This document shows, one piece after another, positions 1 through 64,000 of a stretch of 64,000 bases of DNA. Within the stretch, counting starts at the first letter, position 1. Every line of letters begins with the position of its first letter. The notes beneath the pieces were generated by a model. It did not search any database, had not been told where the DNA came from, and was given only the letters and a program-made list of their open reading frames with translations. The DNA lies in NCBI GenBank assembly GCA_964016885.1, contig OZ024740.1:109182001-109246000 (forward strand). Reading direction: 5' to 3'. The position numbers and the translations under genes were made by a program. The stretch is from Eledone cirrhosa. Taxonomy: Eukaryota.

Positions 1-344
1 AATAACGGTATATTGGGCAATGGCCATACTCGATAACGAGGGGGCAGCTATCATCATGTATGTATGTATGTATGTATGTATGAATGTGTTTATGTATGTA
101 TGTGTTTATGTATGTATGTATGTAAAACACGTGACCCGATGTATGTACGTATGTGCGCGTATATATGTATGTGCGCGTGTGTGTGAGCGTGTGTATGTGC
201 GTTTGACGACATACTCATATTCACATAATATATACGACGTGTACATACTTAAACACACACACATATATACGCACACATACACCATACACACATGCACATT
301 ACTACCATTTAGATAGGAAGGTTTTCAGCCCGAGGCTACATGAA

Positions 345-1465
345 TGACACTGATGTAAAACCTACGACCCGAGGACATCGCTGTCACCGCCCCAGCTTGC
401 TAGGCCATGACAGATGAACCCCGGGTGTAAAGGGTAGGGTCAGTTTTGCACGCACTGCACTTCACCTAAAAGTTCTACTGCGTAGGCTCGAAGGACATGT
501 CTGCGACAATCAACCAGTGCAAGCTCTCTAGCGATGAGAAAACGGCAGGTGTAAGATGATACTGGAAGCCATAGTCCCAATCCTTCACGCAGGCGGTTCA
601 GTGGTTTGGTTGTGTGATGTTGACCCGGGGACGACACTATTGTTCAGCACACCCTGAATTCTCAAGCAGCCTTCTCTAGGAACAGCACTGCTTACTCTAC
701 ATGGAGAGGAGTCTACAAAAGGTGGCCTAATCAAAGGTCATCTCCTACACCCCAAGTTGGCAAACCACAGTCAATGGACAACTTCTCATGCGGTCGAAAT
801 ACATCAAGGGAGAAGTACACACTAGCTCTTAGACTGGAAGTTAGCTTAAAGAAGACGGTGGTACTCCACAGGCCTGCACCCCAGGAAGAGTACCCCCCCC
901 CCTCCATATCATATCACCATTGGTAAGACTGAACAGAAAACAGTCTATCAGCTTACCTACCTGGGCTGGACCATTACATCAGATGTCAAGATTGACAGGG
1001 AAATCAACAACAGACTGGTAAAGGCGAGCAGTGCATTTGGCAGACTGTACATACGTGTGTGGAACAATAAACAACTGAAGAAGAGTACCAAGATCAGAGT
1101 GTACAGATCCGTATTCCTTATCATCCTCTTATATGGCTCAGAATCGTGGGTTACTTATCACAACCACATTCGATTCCTCGAGCACTTCAACTAGCGCTGA
1201 CTCTGCACCGTTCTTAACATCCACTGAAGCCACTTTGTCACCAATGTTGAACTCCTTGAACGGGTAGAGGTCACCAACATCAAGGCCACGCTGTTTCAGT
1301 GTCAGCTAAGCTGAGCGAGGCACGTCTCCGGGATGAAGGATCCTCACCTGCCCAGGATCACGCTGTATAGCGGACTCTCTACTAGCCATCGCAACAGGGG
1401 GCACCAATGAAGCGATACAAAGACTATTTGAGCAAACCCCTTGGTGCCTGTCACATCGATCATAG
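345..1465 (+). mobile_element. Degenerate RTE-clade (BovB-like) LINE, internally deleted
   Basis: Manual translation of ~830-1460 gives ..EVSLKKT..TYLGWTITSDVKIDREINNRLVKASSAFGRL..LLYGSESW.. (RTE RT C-terminus) with stops and frameshifts. The upstream part resembles an RTE 5' region; the 5' boundary is approximate. Confidence 0.75.
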
Positions 1466-2513
1466 TGTGGGTAAAAAAAATCCCAATATTCTCTTGTGAG
1501 AGTGTCGGAGTTCTATGTGCATCCCTTTCTCATAATTACGCTCCCCATTCTCCCAAATAAAATAAATTCAACTACAGTTTGGCAAGCCGACAAACCTAGT
1601 TGATATAACTATACTAAAAAAATTGCAAAGCTTGCATTTTTTACTACACAGTCCATATTCACCCAACCCAAATCATGTGACAGGTCACAAGACCATATTA
1701 CTATCCCCATCGAATAGCATAATCCCTCAATGCTGCAACGTATTGATGCTGAGAAATTATTTATATTGAATTAAAGAATACCAATTATTTTATATTTAAT
1801 TTAATCATACACATTTGTATATTTATACGTGTATGATTATGTGTATGATTAAATTATATAATAATTTATATAATTTAATATATAATTTGCAAACTAATTC
1901 AAATTTGTGTAAAACTCACCCTTTAAGGTTCAGTAATGCGTCTTTCTAAGGTGTGCGCCATGGGCGGCTGCCCAGAACTGTTACATGGTAGGATACTTTC
2001 GGAACCACCTCTTTCATATAATCTTTTCACATGTTCTTCAGTAATTCGAATTCTCTTTTTATTATTATAAACAAACAACGATGTGTTATTCTCAAGATCG
2101 GGTTACACACAATATGGCTGATTAAATATTTACAAGAACTTCAGAATTTGATCTTATAACCCGGGATTCGGGTAATTTTTGTTTGAATAACTGATGTTTG
2201 ATTGTACAGTGATATATTTTATGGCTTGGTTTTAGAATTAAAATCGATTTTAAGCATTGGCATAAAACATTTTGTTCGAGAAACCTTATAGATTTTCAAA
2301 AGGAACTAGCTGACCCCGTGGAAATTCCAAAGTTTCATTAGAAACAATCACCAAATATCAATGTGTCATTTTAAGTATTATATTGATTTTAAGTATTATA
2401 TTGATAAGTCGACGTGTCAATGCTCATCCTTTTCCATTTTCCATTTTTAGAGAGTTTTAAACCCCACTATCCGGCTAAAGTTACTTTTGTCAAAAATACG
2501 GCGAAAGGTTCTA

Positions 2514-2597
<84 letters not shown>

Positions 2598-2639
2598 ACA
2601 TATATAAGAAGTGACGTTGTGCATTTCTCATTTTCTGTT

Positions 2640-3676
2640 ATGCCGTCAAAGGGGAAGCAACATAGATCTATCCAAATTGTTTATTCGTGGCTGTTTACTT
2701 TATGACTTCAAATCTGGCCAAATCGCAAAGGCATTGATTCGTCACATTAACAATGCATTTGGATCACACACCATGTCTGGTGATTACAGCCTTGAAGATA
2801 GACCTCGCGCACGACGTCCATCCGACTTCAATAAGGAGCAACTGCATGAGCTGGTGGAAGCCGACTCACAACAGTCATCACGTCAACTCCCCGAAGTGTT
2901 TGGGGTATCGAAAACAACCATCCTCAATCACATGCATGCAATAGGGAAGGTGTTGAAGCTAGACCAATGGGTGCCCCACAATCTGACTAACGTAATCGTG
3001 AATGTCGGGTGGCAGCTGCGACTTCGCTGCTCTTCTACCATCGCACAAGCAACTGGTTACCTTCCGTTGTCACTGGTGATGAAAAATGGTGTCTTTACAT
3101 TCATGTCAATCGCAAGCGATCGTGGATAGATAAAGAGAGCGCACCACAACGGCAAGTAAAGGCTGGCCTCCACCCTCGGAACGCCCTACTGAGCGTTTGG
3201 TGGAACTGGAAATATGTCATCCGCGACTAGCTGCTCCAGCGGAACAGCAGCATAACCTCTGACGTCTATTGCCAACGATTTGATGGAGTAGTGGCGAAAA
3301 TTGAAAATTGCGCAGGTGCACCCACACCATGGTCCTGTTCATAACACATGCCTCATACATCGAGGAGGACTCATGAGAAATTGCTAGAGCTAGGTTGGGA
3401 GGTTCTGCCCCACCCACTGTATTCGCCTAACCTCGCACCTACAGACTATCACTATTTTCTCTCAATTTCGCTAATGAAGACCAGTTAAATCAGTGGCTGA
3501 CAGAATTCTTTGCCTCGAAGCCAGAATTCTACAGGGATGGAATCATGTGCCTTCCTACATGGTGGCAGGTGGTAATCGCAAATGATGGCAATCATTTTGA
3601 TTTGTAAAATTTTCCTTATGTTAAAAAGCGCCAAAGACAATAAAAATTTGAAAAAGGCCGAGAACTTTCTGTCTAA

Positions 3677-3680
<4 letters not shown>
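2640..3680 (+). mobile_element. Degenerate mariner (Tc1/mariner) transposon
   Basis: Fragmented ORFs carry LLYDFKSG (HTH), WVPHNL, VTGDEKW and YSPNLAPTDYH, all mariner signatures. TIR-like right end ..GAACTTTCTGTCTAACCATA abuts (TA)n. Confidence 0.9.
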
Positions 3681-3750
<70 letters not shown>

Positions 3751-4181
3751 CGTTAGCTCCAGTGTTTGCATAGCTACGGCTTCCTAAAACCGTATTTCTT
3801 TAGAAATACGAAATTTCTATGCATATTGTATGAAGCTATGCTTGAAGCGAAATCTTATTTCTTTTCTATTATAAGTTGAGCCAACTTATGCAGCTTCATA
3901 TGCAAATAAGATTAATCACCTCATTTACACAGACGAGAAAACTATATATTCTCGACTGTGTTCAAGTCCAGCAGTCGCAAGCGGTGGGGAGGGACCGTCC
4001 TGACGAAGGCCAGTGAAGCCTGAAATGCTGAGACGGTTGTCCCCCTGCTTCTGCTGGACACCACCAGAGGGCGTTAGCCCCGGTGTTTGCATAGCTACGG
4101 CTTCCTAAAACCCTATTTCTTTAGAAATACGAAATTCCTATACATATTGTATAAAGCTATGCTTGAAGCGAAATCTTATTT
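3751..4181 (+). mobile_element. Partial-tandem (1.3-mer, 321-bp period) hammerhead-containing element, retrozyme/Penelope-pLTR-like
   Basis: ~110-bp direct repeats at 3751-3860 and 4072-4181, (TA)n on both sides, HHR core at 4000-4025. Confidence 0.7.
3967..4058 (+). ncRNA. Type I hammerhead ribozyme motif with long stem I (cleavage triplet non-canonical)
   Basis: GACCGTC-CTGACGA-AGGC..GCCT-GAAA-TGCTGA-GACGGTT; stem I extends outward through GGGGA/TCCCC, AAGCGG/CTGCTT and TCCAGCAG/CTGCTGGA. Confidence 0.65.
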
Positions 4182-4183
4182 GT

Positions 4184-4219
<36 letters not shown>

Positions 4220-4221
<2 letters not shown>

Positions 4222-5050
4222 CGAAGGAGTTGTGGTAAGGAACCTCTTTCCTTTTCCTCTGTGTTTTCTCCATCCCTTTGTCTCCTCCTATCACTTCTTT
4301 CCATCACCGAATTTCTTCCTCGTTCGTTTCTTTGTTTTTTTTTTCCCTTTCGCCTACCCCGAGGCAGCCCATCGGTCCTCTTTAGCCTCAGTACCCCCAC
4401 CCCAGTAACTTACAGATAGCATTCGCCGATTACGCTATACTAACTTTTCATAGCAGCTGTGTTAGACCCCAGAGATGTGGTATTAATTTTTAATTCTAAA
4501 TTTTCAATAATTCTCATCTAGCAACTCATTCTATAGCTTTGGCCGAAATAGCAGCACCCACTAAATAGAGCAGCTGACTCCTTTGTTTTATTTCACTTCT
4601 AGCTTTCCAATCTTACATTCTGATTCATCTTTCTCTCATTCTCTTTTATTATATTTTTCATTGTCCCCTAATCGCATTTGTTTTACTATTTCTATAACGT
4701 CCCTCCTCCACTTTCTAAAGAAACCTTTTTTCGCCAACTTCCACTGTCCTACTTTCATACACATTCCTTAGAATTTGCCGTGTAGATTTCACCTTCTACG
4801 CTTGACCGGCTCTACCCACTCCCCTATTGTTCTACAGGCAAGTTCAGCCATCCCCACTGCCATGATAGACTTTTAGGTGTCTGCTACAGATTTTGACCAA
4901 TCCTCTTGACAACTACAATCTTGCCATATAAGGAAGTACCCCTTGAAAAGTTCGGCTATTTATTTACCAGACTAAAAAAACTTTTACTTTAGTCCAGAAA
5001 TAACCGTCGAAACGGCTTGAGCTCTGCCGTCGGGGTCACACTTTCTCATA
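4220..5050 (+). mobile_element. Penelope-like non-coding terminal fragment with degenerate hammerhead (4938-5036)
   Basis: ACCCC-TTGAAAA(core degenerate)-stem II-GAAA-CGGC..GCCG-TC-GGGGT; (TA)n flanks. Shares its start (AACGAAGGA..TGTGGTAAGGAACC) and its HHR 3' half with 17773-17974. Confidence 0.55.
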
Positions 5051-5416
5051 TATATATATATATATACACATACATACATACATATATATACACACATTAG
5101 AAAAGTCAACATGAAAAAAAAAACATTCAGTACAAGATAACACAATACAATAATGCTATATTAGTAAAACGCTTAATAGAGATGGAAAAGAGTTTACATA
5201 TAATATTCAAAATCATTTTAAGTTTCGGCTGACAATAAAAATAAATAAGATAAAACGTTATCAGCTGTACACAAGCGCGTCTTCACTTCGCATTAATAAA
5301 TTCACATTTTGTAAACATCATTGGGTGGACATTTGAAAGGTTGTGTCAGTTTAACATGTTGAGCAAACTATTTGAATTTAGTATGCAGAACGCTCCTCAG
5401 ATTTTTTTCTTCTACC

Positions 5417-5526
<110 letters not shown>

Positions 5527-5666
5527 TGTGTGTGTGTGTGCGTGCGTGCGTGTGTGTGCAAAGTAAAGTATACATATTAATTAAAAGCAAACAACGGTAA
5601 GAAAATAAAGAGAAGGTGGAACCAGAAAGACCGTTTAATAAACTCCTGAAAACCGTAGGTGTGAAC

Positions 5667-5860
5667 ATACGAGGGTAGGCTGAAAAGTTCATAGGCTGAC
5701 TATGAAGGAGTGATGCTAATACTGTGAAATCTTGCATGCATTCATTTTCAACTCTTCTTATTAATAACTGCATTGTTTCTTTCCAGGGACTATGTTGAAA
5801 AATAAACCCCATTTGGTCACTCCATGTCAGTATCTTGGTCAGCCTATGAACGTTTCAGTC
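5667..5860. mobile_element. Mariner-derived MITE
   Basis: TIRs TACGAGGGTAGGCTGAAAAGTTCATAGGCTGAC / GTCAGCCTATGAACGTTTCAG; related copies at 53985-54410 and 55232-55333. Confidence 0.7.
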
Positions 5861-6215
5861 GAGCATGGCCAAATGGTTAAGAAGTTCGCTTCGCAATCAT
5901 TAGGTTCAGGGTTCGACCCCATTGCGTTGCATCTTGGTCAAGGGTCATTTATCATAGTTTCGGGTCCACCCATGCTTTGTAAGTAAAATTGGGTTGACGG
6001 AAACAGTTTAGACGCCTGTGTGATGAACTGCGTCTATTATTGAAAAGGATCAGCTTTGTCATAGGCTGTGTGACGCTGAATCTCCCTGAGAATTACGTTA
6101 TGGTTATATGTGTTTGAGGAAATCTTAACTACTTGTACGCTAATTACAGCAACAGGCGTTCAGTTGATAAAATAACGGGAACACTCACCGTCGAAATCGA
6201 CGGAGGTTCATTCCA
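5860..6215 (+). mobile_element. tRNA-derived CORE-type SINE (family 2)
   Basis: A-box-like TGGCCAAATGG, B-box GGTTCGACCC, CORE-like CTTGG.CAAG segment. Homologous copies at 11392-11545(+), 48820-48950(-), 55610-55955(-), 58250-58555(-); 3' parts near 21660-21815 and 49200-49460. Confidence 0.7.
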
Positions 6216-6548
6216 TTCAGTTAAAGAAAATATATTTTGTTGTATATCTTCATTTCTATATACTGTGGTAGTAAGGAGATTATTTGATCACAGCATGGCC
6301 TCAGCTGGAAGGCTGAAGCCGGTAGAGGAGCAGTTTTGAATGGAATTTATTTCTGGATATATATGAGACATTTTACCTACCTACCTACCTACCTACCTAC
6401 CTACCTACCTACCTACCTACCTACCTACCTACCTACCTACCTACCTACCTACTTCCTACCTACCTACCTACCTACCTACCTACCTACCTACCTACCTACC
6501 TACCTACCTACCTACCTACCTACCTACCTACCTACCTACCTACCTACA

Positions 6549-6582
<34 letters not shown>

Positions 6583-6778
6583 CATATATACCAGCCTACA
6601 TACATTCCTGCAGGCCAATCTATCTATCTTGCTAGCTAGCTTTCTTTGTTATCTTTATAATCAATTCTACGAGCATATACATATATAAATATACATACAT
6701 ACATACATACATACATACATACATACATACATACATACATACATACATACATACATACATACATACATACATACATAC

Positions 6779-9700
6779 AGTCAACGCGATCAGTCGCATA
6801 TTTTGGCGTGGGAGACTATTTATTAAATTTAAGATGAATACTATCTCCGACAATGCCACAACTACAGGCATGTTGAATAACTGGTTATTCTTCTCACTAT
6901 ATCTACTGAAGACACCTTTTATTCGAATTCGTAGAGATATCCGACTAAATACATAATTAATTTTACAAAAACAGCATGGCTGAACACAACATCAACAACA
7001 ACAACATTAAGGAAGTAGCGAAGATGAACAACGAGAAAGGTAAACAAAATTTATTCAGTTGTAGCTACAGAAGAAACCGAAATTATAAATATCATTTCTC
7101 TTGGAGTTGCGAACTTAATGATGATTTATTTAATTGTTATAAAATGGCAAAAAAAAAACCTCCACTGACTATATGAACAGAATGAAGCTACACTGGGACG
7201 AAATGCACCCAGAGCTAAATTGTTTCACAGCGAAACAATTACGCCAACAAGCGACGTTTGTTGAACGTAAAAATAAGATAAATATATTAATTGTAAGTCC
7301 CCCACAACAAACATCGGATCAACAACACGTGCTACAGGTCGCCATGGTACTAGACTTCCTAGCCGCCAGGTCGAACAGTGCCTTGAATCAACCATGCCTG
7401 TAAGAAACTTGACACCACGTGTACCATCTAAGTCTACCTCGAATGTTGGGGAAAACACTATCGATGATAATAATAATCGAAGAAATTTGACACCACGTGT
7501 ACCATCCGAGTATACCTCGACTATTGTGGAAAATACTATCGATAATGATAATAATCAAAAGTATAAACAATTGAAAATGTCCCTCAATGAAATCTTCCAG
7601 AGAGAAATTAATTCATGTATAAATATCTCTTTTGCTGAAGGTATTAAAACGACAATATTTAATAAAAAACAACAACAAATAATGAAATATTACGTGTTAT
7701 TGACGAAATAGGGGATGAATATTACGACGGATAAAAACCCCAACATTTTGGCAAATCAGCGCCTGTTTATATGCCTTAGCAACGACAGTGAAGCATTATC
7801 TTGGTGATAGCAGAGATATTAACAAGAACAAAACACCACCAAAAATACCATCATATATAACTAAAATAGAAAAAAGATTGCTGACCTACGAAAAACCAAA
7901 GGATATGTGACAATGCTCCTTAGATGCAAACAAACACAAAAAAACCTCATTCCTCACCAACAAAGAGTGAAAAATAAAATAGAGACGATGTTTGGTAACA
8001 GTAGAACCAGAACTCCAATATAAGCTGATCACCCTCAAACAAGAATTGAGAGCTGTTAGCGAAAAACGCCGATACCTGAAGAAGGTAGATGAAAGAAAAG
8101 TGCTTAATAAAAGATTCAGACGAAACCATGTATCAGTCTATAGAGATATGAAGGACAAAATAATAAGTGTCACTGAGGCCCCATCCCAGAAAGACATAGA
8201 TTCCTTTTGGAGAAAAATATGGGGTGAAAAGAATAATTTCAACCAAGATGCAGTGTGGCTAAAAGAAATCCGAAAGAACTATTGCTCCAACACTACAACA
8301 AAAACATACGAAATAAGTGAGGGTACCCTTGAGACTGTGATAGGAAAACTCCAAGATAAGAAAACACCAGGAAGAGACATAATTGTCGGCTACTGGTACA
8401 AAAAACTGATATTCTATCGGAGGTATCTTACTGACCTCTACCAACAAGTTCTTAAGGGAGATACACTTATACCAGAATGGTTGACATTAGCAAAAACATT
8501 ACAGATCCCCAAGAACAAAGACACCCATTTGGCAAAAAACTACCGGCCTATTGCATGCCAGAACCTGATGTAAAAGATATATACAGCCTGCCTGAACCTA
8601 TTCCTCCAAGATCACTGTGAAAATAATAACATCATCATAGATGAACAAGCAGCTGGAAAGAAATGGGTTTGGGGATGTGCTGAACAACTCCTAATCAACA
8701 AAACTGCGATGTCGGAGGTGCGACAACTTAGGAAGAATATGGCTGGACTACAGGAAAGCTTTCGATTCTGTTGCCCACTCTTGGATGACAGAGGCCCTCC
8801 AACTTGCTAAAGTCCCAGACATTATTATCAGAGCCATAGAGAAGCTGTCTTCTTCTTGGGCTACTATCCTAAGGTTAAAGACAGAGAAGGAGGACTCTAG
8901 TTTCATTGATAAAATAAAATATCGCAGGGAGACAGTCTCTCTGTGATATTATTCATCCTGTCATTAAACCCCTTGTCCTTTCTGCTCAAGAAATGTGAAG
9001 GATACATCATTGGCTCACGGGAAGACAGAAATACGAACCTAACCCATAATTTCTTTGTGGATGATCTGAAACTCTATGCCAAGAACATGGATGGGATGAA
9101 GAAAAATCTTGACCTGGTTAAAACGTTCTCAAAGGATATAGGAATGGAGTTTGGCCAAGATAAATGCCCATATATGACTGTAATACGAGGAAAAACAACA
9201 ACCCAATCTAGTAACATTGTCATCAATGGCCTAACTGTTTCACCGATATCTGATGAGGACTGCTACAGATACCTGGGGATAGATGAGAACATATCCTATA
9301 ATGGTATCTGTAATAAGGAACGCGTAACCAGAGAATACTACACCCGATTAAGAAAGATTTGGTCATCGGAACTCTCTGCGCAAAACAAAACAGTGGCTCA
9401 CAATGTGTTTGCTGTGCCTGTTCTAACACCAACATTTGGAATACTTAATTGGACGATAGACGAAATCTGAGCAGTTGATTTTAGAACTCGAAAAATACTA
9501 AACAACACCAGAAACTTCCACATCAACAGTGACATAGACCGCCTTTACTTGAAACGTAAGCAGGGAGGCAGAGGCCTAACATCAGTCCAGACAGCATTTG
9601 AATGTCGCATCATATCCCTCCGACAACATGTACGAACCTCGAAGCGTAGGAGCCCGTCTCTCGAGCAAGTCTATCTGCATGAAACAGATAAGATCATGAG

Positions 9701-10832
9701 AGTTGGGAAGGAACTCCTCGAGAGATATTTCCTGTGTGATAATCAAAAACTCACACCCAAGGAAGTCGTTCAGCAGTATCGCAGTGAATCCAGGAAAAAC
9801 TGCATACTTATCAGCAAAAAAATCATGCATGAATATGTTGCCAGGAAGCTCCAGTGTGAGAGTAATATAGATAAGGAAAGTAGTCTATCTTGGACCAACA
9901 ACCGCTATATTGGCTCCCACTTTGAAGGATACGCTTTTGCAAACCAAGAACAGGAAATACCTGATTCACAAAAGAGATAGCGATGCAGGCAACACACCTA
10001 GATGTGATAACAAGTGCAGACTCTGCAGAATTAACATCGTAGAAGTCATCCATGTCATCAGCAGCTGTCCAAAGATGTCATCGCGGTGCTACCTACCTAT
10101 GAGGCATGATGTAGTTGCCAAAACACTGTACGATGCAATCCGTAGAAAAAATAATTCCGATAATAAACACATTAAAAGCTACAGCAATGTGGAAGACATC
10201 CATATACATAATATGAAAGAGTACTGGTGGAATGTTCCAGTAAAAATCCCAATAAAATGCAGGCATAACAGACCAGATATTATGATATGGGACAGGGAAA
10301 AGAAAACATGCACAGTGGTGGAAATTAGTTGCCCAGCAGATGCCAATATAATATCAAAGATTAGTGAAAAGGAGAATATTTATGCAGAACTGATAAGAAA
10401 TCTGCAGATACTCCACCCTGATTACACCTTCAGATTTATGCCTGTGATTATTGGGGCACTGGGGTATGTTAGTAACTGCCTCAATACAAATCTTGAGAAG
10501 CTAGGCTTCACAGGAACAGAAAGAACACAACTAGTTAGGAAATTACAAGTACAATCCATTAATGGAACAGTAAAAATATGTAAAACATTCCAAAGATTTT
10601 GCATCTATTAACTGCATATACACATGTACAGATACAAACCATATACACATGCACACATACAACTCAAAACATCCACATCCACACATACAATAACATCCAT
10701 ATCTACACATGCATACATACATATCTACCTAGTTGATGTTGTGTAAATTCCAATGAGAGAGTCTTGTGTCTATGTTAGAAACCGACTCTCTCTCTATTGG
10801 TAAAAATTTGTGAAATTATAAAACCAGAAGAA
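6779..10832 (+). mobile_element. R4/Dong-like non-LTR retrotransposon family C, near full length, disrupted ORF (RT + CCHC + REL endonuclease)
   Basis: ORF pieces 6976-10611: [43 protein letters not shown]...PAD, PVIIGALG. Flanked by (CATA)n on both sides. Confidence 0.9.
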
Positions 10833-11075
10833 CATACATAATGGTTGCAACTCGATTTTGAGTAATGCCATTGCTTGATACTTAAGCATGAGAATCACGG
10901 ACGTGGCAATTTAGTTCTGCTAGGGACTTGCCTATGGCCAGAAATATCGTGCATTACAAAAAATGTCTAATATCAAGCGATGCCTGTGCTTGAAGCTTTT
11001 TTAAGTAAGGAAAGGGCTTACACGGGGCCAATCTCACTCTTTGAATATCGAATATATTTGCCCCAAAAGAAGAAA
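10833..11075 (-). mobile_element. RTE-derived bipartite non-autonomous element (diverged copy)
   Basis: Reverse complement resembles the 3' end ..TACTCGAAAACGAGTTGGCAGCCACCATGTATG and the GCACAGGCATTGCT segment of the 11620-14025 units. Confidence 0.55.
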
Positions 11076-11619
11076 AGTTTACGGGAAATAAAGACACAGA
11101 AAAGGGTCACAGGTTGATTTATTTATGACAATGAAAAACTTCTATCTTTAAAGATATAAGAAAAAAGAAACTGAAAACACTTAAATTCCAGTGGGTGGGT
11201 AGTGGGTCGGGTCCCAGCCAAAAATATGATTCCCCCTCCTGTGATTACATTTTCGTTTATTGCTAAAGGATACTTGCCAAAAATCCGGCACAGTCAGATG
11301 AACCCAACTTGGCAGCTATGATTGCGAAGTCAATTTGTTAACTGATCAGCAATGTCAGCGCCTCCTCTAAACACACTAAATAAATAAACAAATGGACATG
11401 GCTCTGTGGTTAACGAGTTTGCTTCGCAATCCCTTAGTTTTAGTTTCAGTTCTGCTGCACAGCACCTTGGAGAAATGTCTTCTATTATAGCTTCGGGTTG
11501 ACCCATGGCATCGTGATTGAAATTTGGAAACTTTCTGGAAGTCCCTGGTGTATGTATGTATGTATGTATGTATGTATGTATGTATGTATGTATGTATGTA
11601 TGTATGTATGTATGTATGT

Positions 11620-14025
11620 CAGTCACCAGTTGGTGCTACTGGTAACATGTATCCCAGTACAACCTGTCTCATGGTCGGGTCGTTGGCGACTAAACTGGCA
11701 ACCCCACCAAGGTTTCTTGGTGAGGAGGGTGACTTTGGACATCCTGCAGGACTAAAAACAAAACCTGTCAAAGGGCAAAGGAGCTCTTAAGAGTCAATGG
11801 CCATCCAAAATCACTGGGAGAGATGACCCCTTAGCCTTTGTCAAGGCAGAATTCTAGGAGAAGGAAAACTCTGATATAACACCTGCAACCCTGATGGTAT
11901 CCAATGATGTTGACTTGTTCTTCTTTTTGGTAAATATCATCTTGGTTAAGAGAGTAGGACTGGCTTTGTGCAGTGCCTTTGCTCACTATAAAAGCTTCAC
12001 GGCACAGGCATTGCTTTATATCTGGAGAGCTCTCTGCACTTGTTGTCACATGGTACCATGGGCCCAGCACTATGTATCAATAATTGTCACAAGTGTAGTG
12101 TTTGTACCAGAGTTTTCAAGTCGCATGCTGGACTAAAAAGTCACACTCGTTCAGCGCATCGGTAGGGGTTCTCCTACATGGATATAAAGTAGTGGCCGTA
12201 CTCGAAAACGAGTTGGAAGCCACCATGTATGTATGTATGTATGTTTTTAATCCTGCAGGATGTCCAAAGTCACCCTCCTCACCAAGAAACCTTGGAGATC
12301 TCTCTGTACGTGTCGTCACATGGTACCATGGGCCCAGCACTATGTGTCAATAATTGTCGCAAGTGTAGTGTTTGTACCAGAGTTTTCAAGTCGCTGGCTG
12401 GACTAAAAAGTCACACTCGTTCAGCGGATCGGTAGGGGTTCTCCTACATGGATTAAAGTAGTGGCCGTACTCGAAAACGAGTTGGCAGCCACCATGTATG
12501 TATGTATGTATGTATGTATGTATGTATGTATGTATGTATGTATGTATGTATGTATGTATGTATGTATGTCAGATCACCAGTTGGTGCTACTGGTAACATG
12601 TATCCCAGTACAACCTGTCTCATGGTCGGGTCGTTGGCGACTAAACTGGCAACCCCACCAAGGTTTCTTGGTGAGGAGGGTGACTATGGACATCCTGCAG
12701 GACTAAAAACAGAACCTGTCAAAGGGCAAAGGAGCTCTTAAGCGTCAATGGCCATCCATAATCACCGGGAGAGATGACCCCTTAGCCTTTGTCAAGGCAG
12801 AATTCTAGGAGAAGGAAAACTCTGATATAACACCTGCAACCCTGATGGTATCCAATGATATTGACTTGTTCTTCTTTTTGGTAAATATCATCTTGGTTAA
12901 GAGAGTGGGACTGGCTTTGTGCAGTGCCTTTGCTCACTATAAAAGCTTCACGGCACAGGCATTGAGATCTCTCTGCACTTGTCGTCAAATGGTACCATGG
13001 GCCCAACACTGTGTGTCAATAATTGTCACGAGTGTAGTGTTTGTACCAGAGTTTTCAAGTCGCATGCTGGACTAAAAAGTCACACTCGTTCAGCGCATCA
13101 GTAGGGGTTCTCCTACATGGATGTAAAGTAGTGGCTGTACTCGAAAACGAGTTGGCAGCCACCATATATATATGCATGTATGTATGTATATGTATATGTA
13201 TATGTGCATGTATGTATATATGTATGCATGTATGTATATATATATATGTATGCAATGTATGTATGTGTATATATATATGTATGCATGTATGTATATATGA
13301 ATGTATGTATGCATGTATAAAAGCTTCACGGCACAGGCATTGCTTTATATCTGGAGATCTCTCTGCACTTGTCGTCACATGGTACCATGGGCCCAGCACT
13401 ATGTGTCAATAATTGTCACACGTGTAGTGTTTGTACCAGAGTTTTCAAGTCGCTGGCTGGACTGGGGGGTCACAATCGATCAGCGCATCGGTAGGGGTTC
13501 TCCTACATGGACATAAAGTAGTGGACGTACTCGAAAACGAGTTGGCAGCCACCATGTATGTATGTATGTATGCACAGTCTTTCCTCACTTTAAAAAATAT
13601 CTTCACGCACAGGCATTGCACGATAGAATTAATTAATAATTATTAATAATGGTATATCGTGCAATGGCCATAATCGATAACGAGGGGGCAGCCATCATGT
13701 CATGTATGTATGGGAGTGAAGGACGCCTAGACTTTGTCAGGGCATTCTTCTAGGAGAAGGCATCTCAGGAAACAGGGATAACTCCGACATAAAACCTGCG
13801 GCTCAGTAGTTACCGATGATGTTGATCTTTTCTTCTTTTCGGGTTACAGCTACTGTCGCTCAGAGAGTGGGATTGGCTCAGTGCACAGTCTTTCCTCACT
13901 TAAACATTTTTTTTAGGCACAGGCATTGCACTATAGCATTAATTGATGATAATTATTAATAATGTTGTATCATGTAATGGCCATACTCGATAACGAGGGG
14001 CAGCCATCATGTATGTATGTATGTA
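11620..14025 (+). mobile_element. Tandem cluster of RTE-derived bipartite non-autonomous retroelements separated by (TATG)n
   Basis: Near-identical ~600-bp units at 11620-12243 and 12570-13165, partial units at 12245-12500 and 13317-13575, related subfamily at 13575-14025. RTE-like 5' motifs (TGGCAACCCCAC, CTAGGAGAAGGAAAACTC) are joined to a 3' end encoding CSVCTRVFKSLAGLKSH (C2H2-like LINE terminus). Further copies at 1-60(+) and 52330-52686(-). Confidence 0.75.
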
Positions 14026-14048
14026 TATGAGTCACTCGGTTCAATCGG

Positions 14049-14230
14049 GGGTAGACACAGTAAATAAGGTACTCAATACATTAGTAGAGTATATACAATA
14101 TTTAATATAGAAATGGCTTCTACGGGACTAGAACTGTTTCATTCGAAGGAAATCATCAGGAAAGCGCTTTCCTGATGATTTCCTGTACTCTGCCATCGTA
14201 TTGAGTACCTTCTTTAACTGTGGTTACCCA
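14049..14230. mobile_element. Penelope-like inverted-repeat remnant with hammerhead-like core on the minus strand
   Basis: IR 14049-14092/14186-14230; internal palindrome GGAAATCATCAGGAAAGCGCTTTCCTGATGATTTCC. Minus strand reads CTGATGA..GAAAC..GTA-GAAGC. Confidence 0.5.
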
Positions 14231-14625
14231 CAACATGATACAGAAATCTTCATATTATATATATATATAGAAATTACATGAATCAAAGTTCTGTTTAAAT
14301 CATTATTATTATATATATATATACAAGAAAGATGAAAAAAACTTACCTTTTAATTTTAAATCTTTAATTTTTAGTTTTTAATTCTTATTAACTGTAATAC
14401 TCAACATTTTATAAGATGAATTTTACTAATACATCGAAACCGGTAATACTTTATATACATTATATACATTATATACATTATATGCATTATATACATTATA
14501 AAACTCATTTTGAAAGAATTGTCCCTCTCATTTTTTTCAATAATGTCACTTTGACGAATCAAAGAAAGTAAAAAAAAAAGAGAAAAACAGACCCTAAAAT
14601 ACATTTTCCATGCTATTTCCAACCC

Positions 14626-14880
<255 letters not shown>

Positions 14881-14889
14881 ATATGTATA

Positions 14890-14938
<49 letters not shown>

Positions 14939-15160
14939 TTTGTTTCTGAATTTGTTTAGCAAGATTCTTTATCTGAAATCGTGTGTTGAAACCGATATTG
15001 TTATACTTTGGGAGGGTCATGTTGCCAATAAGAAACACACGCACCAGTTGCTTTCACTTCAATTTATTATATATTTATAAATTTATAAATTTACAAATTT
15101 ACAAACTTATAAATTTCTGGTTGGTTGGTTGGTTCCACAACCAGATAGTTGTTTATATAT

Positions 15161-15205
15161 AGTCATAGTCCTTTCGTCACACACTCTGTGACCTCTTCAG
15201 TGACT
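15161..15205 (-). ncRNA. Minimal type I hammerhead ribozyme
   Basis: Minus strand: AGTCA-CTGAAGA-G-GTCAC..GTGAC-GAAA-GGAC-TA-TGACT; stems I and II pair perfectly. Confidence 0.75.
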
Positions 15206-15469
15206 GGAGATTCCTTTCTTTGTTTCTGTGCCTTTCCTTTCCTCTATCCTACGCCATTTTGTTTCTGTGTGTGTGTTGTGTGCTCAGTTTGCGCATGCGC
15301 CACATCCGGGTGTCTGTGTGTGTTTGTGTTCATTTATCTATTTGTTTATTTATTTATTTATTTATTGTTGGTTGGTTGTTTGTTCTATGTGTGTGTGTGT
15401 TTTCATTTTGTCCTGTGTGTGACCAGGTACCTCCGTAAAAACACTTATTAGCAAGACATACCCGTTCCA

Positions 15470-15863
15470 AAGACCCTCATGTATAGATAAGAAATGTATA
15501 ACCTGTAAAATAAGCCCCCATATTAACTGTAAAACTAGAAATGTAGTGTATAGCATAAGATGTACTGAAGGACAATGTAGAAACAAAAATATAGTGTACA
15601 TAGGTGAGACAGCTCGTAGTATAGGGGAACGAATAAATGAACACTGGCGAGACCTCCAAGATAATAAAGAATCATATGTGCTCTACCAACATGCTAAGAT
15701 AGAACACAGGGGTAGATTAGAGAACATAGAAATAAAAATAGAATCCACACACAAAAAAGATGCAATGTTTAGGAAAATTACAGAGGCAGTAAGCATAAAA
15801 GAATTACAACCAAAATTAAATAGAAAATATGAGTGGAACAGCAACATCACAACTTACAATTAA
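15470..15863 (+). pseudogene. Penelope-like GIY-YIG endonuclease fragment
   Basis: C..CITC..NVVYSIRC..C..IVYIGETARSIGERINEH..ITEAVSI..PKLN. Confidence 0.85.
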
Positions 15864-16045
15864 GGACAAAATGAAAACACACACACACATAGAACAAACA
15901 ACTTACAATTAAGGACACAATTAAGGACAAAATGAAAACACACACAGGACAAAATGAAAACACACACACACATAGAACAAACAACCAACCAACAATAAAT
16001 AAATAAACAAATAGATAAATGAACACAAACACACACAGACACCCG

Positions 16046-17520
16046 AATGATGATTATAAAGACGAGCTTTGTAAAGTTATAACTGACAACAATTCCTTTA
16101 CCTATTTTGGCTCCACTTCCACCTCCTTTAAAGTTCGTCTTTATAATCATCATTCGTCTTTGAAATACCAACTTAAAAGAACCAACACGGCACTCTCAGA
16201 ACTCATATGGTCCTTGAAAGACAAAAACATTAACTATAACATCTCTTGGAAGAAGGTTTGTTCTGCTTCTCCATACTTGAATAGTTCTCTATCCAAGACA
16301 TGCAATCTCTGTTTATGTGAAAATGTTACCATTATCTCTAATTTAGATTCTATAATAAATAGACGCACTGACTTGTTTTCTCTCTGCTTGCATAAATTCC
16401 ACAGAACATTCCATAAAGTATACAGCTAATATCTAATACTTTATCAATTTAAAATCCTTTTCTCAAAGGCACATATATATATATACATATATATTTCTTT
16501 AAAAATATACCCATCTTTCTACCTTATTTCAATGTTATTTATTATACATTATATAATACTAGTTACACATTCTATATCACTCCTATTTATCACTTCCCTT
16601 TCTTTCTTTTTTCCTTTTTTCTTTTCTTTTTTTCTTTTTCTTTTAATTTTTAACCTCTAATCTGTACCTTTTCTTCCTAGATACTTCTCAATTATCATTG
16701 TGCCTAACGTAGAAACAATTATTACTCAGCACAAGATATTCTTACTTCATATCACCTTGAAAAAATCCTTCGTAAACATAAACATTTTTTTGACGTTAGA
16801 TTATTCATCCTCAATTCATTATTTTTTTTCTCCTTTTCAGGCTCATCTAACTTATACATATTACACTTATTCATCCACTCTTCTACTTCTTTCACAATAT
16901 ATCCTTAATTACATTACTATTGCTATATTTTTATATTTTTTAATAATACATATCAACAATTTCTTTCCATCGCACATATTATTAAACCCTTAAATATTAT
17001 TCTTAATACATATTAACAATTTCTTTTCATCGCACATATTATTAAACCCTTAAATATATAAACCTTAATTTAACATTATTCTAAAATTTTTCTCTTCGTT
17101 AATTTTCAAATTCTTTTAATTTATATATTATCTTCCAACGGTTTTTCAACCTCTCTCTGTAAAACAATATATTTTTCTCAGTTATAAAAGCTATCTCTCT
17201 CTCTCTATCACCCATCTCTCCTCCTATCTCATCCTTCCTCATTATACTCCTCCCCCTCCACTTTTTACTCTCATTTCCTCCTCTTTTTCATCCTTTCCAG
17301 CCCCCCCCCCCCCCCATTTTGTCCCAATATCACACATCAATCTAAAACTACTTTTCATATGTTGATTTAAAACTGCACTATTCACAAGTGTGTTTTAACC
17401 TTCATATCATGTCTCCCTATTTTATCTGACGAAAACGCAAATGTTATTGCATGATGATATTTGTTTTTGAAATGCGCATAATAAAATACATGGAACTCTT
17501 TTAACCATCTTTTGATCTTA
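16046..17520 (+). mobile_element. Second 5'-truncated Penelope-like element (GIY-YIG ~16060-16429, long AT-rich 3' region, terminal hammerhead)
   Basis: TYFGSTSTSFKVRLYNH..TALSELIW..CNLCLCE motif; HHR at 17418-17488. Confidence 0.8.
17418..17488 (+). ncRNA. Minimal type I hammerhead ribozyme with palindromic stem III
   Basis: TATTTTAT-CTGACGA-stem II-GAAA-TGCGCA-TA-ATAAAATA; perfect 8-bp stem I, intact core, ATGCGCAT palindrome. Confidence 0.85.
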
Positions 17521-17535
17521 TATATTATTTATACT

Positions 17536-17770
17536 CCAGTCCATTACTGGTACTTTATTTTATCGACCCCATAAGGATGAAAGACAAAGTTGACCTCAGC
17601 GGGATTTGAACTCAGACTGGAAAGGGCCGTAACTCTATGCGTCAAAGCATGGCGTCCGATCCTTTCCAGTCTGAGTTCAAATCCCGCCGAGGTCAACTTT
17701 ACCTTTCATCCTTACGGGGTCGATAAAATAAAGTACCAGTAATGTACTGGGTAATTGCTGGCCTTGTGCC
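17536..17770. mobile_element. Inverted pair of tRNA-derived SINE (family 1) segments
   Basis: GAGTTCAAATCCCGCCGAGGTCAACTTT..CATCCTT.CGGGGTCGATAAAATAAAGTACCAG present on both strands around a ~33-bp spacer. Confidence 0.8.
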
Positions 17771-17849
17771 AAAACGAAGGAAGTGTGGTAAGGAACCAGG
17801 TGGACCATAACAGATCAGAGTACTCGATACTTGGGTAGTAGAGTGGGTA

Positions 17850-17969
17850 ATAGGAAAAGAGTCAGGTCCCCGACGGCAGAGCTCAAGCCGTTTCGACAGC
17901 TATTTCTGGACTGTCCAGGAATAGCTGTCGAAAGGGCTTGAGCTCTGCCGTCGGGGTCCTGACTATTTT

Positions 17970-17974
<5 letters not shown>
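17850..17974. repeat. Fold-back of the 3' half of the 4938-5036 hammerhead family
   Basis: ~60-bp arms around a 1-nt centre; the arms match 4992-5036. Confidence 0.75.
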
Positions 17975-18019
<45 letters not shown>

Positions 18020-18673
18020 GTGTGAGTGTGTGAGTGTATATATATGCACACGCACACGCGCGCGTGTGTGTGTGTGTTTATGTTTAGTGTTTGTTTATAT
18101 CCTGTAACTTAGCGGTTTGACAAAAAATGTAATATCCATAAAATATTGAGAAAATATTTACTGGGATCGATCGGATCGACTAAAACCCTTCGATGCGGTG
18201 CCCCAGCAAGGCCGCAGTCTTATGATTGAAAAAGAAAATAGGTACGTATTTGAAACATTAAAATTGTCTGCCATGTCATAAAAAAGCTGGTGAGAAGACA
18301 GTAACTATAGCGGGAGGACTCTGTGACTCTGTGACGTGTTTCCTGCTTTCATGAATGAGGTGTGGTTATGTGGTTTTTCAAAATAACAACTCAGAAGCTG
18401 CTTTCAATACACTTCTTCTGTTTGAGAATTTTATTGTAATAACAGACATTTGAAACGAAACAGCATAATAGCAAAAATAAACATGTCTTAGATGAGAAGT
18501 GTAAAAACGCTTTGAGCACTCCTGTCGGCCAAATATCTCCCTTTGCTGAAAACACACACGACATAGGATATTTTCTCTGGAAGTCTTTCAAAGAAAAGGT
18601 TACTGCGTGTGAATGACTACATATTAAGAAGAGATAGTTAGATAGATAAAGAGAGGAGAGAGAGGAGGGGGGG

Positions 18674-18742
<69 letters not shown>

Positions 18743-18812
18743 GACATCGTTATTGTTTTTGTTTTCTGTTTTAACTTATATATATAGACAGATAGATAAA
18801 TAGATAGAGAGT

Positions 18813-18871
<59 letters not shown>

Positions 18872-18914
18872 ATAGGAAGAGAGAGAGAGAGGAGAGAGAG
18901 AGACAGGTAGATAG

Positions 18915-19948
18915 ATATATTTCTTTATTTGCCACAAGGGTGCACAAGAAAAGGGGACAATACAAAGACACATGCCGGGGATTTTACATACAGTCGTGTA
19001 AAAAAAAAATATAAAACAAAGAAACAATTATAACAATCGAAATCCTCAATAGGGGGAGACGTCACAAATGGATTGTTTAATACCCCGTCGATAGAACAAC
19101 CCTCAACTTCAGGAGCGCGTTGTGCAAGTGCTCCTTTCTTCCATTTGCTCTCTTCTTTAACCTACAGGCTTATAAACAGAGAAGGCACAATCACTCGGGC
19201 CATTTTTGCTTCATTCACCCACCTTTCAGTAAATTTACTGGGGTGCAGTGCCTCTCTCGCCACTCTGATTCTTCTTCTAAAGTGATACTTAAAGAAGGGA
19301 ATCAATTGTTGTCCGGAGAGAAAGGCATCTGTCCTCAGTCCTCTCAATCTCGTCCACCATATAACCGCTTTCACCATAGCCACCGTACAGAGGAAAACCA
19401 CCCCTCTTTCGTTTTTGAAAGAGGCTGGTGGTTTGATCCTTACTATGGACTCGGCAGTCAACTGGATTTGTCCCATACACGACAGCAGCTGTTCTGCATA
19501 GTTCTACAGGTCGCTTATGTCCGGGCAGTGTACAATTGCGTGTAAGACAGTTTCAATGTCCTGGTCGCATCTTGGACACGTCCTCTTGGAAGGATCTCTG
19601 CCGGGGCGTCGGTTCCTGTAGATCTTATCTCGAACGGGTAGAGCTCCTCGGAAGCACTGCCAGGCCAGGGACCTCTGGAAGTTGTCCATAGGTCCCGGGC
19701 GGAAAGTCCTACCGAACAGACTGGTGAGCACGTCGTCTTCGACGCCTAGAGTCTCCCTGAGCACGTCGTCGCACTTGTAAAGTCCTAACCCTCTATAGAA
19801 TGTCGAAGTGGAGTCTCCACTGATTGCTGTGCCCGCTTGACAGAGGAATGTAAGCGCCTGGGCGCATTCAATGTGCCAGGCGCCCATCTTCTTCGGTCTT
19901 CGCTTGACCCAGGACTGCAGATCCGTCAGCGAGACAAGTTATGGGAGA
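18915..19948 (-). mobile_element. 5'-truncated L1/Tx1-clade element (sister family) in (GATA)n
   Basis: ORFs 19162-19887 align by eye with the ORF2 C-terminus of the 23305-26724 protein (PGPMDNFQRSLAWQC, CPRC..ETVLHA..C). 3' end CCCTTGTGGCAAATAAAGAAAT then (TATC)n. Confidence 0.9.
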
Positions 19949-19971
19949 CAGATAGATAGATATATATATAT

Positions 19972-20016
<45 letters not shown>

Positions 20017-20403
20017 GAGGGAGAGATAGAGAGTGCGAGAGAGAGAAAGAGAGAGAGATAGGGAGAGAGAGAGAAAGAGAGAGAGAGAAACGGGGGGGGG
20101 GGGGGCATATAGGCAAAGTCACCAGATGAGTTTAAATGAAATAACTTTAGCCTGTTGTCATAAGGAACAGAAATCTACTGAGTAAATATGATGAGACAAG
20201 CAGGTATATTTATTACTTAACTAGACACTGAGGGGAAGAGCGAGTGAAAGAGAGAGCGAGGGAGTGCTAATGAGAATTTAGTGAGAAGCTTAGTTTGCAT
20301 AACAGTGAGAAAATGATAAAGAGACACATTTATAAAGAGACTCTGAGGAAGTTAGATTGATATATTGATAGTGAGATAGACATAAAGGAAGCGAAATTGA
20401 TAG

Positions 20404-20457
20404 ATATATTTCCTTATTTGCCACAAGGGCGCACAAGAAAAGGGGACAATACAAAGA
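20404..20457 (-). mobile_element. Extreme 3' fragment of the (GATA)n-associated Tx1 family
   Basis: Near-identical to 18915-18968; GATA repeats on both sides. Confidence 0.8.
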
Positions 20458-20711
20458 TAGATAGATAGATAGATAGATAGAGAGAGAGGTGTATTTAGAT
20501 CTTTAGATGTGTATATATGTATGAGAGAGGGATGGGTTAGCGAGCTGATGAATACATAGACCAATTAAAATAGAAGGATATGAGGTAGAATAGGAGAAGA
20601 GGGGGAAAGAGGTAGGAGGGGAGATACAGAGAAGGGTTAGGCGGGAAGGAAGAGAATGAGATGAGGCTGGAGGAGAAAAGAAAAGGAATAAGTTGAGAGG
20701 GAGTGACAAAG

Positions 20712-21053
<342 letters not shown>

Positions 21054-22359
21054 GTGGTGGTGAAAGAAAAACAGTCGTTAAGTTAGGAGGAAGAGGAAAG
21101 AGGAGAGGTGGAAAAATAAAGGGAGTGACAGAGAAATAATGCGAGGGTGTAAAATATAATGAAAGTTAGGTAAATGTCATGAAAACATCAGAGGATTACG
21201 AAGTGAACTTTAAGGGAGGGATTGGAAGGATTAGAGAGGATTAAAGGACTTTGAATGTTAATTTTCAGATTCATCACTATTGATCTATCTAGTCTCTTCT
21301 TTCATCCCCTTTGTCTTTATATATATTCTATACATGTATTCCTATTATAAGCTCTAGTGTTGGTGGCAGCTTGAGGCAGACTGGCCATGCGGGGCATTTT
21401 GGACGAAGTCCAATGGGTCGCTGGGTTGGGTGAATAAAACAACAAAAATAGCCGGAAAATGTCACGTAAAATTTGAAGAATAAATTTAATTTCAAAAGTG
21501 GAATTATTCAGTTTTTCTCAAGTATTTTCTCTATTTTCTTAGATAAACTACATATCAATAAACAATGAGTCGACATGATAGGTGACGGATGCCCGGGCAT
21601 GTTATAACCTCCAGTCCGCTTCTGGTGGCCACGCAGCAAATCTACAGCAAAGAGGGAGTTTTTATCTGTCTATTTGCATAGCTTTTTGTCACATGACAAA
21701 CTATGGTAGCACCGTGTTCACTGTGGTATACTCAGCCACTTGCACGTTAATTTAATGAGCAAGCTTTTCCGTTGATCGAACAACTGAAATATGCATGGTC
21801 GAAACCGACGGATGTCCATTCCTATTCCAAGGCATTTTCGTCTCCGTCACTCCTTATACGTTCGAAATATTAAGATCTAGTAACAGCATGACGCTCCAAT
21901 ATCATTAATATTATTTTATTCTTTTATAATTTTATTCATTTGCTTGTTTCAGTCAGTAGACTGCGGCCAAACTGGAGCACCATATTGATTTAGTCGATCA
22001 TATCGACCCAGTACTTATTTTTTCAAGTCTGGCATTTATTTTATCGATCTCTTTTTTTAGGTCGAACTACAAAGTTACGGAACATAAACATAGACAGACA
22101 GAAACGTAAACAAACACATACACACATACACACGTATACACACACACGCACTCACACAGAGACACGCATATGCATACATGCATACATACCCCCGCCACAC
22201 AGATACACACATATATATATATATATAATGAGAAAAAACGATGAAGTTTCGTTTACATATGTTTGTTTTTATCGTGCATCGATCTAGTCGTCAGACTGAT
22301 GATTCAACTTACTTATTGTTGAATCACATACACTATACATACAGTATATATAGTAATAA

Positions 22360-22822
<463 letters not shown>

Positions 22823-22845
22823 AAATATGTAATATATATATACAT

Positions 22846-22966
22846 ATATTCATTAGTTAAGCAAAACAAGACCACAAATTTCACAAGGGAGACATTATTT
22901 AAAGATTGACAACATAGTTGCAGTTTAATGTAAGGAATAAGGAGTGTAAATATAGTTTAATGTAAG

Positions 22967-22970
<4 letters not shown>
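22846..22970 (+). repeat. Left 125-bp arm of a long-range inverted repeat, followed by (AAT)n 22968-23042
   Basis: Reverse complement of 46407-46531, with 4 mismatches by manual comparison. Confidence 0.92.
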
Positions 22971-23044
<74 letters not shown>

Positions 23045-23304
23045 TTTCTTTATTAACCACAAGGGTTTACATAAAGTAGACATTAAGGACAGTGCAGGAC
23101 AATGCAGGACGGTACAAATGGGCATTTCTGCGTGTAAAAAAACAAAAACAGAGGATGTAACAAAAATAACAATGAAAATAACAATGAAAAATTCCCCAAT
23201 AGGGGGGAGACTTCGGAGGGACATTTGTGGAGAAAGCCCAGTAAAAAGCCACAATGACCCTGACCACCAAGGCAAGTGCCCTCTCCCAGTTTTCCACCTT
23301 TAGT

Positions 23305-26300
23305 TTACAGATATATACTCAGAGTCGGCCCATTCACTCGGGCCATTCTTGCTTCTCTCACCCATCTTTCAACAAAATGCTGGGAAGAGAGCACTTCCTT
23401 CTCTACTCTGATTTTCCTTTTCAAATGAAATTTGAAAAAGTCAATCAGAGCATCACCGAAGAGGTAAGTGCTCGTCTTCAGCCCTTTCAAACGTGTCCAC
23501 CATACTATCTCTTTCGCCATGGCCACCAGACAGATAAAAACTGCCTGCCCTTCCCGGCTAAAGGAGGAGGGCGGGGCAATCCTCACGATAGACTCAGATG
23601 ATAGCTGGATCCGTCCTAAACGCGACAGCAGGTGTTCGACATAAACCCACAAGTCAGCAATTTTCGGACACTGGACGAGTGCGTGCAGGACGGTTTCGTC
23701 GACCTGCGCGCATCTCGGACATGCCCGGCTGACGGCACCTCCATGCCTGTAGAGTTTATCCCGAACTGGCAAGGCTCCTCGGTAGCACTGCCAGGCCAGA
23801 GATTTCTGGAAGTTGTCCATAGGCCCTGGCCCGAAAGTTCTTCCGAAGAGATTGGCTAGTTGATTTTCGTCGACGCCTAGAGTTTCCCCAAGTACGTCGT
23901 CGCTCTTCCCCTCCACTAATCCTCTATAGAACGCCGAGGTGGAGTTTCCACCGATCACATTGCCCGATTGGTCGAGGGCTGTGAGCGCCTGAAGACATTC
24001 CAGTCTCCAGGCGCTCCCTCTCGGTCTTCGCTTGACCCAGGACTGCAGCTCCGTCAAGGAAACGAGCTGGGGAAAAACGCGTCTAGCAAACGGCGACCAC
24101 ACCTGATCACCGTCGAGGAAGAGGTGGAGATGTCGTAGCCTGAGCGCGTGCCTGCGCATCATCAGCCACGGCATGCCCAGCCCTCCACGTAGCGGGTGTT
24201 GACAACAGATGGACCGCCTGACCATCGGAGCACGTCCCTTCCACAAAAAGCGAAAGAGCAAACGCTCCAGCGCAGTCAGGCGAGGCTTAGGACAAGGTAC
24301 GACGGTTAGGCGGTAGCAGATGACAGACGCGATGTACGCGTTAGCCACCTCCGCTCGACCTTTCAGGGATAGCTTCCTCTCCGCCCATTTCTGGGTGAGA
24401 GAAGCCACCCTGCTCGTCACCTCGTCCCAGTTTTTGTCCGTCTGGAGGTCCGGACCGAACCAGACCCCTAGCAATTTAACCGGTCCGTCCGTCCAGCGCC
24501 CGACGACGCTGTTGGACGGCATGGACCTGCCTCTCCAGGTGCCGAGCTGCAGGCCCAGTGACTTTTCCTGGTTGATCATTGCTCCTGTCACCGCTTCGTA
24601 TTCTCTTAGTGTAGTGCCGATCGCCTCGATGTGTTTGGCGTTCGACACCACTACGGTGACATCGTCCGCATATGCTGACACGGATCTTCCGCATCCTAGT
24701 TCGCGCGGGACTCCCCTCAACGTCTCCAGTTTGTGCAGTAATGGCTCGAGAGTCAATACGTACAAGAGGGACGAGAGGGGACATCCTTGGCGGACCGAGC
24801 GCATGATGTTGAACGGTTCCGACAGGTGACCGTTCACTCTCACTACAGAGCAGATGTCGCTGTGCATGGCAGCGATCCAGCCTCTGAAGACGGGCCCAAA
24901 GCCAGCCGCCCTCAGGACTGCCGCTAGGTAACGATGGTCGACCCTATCGAAAGCTTTCGACTGATCTAAATTGATCAAGGACCCACCCGTGCCAGGTTCC
25001 CTAGCTACCCTCTCTACGATGTATCGCATGAGGTGGAGGTTGTCGTGGATGGATCTGTCGGGAATGGCGCATGTCTGCGCCTCTCCCACCAGACCACCAA
25101 CGACAAGCGCCAACCTCTTTGCTAGCACCTTGGCCAAAATCTTAAACTCTGTGTTTAGCAGAGTTATGGGCCGGAAATTGTCTATGTTATCCCCCTTGTT
25201 CGGATCCTTTCTCAGCAGTGCCACCGCTCCTCGGCTCACAGAACTGGGAATTCTCCCGTTCTGTTGCCAGTTGCAGTAGACGTCCGCCAAGAGGCCTCCG
25301 AACAAGTCTGGCATCTGTACGTAAAGTTCATAGGGCAGACCATCCAAACCAGGCGATTTACCCCTTGTGCAGCCAGTCATTGCCTCCCGTACTTCAGCGG
25401 CTGTTATCGGCTTTTCGCAACACTTCGCCTCAGTGGCCGAGAGCCGCGGCAGTCCGTTGAGGTAGACACTAAAGTCCATCCCTCTACCCGGCCCCCCGCT
25501 GCCCCCGAACAGCTGAGCGAAGTGTCGCTGAAAAGCTTCACACATTTGCCCGGGATCGAGTAGCATGCGCCCGTCGTGGTCCACCAAAGACCGGATCGTG
25601 GCTTTGTTGCCACGACGCGCCTCCGCCACTCGGGCCCATTGAACGGCTTTCGTCCCCTCGTGTCTGAGAGCACGCACCCTAGCTCTGACAACGCAGCCTT
25701 CGTGCTTTGCATTGAAGAATTGGTCAAGGGCCAATTTCGCCGCAAGCACGTCGGTCGCAATGCCTTTGCTAAGCGCCTCGTCTAATTTTCTAACTAGTTC
25801 TCCCTCTGCTCTATTTTTCTCTATTGCTAAAGCCTTACTAAACCTAATCGATTCTATTCTAATCGCTCTTTTCAGAGCAAACCACCACTTGTTGTTGACG
25901 ATGGCCCCCGTCAACGCCCGCTTAACTAGTTCGCTAATCCGGTCTCTGTAGGCCTTGCGCGCTGGTAAGGACGCGTTTAGCTTCCAGTAGCCGGGTCCTC
26001 GTCTATGAAGCCTATCTAAGTCAAGCACACAGGTCACGAATTTGTGGTCCGTGTAGCTGACTATCTTGAATTGTGGACAGCCTATGCTAGACCTATCTAT
26101 TTCCCTACAAAATACTCTATCTAGATATGATCTGGATGACCCTATGCGGTTTGTCCAAGTCCACATTGGCACATTCGGGAAATCCAATCGGTACCTGTCA
26201 GACAGTTCAAAACGCCTGAGCAGGTTGGTGAGGCTCTTGCACCCTCCACCCCTATCCGCTAATCCCACACAGTCCCAGCGTGCATCTAAGATCCCGTTCC

Positions 26301-26724
26301 AGTCGCCCACTAACACTAAAGAGCGGGACGTTCCAAGAAAGGTCTCCAGACGCCGGAAGAAATCAGGCCGCCCTGCTCCTGTCGGGGCATAGACGGCCAC
26401 TAGCCTGAAAGCTTGCCCGTCTCCGCTGGTCACGTCCAGCACCACCAGCTTACCCTCTGGGTCCAGGAAGATGGCCCGTATGGCGAGATCCAAACCTCTC
26501 CGAAAAAGCACAGCAACTCCTCCACCCGATCCAGGACGGCTGGGAGATGCGTACACATCGTAGCCGCCGAAGATCGGTGCGAAGGCCCGTGCTTCGGAGA
26601 TTCTGGTCTCGCTGATGGCCACTACATCTATGTTTAGTGACCTGAGGTCGTTGAGCAGGTGACCCTGCTTCCATGACGACCCCAAGCCACGCGCATTTAT
26701 GCTGCCTATTCTGAGTGAGGTCAT
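23305..26724 (-). CDS. Tx1/L1 ORF2: APE endonuclease, reverse transcriptase, C-terminal CCHC (1139 aa)
   Basis: SINARGL, SET, GDWN, SYLDRVF, TDH (APE); DQSKAFDRV, QGCPLS, YADD (RT); CPRC..ETVLHALVQC. Confidence 0.96.
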   Translation of the reverse strand: MTSLRIGSINARGLGSSWKQGHLLNDLRSLNIDVVAISETRISEARAFAPIFGGYDVYASPSRPGSGGGVAVLFRRGLDLAIRAIFLDPEGKLVVLDVTSGDGQAFRLVAVYAPTGAGRPDFFRRLETFLGTSRSLVLVGDWNGILDARWDCVGLADRGGGCKSLTNLLRRFELSDRYRLDFPNVPMWTWTNRIGSSRSYLDRVFCREIDRSSIGCPQFKIVSYTDHKFVTCVLDLDRLHRRGPGYWKLNASLPARKAYRDRISELVKRALTGAIVNNKWWFALKRAIRIESIRFSKALAIEKNRAEGELVRKLDEALSKGIATDVLAAKLALDQFFNAKHEGCVVRARVRALRHEGTKAVQWARVAEARRGNKATIRSLVDHDGRMLLDPGQMCEAFQRHFAQLFGGSGGPGRGMDFSVYLNGLPRLSATEAKCCEKPITAAEVREAMTGCTRGKSPGLDGLPYELYVQMPDLFGGLLADVYCNWQQNGRIPSSVSRGAVALLRKDPNKGDNIDNFRPITLLNTEFKILAKVLAKRLALVVGGLVGEAQTCAIPDRSIHDNLHLMRYIVERVAREPGTGGSLINLDQSKAFDRVDHRYLAAVLRAAGFGPVFRGWIAAMHSDICSVVRVNGHLSEPFNIMRSVRQGCPLSSLLYVLTLEPLLHKLETLRGVPRELGCGRSVSAYADDVTVVVSNAKHIEAIGTTLREYEAVTGAMINQEKSLGLQLGTWRGRSMPSNSVVGRWTDGPVKLLGVWFGPDLQTDKNWDEVTSRVASLTQKWAERKLSLKGRAEVANAYIASVICYRLTVVPCPKPRLTALERLLFRFLWKGRAPMVRRSICCQHPLRGGLGMPWLMMRRHALRLRHLHLFLDGDQVWSPFARRVFPQLVSLTELQSWVKRRPRGSAWRLECLQALTALDQSGNVIGGNSTSAFYRGLVEGKSDDVLGETLGVDENQLANLFGRTFGPGPMDNFQKSLAWQCYRGALPVRDKLYRHGGAVSRACPRCAQVDETVLHALVQCPKIADLWVYVEHLLSRLGRIQLSSESIVRIAPPSSFSREGQAVFICLVAMAKEIVWWTRLKGLKTSTYLFGDALIDFFKFHLKRKIRVEKEVLSSQHFVERWVREARMARVNGPTLSIYL

Positions 26725-26759
26725 GTTTAAAATAGAGTGGAAAAGATGGGAAAGACCAC

Positions 26760-28838
26760 TTACCGTACTTTTGGTAGAGGAGGGATGGTTTTTACATCCC
26801 TTTTCACTTGATCGTCTGGTGAAGGGACCGTTGAATCGTCCCTTCGGCTGGTCGTCGGCTCTTCTAAGAGAATGTCTGAGTATACTCTTCGATTGATGGT
26901 TCCTCCTAGGTCCCTGAAATCACCAACTGCGTTGGGGAATTTCGTTTTAATATTTGTGTATTGTTTCTGTGCTATTTTTAGCAGTCTTATGTTAGTTGGC
27001 GTTTTGATTGGTGCTGGTATTATGTAGTCCTGTTGTGAAATGTCTGTGTGTTCAATTATGTAAGTCATTAGTTTCTTGTTGTGTGTATTTATTGCCGTGC
27101 ATTTGTTTTTCTGGGGGTGGGGGTGGGGGGGGGGGGGGGTTCTGCTATTTTCTTGTCGTTGTTGCTGGGTGTGTGTGTTTTGTTGTTGTGTTTGCGTTGT
27201 TGGTGCTTGTGGTGGTGGTGTTGAAGGTGTTGTTGGCGGTGGGGTTGTCGCCGGTGGTGATGGTGGCGCTAGTGTGGGTGGTGATGGTGTTGGTGTTGTT
27301 GCTGCTGTGGGTCTCTTTGCAGTAGACTTTACCCTTTTCTCATTTCTTTCCTCCCTTTTCAAAGGCGACGATGCGCTGCTTCTGCGTTTGTGCCTTCTTA
27401 CGACCTTTTGCCATCTCTCTCCCACCTCACACTCCATGTCTGATTCTGTGAGGTCGGGGAGGGGTACCAACTCCACTCTTTCACTTGTTGTTGTTGGTGA
27501 TGTTTGCACTGGAGTCTCTGTTGCAGCTGCATTTGGTATTGCTGTTGTTGTTGTTAGTATTTCCACTGCTGCTGCTGTTTTTGATTTCCGTGGAGTGGGT
27601 ATGGGTGCCACGGGCCTATCGTTCCTGGTTGCCGCTTGTCCTGTTGCTGGTAGCCGTGGAGCCGGATTCGGAAGGAGGGGGGTTTTCTCCTTTCTCAGGG
27701 TCTTCTCGTTGCAGAAGGCCCTGAGGTGGGTCTTCGATCCACAGCGAAAGCATTTCGGGCGTTTGCCCTCAACACTTATGGGCAGTTGAGTGCCGTTATC
27801 GAAGTCTATCACATCCGGGATAGCTTCGATGCACTCCTGGTTGGTTTGGATTAGCATCTCAATGGAGGAGCCGACCCAATCTTCTCTTACTTTTTTCTGT
27901 ACTTGCAGTACAGTTGTTTTGTCCTCGATTCCGACGAGGACAGACGCGGCCAGCCAAGAAGGGGTCATTCCGGGGGGGACGTGGGTCAGTTTGACCCTCA
28001 CAATTTTTTGCCCGCAGTAGGAGGCCACCAACACCATTTCCTCGCTCCTTAGGGTCACTACTGATTGGGCTTTTGCCTCCTGGGGTGTGGCAAAAAGTAC
28101 GTCTACGGTGGCATATTTTTTGCCTCGGGTGATGTGCGTTTTCCGCTGCCACACAGACCCCAAGGCTTTTTGTATTTGGGCCTCTGTGGCTCTTTCCACC
28201 CTACGGGATTTTGTACTTACTGTACGGTACGTGACCGTACAGTGCTCTTGGGTTTCGAAAAATTTTTCCGCTGCCTTGCAGATTGCTCGGTGTCCGTTCT
28301 TTGTCACCATCTTCTTCGCTTCCTCTAATTCCTCATTTGTTATGAGGATTGTTTCCAAGTTTTTCGCAATACCTGCAAATGAGATTGGTTTTTCTCTGCT
28401 GTTGTTGTTGCCGTCAGAGCTGTTGGTACTTTTGTTGTTGCTGCAGGTACTACGACTACTGCCTCCGCCGCTGTTGCTGTGGTTGTTGTTGGTGTTGCTG
28501 GTGATGCTGTTGCGGCTGCTACTGTTGTTTTCATTGTCACTGTTGCTGTTGTTATTACGGCTGCTACTGCTATTATTCCTGACGTCAGACGAATGAACTG
28601 GGTTTTCGTATTTCCCGCACACCTGTTTCGTCGCTGTCGTCGTCGTCGTGGAGAAACCTTGCACGCTTTGCACGAGACTTTTCTTTTCTTTCGTCGCTTG
28701 CGAAAGAGAAGGGAGGGAGAGAGACACATTTAAAGAAGGGAGGGAGAGAGACAATCTTCTCTCTGCTGTAGTGATGATTGAGGAAGAAGAAGACGGAATG
28801 AGTGGGAGTGACGTATGAAATTTCTTTTTCGTAGCCAT
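26760..28838 (-). CDS. Tx1/L1 ORF1 (gag-like, single CCHC knuckle, low-complexity N/S- and P/T-rich regions)
   Basis: First ATG at 28838 in AACATGG context; CFRCGSKTHLRAFC (CX2CX4HX4C); ends 35 nt before the ORF2 ATG. Confidence 0.88.
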   Translation of the reverse strand: MATKKKFHTSLPLIPSSSSSIITTAERRLSLSLPSLNVSLSLPSLSQATKEKKSLVQSVQGFSTTTTTATKQVCGKYENPVHSSDVRNNSSSSRNNNSNSDNENNSSSRNSITSNTNNNHSNSGGGSSRSTCSNNKSTNSSDGNNNSREKPISFAGIAKNLETILITNEELEEAKKMVTKNGHRAICKAAEKFFETQEHCTVTYRTVSTKSRRVERATEAQIQKALGSVWQRKTHITRGKKYATVDVLFATPQEAKAQSVVTLRSEEMVLVASYCGQKIVRVKLTHVPPGMTPSWLAASVLVGIEDKTTVLQVQKKVREDWVGSSIEMLIQTNQECIEAIPDVIDFDNGTQLPISVEGKRPKCFRCGSKTHLRAFCNEKTLRKEKTPLLPNPAPRLPATGQAATRNDRPVAPIPTPRKSKTAAAVEILTTTTAIPNAAATETPVQTSPTTTSERVELVPLPDLTESDMECEVGERWQKVVRRHKRRSSASSPLKREERNEKRVKSTAKRPTAATTPTPSPPTLAPPSPPATTPPPTTPSTPPPQAPTTQTQQQNTHTQQQRQENSRTPPPPHPHPQKNKCTAINTHNKKLMTYIIEHTDISQQDYIIPAPIKTPTNIRLLKIAQKQYTNIKTKFPNAVGDFRDLGGTINRRVYSDILLEEPTTSRRDDSTVPSPDDQVKRDVKTIPPLPKVR

Positions 28839-29054
28839 GTTGTTTTTTTGTATAAAATGAAATTTTGGGTACAAAACCCCAATAACTGGTTATTTAACCC
28901 CGAAGGGCCAAATAACGTACAGAAAGACCCCTCTCACGAGGAGGAGGGTGTCTTTATCAACAATTTGGTTCAAGTTTTAAACAATTTACAATTGTTTTAA
29001 CGGTTAAAAATTACTATACCTTACAGAGCCGAGCCTCCGTCAACCATGGCATTC

Positions 29055-29101
<47 letters not shown>

Positions 29102-29376
29102 GGGAATAATAATGATTTCTTTATTAACCACAAGGGTTTACATAAAGTAGACATTAAGGACAGTGCAGGACAATGCAGGACGGTACAAATGGGCATTTCT
29201 GCGTGTAAAAAAAACAAAAACAGAGGATGTAACAAAAATAACAATGAAAATAACAATGAAAAATTCCCCAATAGGGGGGAGACTTCGGAGGGACATTTGT
29301 GGAGAAAGCCCAGTAAAAAGCCACAATGACCCTGACCACCAAGGCAAGTGCCCTCTCCCAGTTTTCCACCTTTAGT

Positions 29377-32300
29377 TTACAGATATATACTCAGAGTCGG
29401 CCCATTCACTCGGGCCATTCTTGCTTCTCTCACCCATCTTTCAACAAAATGCTGGGAAGAGAGCACTTCCTTCTCTACTCTGATTTTCCTTTTCAAATGA
29501 AATTTGAAAAAGTCAATCAGAGCATCACCGAAGAGGTAAGTGCTCGTCTTCAGCCCTTTCAAACGTGTCCACCATACTATCTCTTTCGCCATGGCCACCA
29601 GACAGATAAAAACTGCCTGCCCTTCCCGGCTAAAGGAGGAGGGCGGGGCAATCCTCACGATAGACTCAGATGATAACTGGATCCGTCCTAAACGCGACAG
29701 CAGGTGTTCGACATAAACCCACAAGTCAGCAATTTTCGGACACTGGACGAGTGCGTGCAGGACGGTTTCGTCGCCCTGCGCGCATCTCGGACATGCCCGG
29801 CTGACGGCACCTCCATGCCTGTAGAGTTTATCCCGAACTGGCAAGGCTCCTCGGTAGCACTGCCAGGCCAGAGATTTCTGGAAGTTGTCCATAGGCCCTG
29901 GCCCGAAAGTTCTTCCGAAGAGATTGGCTAGTTGATTTTCGTCGACGCCTAGAGTTTCCCCAAGTACGTCGTCGCTCTTCCCCTCCACTAATCCTCTATA
30001 GAACGCCGAGGTGGAGTTTCCACCGATCACATTGCCCGATTGGTCGAGGGCTGTGAGCGCCTGAAGACATTCCAGTCTCCAGGCGCTCCCTCTCGGTCTT
30101 CGCTTGACCCAGGACTGCAGCTCCGTCAAGGAAACGAGCTGGGGAAAAACGCGTCTAGCAAACGGCGACCACACCTGATCACCGTCGAGGAAGAGGTGGA
30201 GATGTCGTAGCCTGAGCGCGTGCCTGCGCATCATCAGCCACGGCATGCCCAGCCCTCCACGTAGCGGGTGTTGACAACAGATGGACCGCCTGACCATCGG
30301 AGCACGTCCCTTCCACAAAAAGCGAAAGAGCAAACGCTCCAGCGCAGTCAGGCGAGGCTTAGGACAAGGTACGACGGTTAGGCGGTAGCAGATGACAGAC
30401 GCGATGTACGCGTTAGCCACCTCCGCTCGACCTTTCAGGGATAGCTTCCTCTCCGCCCATTTCTGGGTGAGAGAAGCCACCCTGCTCGTCACCTCGTCCC
30501 AGTTTTTGTCCGTCTGGAGGTCCGGACCGAACCAGACCCCTAGCAATTTAACCGGTCCGTCCGTCCAGCGCCCGACGACGCTGTTGGACGGCATGGACCT
30601 GCCTCTCCAGGTGCCGAGCTGCAGGCCCACTGACTTTTCCTGGTTGATCATTGCTCCTGTCACCGCTTCGTATTCTCTTAGTGTAGTGCCGATCGCCTCG
30701 ATGTGTTTGGCGTTCGACACCACTACGGTGACATCGTCCGCATATGCTGACACGGATCTTCCGCATCCTAGTTCGCGCGGGACTCCCCTCAACGTCTCCA
30801 GTTTGTGCAGTAATGGCTCGAGAGTCAATACGTACAAGAGGGACGAGAGGGGACATCCTTGGCGGACCGAGCGCATGATGTTGAACGGTTCCGACAGGTG
30901 ACCGTTCACTCTCACCACAGAGCAGATGTCGCTGTGCATGGCAGCGATCCAGCCTCTGAAGACGGGCCCAAAGCCAGCCGCCCTCAGGACTGCCGCTAGG
31001 TAACGATGGTCGACCCTATCGAAAGCTTTCGACTGATCTAAATTGATCAAGGACCCACCCGTGCCAGGTTCCCTAGCTACCCTCTCTACGATGTATCGCA
31101 TGAGGTGGAGGTTGTCGTGGATGGATCTGTCGGGAATGGCGCATGTCTGCGCCTCTCCCACCAGACCACCAACGATAAGCGCCAACCTCTTTGCTAGCAC
31201 CTTGGCCAAAATCTTAAACTCTGTGTTTAGCAGAGTTATGGGCCGGAAATTGTCTATGTTATCCCCCTTGTTCGGATCCTTTCTCAGCAGTGCCACCGCT
31301 CCTCGGCTCACAGAACTGGGAATTCTCCCGTTCTGTTGCCAGTTGCAGTAGACGTCCGCCAAGAGGCCTCCGAACAAGTCTGGCATCTGTACGTAAAGTT
31401 CATAGGGCAGACCATCCAAACCAGGCGATTTGCCCCTTGTGCAGCCAGTCATCGCCTCCCTTACTTCAGCGGCTGTTATCGGCTTTTCGCAACACTTCGC
31501 CTCAGTGGCCGAGAGCCGCGGCAGTCCGTCGAGGTAGACACTAAAGTCCATCCCTCTACCCGGCCCCCCGCTGCCCCCGAACAGCTGAGCGAAGTGTTGC
31601 TGAAAAGCTTCACACATTTGCCCGGGATCGAGTAGCATGCGCCCGTCGTGGTCCACCAAAGACCGGATCGTGGCTTTGTTGCCACGACGCGCCTCCGCCA
31701 CTCGGGCCCATTGAACGGCTTTCGTCCCCTCGTGTCTGAGAGCACGCACCCTAGCTCTGACAACGCAGCCTTCGTGCTTTGCATTGAAGAATTGGTCAAG
31801 GGCCAATTTCGCCGCAAGCACGTCGGTCGCAATGCCTTTGCTAAGCGCCTCGTCTAATTTTCTAACTAGTTCTCCCTCTGCTCTATTTTTCTCTATTGCT
31901 AAAGCCTTACTAAACCTAATCGATTCTATTCTAATCGCTCTTTTCAGAGCAAACCACCACTTGTTGTTGACGATGGCCCCCGTCAACGCCCGCTTAACTA
32001 GTTCGCTAATCCGGTCTCTGTAGGCCTTGCGCGCTGGTAAGGACGCGTTTAGCTTCCAGTAGCCGGGTCCTCGTCTATGAAGCCTATCTAAGTCAAGCAC
32101 ACAGATCACAAATTTGTGGTCCGTGTAGCTGACTATCTTGAATTGTGGACAGCCTATGCTAGACCTATCTATTTCCCTACAAAATACTCTATCTAGATAT
32201 GATCTGGATGACCCTATGCGGTTTGTCCAAGTCCACATTGGCACATTCGGGAAATCCAATCGGTACCTGTCAGACAGTTCAAAACGCCTGAGCAGGTTGG

Positions 32301-32796
32301 TGAGGCTCTTGCACCCTCCACCCCTATCCGCTAATCCCACACAGTCCCAGCGTGCATCTAAGATCCCGTTCCAGTCGCCCACTAACACTAAAGAGCGGGA
32401 CGTTCCAAGAAAGGTCTCCAGACGCCGGAAGAAATCAGGCCGCCCTGCTCCTGTCGGGGCATAGACGGCCACTAGCCTGAAAGCTTGCCCGTCTCCGCTG
32501 GTCACGTCCAGCACCACCAGCTTACCCTCTGGGTCCAGGAAGATGGCCCGTATGGCGAGATCCAAACCTCTCCGAAAAAGCACAGCAACTCCTCCACCGG
32601 ATCCAGGACGGCTGGGAGATGCGTACACATCGAAGCCGCCGAAGATCGGTGCGAAGGCCCGTGCTTCGGAGATTCTGGTCTCGCTGATGGCCACTACATC
32701 TATGTTTAGTGACCTGAGGTCGTTGAGCAGGTGACCCTGCTTCCATGACGACCCCAAGCCACGCGCATTTATGCTGCCTATTCTGAGTGAGGTCAT
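29377..32796 (-). CDS. Tx1/L1 ORF2 (APE-RT-CCHC, 1139 aa)
   Basis: Same motifs as 23305-26724, uninterrupted. Confidence 0.96.
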   Translation of the reverse strand: MTSLRIGSINARGLGSSWKQGHLLNDLRSLNIDVVAISETRISEARAFAPIFGGFDVYASPSRPGSGGGVAVLFRRGLDLAIRAIFLDPEGKLVVLDVTSGDGQAFRLVAVYAPTGAGRPDFFRRLETFLGTSRSLVLVGDWNGILDARWDCVGLADRGGGCKSLTNLLRRFELSDRYRLDFPNVPMWTWTNRIGSSRSYLDRVFCREIDRSSIGCPQFKIVSYTDHKFVICVLDLDRLHRRGPGYWKLNASLPARKAYRDRISELVKRALTGAIVNNKWWFALKRAIRIESIRFSKALAIEKNRAEGELVRKLDEALSKGIATDVLAAKLALDQFFNAKHEGCVVRARVRALRHEGTKAVQWARVAEARRGNKATIRSLVDHDGRMLLDPGQMCEAFQQHFAQLFGGSGGPGRGMDFSVYLDGLPRLSATEAKCCEKPITAAEVREAMTGCTRGKSPGLDGLPYELYVQMPDLFGGLLADVYCNWQQNGRIPSSVSRGAVALLRKDPNKGDNIDNFRPITLLNTEFKILAKVLAKRLALIVGGLVGEAQTCAIPDRSIHDNLHLMRYIVERVAREPGTGGSLINLDQSKAFDRVDHRYLAAVLRAAGFGPVFRGWIAAMHSDICSVVRVNGHLSEPFNIMRSVRQGCPLSSLLYVLTLEPLLHKLETLRGVPRELGCGRSVSAYADDVTVVVSNAKHIEAIGTTLREYEAVTGAMINQEKSVGLQLGTWRGRSMPSNSVVGRWTDGPVKLLGVWFGPDLQTDKNWDEVTSRVASLTQKWAERKLSLKGRAEVANAYIASVICYRLTVVPCPKPRLTALERLLFRFLWKGRAPMVRRSICCQHPLRGGLGMPWLMMRRHALRLRHLHLFLDGDQVWSPFARRVFPQLVSLTELQSWVKRRPRGSAWRLECLQALTALDQSGNVIGGNSTSAFYRGLVEGKSDDVLGETLGVDENQLANLFGRTFGPGPMDNFQKSLAWQCYRGALPVRDKLYRHGGAVSRACPRCAQGDETVLHALVQCPKIADLWVYVEHLLSRLGRIQLSSESIVRIAPPSSFSREGQAVFICLVAMAKEIVWWTRLKGLKTSTYLFGDALIDFFKFHLKRKIRVEKEVLSSQHFVERWVREARMARVNGPTLSIYL

Positions 32797-32831
32797 GTTT
32801 AAAATAGAGTGGAAAAGATGGGAAAGACCAC

Positions 32832-34928
32832 TTACCGTACTTTTGGTAGAGGAGGGATGGTTTTTACATCCCTTTTCACTTGATCGTCTGGTGAAGGGAC
32901 CGTTGAATCGTCCCTTCGGCTGGTCGTCGGCTCTTCTAAGAGAATGTCTGAGTATACTCTTCGATTGATGGTTCCTCCTAGGTCCCTGAAATCACCAACT
33001 GCGTTGGGGAATTTCGTTTTAATATTTGTGTATTGTTTCTGTGCTATTTTTAGCAGTCTTATGTTAGTTGGCGTTTTGATTGGTGCTGGTATTATGTAGT
33101 CCTGTTGTGAAATGTCTGTGTGTTCAATTATGTAAGTCATTAGTTTCTTGTTGTGTGTATTTATTGCCGTGCATTTGTTTTTCTGGGGGTGGGGTGTGGT
33201 TCTGCTATTTTCTTGTCGTTGTTGCTGGGTGTGTGTGTTTTGTTGTTGTGTTTGCGATGTTGGTGCTTGTGGTGGTGGTGTTGAAGGTGTTGTTGGCGGT
33301 GGGGTTGTCGCCGGTGGTGATGGTGGCGCTAGTGTGGGTGGTGATGGTGTTGGTGTTGTTGCTGCTGTGGGTCTCTTTGCAGTAGACTTTACCCTTTTCT
33401 CATTTCTTTCCTCACTTTTCAAAGGCGACGATGCGCTGCTTCTGCGTTTGTGCCTTCTTACGACCTTTTGCCATCTCTCTCCCACCTCACACTCCATGTC
33501 TGATTCTGTGAGGTCGGGGAGGGGTACCAACTCCACTCTTTCACTTGTTGTTGTTGGTGATGTTTGCACTGGAGTCTCTGTTGCAGCTGCATTTGGTATT
33601 GCTGTTGTTGTTGTTAGTATTTCCACTGCTGCTGCTGTTTTTGATTTCCGTGGAGTGGGTATGGGTGCCACGGGCCTATCGTTCCTGGTTGCCGCTTGTC
33701 CTGTTGCTGGTAGCCGTGGAGCCGGATTCGGAAGGAGGGGGGTTTTCTCCTTTCTCAGGGTCTTCTCGTTGCAGAAGGCCCTGAGGTGAGTCTTCGATCC
33801 ACAGCGAAAGCATTTCGGGCGTTTGCCCTCAACACTTATGGGCAGTTGAGTGCCGTTATCGAAGTCTATCACATCCGGGATAGCTTCGATGCACTCCTGG
33901 TTGGTTTGGATTAGCATCTCAATGGAGGAGCCGACCCAATCTTCTCTTACTTTTTTCTGTACTTGCAGTACAGTTGTTTTGTCCTCGATTCCGACGAGGA
34001 CAGACGCGGCCAGCCAAGAAGGGGTCATTCCGGGGGGGACGTGGGTCAGTTTGACCCTCACAATTTTTTGCCCACAGTAGGAGGGCACCAACACCATTTC
34101 CTCGCTCCTTAGGGTCACTACTGATTGGGCCTTTGCCTCCTGGGGTGTGGCAAAAAGTACGTCTACGGTGGCATATTTTTTGCCTCGGGTGATGTGCGTT
34201 TTCCGCTGCCACACAGACCCCAAGGCTTTTTGTATTTGGGCCTCTGTGGCTCTTTCCACCCTACGGGATTTTGTACTTACTGTACGGTACGTGACCGTAC
34301 AGTGCTCTTGGGTTTCGAAAAAAATTTTTGCTGCCTTGCAGATTGCTCGGTGTCCGTTCTTTGTCACCATCTTCTTCGCTTCGTCTAATTCCTCATTTGT
34401 TATGAGGATTGTTTCCAAATTTTTCGCAATACCTGCAAATGAGATTGGTTTTTCTCTGCTGTTGTTGTTGTCGTCAGAGCTGCTGGTACTTTTGTTGTTG
34501 CTGCAGGTACTACGACTACTGCCTCCGCCGCTGTTGCTGTGGTTGTTGTTGGTGTTGCTGCTGCTAATGCTGTTGTTGTTTATGCTGCTGGTGATGCTGT
34601 TGCGGCTGCTACTGTTGTTTTCATTGTCACTGTTGCTGTTGTTATTACGGCTGCTACTGCTATTATTCCTGACGTCAGACGAATGAACTGGGTTTTCGTA
34701 TTTCCCGCACACCTGTTTCGTCGCTGTCGTCGTCGTCGTGGAGAAACCTTGCACGCTTTGCACGAGACTTTTCTTTTCTTTCGTCACTTGCGAAAGAGAA
34801 GGGAGGGAGAGAGACACATTTAAAGAAGGGAGGGAGAGAGACAATCTTCTCTCTGCTGTAGTGATGATTGAGGAAGAAGAAGACGGAATGAGTGGGAGTG
34901 ACGTATGAAATTTCTTTTTCGTAGCCAT
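32832..34928 (-). CDS. Tx1/L1 ORF1
   Basis: ATG at 34928; CCHC knuckle; uninterrupted. Confidence 0.88.
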   Translation of the reverse strand: MATKKKFHTSLPLIPSSSSSIITTAERRLSLSLPSLNVSLSLPSLSQVTKEKKSLVQSVQGFSTTTTTATKQVCGKYENPVHSSDVRNNSSSSRNNNSNSDNENNSSSRNSITSSINNNSISSSNTNNNHSNSGGGSSRSTCSNNKSTSSSDDNNNSREKPISFAGIAKNLETILITNEELDEAKKMVTKNGHRAICKAAKIFFETQEHCTVTYRTVSTKSRRVERATEAQIQKALGSVWQRKTHITRGKKYATVDVLFATPQEAKAQSVVTLRSEEMVLVPSYCGQKIVRVKLTHVPPGMTPSWLAASVLVGIEDKTTVLQVQKKVREDWVGSSIEMLIQTNQECIEAIPDVIDFDNGTQLPISVEGKRPKCFRCGSKTHLRAFCNEKTLRKEKTPLLPNPAPRLPATGQAATRNDRPVAPIPTPRKSKTAAAVEILTTTTAIPNAAATETPVQTSPTTTSERVELVPLPDLTESDMECEVGERWQKVVRRHKRRSSASSPLKSEERNEKRVKSTAKRPTAATTPTPSPPTLAPPSPPATTPPPTTPSTPPPQAPTSQTQQQNTHTQQQRQENSRTTPHPQKNKCTAINTHNKKLMTYIIEHTDISQQDYIIPAPIKTPTNIRLLKIAQKQYTNIKTKFPNAVGDFRDLGGTINRRVYSDILLEEPTTSRRDDSTVPSPDDQVKRDVKTIPPLPKVR

Positions 34929-35144
34929 GTTGTTTTTTTGTATAAAATGAAATTTTGGGTACAAAACCCCAATAACTGGTTATTTAACCCCGAAGGGCCA
35001 AATAACGTACAGAAAGACCCCTCTCACGAGGAGGAGGGTGTCTTTATCAACAATTTGGTTCAAGTTTTAAACAATTTACAATTGTTTTAACGGTTAAAAA
35101 TTACTATACCTTACAGAGCCGAGCCTCCGTCAACCATGGCATTC

Positions 35145-35191
<47 letters not shown>

Positions 35192-35205
35192 GGGAATAAT
35201 AATAA

Positions 35206-37872
35206 GAAGGGAAGAAGACGCGCGAGGTGGTAGAAGGTCATGAAATCGCTCCCGTAAGATTTTGATTTTTAACATATTTAAATCAATTGTGAAATAACAA
35301 TTCTTAGTACAAATGTTGCATAAACCACCGAATGAAGTCCCATAAAATTTCGGATCCATATTATATTGTTATATCGCTCAAATATTCAATTTTGTATTAT
35401 ATATTTTGTATTAAAAAAAAAGAAAATGGTTATAAATGGAAGAAAACACCCTCTGTCTACACTATATAGAACAGCCAAATAACAGCAATTTCACCAACAC
35501 CAGAAACTTGATACACCACCTATCCCATCACACTAAATATAACAGCCAGATAACGGCAATTTCACCACCACCACCATCAATCCCGGCATGATAATAATAA
35601 TTACTATTATTATTGTCTCAAATTTTAACAAAATGTTTAATTCCAATTTTACAGGAATATGTCAACACAATATATATTAAACATACGAACACAAACTCAT
35701 AGATACTACATATCACAAAACCCAGTAACCACAACGCCACCGCCGCCACCACCCCATCCATCATCTTGCTACCACTATCCCATCGCCGCCGCCACCACTC
35801 CTTCATTGCTACCACCACTATTCCCCTGTTAACTTGAGAGAGAAAGGGGAAGGTGGCGGTATCACTAGACAAGGGAGAGGCTAGCAAAAGATATAAATAG
35901 ATTGACTTAGTGACCTGGCCACCGGCCAAATGTCAACATCAACAACTATGGGACTGCTGGCTCACCCCTTCCTCACCAACAATATAAAAAGCCCCGGCAC
36001 CACCACCGACATAGCCAACAACAATAACAAGCAACTACAGCAAAAAGTATATTATATTATTGTAATGCACTGGGTGATTGCTGGCCTTGTGCCTGGAGTG
36101 GAGACAATTATTAATAATTTCATTCTTAAGCCACGCAATGCTCACATTAAGGAACCACTCATGATAATAACAATTTAAAAAACAACAACAAAAAGAAAAC
36201 CCCGTGACCAAGAAATACCGGGATGGCGGCCGGCGGGGAATAGCCGTGTCTCTAGGGGAGAACGACCCCTCTAGTCTTGGTTGACACTCGTTCTAGAAGT
36301 GGTAACACGAAATTATTACCCCTTGGCGGATAAGGATAAAACGCGACAAAATAAAGTAAATGTCTAATGATAAAATCTCATACCGGATCGGCCGTCACCC
36401 GGGTAAAAAAGGGCCGCGTCCCTCAGAGAGGAACCAGACTGGGGTCGAAAAATCAGCTAATGGTTCAAACCTTCCCATCACTTCGGAGCTGGAGACCTCC
36501 CATAACCGGAATACTCCTACTGTTGGCCCTCCATGCTCACCACCAAAGAAAAAGAGAGAAAAATGGTCAAGGGAAGATAATAAAGAAGTCCTTGAGGCTT
36601 TCTACACTGCCATGTACTACCCATCAAATACATCGAATACAGAACAGACATATATCAACTGGAAAAAGAAACATCCCGAAAACAGAGGCTATATTGACAG
36701 TAACAAACTAGCCAATATACGAAGAAATATTGTAAGAAAAAAGTTACTAACTGATACAGAAATTGATCAGATCAAGCTATTAGCACAAAGTCAGCGAAGG
36801 GAAAATGAAATATGTGTCAGTGAAAACGAGGTAAACAGTAACACTTCGAACCCCAGGGTTGGGGCGGAATCACTGACAACAGAACAAATTAAGGAAAGGA
36901 TCGAAAAAGTGGAGGGAGTGCATGCTCAGGATGAAACTCCAAATGAAAATAATGAGATCGTAAATGATAAAGAAATGAATGAGAATGAACTTGCCAACTT
37001 GAAGGATGAAATTATGATCGAATGGATGAAAATGAAAGAATCTGACATGGGGCAACGAGACACCCTCCCTAAGATCCAGAACTCCAAACAGAACCAAAAG
37101 ATAATACACAAGACTAACATAATTCTCAAAAACATTATCATCACAAACAAACTAAACATTACTGATTTAAATCATCTCTATTATGCATCGGCTAAAGTCA
37201 CCACTCACTTATGTGGAGTGAAGATGAAAAAACAAAGGAATTCCCACAAGAAATCTACTTGGCAAGAGAACATCAATCGCCAAATAAACCTTCTCCGATC
37301 TGACATAGAAATGTTAACAAACTATAAAGTAGGTGAACATGTTAAACAAACTAAACTTAGAAAATTGAAAAAAAGTACAGTATAAAATCAACATGTGACA
37401 TAGACATGCTGATAGAAATAATCAAGCAAAAAGTGTCGGCCAAAGCTGCTCGTATAAGGCGCTTTGAAAAACGATCTAGATTCTATAAGGACAATAATAT
37501 GTTCAAAAACAACCAAAGAAACTTCTACAGAAAAATTGGTAAGTCAACAATAACTGCTAAATCAATACCACCCAAGGAGGAAGTGCAAGAATTCTGGGAA
37601 AAGATCTGGGCCGAAGAAAAAATTCATAACATACATGCCCCATGGATAGACAGACAAATGAAAGATACAGCTCACCTTGAGGAACAAATATGGGAAAATA
37701 TAACAGTTGAACAGTTGCGCTTGGCTCTAAGAAAAACAAGCAAATGGAAATCCCCAGGAAAAGACAAAATACAAAACTTTTGGATAAATGTCTTCACAGA
37801 GTCTCATGAGCTGTTAGCCCAACTTTACAATGAAATAGTTAAGGAGCCAGAAAAGATACCATCATGGCTAGT
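35206..37872 (+). mobile_element. R4/Dong-like family A, 5'-intact but 3'-deleted copy
   Basis: Begins after (AAT)n; ~1.15 kb leader; ORF from 36360 with a 1-nt frameshift in an A-run near 37370; near-identical to 43445-46322; stops just after KSPGKD..PSWL. Confidence 0.88.
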
Positions 37873-38710
37873 TTCCCAGAATTCTTGCACTTCCTCCTTG
37901 GGTGGTATTGATTTAGCAGTTATTGTTGACTTACCAATTTTTCTGTAGAAGTTTCTTTGGTTGTTTTTGAACATATTATTGTCCTTATAGAATCTAGATC
38001 GTTTTTCAAAGCGCCTTATACGAGCAGCTTTGGCCGACACTTTTTGCTTGATTATTTCTATCAGCATGTCTATGTCACTTGTTGATTTTATACTACTTTC
38101 TTTTCAGTTTTCTAAGTTTAGTTTGTTTAACATGTTCACCTACTTTATAGTTTGTTAACATTTCTATGTCAGATCGGAGAAGGTTTATTTGGCGATTGAT
38201 GTTCTCTTGCCAAGTAGATTTTTTGTGGGAATTCCTTTGTTTTTTCACCTTCACTCCACATAAGTGAGTGGTGACTTTAGCCGATGCATAATAGAGATGA
38301 TTTAAATCAGTAATGTTTAGTTTGTTTGTGATGATAATGTTTTTGAGTTTATGTTAGTCTTGTGTATTATCTTTTGGTTCTGTTTGGAGTTCTGGATCTT
38401 AGGGAGGGTGTCTCGTTACCCCATGTCAGATTCTTTCATTTTCATCCATTCGATTATAATTTCATCCTTCAAGTTGGCAAGTTCATTCTCATTCATTTCT
38501 TTATCATTTACGATCTCATTGTTTTCATTTGGAGTTTCATCTTGAGCATGCACTCCCTCCACTTTTTAGATCCTTTCTTTAATTTGTTCTGTTGTCAGTG
38601 ATTCCGCCCCAACCCTGGGATTCGAAGTGTTACAATTTACCTCGTTTTCACTGACACATGTTTCATTTTCCCTTCGCTGACTTTGTGCTAATAGCTTGAT
38701 CTGATCAATT
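37871..38710 (-). mobile_element. R4/Dong-like family A, inverted 5'-truncated and 3'-deleted copy
   Basis: Reverse complement of ~36760-37600 with scattered substitutions; its 5' end abuts (ATT)n at 38711. Confidence 0.88.
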
Positions 38711-38740
38711 TATTATTATTATTATTATTGTTATTGTTAT

Positions 38741-41700
38741 TTCTTGAATCTCAGTCATTGATGTTGGTTAACTGGAAAGTCCGTTGGATTGAATATCAAA
38801 CCACTACCTGCAGCCTCAGATATTCAGGACGTATCGGAGGGTTCTTGCTGTTCCAAGCAAGCATGCCTTTTGAAGCGTTCCAAAAAGCGTGAAGGGGCCG
38901 ATTTTCTTTAACCATCCCTGGAAACTTTTGGAGATAGTCCCCAGTGCGCCTATGACAATCGGGATCACTTTGACTTCATGGCAGTTCCAAATCCTTTTCA
39001 CCTCCCACTTTAGGTCCTGGTATCGGTTAATTTTCTCCCTCTCCTTCTCTTGCACTCTCGTGTCGAACGGGCAGGCCACATCCACAATCAGGCACGATCT
39101 TTTTTCTTTGTCCACAACCACCAGGTCAGGTCTATTGTGTTCCAGTTTTTTGTCCGTCTGTATCCTAAAATCTCACAGCACCTTCACCTGATTGTTCTCC
39201 ATCACCGCCTCTGGCCTATGCTCATACCATTTCTCAGAATGTGGTAGATTGTTTACTTTTCACAGGTGCCAGTGGATCACCCTGCCCATCACATCGTGTC
39301 TCCAGCCCTTATAGTGGGTCTGGGCTAGGTGTTTACACTCGGACACAATGTGAGCCACAGTCTCCTCTCTCTCTCCACAGATCCTGCACAGTGGGCTGGC
39401 CTCCTCCTTGTAGATATGGTGCTTCAACCACTTCGTTTTGAGGGCCTGCTCCTGCGCAGCCATTAGCATTCCTTCTGTAGCCTTTTTGAGGTCTCCTCTT
39501 CTCAACCAGTTCCATGTCTGTGGATCTCTAAATTCAGTTTTCTCAAAGAAGGTACTATGAAGGGGTTTTCCCTTAAGGCTGCTCTTCCTCCTTGATGTTA
39601 TTTCCTCCCTGGACATCCCCTGGCCTACTGTCCCCTCCTTCAGTACAGCTCTGAGCATTGGCTCCTTACTATAGGTCACGTATTTGTATAGGTTGTTTTT
39701 CTCCATCTGAACACAGGCCTCTATGCTGATAAGACCTCTTCCATCCTCAGATCTCCTTAGGTAGAGTCTATCGACATCACTCCTCTTGTGGAACATGTTG
39801 TAGATAGTCAATAGCTTCCTAGTCTTCCTATCCATTTCTTTCTGTTCAGCAACATTTCATCTCAGAATTCCCGCACTGTACCTAATAATAGACACAGCTC
39901 GGGAATTTGCTGCGCTTATGGCATTTCTGCTGTTCAGATGTGACTTCAATACGCTCCTTACTCTCCGAATGTATTCAGTTCTTAACAATTCCTTCATTTT
40001 TTTGTTCTTTATGCCATCAGCCTCCAGAACGCCCAAATACTTGTATCCTTCCTCAGAGTCAATTTCCTTTATCATCTCACCTGTTGGTATCTGGATCCCG
40101 TTACTTCTGCTCAACCTACCCCTCTTCATCACAATGACTCCACATTTACCAATACCAAACTGCATACATATATCACTGCTGAAAATACGGACAGTGTCAA
40201 CAAGCACATCCAACTCCTTCTCACTTTTCCCGAAGAGCTTAAGATCGTCCATGAAGAGGAGGTGATTGATGGTAAGCTCTCCCCTTCCCAACTTGTATCC
40301 TGCTCTCACTTTTCGCAGCATAATGGTCAAGGGCATCAGGGCAAGGACAAACAACAGAGAGGACAGGCTATCTCCCTGGAAGATACCTCTCTTGATCTTC
40401 ACGCTTCCCAAGGATACTCCAGTTGATGTCAACTCTGTCTCCCAGGACCCCATACTTCTGCCTAGCAACTGTCTGATGTTATCCGCCACCCTGAAGATCT
40501 CCAGGCTTTTGGTGATCCAGGAATGAGGCACCATGTCAAATGCCTTTCTGTAGTCTATCCATCCCATGGCAAGATCAGTGTGTCTCCTCCTGCAATTCCC
40601 CATTACCATCTTATCAATAAGCAACTGGTCCTTTGTACCACGTGACTTCTTTCGGCATCCTTTCTGTTCGTCCGGTAACAAGTTGTTTGTGTGGAGGTGA
40701 TGGTAGATTTCCTCAGACACAATGCTCGTCAACAGTTTCCACATTACGGGCAGACATGTGATAGGTCTATAGTTGGTAGCATCATTACCCTTGATTCGGT
40801 CTTTCATTATCAGAACTGTGGTACCTTTTGTCAACCACTCTGGCACCTCACCCGACACCAAGCAGTCATTGAACATGGCCGTCAGCTTCGGGTGGAGGGA
40901 TGTTAGATGTTTAATCCAATACCCCTGCACACCATCTGGGCCTGGCGATTTCCAGTTGGTTAGTTTTTTGGCTTGTCCCTTAAGAGTTTCAACTGTGATA
41001 CTCAAATCAGTCTGTTGCTGTGCCTGCTCACCGATCTCCCTCTGTACTGTCTCAATCCACCCTGCCTGGGCATTGTGTCTAACATCCTGCTCCCATATTC
41101 CTCTCCAGAATGTTTTAGTTTGCTCCGCCCCAGGGATCAAGTCGTTGCCTCCTTCTTTGCCCTCAAGCTGTCCAAACAGCATCTTCTGGTTGTTGTCGAA
41201 CATGCGGTTCTGTTTATACTGACTGACTCTGTTCTCGTATCGCCTGATTTTTGCACTCTTTGCTACAATGCGTTGCTTCAATTCCTCTATGATAATATTT
41301 AGCTTTTTACTCCTAGTTTTGTATTTTATTTCCAGTCTATTTTTAGTGCTTATGTTTTTTAGTGTCCCATTCAGTAGTGACTCAAGCTTTCCTATGTCAT
41401 TTCTCATTTCCCCGATTTGCCCACTCAGTCGCTTCTTCCACCACGGCTCTGCTCTTTCTTGTCTGTTGTTTCCTCTCGCTTTTATACCAAGTAGTTTCCT
41501 CACCGTATTTGCTGTTGCTCTGAGGATATTGTTGCACTGGTGAAGGCTCCTCGCCTCAAGGTATGGGATGACTTTGTTTACCTTAGCTGTTGTTTCTTTT
41601 AACTTTTTCCTGTCTACAAATCTTAGGTTCATAGGTCTCCCACTATCATTGTTCAATTCATCTACCACTAAATTTAGGATGTCAACCGAATCTTGTCCTA

Positions 41701-43273
41701 GCCCGTCAGCATTCATCTCCTCAGTGGCCGTATCTCTGTTCCAGGTATTATTTATCTCAGTACTCAGATCATTGTCTGCTTCGGGTGGTTCCTCCGTTCT
41801 CAGGACCTCCTCACATTCATTTTCCACCGGCTCGCTTGTCTGGCATACTACACCCGCCATCTCCAAGCCATTCTCTCTGCTCAGTTCCTCCAGTTCCAGC
41901 TCGCTTATCCACCCATTAGTTCTTATTACCCGAGCCTGCCCGGCCAATTTTTGTTCATCTAATTTAAATAAACCAATCTCGTTCCAGATGTTATGCATCC
42001 GTCTCCTGTAGCCCCTCTCCTTGGGGTTACTTTTCAGGTAGCATTGCATAACAGTTCTATTCAATTCTTTCGTCCAGTTGGTTCTGGCCCCTTTCCTTCT
42101 TCTCCTTCCTCCAACATCAGCAGTATTTGGTTGACAGTCAGGTTCCTGCTGCTGAGCCAGGGGGCACCTGTTGGGTGAGAGTCTGTCACATGACGTTCTA
42201 GTCTCCATTTCACCGTTATTCGAACTGTTTATGTTCGATATTTAAACACTCTTATCGAGGATTGGCGAATGTATGTTTACATAGCCATCTGTGGGTCCGC
42301 CATCCCACTTGGCCCTTGTGTGGCATTATCACCACGCTGTATATGAACACACATAAACAAACAAACACACAGGCAGAAAGGGCCCCAGAAATGAATAAGC
42401 ATAAGTTTCATTGTAATGTAGTGTTCGAATGTCTGACTTAGTTTTAGTTTTTTAAGTTTTACTTTTTCCCCCCTCTTCTCTGTCCGTCCGCCTGCTTCTC
42501 TCTTCATTCTTATTTTCTTTACGTTTTTGGGGTTTCTTTTTTTTGTTTTTGTTTTTCTCTGTTTGTTTTTCTCGTTTTTTGCTGTTGTTGCTGTGCTGCT
42601 TTGGTTTTGTTGTTTGTTTTTTCTTTTTTCTTTTGGGTCTATCTATATATTTTGATGCCTTCCTCTTTGTTAGTAGTAGGAATTCTATAATGTGGGAGTA
42701 GCAGCCAGCAGGGAAGTGGGAGACTGGCGGCGTTAGCGATACTGAGACAGTGGTGGTGGTGATGTCGATACCGAGGCAGTGGTGGCGGTGATGTGACCGT
42801 ATTACTGTAGTGATGGTGCTGTAGCGGAGTCAAGGGGTGGTGGCGGCGGTGATGGGATAGTGGTGGTAATGATGGCCGTAGTGAGCGGTGGCGGTGAAGG
42901 TGAAAATGTGTCGTTATCTGGCTGTTGTGTTTAGTGTACACATATGATGGGGTGGGTGGTGTATCTAGTTTCTGGTGTTGGTGAGTTTAGCTGTCCTATA
43001 TAGTGTAGCCAGAGGAGAGGAGGGGAGGGGTTCTTCTTCCATTTATAGCCATTTTTTTGGGGGGATATACAGTGTACAATACAAAGTTGAATATTTGAAT
43101 ATTTGAGCCTTATAACAATATATTTTGGGTCCGAAATTTTTGGGGCTCAAGCCGGGTGCTTTACGTAGCATTTGTGCTAAGAGTTGTTATTTCACAAATG
43201 GTTTAAATATGTTAAAAATTCAAAACTTACGGGAGCGATTTCATGACCTCCGTCACCTCGTGCGTCTTCTTCC

Positions 43274-43275
<2 letters not shown>
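38741..43275 (-). mobile_element. R4/Dong-like family B, full length, between (ATT)n arrays
   Basis: ~1.07 kb leader, single long reading frame, short 3' UTR, (AAT)n tail on the sense strand. Confidence 0.92.
38816..42208 (-). pseudogene. Dong-like ORF (RT + CCHC + REL), one frame interrupted by three in-frame TGA codons
   Basis: NYRPITCL, DYRKAFD, QGDSLS, FMDDLK, CRIC..HIVSEC, RHD, RPDL..DVACPFD. TGA at 39857-39859, 39260-39262 and 39173-39175. Confidence 0.88.
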
Positions 43276-43304
<29 letters not shown>

Positions 43305-46300
43305 TGCATTTATCTTGCTTTATGTTTATACGAGTTATCACCAAGTCACAACCAGTGACCTCAAGAGACAACAAGGTCCGCCATGTTCAAGAAAGAACAC
43401 ACATATTCACACATGCATCCTTAGTGTTTAGACTTGTGATGTACTTATATTGACAGGATCTTCCTTAGTATATGGGCAGTTCCCATTAGTACTATCTTTT
43501 GTATTTCTCCTATACGCGGGTTTCCTGGGATTTGCGTTAAGTAGTCGTTAGACCCCTTAGGTATCATTCCCAGAGCGCCTACAACCACTGGTATTGTTTT
43601 AGTTCTCAATTTCCACATTTTTCCAATTTCTATCTCCAGGTCCTTATACTTGCTCAATTTTTCAAATGTTTTTATAGATACATTCTTGTCTATTGGAACA
43701 GACATATCAATTAGCAGGCATACCCTCCTTTGAAAGTCCTTCAATATTATATCAGGTCTATTTGCATCTATTTTTCGGTCTGTTTGGATGCTAAAGTTCC
43801 ACAAGATTGAGATGTGATCTTTTTCAAGTATGGGAGGTGGTTGATGCTCCCACCAATTCTTTTGATGGGGCAGGTCAAAATGCTTACACATTATCCAATG
43901 TATGTATTGTGCAGCTCTGTCATGCCTGTTTAGGTATTCGGTTGGAGATATAGGACTGCACATTGAAATTATATGGTCAATGGTCTCTGGTTGTTTTTTG
44001 CATACACGGCATAATGGGCTGCACCCATTTTTTATTATGTTGGCTTGGTAATTTTTTGTTGGCAGACACTGATCTTGTGCGGAGATAATCAGTCCTTCAG
44101 TCTCCGATTTCAGTCCAGAGGATGCCAACCACTGATGGGTTAAAGTTTTGTCAACATCAGGATTGTTAGCTCGCTCTGGGTATTTTCCATACAGAGGCTT
44201 TTCTTGCCATTTCTTAGCCAGTTTCTGTAGCAGTTCTTTCTTTGCAGTTACTTTTACCTGCTTTGCTTTTTCTGTGTTTTCCATTTCAGCAGTAAATGGG
44301 ACTTCTGAAATTTGTAGTCCATTACTGTATCTTTGTGCATCTTTTGTAATGGAATATGATCTTTTGGTGCTTTCGTGTTTCAAAACGAGTTTGATCATCC
44401 AATCATGTGATTCCCTTAGATATGTGGATAATCCAATTGTTGCAGTTTTCAACGCAATGTCTAACTGGATTAACCCACGTCCTCCTTCTTTCCTAGGGAG
44501 ATATATTCTATCTATGTCTGCCTTAGGGTGATGCATTCTGTGCATGGTTAAGAATTTTCGGATTTTTGTATCGAGCCTACGGATCTCTGTGCTTGACCAG
44601 TTGATGACATTGTAACTGTAGGTTACTACTGGTATGGCAAGCGTATTTATGGCATCGATCCTATTCCTTGCATTCAATTCCGTTCTTAAGATTGCTCTGA
44701 CTCTGCGGTAACATTCCTTCCTTATCCTTTCCCTCATTGTCGAGTGCTTGATTCCGTCTCCTTCACAAACACCTAGATATTTGTAAGTTTGTTCTTGATC
44801 AAGCTCTCTTATCACGTTCCCCCGATCAAGATTAATGTCTGAACTCTTCAGCAGCTTTCCTCTGGTGAACGTTGCTTTGGCGCATTTATCCAGTCCAAAC
44901 TCCATTTTAATGTCATCACTGAACTGCTTCACAGTGGATAATAGCCCTTGCAATTGTTCATCATTTTTTGCGAATAGTTTCAGGTCATCCATGTAGAACA
45001 GGTGATTAATGGTTTTGTCATAGACTCTATATCCATGTTTTGTTTCATTGAGCATTTTACTTAATGGTATAAGTGCGATGCAGAATAAAAGCGGTGATAA
45101 AGAGTCACCCTGAAAAATTCCACAATTAATGTTAACTTCTCCAGCTTCCAGTGATTTTGTTTCACTATTCAAAAGGAGTGTCGTTCTCCATGTCCTCATA
45201 CTGAATGACAAAAACCTCCTGACAACGGGGGATATTTTGAAAATCTCTAAACATTTTTCAATCCAACTGTGTGGCAAACTATCAAATGCTTTTTTATAAT
45301 CTATCCAAGCAATCGATAGATTTTTGTGTCTATTATGACAATCTTCCAGTATCATTTTGTTAACCAGAAGCTGATCCTTACAGCCATATGAGCCTCGTTT
45401 ACACCCTTTCTGCTCAATGGGAAATAGGTCATTTGTTATCAGGTGGTCATATGTGTATTCAGTTAGGACTGATGTTAAAATTTTATACATTGTGGTCAAG
45501 CAGGTTATCGGTCTGTAATTTTTGGGATTGTTTGTCTCATCATTCTTCGGTAGCAGGAATGTAATGCCGTTAACTAGCCATGATGGTATCTTTTCTGGCT
45601 CCTTAACTATTTCATTGTAAAGTTGGGCCAACAGCTCATGAGACTCTGTGAAGGCATTTATCCAAAAGTTTTGTATTTTGTCTTTTCCTGGGGATTTCCA
45701 TTTGCTGGTTTTTCTTAGAGCCAAGCGCAGCTGTTCAACTGTTATATTTTCCCATGTTTGTTCTTCAAGGTGAGCTGTTTCTTTCATTTGTCTGTCTATC
45801 CATGGGGCATGTATGTTATGAACTTTTTCTTCGGCCCAGATCTTTTCCCAGAATTCTTGCACTTCCTCCTTGGGTGGTATTGATTTAGCAGTTATTGTTG
45901 ACTTACCAATTTTTCTGTAGAAGTTTCTTTGGTTGTTTTTGAACATATTATTGTCCTTATAGAATCTAGATCGTTTTTCAAAGCGCCTTATACGAGCAGC
46001 TTTGGCCGACACTTTTTGCTTGATTGTTTCTATCAGCATGTCTATGTCACATGTTGATCTTATACTGTACTTTTTTTTCAATTTTCTAAGTTTAGTTTGT
46101 TTAACATGTTCACCTACTTTATAGTTTGTTAAAATTTCTATGTCAGATCGGAGAAGGTTTATTTGGCGATTGATGTTATCTTGCCAAGTAGATTTCTTGT
46201 GGGAATTCCTTTGTTTTTTCATCTTCACTCCACATAAGTGAGTGGTGACTTTAGCCGATGCATAATAGAGATGATTTAAGTCAGTAATGTTTATTTTGTT

Positions 46301-46322
46301 TGTGATGATAATGTTTTTGAGA
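43305..46322 (-). mobile_element. R4/Dong-like family A, 5'-truncated, 3'-intact, between (ATT)n arrays
   Basis: Open frame from the truncation point to the stop at 43445; (AAT)n tail on the sense strand. Confidence 0.93.
43445..46228 (-). CDS. Dong-like RT + CCHC zinc knuckle + REL (PD..D/E) endonuclease, N-terminally truncated
   Basis: NYRPITCL, DYKKAFDS, QGDSLSP, FYMDDLK, CRVC..HIISMC, RHD, NRPDI..DMSVP, KLSKY, PVVVGALG. Confidence 0.9.
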   Translation of the reverse strand: MKMKKQRNSHKKSTWQDNINRQINLLRSDIEILTNYKVGEHVKQTKLRKLKKKYSIRSTCDIDMLIETIKQKVSAKAARIRRFEKRSRFYKDNNMFKNNQRNFYRKIGKSTITAKSIPPKEEVQEFWEKIWAEEKVHNIHAPWIDRQMKETAHLEEQTWENITVEQLRLALRKTSKWKSPGKDKIQNFWINAFTESHELLAQLYNEIVKEPEKIPSWLVNGITFLLPKNDETNNPKNYRPITCLTTMYKILTSVLTEYTYDHLITNDLFPIEQKGCKRGSYGCKDQLLVNKMILEDCHNRHKNLSIAWIDYKKAFDSLPHSWIEKCLEIFKISPVVRRFLSFSMRTWRTTLLLNSETKSLEAGEVNINCGIFQGDSLSPLLFCIALIPLSKMLNETKHGYRVYDKTINHLFYMDDLKLFAKNDEQLQGLLSTVKQFSDDIKMEFGLDKCAKATFTRGKLLKSSDINLDRGNVIRELDQEQTYKYLGVCEGDGIKHSTMRERIRKECYRRVRAILRTELNARNRIDAINTLAIPVVTYSYNVINWSSTEIRRLDTKIRKFLTMHRMHHPKADIDRIYLPRKEGGRGLIQLDIALKTATIGLSTYLRESHDWMIKLVLKHESTKRSYSITKDAQRYSNGLQISEVPFTAEMENTEKAKQVKVTAKKELLQKLAKKWQEKPLYGKYPERANNPDVDKTLTHQWLASSGLKSETEGLIISAQDQCLPTKNYQANIIKNGCSPLCRVCKKQPETIDHIISMCSPISPTEYLNRHDRAAQYIHWIMCKHFDLPHQKNWWEHQPPPILEKDHISILWNFSIQTDRKIDANRPDIILKDFQRRVCLLIDMSVPIDKNVSIKTFEKLSKYKDLEIEIGKMWKLRTKTIPVVVGALGMIPKGSNDYLTQIPGNPRIGEIQKIVLMGTAHILRKILSI

Positions 46323-46406
<84 letters not shown>

Positions 46407-46410
<4 letters not shown>

Positions 46411-46531
46411 CTTACATTAAATTATATTTACACTCCTTATTACTTACATTAAACTGCAACTATGTTGACAATCTTTAAATAATGTCTTCCTTGTGAAATT
46501 TGTGGTCTTGTTTTGCTTAACTAATGAATAT
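46407..46531 (-). repeat. Right 125-bp arm of the long-range inverted repeat, preceded by (ATT)n 46323-46409
   Basis: Reverse complement of 22846-22970. Confidence 0.92.
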
Positions 46532-46709
46532 TTCCAGCTCTGTGCACCTAATCTCTGCATGAACCCAGCCATCTAGCTGCCTTCCACTGCATATTGCACA
46601 TTGCGCACCTGCCTTTACGCTTTTGGCTTCTAACAAATTCACCAATCTCTCTTCTTCTCTCCTATCTCCATCTCTCTCTTTAAGACTGGTTTACTCTTGA
46701 ACTGTGTAT

Positions 46710-46759
<50 letters not shown>

Positions 46760-46761
<2 letters not shown>

Positions 46762-47368
46762 CTAAGGCGGGTAAAATTCCCGAGATCCATGGACGAGTTC
46801 TCTCCAGCGGTCTCTGTCCCCCATTATCGCTGCCATGTCCTGCGTCTCCAACAGACCAGTGTCTGTCCTTAGGGCATCAACATACGTTAACCTTGGTCTT
46901 CCTCTTCTAGTGTGTCCATGTAGGGGCTCCCAAAGGAGCACTGAGTGCAATGTCAACTCTGGATGTTGGTGAGCATGTCCAGCTAACCTCAATCTCCTCT
47001 GTGTCACTTTTGAGCTGACTTTTGGGATGCTCCCATACAGCTCTGAGTTTTTCATCCTCAGTGTATACTGATTAATGTTCAGAGCCATCCTCAGCATTCT
47101 CGTGTAGCACCCATCCACCATCTGAGTGAGTTTCTTGGTCAGTGTCCAAGTCTCAGACCCATACAGCAGCACAGACTCCACTACAGCAATGAAGAGGCGG
47201 ATTTTCAGGTCTCTACGAAGGTCCGACTTCCACACCGATCTCAAGCTGTGGCACGCCGTCCAGGCCTTGCTCTTTCTCTCAACCACATCATCTTCCGTAT
47301 TCCCAATCTTTGCTCCCAAATACAGAAAGCCCTCAACCAATTCTAGCGGCTTCCCGCCTAGGGAATCA

Positions 47369-47370
<2 letters not shown>
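46760..47370 (-). mobile_element. 5'-truncated RTE-clade LINE 3' end in (TA)n
   Basis: Intact frame FLYLGAKI..LLYGSETWTLT..RLRLAGH..GRPRLTY; (TA)n on both sides. Confidence 0.88.
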
Positions 47371-47440
<70 letters not shown>

Positions 47441-48089
47441 TATAGATATGAGAATAAACGTGCTGCGGAGTTGCAAATGGGTTACATATGAATAAAGTGG
47501 TCCTTCATCAGTGATCTTCCAACCATCATCGGTATTTCTTTGCTTTAAAGACCATATACCTCCGGTTGGTGCGAGCAACGGCTAAAGAAAGTCGTTGGGA
47601 CATGTAAATAAAGGGAACAGCGAGAGTGTAAACAAACAAAGATGGTGAAGCAACGAAAAGTGAGGAAGAACGAGTCAAGTCACAAATTTCCATGAATATA
47701 AGTTCGGTGAAATCGTGAACGAGAGAGAATAAAGACCATCAAACCTGGTTGAAATGTGAGCAAGGAAGGAATTTCGCACAGGTCTAACGGGAGGAAGAAG
47801 GGGTCTAGTCCGTGAATTCGGTAAACATAAGTTCTGTGAAATCGTAGACGAGAGAGAGAAAAAATGCCAACCGGCCTGGCCAAGCGTGCGAAAGAAAAGA
47901 ATTACGCACAGGTCAAACGGGAAGAAGGAGGAGGAGGAGAGGTAGTAACAGAGAGTGAGTGAGTGAAGGGCGAGGAAGAGGCTAACAGAGAGAGTGACTG
48001 TTAGAGAGGGTAAAGATACAGAGAAAGAGGAAGCAGTAAGAACGAAATAGACGGGTCACAGCGGGGGGAAAAAATATGTGTAAATATGA

Positions 48090-48136
<47 letters not shown>

Positions 48137-48140
48137 AATG

Positions 48141-48171
<31 letters not shown>

Positions 48172-48194
48172 GTATATATATGTATATGTATGTG

Positions 48195-48234
<40 letters not shown>

Positions 48235-48245
48235 AATGTATATAT

Positions 48246-48279
<34 letters not shown>

Positions 48280-48288
48280 GTATATGTA

Positions 48289-48328
<40 letters not shown>

Positions 48329-48466
48329 AGCAAAAGGGATATTTAATTTGTTGGTAATTCAACAAATATATAAGTTTATAACTGATTTGAAGCACTCGAC
48401 AAGTTTTCTGGAGTATAATATTCAATGATATTAAATAAATGGAAACTATATTTATAAAACTATATT

Positions 48467-48527
48467 TATTCTATTATATATATTTCCAGGGTACCAAAAC
48501 TTTGGTACGCTCTCATCAGATAAAATA
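48467..48527 (-). ncRNA. Minimal type I hammerhead ribozyme (left arm)
   Basis: TATTTTAT-CTGATGA-GAGCGTACCAA..TTGGTACCCTG-GAAA-TATATA-TA-ATAGAATA. Confidence 0.78.
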
Positions 48528-48653
48528 CAAAGTTTGTTTTATAAATGTTGACATATCCAGGAAGAAGATCTTAACGGTTCAAGACTATCCAGGAAAAACT
48601 TGAACCGTTAAGATCTTCTTCTGGATATGTCAATATTTATAAAACAAACTTTG

Positions 48654-48714
48654 TATTTTATCTGATGAGAGCGTACCAAAGTCTTGGCACCCTTGAAATA
48701 TATATAATAGAATA
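48654..48714 (+). ncRNA. Minimal type I hammerhead ribozyme (right arm)
   Basis: TATTTTAT-CTGATGA-GAGCGTACCAA..TTGGCACCCTT-GAAA-TATATA-TA-ATAGAATA. Confidence 0.78.
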
Positions 48715-48754
48715 AATATGGTTTTATAAATATAGTTTCCATTTATTTAATATT

Positions 48755-48805
<51 letters not shown>

Positions 48806-50829
48806 TATTATATATACGACGGGTTTCCGCAGTTTCCTCTACCAAATTTCATTCACTAGGCATTAGTCAACTGGATGATGCAAATGAGCAGGATTGAATC
48901 TAGAACCAACTGGTTGCGAAACGAACTCCTTAACCATACAACCATGCTTATACCTCTATATGTAAGTTTTTCTCAGACCCAGGAACCGGCCCTGAATACA
49001 GGTACAATCCAGTCAGGAAAACAGACGTAGAGATGTTGCTACAGTTCTACGTCTGTTTTTCCTGCTGGAACTTTTGATTTTCTCTTTATTCGTCCATAAA
49101 GCAACTGACAAATAAATATACAATGGCTTTGCCATCTGTAGCAGTAAACTTGCTCTGTTTCTGTCGTAAACAGGAATAAAATTACATAAAATCCACAGTG
49201 AAGCGAGTCGAATGGTATTATGCCCTGTCGTATGATTTAGGGTGGGCGAGTGTGAACTGTATAGAAGACAATGCAGGCTTAGTCATTTTCTTAGTGTGGC
49301 CAGAGCAAGACGGGTCAAAATCTAGGTTTGTCAGCTTGCCACACTCTACATCACGACGAATCTCTCTGAAAATTACGTTAAAGCCCAAACATTTACATAT
49401 TTATTTCACGAGCAGGCTGTTCAATTGATCATTATTACCGAACCACAATCATGCCTATCGTAAACCATTTATTTATTTCTGAATTTAAAAATCTCGTCTC
49501 GTATGACAACTGGCATCTACCAAATGTATTTACTTCCTCGAAATCATTGCTTTAACAATAAAATCACCCCATAAATATAAACGGGTGATTTGAGTGTTTT
49601 ATTGCAGCGATCTTGGTGGTAATCGGGACTTAATATAACTCTCCGAACGTGACATGAATCCGTCAAGGGCACAAAGGAAATTAAGTCCAATTATTAGATG
49701 TAAATTATTTAACTGCTAAGATGACAAATTGTTCCGTTTAAGCTACAATGGTTTTTAATTCAGGCACAAGGTCAGAGTAGTGGATTGGCAGAATTGGTAG
49801 AGCGTCGGATAAAATACCATTGTGTATTTATTCTGGCTCTTAACATTCTGAGTTCAATTCCGTCTTTTAATTGTGTTACTGAACTATAATAAAGTTGCTC
49901 TTTAATTTACGTCATTAATACTCTTTACAAAAAATAGCATGGTTGTCATGCAATCTCCTGCTTCCCCCTCTCTCCCTTTCTGTATCTCTCTGTCTGTCTC
50001 TCTCTCTCTCTTTCTCTTGCCTTCTGTTTTTCTCAGTTTGTCTCTCTACCCCCCCCCCCCCCCTCTCTCTCGCCTAAGAATCTAAAAAGATAAAGTGTTA
50101 GAAATCAAATTTAACTGGTGTTGTGGTGTTCTCGTTGATTTTGCTTTGGGAGAAAGAAGAACGACGGAAGAATCGACGCTTGCGTTTTATCCAATTACAC
50201 TTTTATGAGATTGTTTCTCTCACGTCCTTATCCCCACCTTCTCCTCCACATTGTCTCACAAATCTTGCTTTCCAACTTTCTCACATTTTTCTTATCCTTT
50301 GTAAATCATTTACATATTTTCCTATTATATTTTTTTCTTTTATTTTCCATTTGGTGTTGGTAGGGATAAAACACTCCAGAATTTTGTTTGTTCTTCTTTT
50401 CAACATTGCTAACCTTGAAACCGCCCGCTTTCACGCATCCAGAAAACAAATTCTATCATCACTCTTCGCTTTCTTGGTTAAATGTGTTCGTTCTTTTAAC
50501 AAATTCATAACATAAGATGCTTCCCGTTTTCACTAAAGCGTAAATAATTAAACCATTACTTTCAACCAGAAGGAATAATGCTCTTGTAACTAATTTAATT
50601 ACACAATCAAACAAATGCACGCAGGGTTTATAGTAATTCCTTTATGTGTATATATTTCTGCTAGTAGTTTTCTCCACATCTTCAAACGATCCATTAAAAT
50701 CCGACAATCTTCGGGTATACAAGAAACTCGGTTAACCATCGAAGGTATTTGCAATTTAATTTTGTTTGAAATGTTTACTTTTGGTCCCATTCTTCGGTTT
50801 AACCATTTCATTACCATATTTCTGATGAA

Positions 50830-51447
50830 AGACACTGCCAAGGCATATGGCCGCATTCCTCGGGACCTGTTGTGGAAGGTTCTGCAGGAGTATGAGATAG
50901 ATGGTCAGCTTCTTGCTGCCCTGATCAGACACTCGTCCGCTCAAGGAAGGCTGCGCAGTGCACGCTACATGTGAATGGAGTTCTACTGAAGCAGATAGAG
51001 AAGTTCAAGTTCAAGTGTTCACGAATGACGGAAGGCAGGAGGCTGAAATAAGTGCAAGAATTGCATGAGCTGGTGCAGTAACGCACCAGCTTCTGCATTT
51101 GGTAATCAGAAGAATGAAGGTAGGCGTAAAAGCCAAATTCGCTATCTTCAATTCGGTATTCATGGCAACCATTACCTATGGTCATGAATCTTGGGTAATG
51201 ACCGAAAGAATACGATCGTGAATATAAGCAGCCTAAATGGGGTTCCTCCGAAGGGTCTGTGGAGTAACAATACTCCGAATTGAGAGATCACAGCCCCGAT
51301 ACTATGGGCATGTGGTTATAATGTCTCAAGGAAAAAATCACTGGACAGATTTTATGGGCCAAACCAACCGACAGAAGACCCTGGGGTAAACCTCAAGCAA
51401 GATAATATCCATGAGTTTGGCTGGTCTCGCTTGGGTATCCAGCCAGA
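50830..51447 (+). mobile_element. Degenerate RTE (Expander/Rex3-like) LINE fragment
   Basis: KAYGRIPRDLLWKVLQEY, ITYGHESWVMTERIR, MGFLRRV, GWSRLGI, with stops and deletions. Confidence 0.75.
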
Positions 51448-51560
51448 GAAGAAGAAGAAGAAGAAGAAGAAGAAGAAGAAGAAGAAGAAGAAGAAGAAGA
51501 AGAAGAAGAAGAAGAAGAAGAAGAAGAAGAAGAAGAAGAAGAAGAAGAAGAAGAAGAAGA
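51447..51560. repeat. (GAA)n microsatellite
   Basis: Direct inspection. Confidence 0.95.
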
Positions 51561-51795
51561 CCGCAAAAGAATTTCTGCAGATAATAGCCAGTGACACCCG
51601 CTGCAACGGCCACCCACCTCACGGGGCTCCTTCCTCAGACGTTCCGATCCTTCAGAAAAGCTTGACAGTACGGGGTCCGAGTACGCCTGAGGTCTGGACG
51701 GTGACCGCTGCGAAGAGGAAGCGGCCGGACAATACACGGTATTTTTTTGTCTTCTTTTACTTCTCATTGCGGGCTGCAGTACCGGGAATTGCGGC
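51560..51795 (-). mobile_element. CRE-like REL retrotransposon 3' fragment
   Basis: ..KKY..FLFAAVTVQTSGVLGP..LQRVSLAIICRN, resembling the CRE-clade C-terminal F.P.AVET.G..G / QR.S.AIQRGN motif; homologous to 59380-59560. Confidence 0.65.
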
Positions 51796-52179
51796 GAATT
51801 AACAGAGTCATCCGAACGTCAGGTAGAATGTTTTTTTTCCTCTTCAAGTTCAAAACCTGCTGAGGTCAACTTTGTCTTTCATCCTTACGAGGTCGATAGA
51901 AATGTACCAGTCCAGTACTGGGATAGATTCTTCCTCTATATCGCTTTCTCACTTCCTCTCCACCACCATCTTTCTTTCTTTCTCTGGAAGAAATTAGCTT
52001 TATTCAGACCTGAAGAAGGGATGGGCTCCACCTGGTTTAAAATGCCCAAGGCACGCCGTATGCCACTACAACGCTCCTTCAACTCCATCAGAAGTTATGG
52101 GTTCATGCATCCATCCATACATACATACACATACATGCATACACAATACATACATACATACACACACATACATACACAC

Positions 52180-52253
<74 letters not shown>

Positions 52254-52741
52254 ACATACATACACACACATACATACACACACATACATACATATACACA
52301 CACACATACACATATATATATATATATACAAGATGGCTGCCAACTCTGCTAAGAGTATTGCAATCGCTTGTCAGATTATAGAGTTCAGTGCACTTTTAGG
52401 CTACGGCTAGCTACACGAACATGTAACAGATCCTGAACAAGCAATGCCTGTGCTTTGAAGGTTTTTTTAAGTGGGGAAAGGCTTTGCACTCGACCACTCA
52501 CACTCTCTGAACATCGAAAACACTACCCGGAAAGGAGGACTGGTCAACATCATCAGATGCTTCCGAAGCCGCAGGTTTTTTGTTTTTCAGTTTCCCTCTC
52601 CTAGAAAGGTGTTGTGACAACAACTGGGGGCCTTTCACTCGGTTGTACTGGGTTACATGTTACCAGTAACACCCGAGAGCGACCTGACATACATACGTAC
52701 ATACATACGTACATACATACGTACATACATACGTACATACA

Positions 52742-53352
52742 TGGTGGAATGTTCCAGTAAAATCCCAATAAAATGCAGGCATAACAGACCAGATATTATG
52801 ATATGGGACAGGGAAAAGAAGGCATGCACAGTAGTGGAAGTTAGCTGTCCAGCAGATGCCAATATAATATCAAAGATTAGCGAAAAGGAGAATATTTATG
52901 CAGAACTGATGAGAATTCTGCAGATACTCCACCCTGATTATACCTGCAGATTTATGCCTTTGATTATTGGGGCACTGGGATATGTTAGTAACTGCCTCAA
53001 TACAAATCTTGAGAAGCTGGGCTTCACAAGAACAGAAAGAACACAACTAGTTAGGAAATTACAAGTACAATCCATTAATGGAACAGTAAAAATATGTAAA
53101 ACATTCCAAAAAATTTGCATCTAATAACTGCATATACACATGTACAGATACTAAGCATATACACATGCACACATACAACTCAAAACATACACATCCACAC
53201 ATACAATAACATCAATATCTACACATGCATGCAGACATGCAGACATATCTACCTAGTTGATGTTGTGTAAATTCCAATGAGAGAGTCTTGTGTCTATGTT
53301 AGAAACCGACTCTCTCTCTATTGGTAAAAATTTGTGAAATTATAAAACCAGA
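52742..53352 (+). mobile_element. R4/Dong-like family C, 3' fragment
   Basis: Near-identical to 10225-10832; (CATA/CGTA)n upstream and CATACATA downstream. Confidence 0.92.
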
Positions 53353-53984
53353 ACATACATACGTATATACATACGGTCAAACATCCGTGCACACATACTA
53401 CGCACCTACCTACCTACCTACCTACCTACCTACCTACCTACCTACCTACATACATACATACAGACAGACAGACAGACACACACACACATACATACATACA
53501 TACATACATACATACATACATACATACATACATACATACATACATACATACATACATACACTCACACACATACATACATACATAGATTCTGTCTCAGAAA
53601 TCTGGGATTTAGTGGTAATCCTGTACTCAATAGTCACTCGCAGTGTTTAATCTCGTAAAGTGATATCTTCAATGCAAAGTTGAGAGTTTATTTATGTTGC
53701 TAGTCAACTTAGAGAGGAGCTTTATCGTTCTTGGTCGAGATTAAAGACGTTAGATACATGTTTTTCACGTTTATCGCCATACAGGATTGTTATCACTGTT
53801 ATCTTAAACAACGAGCATAACGTGTTAACATAACATAATTTAATTTAAAATTCTAGATTCCTTTTCCATTCGGTGGAAATCTTTACTAGGACTCCTTGCC
53901 TACAAATAACACGGTGGTAAAGAAAGGAGATAAGCAGCCATATTTCTCTGTCCTTTACAAAACATGAATGCATTCTGATAGAAC

Positions 53985-54502
53985 ATAGGAGGGTGGGCTG
54001 AAAAGTTCATAAGCAGAAACATTCATCCGCTGAGCAAGAAACTCTCATGGAATGACCAAATGAGGTTTATTTTTCTACATAGTCCCTGGAAAGAAACAAT
54101 GCATTTATTAATCTTCCCGTATGTAGGTTTTGTTAACACACTGTTGATAACTTTCCCCCAGGAAAGCCAAATATTTATTGTTAGATAAATGAAGGCAATT
54201 GTAGAAGTGTCTTGCTAGGAGAGAAAAGTTCATAGGTTGACCAAGATACTCTCATGGAATGACCAAATGATGTTTATTTTTCAATATAGTCCCCGTAAAG
54301 AAACAATGCAGTTATTAATTAGAATAGTTGAAATGAATACATGTAAGATTTCACATCTCTAGCATTACTCATTCCTAGTTAGCCTATAAACTTTTCAGCC
54401 CACCACGTATGTTCACACCTACGGTTTTCTGGAGTTTATTAAACGATGTATCTGGTTCCATCTCCTCTTTATTTTCTTACTGTTATTTGCTTTTAATTAA
54501 TA
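53985..54502 (-). mobile_element. Mariner-derived MITE copies plus shared flank
   Basis: GGCTGAAAAGTTCATA TIRs; 54225-54502 is the reverse complement of 5575-5850. Confidence 0.7.
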
Positions 54503-54892
54503 CTAGCAGAAAAACCACCCTTCGGATGGTTGTCTGCTAGTATGTGTAATGTGTATATTGATATTATACGCAAGTTTATATGCATGTAGATATGATACAT
54601 CAAATAAAATCGTAATTGACAATATACACAGAAATTGAACGAAGACTGCGTTACACTGTCTTATGTAATCAGTAACGTAATCAATGATACATTAAAAAAA
54701 TACGATATTATATATAAACTGCATTAGGAGAAAATTAGTGACGGAAATATATGAATGTTTATTTAAACGATCGCTAACCGGAAGTGTTGACATTTGAAAA
54801 TTTTAAAGAAATGAATCTTTAAATAAGTAATAAAATATATTTAATGAACAGCCACGCAATTTAGTAGATAAATTATGTAATATTCATTCATT

Positions 54893-55078
54893 GGTAGATT
54901 GGCAGTATCGGTAGAGGGTCGGACGCCATGCTTTCCGGCATAGCTACGTCCCTTTACGATCTGAGTTCAAATCCCGCCGAGGTTGACTTTGCCTTTCATC
55001 CTTACGGGGTCGATAAAATAAAGTACCAGTAATGCACTGGGTAATTGCTGGCCTTGTGCCTAAAGTAGAAACAATTAT
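54893..55078 (+). mobile_element. tRNA-derived SINE family 1 (Octopus-type)
   Basis: TGGCAG.ATCGGTAGAG A-box region, GAGTTCAAATCCC B-box, conserved tail. Other copies at 49785-49862, 51790-51925, 56198-56345(-), 56455-56700 and 59130-59350; related tails at 18075-18235 and 21940-22085(-). Confidence 0.8.
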
Positions 55079-55199
55079 TTATTCAAAATAATCCAACTTA
55101 TTTTACTAAGAAGATAAAAAATTATAAACCGTACGCAGTCCCACGCTTCTTACTTTATTATAGCTTAGATGTACACTACACTTTACACATACACGCATG

Positions 55200-55231
<32 letters not shown>

Positions 55232-56730
55232 GAGTTATTAATAAGAAGAGTTGAAATGAATGCATGCAAGATTTCACAGCTCTAGCGTTAGTCATTCATA
55301 GTCAGTATATGAACTTTTCAGCCGACCTTCGTAGTTTTAGGAAATCATCTATAAAATAAATTACTATTCATACATAGATTTCTGACCTACATTATGGAAA
55401 ATGTCAATGAATTAAGTATTCCTAGACATACATACTTGGTAAACCTTTCAGAGGGACCAATATCTATCAGGAATAATTTAGGTCATATTTTCAAGAGGAT
55501 CGTTGTTATGAATTTATAATAAATATTTGCACAAACATGAATGAGTTAGTCTTTGCTTTTTATTGAATACTTTATTGTGAAAATATTTTTGTACAAAGAA
55601 TGGAAAGGGCCCACGTCAGTTTCGATGCTCAGTGTTCCAACTGTTCAATCAACGAGACAGTCTATTCATAAAAAATAACATATAAGTGGCTGAGTATTCC
55701 ATAGACACATGTACCTATAACATAATTCTCATTAAGTTTCAATGTGACTTAGTGTGTGATAAAGCTGGCCCTTTGAATTACCGATACAGTCAATCCGACA
55801 GGCTTCCAATTAGTTTCAGTCTACCCAATATGACTCACAAGGCCTGGGTCGATCAGAGACTATAGTAAATGACATTTGCCCAACATGCCACACAATAGGA
55901 TCGAACCTGGTACATAAAGATTCTGAAGCGAACTTCTTAACCATTCAGCTATGCTGCGTCTACTTTTGTACAAGAATACAACTTTATACAAAATATGTCC
56001 ATGTGTTTGGTATGGTATGGTCCCGTAACTCCTGATAGAGTTGTAGGGGTGCCATATTGACATACAGCGTTTCATTAGCATTTTAAATCTGGCGGAGCCC
56101 ATCCCTCTTCAGGCCTGAGTACAGCAGGTTCCTTCGAGAGAAAGATAGAAAGTGAGAGAGAGGAAATGAGAAAGAGATGTAGAGGAAGAATCGAACCCAG
56201 TATTAGACTGGTACTTTTTTTATCAACCTCGAAAGGATGAAAGGCAAAGTTGACCTTGGCGGGATTTGAACTCCGAGAGCAAAGAGCCAGAACAAATACC
56301 ATAAAACATTCTATCCGACGTTCTAACGACTCCGCCAATTTGGCGCCTCTTCCATGTGTTTACGTCCATTTAAATGCGTATTTTTCTTTGTTATTCTGTA
56401 TCTTTCATAGTTCAGCTGGCTATTAATATTCTACAAAAGAAAGGGTGGTGGATAGGTAGAATTGGTAGACTATAGATAAACTACCAATGGAGTATTTGTT
56501 CTGGATCTTTAGATTCAGACTTCAAATTCCGCCGTCATTAACTTTGGGTTTCATTCTTACAAGGTCGATAAAATTAAGTACCAGTCAAGTACTGGGTTGA
56601 TTTAATCAACTTTCCCCTCCCCCAAAATTGCTGGCCTTGTGCCTATATAAGAAACCGTTCTTACAAGATCGATAAAATTAAGTACCAGTCAAGTACTGGG
56701 GTTAGTTTAATCAGCATTGCTTTTCCTCAA

Positions 56731-57040
56731 AACGTCAGATAGAACTGTCAGAGTCGTTACAACGTCAGCTAGAATTGTCAGAATTGTCATAACGTCAAAT
56801 AGAATTGTCAGAGTCGTTACAACGTCAGACAGAATTGTCAGAATCGTTATAACGTCAGCTAGAATTGTCAGAATTGTTATAACGTCAGCTAGAATTGTCA
56901 GAATTGTTACAACGTCAGACAGAATTGTCAGAATTGTTATAACGTCAGATAGAATTGTCAGAGTCGTTACAACGTCAGACAGAATTGTCAGAATTGTTAT
57001 AACGTCAGATAGAATTGTCAGAGTCGTTACAACGTCAGAC
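56731..57040. repeat. 30-bp minisatellite, ~10 copies
   Basis: Unit AACGTCAGATAGAATTGTCAGA(G/A)T(C/T)GTTA(C/T). Confidence 0.92.
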
Positions 57041-57049
57041 AGGCTTTCG

Positions 57050-57650
57050 TAAGTGTAATTACTATAGATATCAACTTGCTCCCCGTTTTTTCTTTATAAA
57101 TGATGATGTATTTTACAAACTGGAGATAAGGTTTTGTAACTCGAGTTCACGACCTGATTCCGATTACAACTATTTCATACCACTTGCTTTGCTAATACCC
57201 TTGGGAAGATACAAACATTCATAATTTCCTTTTCTCCAGTCGAATAATTCGTATGCTTCCTCTACAAATTAGGTTCAAGAGGGGTGGCCCCTCTCAAAGG
57301 ATTACGAAATAGGAATGCTTACGGATATTTGCTTCATTGATATTTCCGATAACATGAGTTATAAAAAACGTCTGCACTTTGAGTCTCATACGCACTGATA
57401 CGCCACTCATCCATGCTTTCTTCCAGATAATATTGTTGCTTTTGAGATCTGCAAAGCCTTCGATGGTGTCCTGAATGAGAAGCCCCCCAAATAAATTGTT
57501 TGCCTACTGGGAGCCATCTGGGTCCCTTTTCTTGAACTGGAATTTTCTGGTTTGAAGATTCTAGCATACTTCGATAAGACTTTTAGAAACATGCATTCTT
57601 TTATTTTGGAACCTCGAAGTTCGGGTTTGTTTTCTTGTTTTCTATACTCT
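57050..57650 (+). pseudogene. Highly decayed CR1/Jockey-like RT remnant
   Basis: NYFIPLALL (cf. NYRPIALL), VAFEICKAFDGV..NKLFAY (cf. ALDISKAFDRV..KL.AYG). Confidence 0.5.
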
Positions 57651-57700
57651 CCCTTCCCTATATCAATGAGCATGGGAAAAGGACCACACACACACACACG

Positions 57701-57782
<82 letters not shown>

Positions 57783-58639
57783 CTCAGACGATATCTCCTT
57801 TTACTCTTCCTAAACCCTTTTGATACCCTGAAACCATTCTTGGTTCTACGATATAAAGCCGTATATTTTTAAATGTTTGTATTTATCTAAAAACATTCCA
57901 TCATAATTTTACATAAAAATCTTTGTAAATTTATGCTCTACATACCAGCTTAATAACAAGAAAGTTTGTTAATTTACTAAATCTTTCCAAATTCTTGATT
58001 ATTTTCAAAATTGTTTGAAACATATAGGCCATATCTTTCATCAGAAATATAGAAACGAAATGGTTAACTTCCATATGAAACATAGACATTTCACACTATC
58101 CTTGACTGTTTTAATCGATAGACATCTGGAAAACATCTTTTAATGGAGACAACAACCTAATCCCCTTCAACATCAAGACATAATTACTTCACATCAAAAA
58201 GAGATTATCTAGAACTAATTCCTCCAAAGAATGGATTTCCTCTGTTTCGACGATGAGTGCTCTAGTTATTCGATCAACGGAAGAGTCTGTTCATGAAATT
58301 AACGTGTAAGTGGATGAGCATTTCAGAGACATATGTACCTTTAACATAATTCTCAGGAAGGTACAGCGTGACACAATGTGTGATAAGATTGGTCCTTTGA
58401 ATTACAGGTACAGTCCATCCAACGAGCTTCCAAACTGTTTCCGTCTACCCAATTTTACTTACAAGGCAAATGGCACTTCCCCAAGACATCACGGAGAGGG
58501 ATCGAACTTGGTACCTAATGAGTGCAAAGCTAATTCCTTAACCATTCAGCCATGCTGCGTCTACATTTCCTTCATACACATGCAAGAACGTACACACCAG
58601 ATGAATCCTGCACTATATCATACAAAAAAAAAAAGGAAG

Positions 58640-58965
58640 TGAAAGAGCCCCCTTTGATTATGACAGACCATGGGTTATGCTACCATGACTGACTGACCAT
58701 GGGCTTGTCTGAACAAAGTGTTTTGTGGAAGTCCAGCAGTCACCCATGTTTTCCAGTCTCCTCTCTCCACGACACTGATGTTGTCCAAGGAAAAGGCAAA
58801 AGCAGATACAGCTTGGCACCAGTGTCGTCGCAACTAGTTTTTTTCCAGCTGAGTGAACTGGAGCAACGTGAAATAATGTGTCTTGCACCTCCCAGTCCAG
58901 GGATCAAACTTACGATATTCCGATCGTAATCCCAACACTTTAATCATTAAGCCATGCACCTTCAC
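58640..58965 (-). mobile_element. tRNA-derived SINE family 3
   Basis: Minus strand TGGCTTAATG (A-box-like), AGTTTGATCCC (B-box-like), followed by GCAAGACAC..TTCAC.TTGCTCCAGT.CACTCAGCTG (V-domain-like). Confidence 0.55.
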
Positions 58966-59379
58966 TCCGTACACATCATGAACAACACACAGTCGGAACC
59001 CCCGTATTCGCTACCAACGCCCCACCCCACTAAATCTGTTGATCTCTTCTAGCTATCTTACATATTTAACATTGCATCCAAAATACTAAGTTTCCACTTC
59101 AGAAACAAAAAGAAAAACAATCAGCTTAATTCAAAAGTTCTGGTTTCAAATCCCGCCAAGGACAGTATTGCTTTTAATTCTTCTGGGATGAATAAAACTA
59201 AAATATCAATCAAGTATATAATCGATTTATCCCTCCCATCATAATGACTTGCTTTGTTCCTAAATTAGAAACAATTAGCAGTATCGGTAGAGCGTAGGAC
59301 ATGCTTTTCAGCATAGAGTTACGGCCCATTACGTTATGCGTTCAAATCTCGTTGTCCGACGCTCTACCGATACTGCCAA

Positions 59380-59560
59380 TCCACGATAGCCAGTGACACC
59401 CGCTGCAACAGCCACCCAACCTCGCGGGGATCCCTCCTTTGACGGGCCGCCGACGCTCCGATCTTGCAGAGGAGCTCGGATGTGCGGGGTCCAAGTACGC
59501 CTGAAGTCTCGACGGCGACCGGTCCGAAGAGGAAGCAGTTGGACAAACCCTGGTATTTGT
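59380..59560 (-). mobile_element. CRE-like REL retrotransposon 3' fragment
   Basis: KYQGLSNCFLFGPVAVETSGVLGP..WLLQRVSLAIV. Confidence 0.7.
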
Positions 59561-59566
59561 TTATTT

Positions 59567-60077
<511 letters not shown>

Positions 60078-60115
60078 TCACACCTCGTGTGTCACACCTC
60101 TAATTTTTTAAATAT

Positions 60116-60192
<77 letters not shown>

Positions 60193-60311
60193 GCACACAC
60201 ACATATATCTTACTACATCAAGCGTTAAACTAATATATTTCTTCATTGTACTGCGTCGTTTGCTTTGTTATTTCTTTTTACTTTTGGCACACACACACAT
60301 ACACACACTCA

Positions 60312-60355
<44 letters not shown>

Positions 60356-60366
60356 CACACGCGCGC

Positions 60367-60465
<99 letters not shown>

Positions 60466-60806
60466 TAGCCTAATAATTTGAGTTCGTTGTGAAGCAGTGA
60501 AATAATAATATTGACCCAAAAGTTGGTTTTATCCTGCCACTTATTGCCTGCCTGGATTGATGATTAAATTTGCTATTGTTCAGGGAGAAACACTCAATAA
60601 AAGATGTTTCAGCATTATATGATTGAGAATTAACAACAAACAGTTAATGGGAAGGGGTCACAGAAGCAGCAGATTTGTTTGAACAAAAGCAGTTGGTCTA
60701 TAAAGATGGTGTATAATAAACAATAGGCTACACTAAACCTTACAGTAATTGTCGACGCACTTCGACCAATGTTCATCTCCATATTGTTCAAATGACACGA
60801 ACTTAC

Positions 60807-61130
60807 TTTAGTCCCCGACCGATGTCAATAGTTCAACGTGCATAGAATCCTCATAGCAAAAACACAAACAAAAACAAATGTAATTGGCAGCACACTTCTT
60901 CGTCATTGAGACCTCCTGTGTCCCCATCCCCGTCCACCCCCGGACTACCGTTTTCCTCGGCCAAATCAGAACGGGGGCATCACGTTTGAGCAAGAAAGCC
61001 CCCGCGAGGTGAAATTGCTCGCTGTTCTCTGGAGCATCGGAAACTTTCGCCATCTTGTCTGCAGGGCGTAGCTGAGATATGACAGCCCAGGCAAAGGACG
61101 TAGAGTCTGTCTATCCTCCGTTCGCCACTC
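60807..61130 (-). promoter_or_regulatory. Possible non-coding first exon / promoter-proximal region of a minus-strand gene
   Basis: Non-repetitive CpG-enriched patch, CAAGATGGCG (YY1-like / start-codon context) at ~61048-61057, consensus donor AAA|GTAAGT at 60807/60806. Confidence 0.35.
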
Positions 61131-62064
61131 ACCATTTTCGTAAGCAAAATTAAACCAGAACAAAACAAACACAATAAAACAACAATATTTCTGTTTCTTA
61201 AAAGCACCCAGAAACATGGCATTAATTTCACAGCAGCACCTCTCTACCATTTCCCAAGACTTATATAAATATTTGTAGGCTTGGTTGATAACAGTTCCTC
61301 CTTGGTTTCTTCTTCTCCCCCCCTCTCTCTATTTCTCGCTCACACGCACTCTCTTCTGTTTAGCATTACAAGTCACTCGTATGTAGCTTCTTCTTCTTCT
61401 TCTTCTTCTTCTTCTTCTTCTTCTTCTTCTTCTTCTTCTTCTTCTTCTCCTTCTTCTCCTCCTCCTCCTCCTCCTCCTCTTTGCGTGCTTGCTGTTGTTA
61501 TTGAGGTTATTTCTGTCGTTTCTGTTGTTGTTGCTGCTGCGGCTGCAGTTATTGTTTTATTGCTGTTTTTATTTACGTTGTTGTTGTTGTTGTTGTTGTT
61601 GTTGCAGCTGTTGCTGTGGCTGCAGTTATTGTTTTATTGCTGTTGTTGTAGTTGTAGTAGACAAATGATGATACAGTTGTGTTCAGTTAAACCCGTCAAT
61701 AAAGCTCCCTTTAAACAACTCACTGTGACTGGAATACAAAATTAACTCAGTAAAAAAGATAACTTATACATACATACAGACATAAATATACATTCATACA
61801 TATATACATACATGCATACATACACACATACATGCATACATGCATACATAATACATGCGTGCATACATACATACGTACGTACATACGTACATACATACAT
61901 ACATACAGACATACATGCATACGTACATGCATATATACATGCATACATACATACATGCAGGCATCCATGCATACATACACATACATGCATACATACATAC
62001 AGGCATACATACATGCTTGCATACATACATACATGCACACATACATACATGTATACATACATAC

Positions 62065-62148
<84 letters not shown>

Positions 62149-62162
62149 GAGTACATACAAAA

Positions 62163-62204
<42 letters not shown>

Positions 62205-62377
62205 ATACATATATACACGTATACATACATACATGTATACATGCGTATATGCACATATACATACATACATGTATATATACATACATATATACATGTATAC
62301 ATACATACATATATACATATATACATGTACACATACATACATGCATGCATACATACATACATACACACATACATACA

Positions 62378-64000
62378 TATTCTATCGGAGGTATGTTACT
62401 GACTTCTACCAACAAGTTCTTAAGGGAGATACACTTATACCAGAATGGTTGACATTAGCACAAACATTACAGATCCCCAAGAACAAAGACACCCACTTGG
62501 CAAAAAGCTACCGTCCCATTGCATGCCAGAACTTGATGTAAAAGATGTATACAGCCTGCCTGAACCTATTCCTCCAGGATCACTGTGAAAATAATAACAT
62601 CATCACAGATGAACAAGCAGCTGGAAAGAAAGGGGTTTGGGAGTGTGCTGAACAACTCCTAATCAACAAAACTGCGATGTTGGAGGTGCGATAACTTAGG
62701 AGGAATATGGCTACAGTCTGGCTGGACTACAGGAAAGCTTTCGATTCTGTTGCCCACTCTTGGATGATAGAGGCCCTCCAACTTGCTAAAGTCCCAGACA
62801 TTATTGTCAGAGCCATAGAGAGGCTGTCTTCTCCTTGGGCTATTATCCAAAGGTTAAAGACAGAGAGGGAGGACTCTATTTTCACTGATAAAATAAAATA
62901 TTGGGGGGGTATATTTCAGGGGGACAGTCTCTCTGTGATATTATTCATCTTGTCATTAAACCCCTTGTCCTTTTCTGCTCAAGAAATGTGAGGGATACAT
63001 CATTGGCTCACAGGAGGACAGAAATACGAACCTAACCTATAATTTCTTTCTGGACGATCTGAAATTCTATGCCAAGAATATGGATGAGATGAAGAAAAAT
63101 CTTGACCTGGTTAAAACGTTCTCAAAGGATATAGGAATGGAGTTTGGCCAAGATAAATGCTCATATATGACTGTAAAGCGGGGAAAAACAACAACCCAAT
63201 CTAGCAACATTGTCATCAATGGCCTAACTGTTTCACCGATATCTGATGAGGACTGCTACAGATACCTGGGGATAGATGAGAACATATCCTATAATGGTAT
63301 CTGTAATAAAGAACGCGTAACCAGGGAATACTACACCCGATTAAGAAAGATCTGGTCATTGGAACTCTCTGCGCAAAACTGGCTCACAATGTGTTTGCTG
63401 TGCCTGTCCTAACACCAATGTTTGGAATACTCAATTGGACGATAGACGAAATCCGAGCAGTTGATTTTAGAACTCGAAAAATACTGAACAACACCGGAAA
63501 CTTCCACATCAACAGTGACATAGACCGCCTTTACTTGAAACGTAAGCAGGGAGGCAGAGGCCTAACATTAGTCCAGACAACATTTGAATGTCGCATCATA
63601 TCTCTCCGACAACATCTATGAACCTCGAAGCGTAGGAGCCCGTTTCTCGAGCAAGTCTATCTGCATGAAACAGATAAGATCATGAGAATTGGGAAAGAAC
63701 TCCTCGAGAGATATTCCCTGTGTGATAATCAAAAACTCACATCCAGGGAAGTCGCTCAGCAGTATCGCAGTGAATCCATGGATCAAAAACTGCATACTTA
63801 TCAGCAAAAAATCATGCATCGATATGTTGCCAGGAAGCTCCAGAGTGAGAGTAATATAGATAAGGAAAGTAGTCTATCTTGGACCAACAACCGCTATATT
63901 GGCTCCCACTTTGAAGGATACGCTTTTGCAATCCAAGAACATGAGATTAACACGAAATACCTGATTCACAAAAGAGATAGAGATGCAGGCAAAACACCTA
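62378..64000 (+). mobile_element. R4/Dong-like family C, 5'-truncated copy running off the window
   Basis: Highly similar to 8410-10000; starts directly after a long (CATA)/(TA) tract at 61765-62378. Confidence 0.92.

Follow-up and report, generated by a model that had tools for sequence, protein, structure and literature searches.

TRAS and SART are both APE-type retrotransposons of the R1 clade. In the silkworm each of them uses its own strand of the telomeric repeat (TTAGG)n, so that they insert in opposite directions (PMC7265360); the system described here brings APE and REL families together on a triplet repeat that is interstitial and offers thousands of sites. REL and APE elements are also known to converge on one target in U2 snRNA genes, where Utopia (REL) meets Keno (APE, Tx1 clade), but there the target is a host gene that the elements do not multiply, and the available part of the report describes no mixed polarity-locked stacks (PMC4640811). 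Dong elements of the R4 clade from Bombyx, Anopheles and Biomphalaria resemble ours in their TAA target, in the AAT/TAA on their sense strand and in a single ORF with RT and C-terminal REL motifs; compared with the accessible description (PMC3812793), the present case differs in having two families with 42% protein identity and thousands of copies, stacked together and with Tx1. The Tx1-clade elements Kibi, Koshi, crocodilian Tx1 and Tx1L in Tx1D likewise have two ORFs with APE and RT and are target-specific for microsatellites or transposons, and the targets named in the text available (PMC4494074), Repbase aside, are TC, TTC, TTCC/TTTC, snRNA genes and DNA transposons, with ATT not among them. 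In R2 (PMC13580325) and L1 (10.1101/2024.08.27.596794) the cDNA anneals by its 3' end to a homologous stretch next to the target, which it then copies; here, by contrast, the template would be a resident copy of the same family, and the copied stretch is 0.4-3 kb long, includes the target array and passengers, and concerns about one third of adjacent pairs. Penelope-like elements of the Hydra clade, as far as their description is available (Craig et al. 2021, PMC8557442), share with the host element of our locus a single frame with RT and C-terminal GIY-YIG, DKT and CxCX5C motifs without CCHH, insertion into (TA)n, partial tandem and inverted pseudo-LTRs and possibly a one-sided extension. This extension measures 186 bases in our host versus 30-40 in the Hydra clade, and, unlike in that clade, the host pseudo-LTR here carries an (ATT)n that is targeted by other elements.

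Each ingredient has a precedent in TRAS/SART, Utopia/Keno or the cDNA annealing of R2 and L1, and the combination is unreported in the literature searched. The papers searched yielded no polarity-locked Dong/Tx1 stacks, no ATT-targeting Tx1 and no neighbour-templated Tx1 chimeras; Repbase and paper supplements, notably the consensus library that accompanies PMC13282606 and file S1 with PMC8557442, may already contain the families.

We propose, with a probability of about 0.78, that a Penelope-like element with Hydra-clade motifs inserted into (TA)n as an inverted repeat, that its mirrored (ATT)n tracts came to hold Dong and Tx1 LINEs through strand-specific nicking and, for Tx1, neighbour copying, and that a central deletion followed. 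The features of the locus, numbered within the window (the whole 64-kb stretch of DNA that was analysed), are given below.

22593-22764, no strand: (TA)77 and (TG)9, left of the element, with a short AT-rich run abutting the arm
22846-22967, minus: left arm, the inverted 3' pseudo-LTR end of the putative Penelope-like host, without the 186-base extension
22968-23042, plus: (AAT)25, left copy of the host pseudo-LTR microsatellite
23043-29054, minus: Tx1 copy 1, full length, presumably the older of the two; ORF2 23305-26919 (APE, RT, zf-RVT), ORF1 26760-28889
29055-29113, plus: spacer (AAT)15-AAGGG-(AAT)3
29114-35144, minus: Tx1 copy 2, full length; ORF2 29377-32991, ORF1 32832-34979
35145-35203, plus: exact repeat of the 59-base spacer
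35204-37873, plus: Dong-A, 5' end present, 3' half missing, frameshift near 37361-37385
37872-38711, minus: Dong-A fragment, 5'-truncated, 3' end missing
38712-38741, minus: (ATT)6 and interrupted Dong-B tail
38742-43274, minus: Dong-B, full length, frame broken by in-frame stops into pieces of 794, 198 and 118 aa
43275-43304, minus: (ATT)10, tail of the Dong-A copy on the right
43305-46322, minus: Dong-A, truncated at the 5' end, its frame open and encoding RT, a CCHC knuckle and a PD..D nuclease motif
46323-46409, plus: (ATT)29, right copy of the host pseudo-LTR microsatellite
46410-46531, plus: right arm, 3' pseudo-LTR end of the putative Penelope-like host
46532-46717, plus: one-sided 186-base host extension, found past the arm at many other copies too
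46718-46759, no strand: (AT)21, host insertion site on the right

The 24-kb block consists of AAT/ATT arrays and six LINE copies of three families, and unique DNA is absent. Over 22846-46717 (23,872 bases) just 22 bases, of which 12 belong to the Dong-B tail and the others to two interruptions by AAGGG, lie outside the named parts and AAT/ATT runs, a figure that shows contiguity since the library of parts was cut from the window itself, repeat status having been shown by separate searches. The layout proposed in the initial annotation was confirmed. The only AAT/ATT runs of at least four units in the whole 64 kb are the AAT arrays on the left, at 22968 ((AAT)25), 29055 and 35145 (both (AAT)15), and the ATT arrays on the right, at 38712 ((ATT)6), 43275 ((ATT)10) and 46323 ((ATT)29); the elements follow each other as Tx1(-), Tx1(-), Dong-A(+), Dong-A(-), Dong-B(-) and Dong-A(-); and the block is bounded by inverted arms with four mismatches and no gaps (22846-22969 against 46408-46531), which measure 124 bp where 125 had been given. 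Absent from that annotation were the continuation of the host element for 186 bases past the right arm (46532-46717) up to (AT)21, the identity of the 59-base spacers after both Tx1 copies, and the lack of 3' ends in both central Dong-A copies, which meet at a two-base overlap (37872/37873).

Dong-A and Dong-B, with 4,797 and 10,133 exact 3'-end matches, respectively, have a single ORF with RT, a CCHC knuckle and a C-terminal PD..D pattern, which we take to mark a restriction-like nuclease. R2 proteins were the sole matches in a PDB search, an APE domain was not found by Pfam, and the homologues are nearly all unnamed. Judged by motifs and target, both families appear to be Dong/R4-like elements of the REL type. 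AAT follows the 3' end in 30 of 30 sampled copies of each family and precedes 10 of 11 full Dong 5' ends. Tx1 has two ORFs, with a CX2CX4HX4C knuckle in ORF1 and with APE, RT and a zinc finger in ORF2; the latter scores 297 bits to YTX2 of Xenopus (residues 66-900) versus 182 bits to human L1 ORF2 (whole protein), values that come from two different searches. Searches of DNA with Tx1 3' stretches skip very common words and hence gave no matches, so an exact pattern was used instead, which counted 3,534 3' ends. Of 30 unbiased Tx1 3' ends, 25 are followed by ATT and none by AAT, and a sense-strand ATT flank is present at 81 of 82 Tx1 5' ends.

These flanks bear out the initial claim that an APE-type Tx1 and two REL-type Dong families share the (AAT)n target in fixed opposite orientations. 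The further claim that the tails renew the target holds for Dong (60 of 60 sampled 3' ends) and is not supported for Tx1, with (ATT)3 absent at 5 of 30 3' ends: Tx1 insertion needs no microsatellite tail, unlike that of Dong with its (AAT)n tails. Among 200 LINE ends in the first 52.3 Mb of contig C1 there are 80 neighbour pairs within 7 kb, against 5.3 expected; 79 of these 80 have the same AAT polarity, as do all 20 Tx1-Dong pairs. Mixed Dong-A/Dong-B/Tx1 stacks occur elsewhere in the genome, mostly without the arm, and in eight filled hairpin copies, the window included, 38 LINE alignment pieces show no reversal of the left/right rule. Locked orientation is no peculiarity of the palindrome, and stacks of the same direction-locked kind recur across the genome. 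Dong and Tx1 probably each nick a single strand of the AAT/ATT duplex, and this would fix their orientation; by analogy with TRAS and SART on (TTAGG)n, the AAT strand would serve Tx1 as primer for reverse transcription and the ATT strand would serve Dong. With every insertion splitting the array, and with the tail that Dong brings, targets would multiply.

The two Tx1 copies of the window differ by 31 mismatches, yet their 5'-terminal 358 bases are identical. They share two alleles that are absent from copies at other loci, and for 11 of the 31 differences both alleles occur in other Tx1 copies; a recent exact tandem duplication was rejected on these 31 mismatches, 11 of them common to other copies. 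The 358-base tract does not exceed the background, which reaches 402 bases in 154 pairs of non-neighbours (median 34), and the identity step in this pair is weak. In a wider sample of pairs, partly picked for tandem spacing, some sharing an array and all from contig C1, a spacer repeated beyond pure AAT was found in 9 of 25 adjacent Tx1 pairs versus 0 of 34 copies without a same-family neighbour (Fisher p 1.6e-4 over all pairs; 5/15, p 1.6e-3 in the later sample alone). Adjacent Tx1 copies, the window pair included, are often chimeras in which identity is confined to the 5' end and the whole spacer is duplicated. One pair is free of mismatches over 1.3 kb from the 5' end and has 147 beyond; in others there are none in 2.9 kb and then 26, or 4 in 1.5 kb and then 242, and one repeated spacer of 885 bases lies beside a 5' identical tract of just 25 bases. 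The ten scored switch points, at distances of 25 to 2,917 bases from the 5' end, all keep to the 5' half (for these hand-picked pairs, an even spread has p about 0.001; one further pair gave a lower bound only), and no full-length Tx1 pair compared is identical throughout.

These sequences make it likely that part of the growth of Tx1 stacks is due to newcomers that copy the start of a neighbour along with the target. When Tx1 inserts beside an older Tx1, its cDNA could anneal to the 5' end of the neighbour, closing the 5' junction and copying that end and everything between, which amounts to 59 bases in the window and to a spacer of up to about 0.9 kb elsewhere; such annealing would also turn 5'-short cDNAs into full-length copies. 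Gilbert et al. have reportedly described templated and chimeric insertions of L1. Annealing of cDNA to upstream DNA has a precedent in R2 (PMC13580325), and templated or chimeric insertion has one in L1 cDNA annealing (10.1101/2024.08.27.596794). A common truncation point occurs in just 1 of 17 tandem pairs of Dong; neighbour copying was therefore rejected as a rule for Dong, and the annealing step is not general.

The chimeras suggest that 5' junctions were closed when the cDNA annealed to the neighbouring copy; the rival explanation is unequal crossover. According to the latter, the host and the LINE guild are the same, and the chimeras and spacers arose by unequal crossover or gene conversion after ordinary insertions, not at integration, when a new copy on one allele was misaligned with an old copy on the other. 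The product is identical on paper, no new chemistry is needed, and identical tracts of 1.6-2.9 kb are long for local annealing. We nevertheless consider this rather unlikely, given the clustering of the hand-picked switch points in the 5' half, the case with at most 25 bases of homology, the lack of pairs identical throughout among those compared, and the rarity of the pattern in the equally homologous Dong pairs.

In the centre of the block, the Dong-A fragment at 37872-38711 is 97.7% identical to 36760-37601 (843 bases), forming an 840-bp inverted repeat with a 270-base loop, the folded part of which is predicted at -556 kcal/mol versus -186 for shuffles. The two halves have no 3' tails, unlike 5' junctions, and 15 differing sites plus three gaps, on which grounds we rejected both a single twin-primed Dong-A and a mirror copy made by the host element. 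The host interior has been lost from the block, apparently by a central deletion that left the 840-bp hairpin. After a Dong-A had inserted in each arm, a deletion over the two-base overlap would have taken the host interior together with both Dong-A 3' ends.

Could the block be kept, or used, as a silencing locus, with read-through from the Dong-A 5' end at 35204 giving the 840-bp hairpin and from it siRNA or piRNA against Dong-A? The hairpin with the stability given above is there in the sequence, and stacks would be transcribed through if these elements behave as Bombyx Dong, which is freed from read-through RNA by a 5' ribozyme (PMC3774820). An Rfam scan of the block gave no ribozyme. The deletion already accounts for the hairpin as a by-product, and both Tx1 copies of the window point outwards, so that only the Dong copies are convergent. 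We regard a silencing locus as improbable, and no host function is implied for the block.

An artefact of assembly or haplotype merging is likewise very improbable, whether for the Tx1 pair or for the central inversion. The repeats are long and near-identical, and contigs of four sequencing runs (from at most two samples) over 37620-38900 are short repeat fragments, none of those listed spanning the central junction, a result that we take as neutral. The copies nevertheless differ by dispersed variants segregating in the family, and the same rules hold in many tandem Tx1 arrays and in seven further filled hairpins.

The arm that frames the block has 2,141 exact matches in the genome. At other loci it runs inward into a GIY-YIG/RT frame, and of 20 loci retrieved by a search with the nuclease piece, 14 have it. 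Natural copies have host frames of 574-599 aa in which RT (YRDD) is followed by a C-terminal GIY-YIG domain (NIVY..SYIG), and these frames were aligned with 9 of 56 homologues. The frame of one copy (L305) has RWR and DKT where the homologues have RWK/RWR and DKT/DKS; the CxCX5C linker reads CNCRYPNAC, CDLC and CQH stand near the end, CCHH is absent, and a single Cys lies between GIY and YIG. The features by which the Hydra clade is recognised, among them these motifs and the absence of CCHH, are taken from the available part of PMC8557442. RWR, DKT, CxCX5C, CDLC and CQH, together with the absence of CCHH, fit the clade as described there, and an earlier Penelope/Poseidon label was dropped on the same criteria. 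In Pfam and PDB searches the longer host frames had no match, GIY-YIG reaching only E 0.039 in Pfam. By motifs, the arm is best read as the 3' pseudo-LTR of a Penelope-like retroelement of Hydra-clade type. An (AT)n end, direct or via the extension, is present at 29 of 30 position-ordered arm loci (some being two arms of one copy), and partial tandem and inverted pseudo-LTRs occur at L094 and L303-L306. Among the 100 arm matches listed, 18 of the 19 neighbouring matches within 30 kb are convergent pairs, against 1.8 close pairs expected, and therefore the inverted pairing is not due to chance; they span 115 bp to 23.6 kb. A hammerhead-like pattern (CUGAnGA..GAAAC-AAUU-GUH) was seen in 23 of 66 segments, with a CCGAUGA variant in others, and this stretch of the host is deleted in the window copy. 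Rfam gave no hammerhead match, and neither a ribozyme nor any other RNA family reached a useful score in scans of the arm loci, the hammerhead-like stretch and the block; Rfam miRNA matches were AT-repeat hairpins.

The short empty arm-to-arm copies (0.1-0.7 kb) predicted by the initial annotation were found, as were other filled copies, but its small fold-back element and its special hub are not supported. A MITE or fold-back DNA transposon was rejected, since the arm forms the 3' terminus of an element that codes for RT, the 186-base extension is one-sided and the inversion point differs between copies. That a small non-autonomous MITE-like fold-back element with a microsatellite in each arm served as a dedicated self-renewing hub is barely credible and largely refuted already by the link to the Penelope-like frame: empty copies exist and Dong or Tx1 directly follows 9 of 28 other best-identity arms, but the arms continue into that frame and into partial tandem pseudo-LTRs with an extension at one end, 64 of the 100 arm matches listed have no convergent exact-match partner within 30 kb, a LINE lies within 1.5 kb at just 1-2 of 30 position-ordered arm loci, and arm or host interior was found at none of 90 sampled LINE 3'-end loci (1.5-kb flanks). 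On the Penelope-like reading that we prefer, the host would insert in a (TA)n run as an inverted repeat and thereby mirror its internal (ATT)n, and the palindrome itself is a by-product of a known kind of Penelope-like insertion.

A broader reading, to which we give somewhat less than even odds, is that the AAT guild forms a cooperative self-growing system, seeded by the tails of Dong and SINE copies and by the Penelope-like pseudo-LTRs, with the strands split between families, self-completion of Tx1, clustering as a fitness strategy of the elements and hairpin hosts as dsRNA nodes. If so, cDNAs short at the 5' end would be rescued in the stacks, becoming full-length and recombined elements, and the target would be duplicated at the same time. 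The Tx1 chimeras would be a natural record, open to counting, of the way in which non-LTR elements close their 5' junctions, and neighbour copying a route by which truncated copies could regain promoter and ORF1. APE and REL enzymes acting on opposite strands of one triplet repeat would make a simple pair for biochemistry. According to the available part of a study of Octopus vulgaris, the most active LINEs of that species include Dong-R4 and L1-Tx1, and its genome has unexplained TE hotspots (PMC13282606). Polarity-locked stacks on a common AAT target would account for such clustering and predict the sites of new insertions.

Self-comparison of the window pairs 22846-22969 with 46408-46531 as inverted arms of 124 bases with four mismatches, which confirms the inverted arms and filled AAT/ATT block described in the initial annotation. 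The positions it gave for the six AAT/ATT arrays were likewise correct, and these arrays are the only runs of at least four units in the window. Only 22 bases of the block lie outside the named parts and the arrays.

LINE copies in the block
two copies, minus strand: Tx1, full-length, ORF1 and ORF2 intact (APE, RT, zf-RVT)
35204-37873, plus strand: Dong-A
37872-38711, minus strand: Dong-A
38742-43274, minus strand: Dong-B
43305-46322, minus strand: Dong-A

In the features tested, these LINEs appear by sequence to behave like Dong and Tx1; the closest named protein match to the Tx1 ORF2 is from Argonauta hians (73%). The genome assembly (1,796 contigs, 3.0 Gb) contains 4,797 exact 3'-end matches for Dong-A, 10,133 for Dong-B and 3,534 for Tx1, as well as 1,687 for the Tx1 5' end. 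AAT directly follows the 3' end in 30 of 30 Dong-A and 30 of 30 Dong-B loci taken as best-identity matches, while 30 Tx1 ends sampled by position are followed by ATT in 25 cases, by no three-unit run in five and by AAT in none. Among all 95 fetched Dong-B ends, one is followed by ATT and two by neither repeat. Along the first 52.3 Mb of contig C1, 200 LINE ends form 80 neighbour pairs within 7 kb, where 5.3 would be expected (500 draws gave at most 13), and AAT polarity is common to both members in 79 of the 80; the Tx1-Dong pairs on this stretch agree in 20 of 20. The eight hairpins filled with LINEs, out of 14 chosen, span 4.7-23.7 kb and contain 38 alignment pieces, with no reversal of the rule of AAT on the left and ATT on the right. 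By the logic of target-primed reverse transcription, the established mechanism of LINE insertion, the opposite fixed orientations suggest that Tx1 would use the AAT strand as primer and Dong the ATT strand.

Other Tx1 groups are present at loci L173-L175, L213, L220, L232 and L259: a second Tx1 subfamily has the 3' two thirds in common at 94-96% but differs throughout the 5' 2.2 kb, and further Tx1 families (65-82%) occur in stacks with the same polarity. Stacks also commonly contain LINEs that are chimeric or have lost internal sequence (loci L102, L079, L258 and others), including a Dong-B 5' end on a Dong-A body and Tx1 with internal deletions.

A SINE of about 180 bases with an (ATT)n tail, whose core we take to resemble the Deu/Nin domain, is also inserted in AAT/ATT arrays. 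ATT follows 39 of 81 of its 3' ends, and because its tail has the polarity of Tx1, it may seed AAT/ATT targets. Copies in the window lie at 17536-17774, 51847-51922, 54897-55073, 56195-56597 and 59274-59348, two of them as short inverted pairs. The window also holds a short array repeating in tandem about every 60 bases (56727-57042), an old Tx1-related ORF2 fragment outside the block with no AAT array beside it (19155-19928; 70% identity to the young family), and a 409-base imperfect fold-back in an AT run, 87% self-complementary and unrelated to the arm (59670-60078), resembling a small MITE or a hairpin element.

At the centre of the block, Dong-A(+) runs to 37873 and Dong-A(-) begins at 37872, so that they overlap by 2 bases; neither copy retains its 3' end, and nothing of the host interior is left. 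The three Dong-A copies in the window are 97.3-98.0% alike, a likeness that points to separate insertions, and a deletion between two inverted copies may have formed the centre. The remaining structure is an inverted repeat of 840 bp around a loop of 270 bases, and the predicted fold of a 901-base part reaches -556 kcal/mol versus -186 for shuffles. The 5' region of Dong-A(+) contains a 54-base SINE-like piece (36062-36115; 89% to 55029-55082).

What is the host? A 25-mer of the arm has 2,141 exact genomic matches. Inward of the arm, other loci show (AAT)n followed by a constant interior, beyond which a reading frame bearing RT and GIY-YIG motifs runs in antisense; a search with the nuclease piece gave 20 loci, 14 of them with the arm no more than 1.5 kb away. 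The frame, from arm-linked loci and homologues, has RWR, DKT, a CxCX5C linker, and CDLC and CQH near its end, and lacks CCHH. Its Pfam support is weak, a PDB comparison gave no match, and its closest named protein matches are from two Octopus species; with the Argonauta match of the Tx1 ORF2, these suggest an octopod genome. Of 66 segments, 23 carry a hammerhead-like pattern immediately inward of the array, but Rfam gave it no score. At locus L094 arm and extension form a direct repeat about 3.5 kb apart, plus one inverted arm. Among 30 arm loci in order along C1, 18 adjoin (AT)n, 11 reach (AT)n by way of the 186-base extension, and one has neither. Among the 100 matches listed, arm pairs within 30 kb are convergent in 18 cases and divergent in one (1.8 close pairs expected). 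The other convergent pairs are spaced 115 bases to 6.8 kb apart, and the window pair, at 23.6 kb, is the widest. By every sequence feature with a clear result, the host is a Penelope-like element. The Hydra clade of these elements has the same frame features and inserts at (TA)n, and for it PMC8557442 also describes inverted 5'-truncated copies on the flanks of the unit, as well as a tail on one side. The palindrome is therefore a known by-product of Penelope-like insertion, and its own contribution is the microsatellite in both orientations.

Two other arm pairs differ in form. At L018 (G000:C22:30511266-30511906) the pair encloses tandem copies of a 32-base unit taken from the inner end of the arm, so that the pseudo-LTR has given rise to a minisatellite, and in the L026-L027 flanks (G000:C1:37408700-37409300) a short pair lies in the middle of a wider inverted duplication formed by the flanking DNA.

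The flanks of the 90 LINE 3'-end loci contain neither the arm nor the host interior. Each of the 200 C1 LINE ends is more than 25 kb from any listed exact arm match, although five of the 200 lie inside one hairpin (L021) whose arms lack the exact 25-mer. The host therefore provides only a minor share of LINE targets. Filling is uneven: Dong or Tx1 directly follows 9 of the 28 best-identity arms, but a LINE lies near no more than 1-2 of 30 arm loci sampled by position, most of these loci belonging to an older subfamily whose arrays are short and interrupted. Of the proposal that a small fold-back element acts as an insertion hub, the shared target and fixed orientation stand, but the host is a Penelope-like element and a minor supplier.

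Could the Tx1 stacks grow by copying their neighbours? The same 59-base spacer follows both window Tx1 copies, which differ at 31 sites (both alleles at 11 of these among 13 other copies) yet share an unbroken identical tract of 358 bases at the 5' end, including two alleles found at no other locus. Among 25 adjacent same-family pairs, partly selected for tandem spacing and some from one array, 15 have non-AAT letters in the spacer, and in 9 of the 15 the spacer is repeated after the right-hand copy (one called from 869/888 identity instead of the exact test). The repeated spacers measure 24 to 891 bases, three carrying a LINE fragment as passenger. Sixty fetched 5' ends, less 10 without a 3' end by motif and one misparsed, left 49, of which 34 have no same-family 5' end to the left; none of these 34 repeats anything beyond AAT (Fisher p 1.6e-4 for 9/25 versus 0/34; later sample alone, 1.6e-3).

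Identity between paired copies falls off in a step. Four pairs show no mismatch in a 5' tract of 1.3, 1.65, 1.2 and 0.75 kb and then 147, 26, 34 and 56, respectively. Two pairs with pure-AAT spacers have 0 mismatches in the 5' 2.9 kb then 26, and 4 in 1.5 kb then 242. Where no spacer is repeated, identical 5' tracts are 6-155 bases, comparable to the background median of 34. The simplest reading, we infer, is that the newcomer's cDNA anneals to the resident Tx1 5' end beside the nick and would then copy that 5' end, the array and any passenger. For R2, the preferred account of the junction has the cDNA pair with DNA upstream (PMC13580325), and templated L1 insertions have been explained by annealing of a similar kind (10.1101/2024.08.27.596794). 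Unequal crossover remains the rival, since it yields an identical product, but the bias of the 10 scored switch points to the 5' end speaks against it. Against annealing as a general route, one repeated spacer accompanies an identical tract of only 25 bases, the window tract is shorter than the background maximum of 402, and the mirror signature occurs in 1 of 17 Dong pairs. The L174-L175 pair, from the other Tx1 groups, also repeats its spacer. Dong-A fragments with an identical 5' truncation point stand two in a row at L226 (8216-10000) and L065, possibly a Dong- or Tx1-driven duplication.

The palindrome is ordinary, and every ingredient has precedent. Dong targets TAA (PMC3812793), the target of Dong-A and Dong-B here; TRAS and SART use opposite strands of (TTAGG)n (PMC7265360), as Tx1 and Dong may; REL-type Utopia and APE-type Keno share one U2 site (PMC4640811); and Tx1 families are known on microsatellites and transposons (PMC4494074). 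Octopods are known to carry Dong-R4, L1-Tx1 and Penelope as abundant or active elements (PMC13282606; PMC8967140), but the portions of these papers covered give no targets or stacking. The combination of Dong/Tx1 stacks, AAT lock and chimeras is unreported in the literature searched, which excluded Repbase and supplements. The weight of the finding rests on the genome-wide polarity lock and the Tx1 chimera record.
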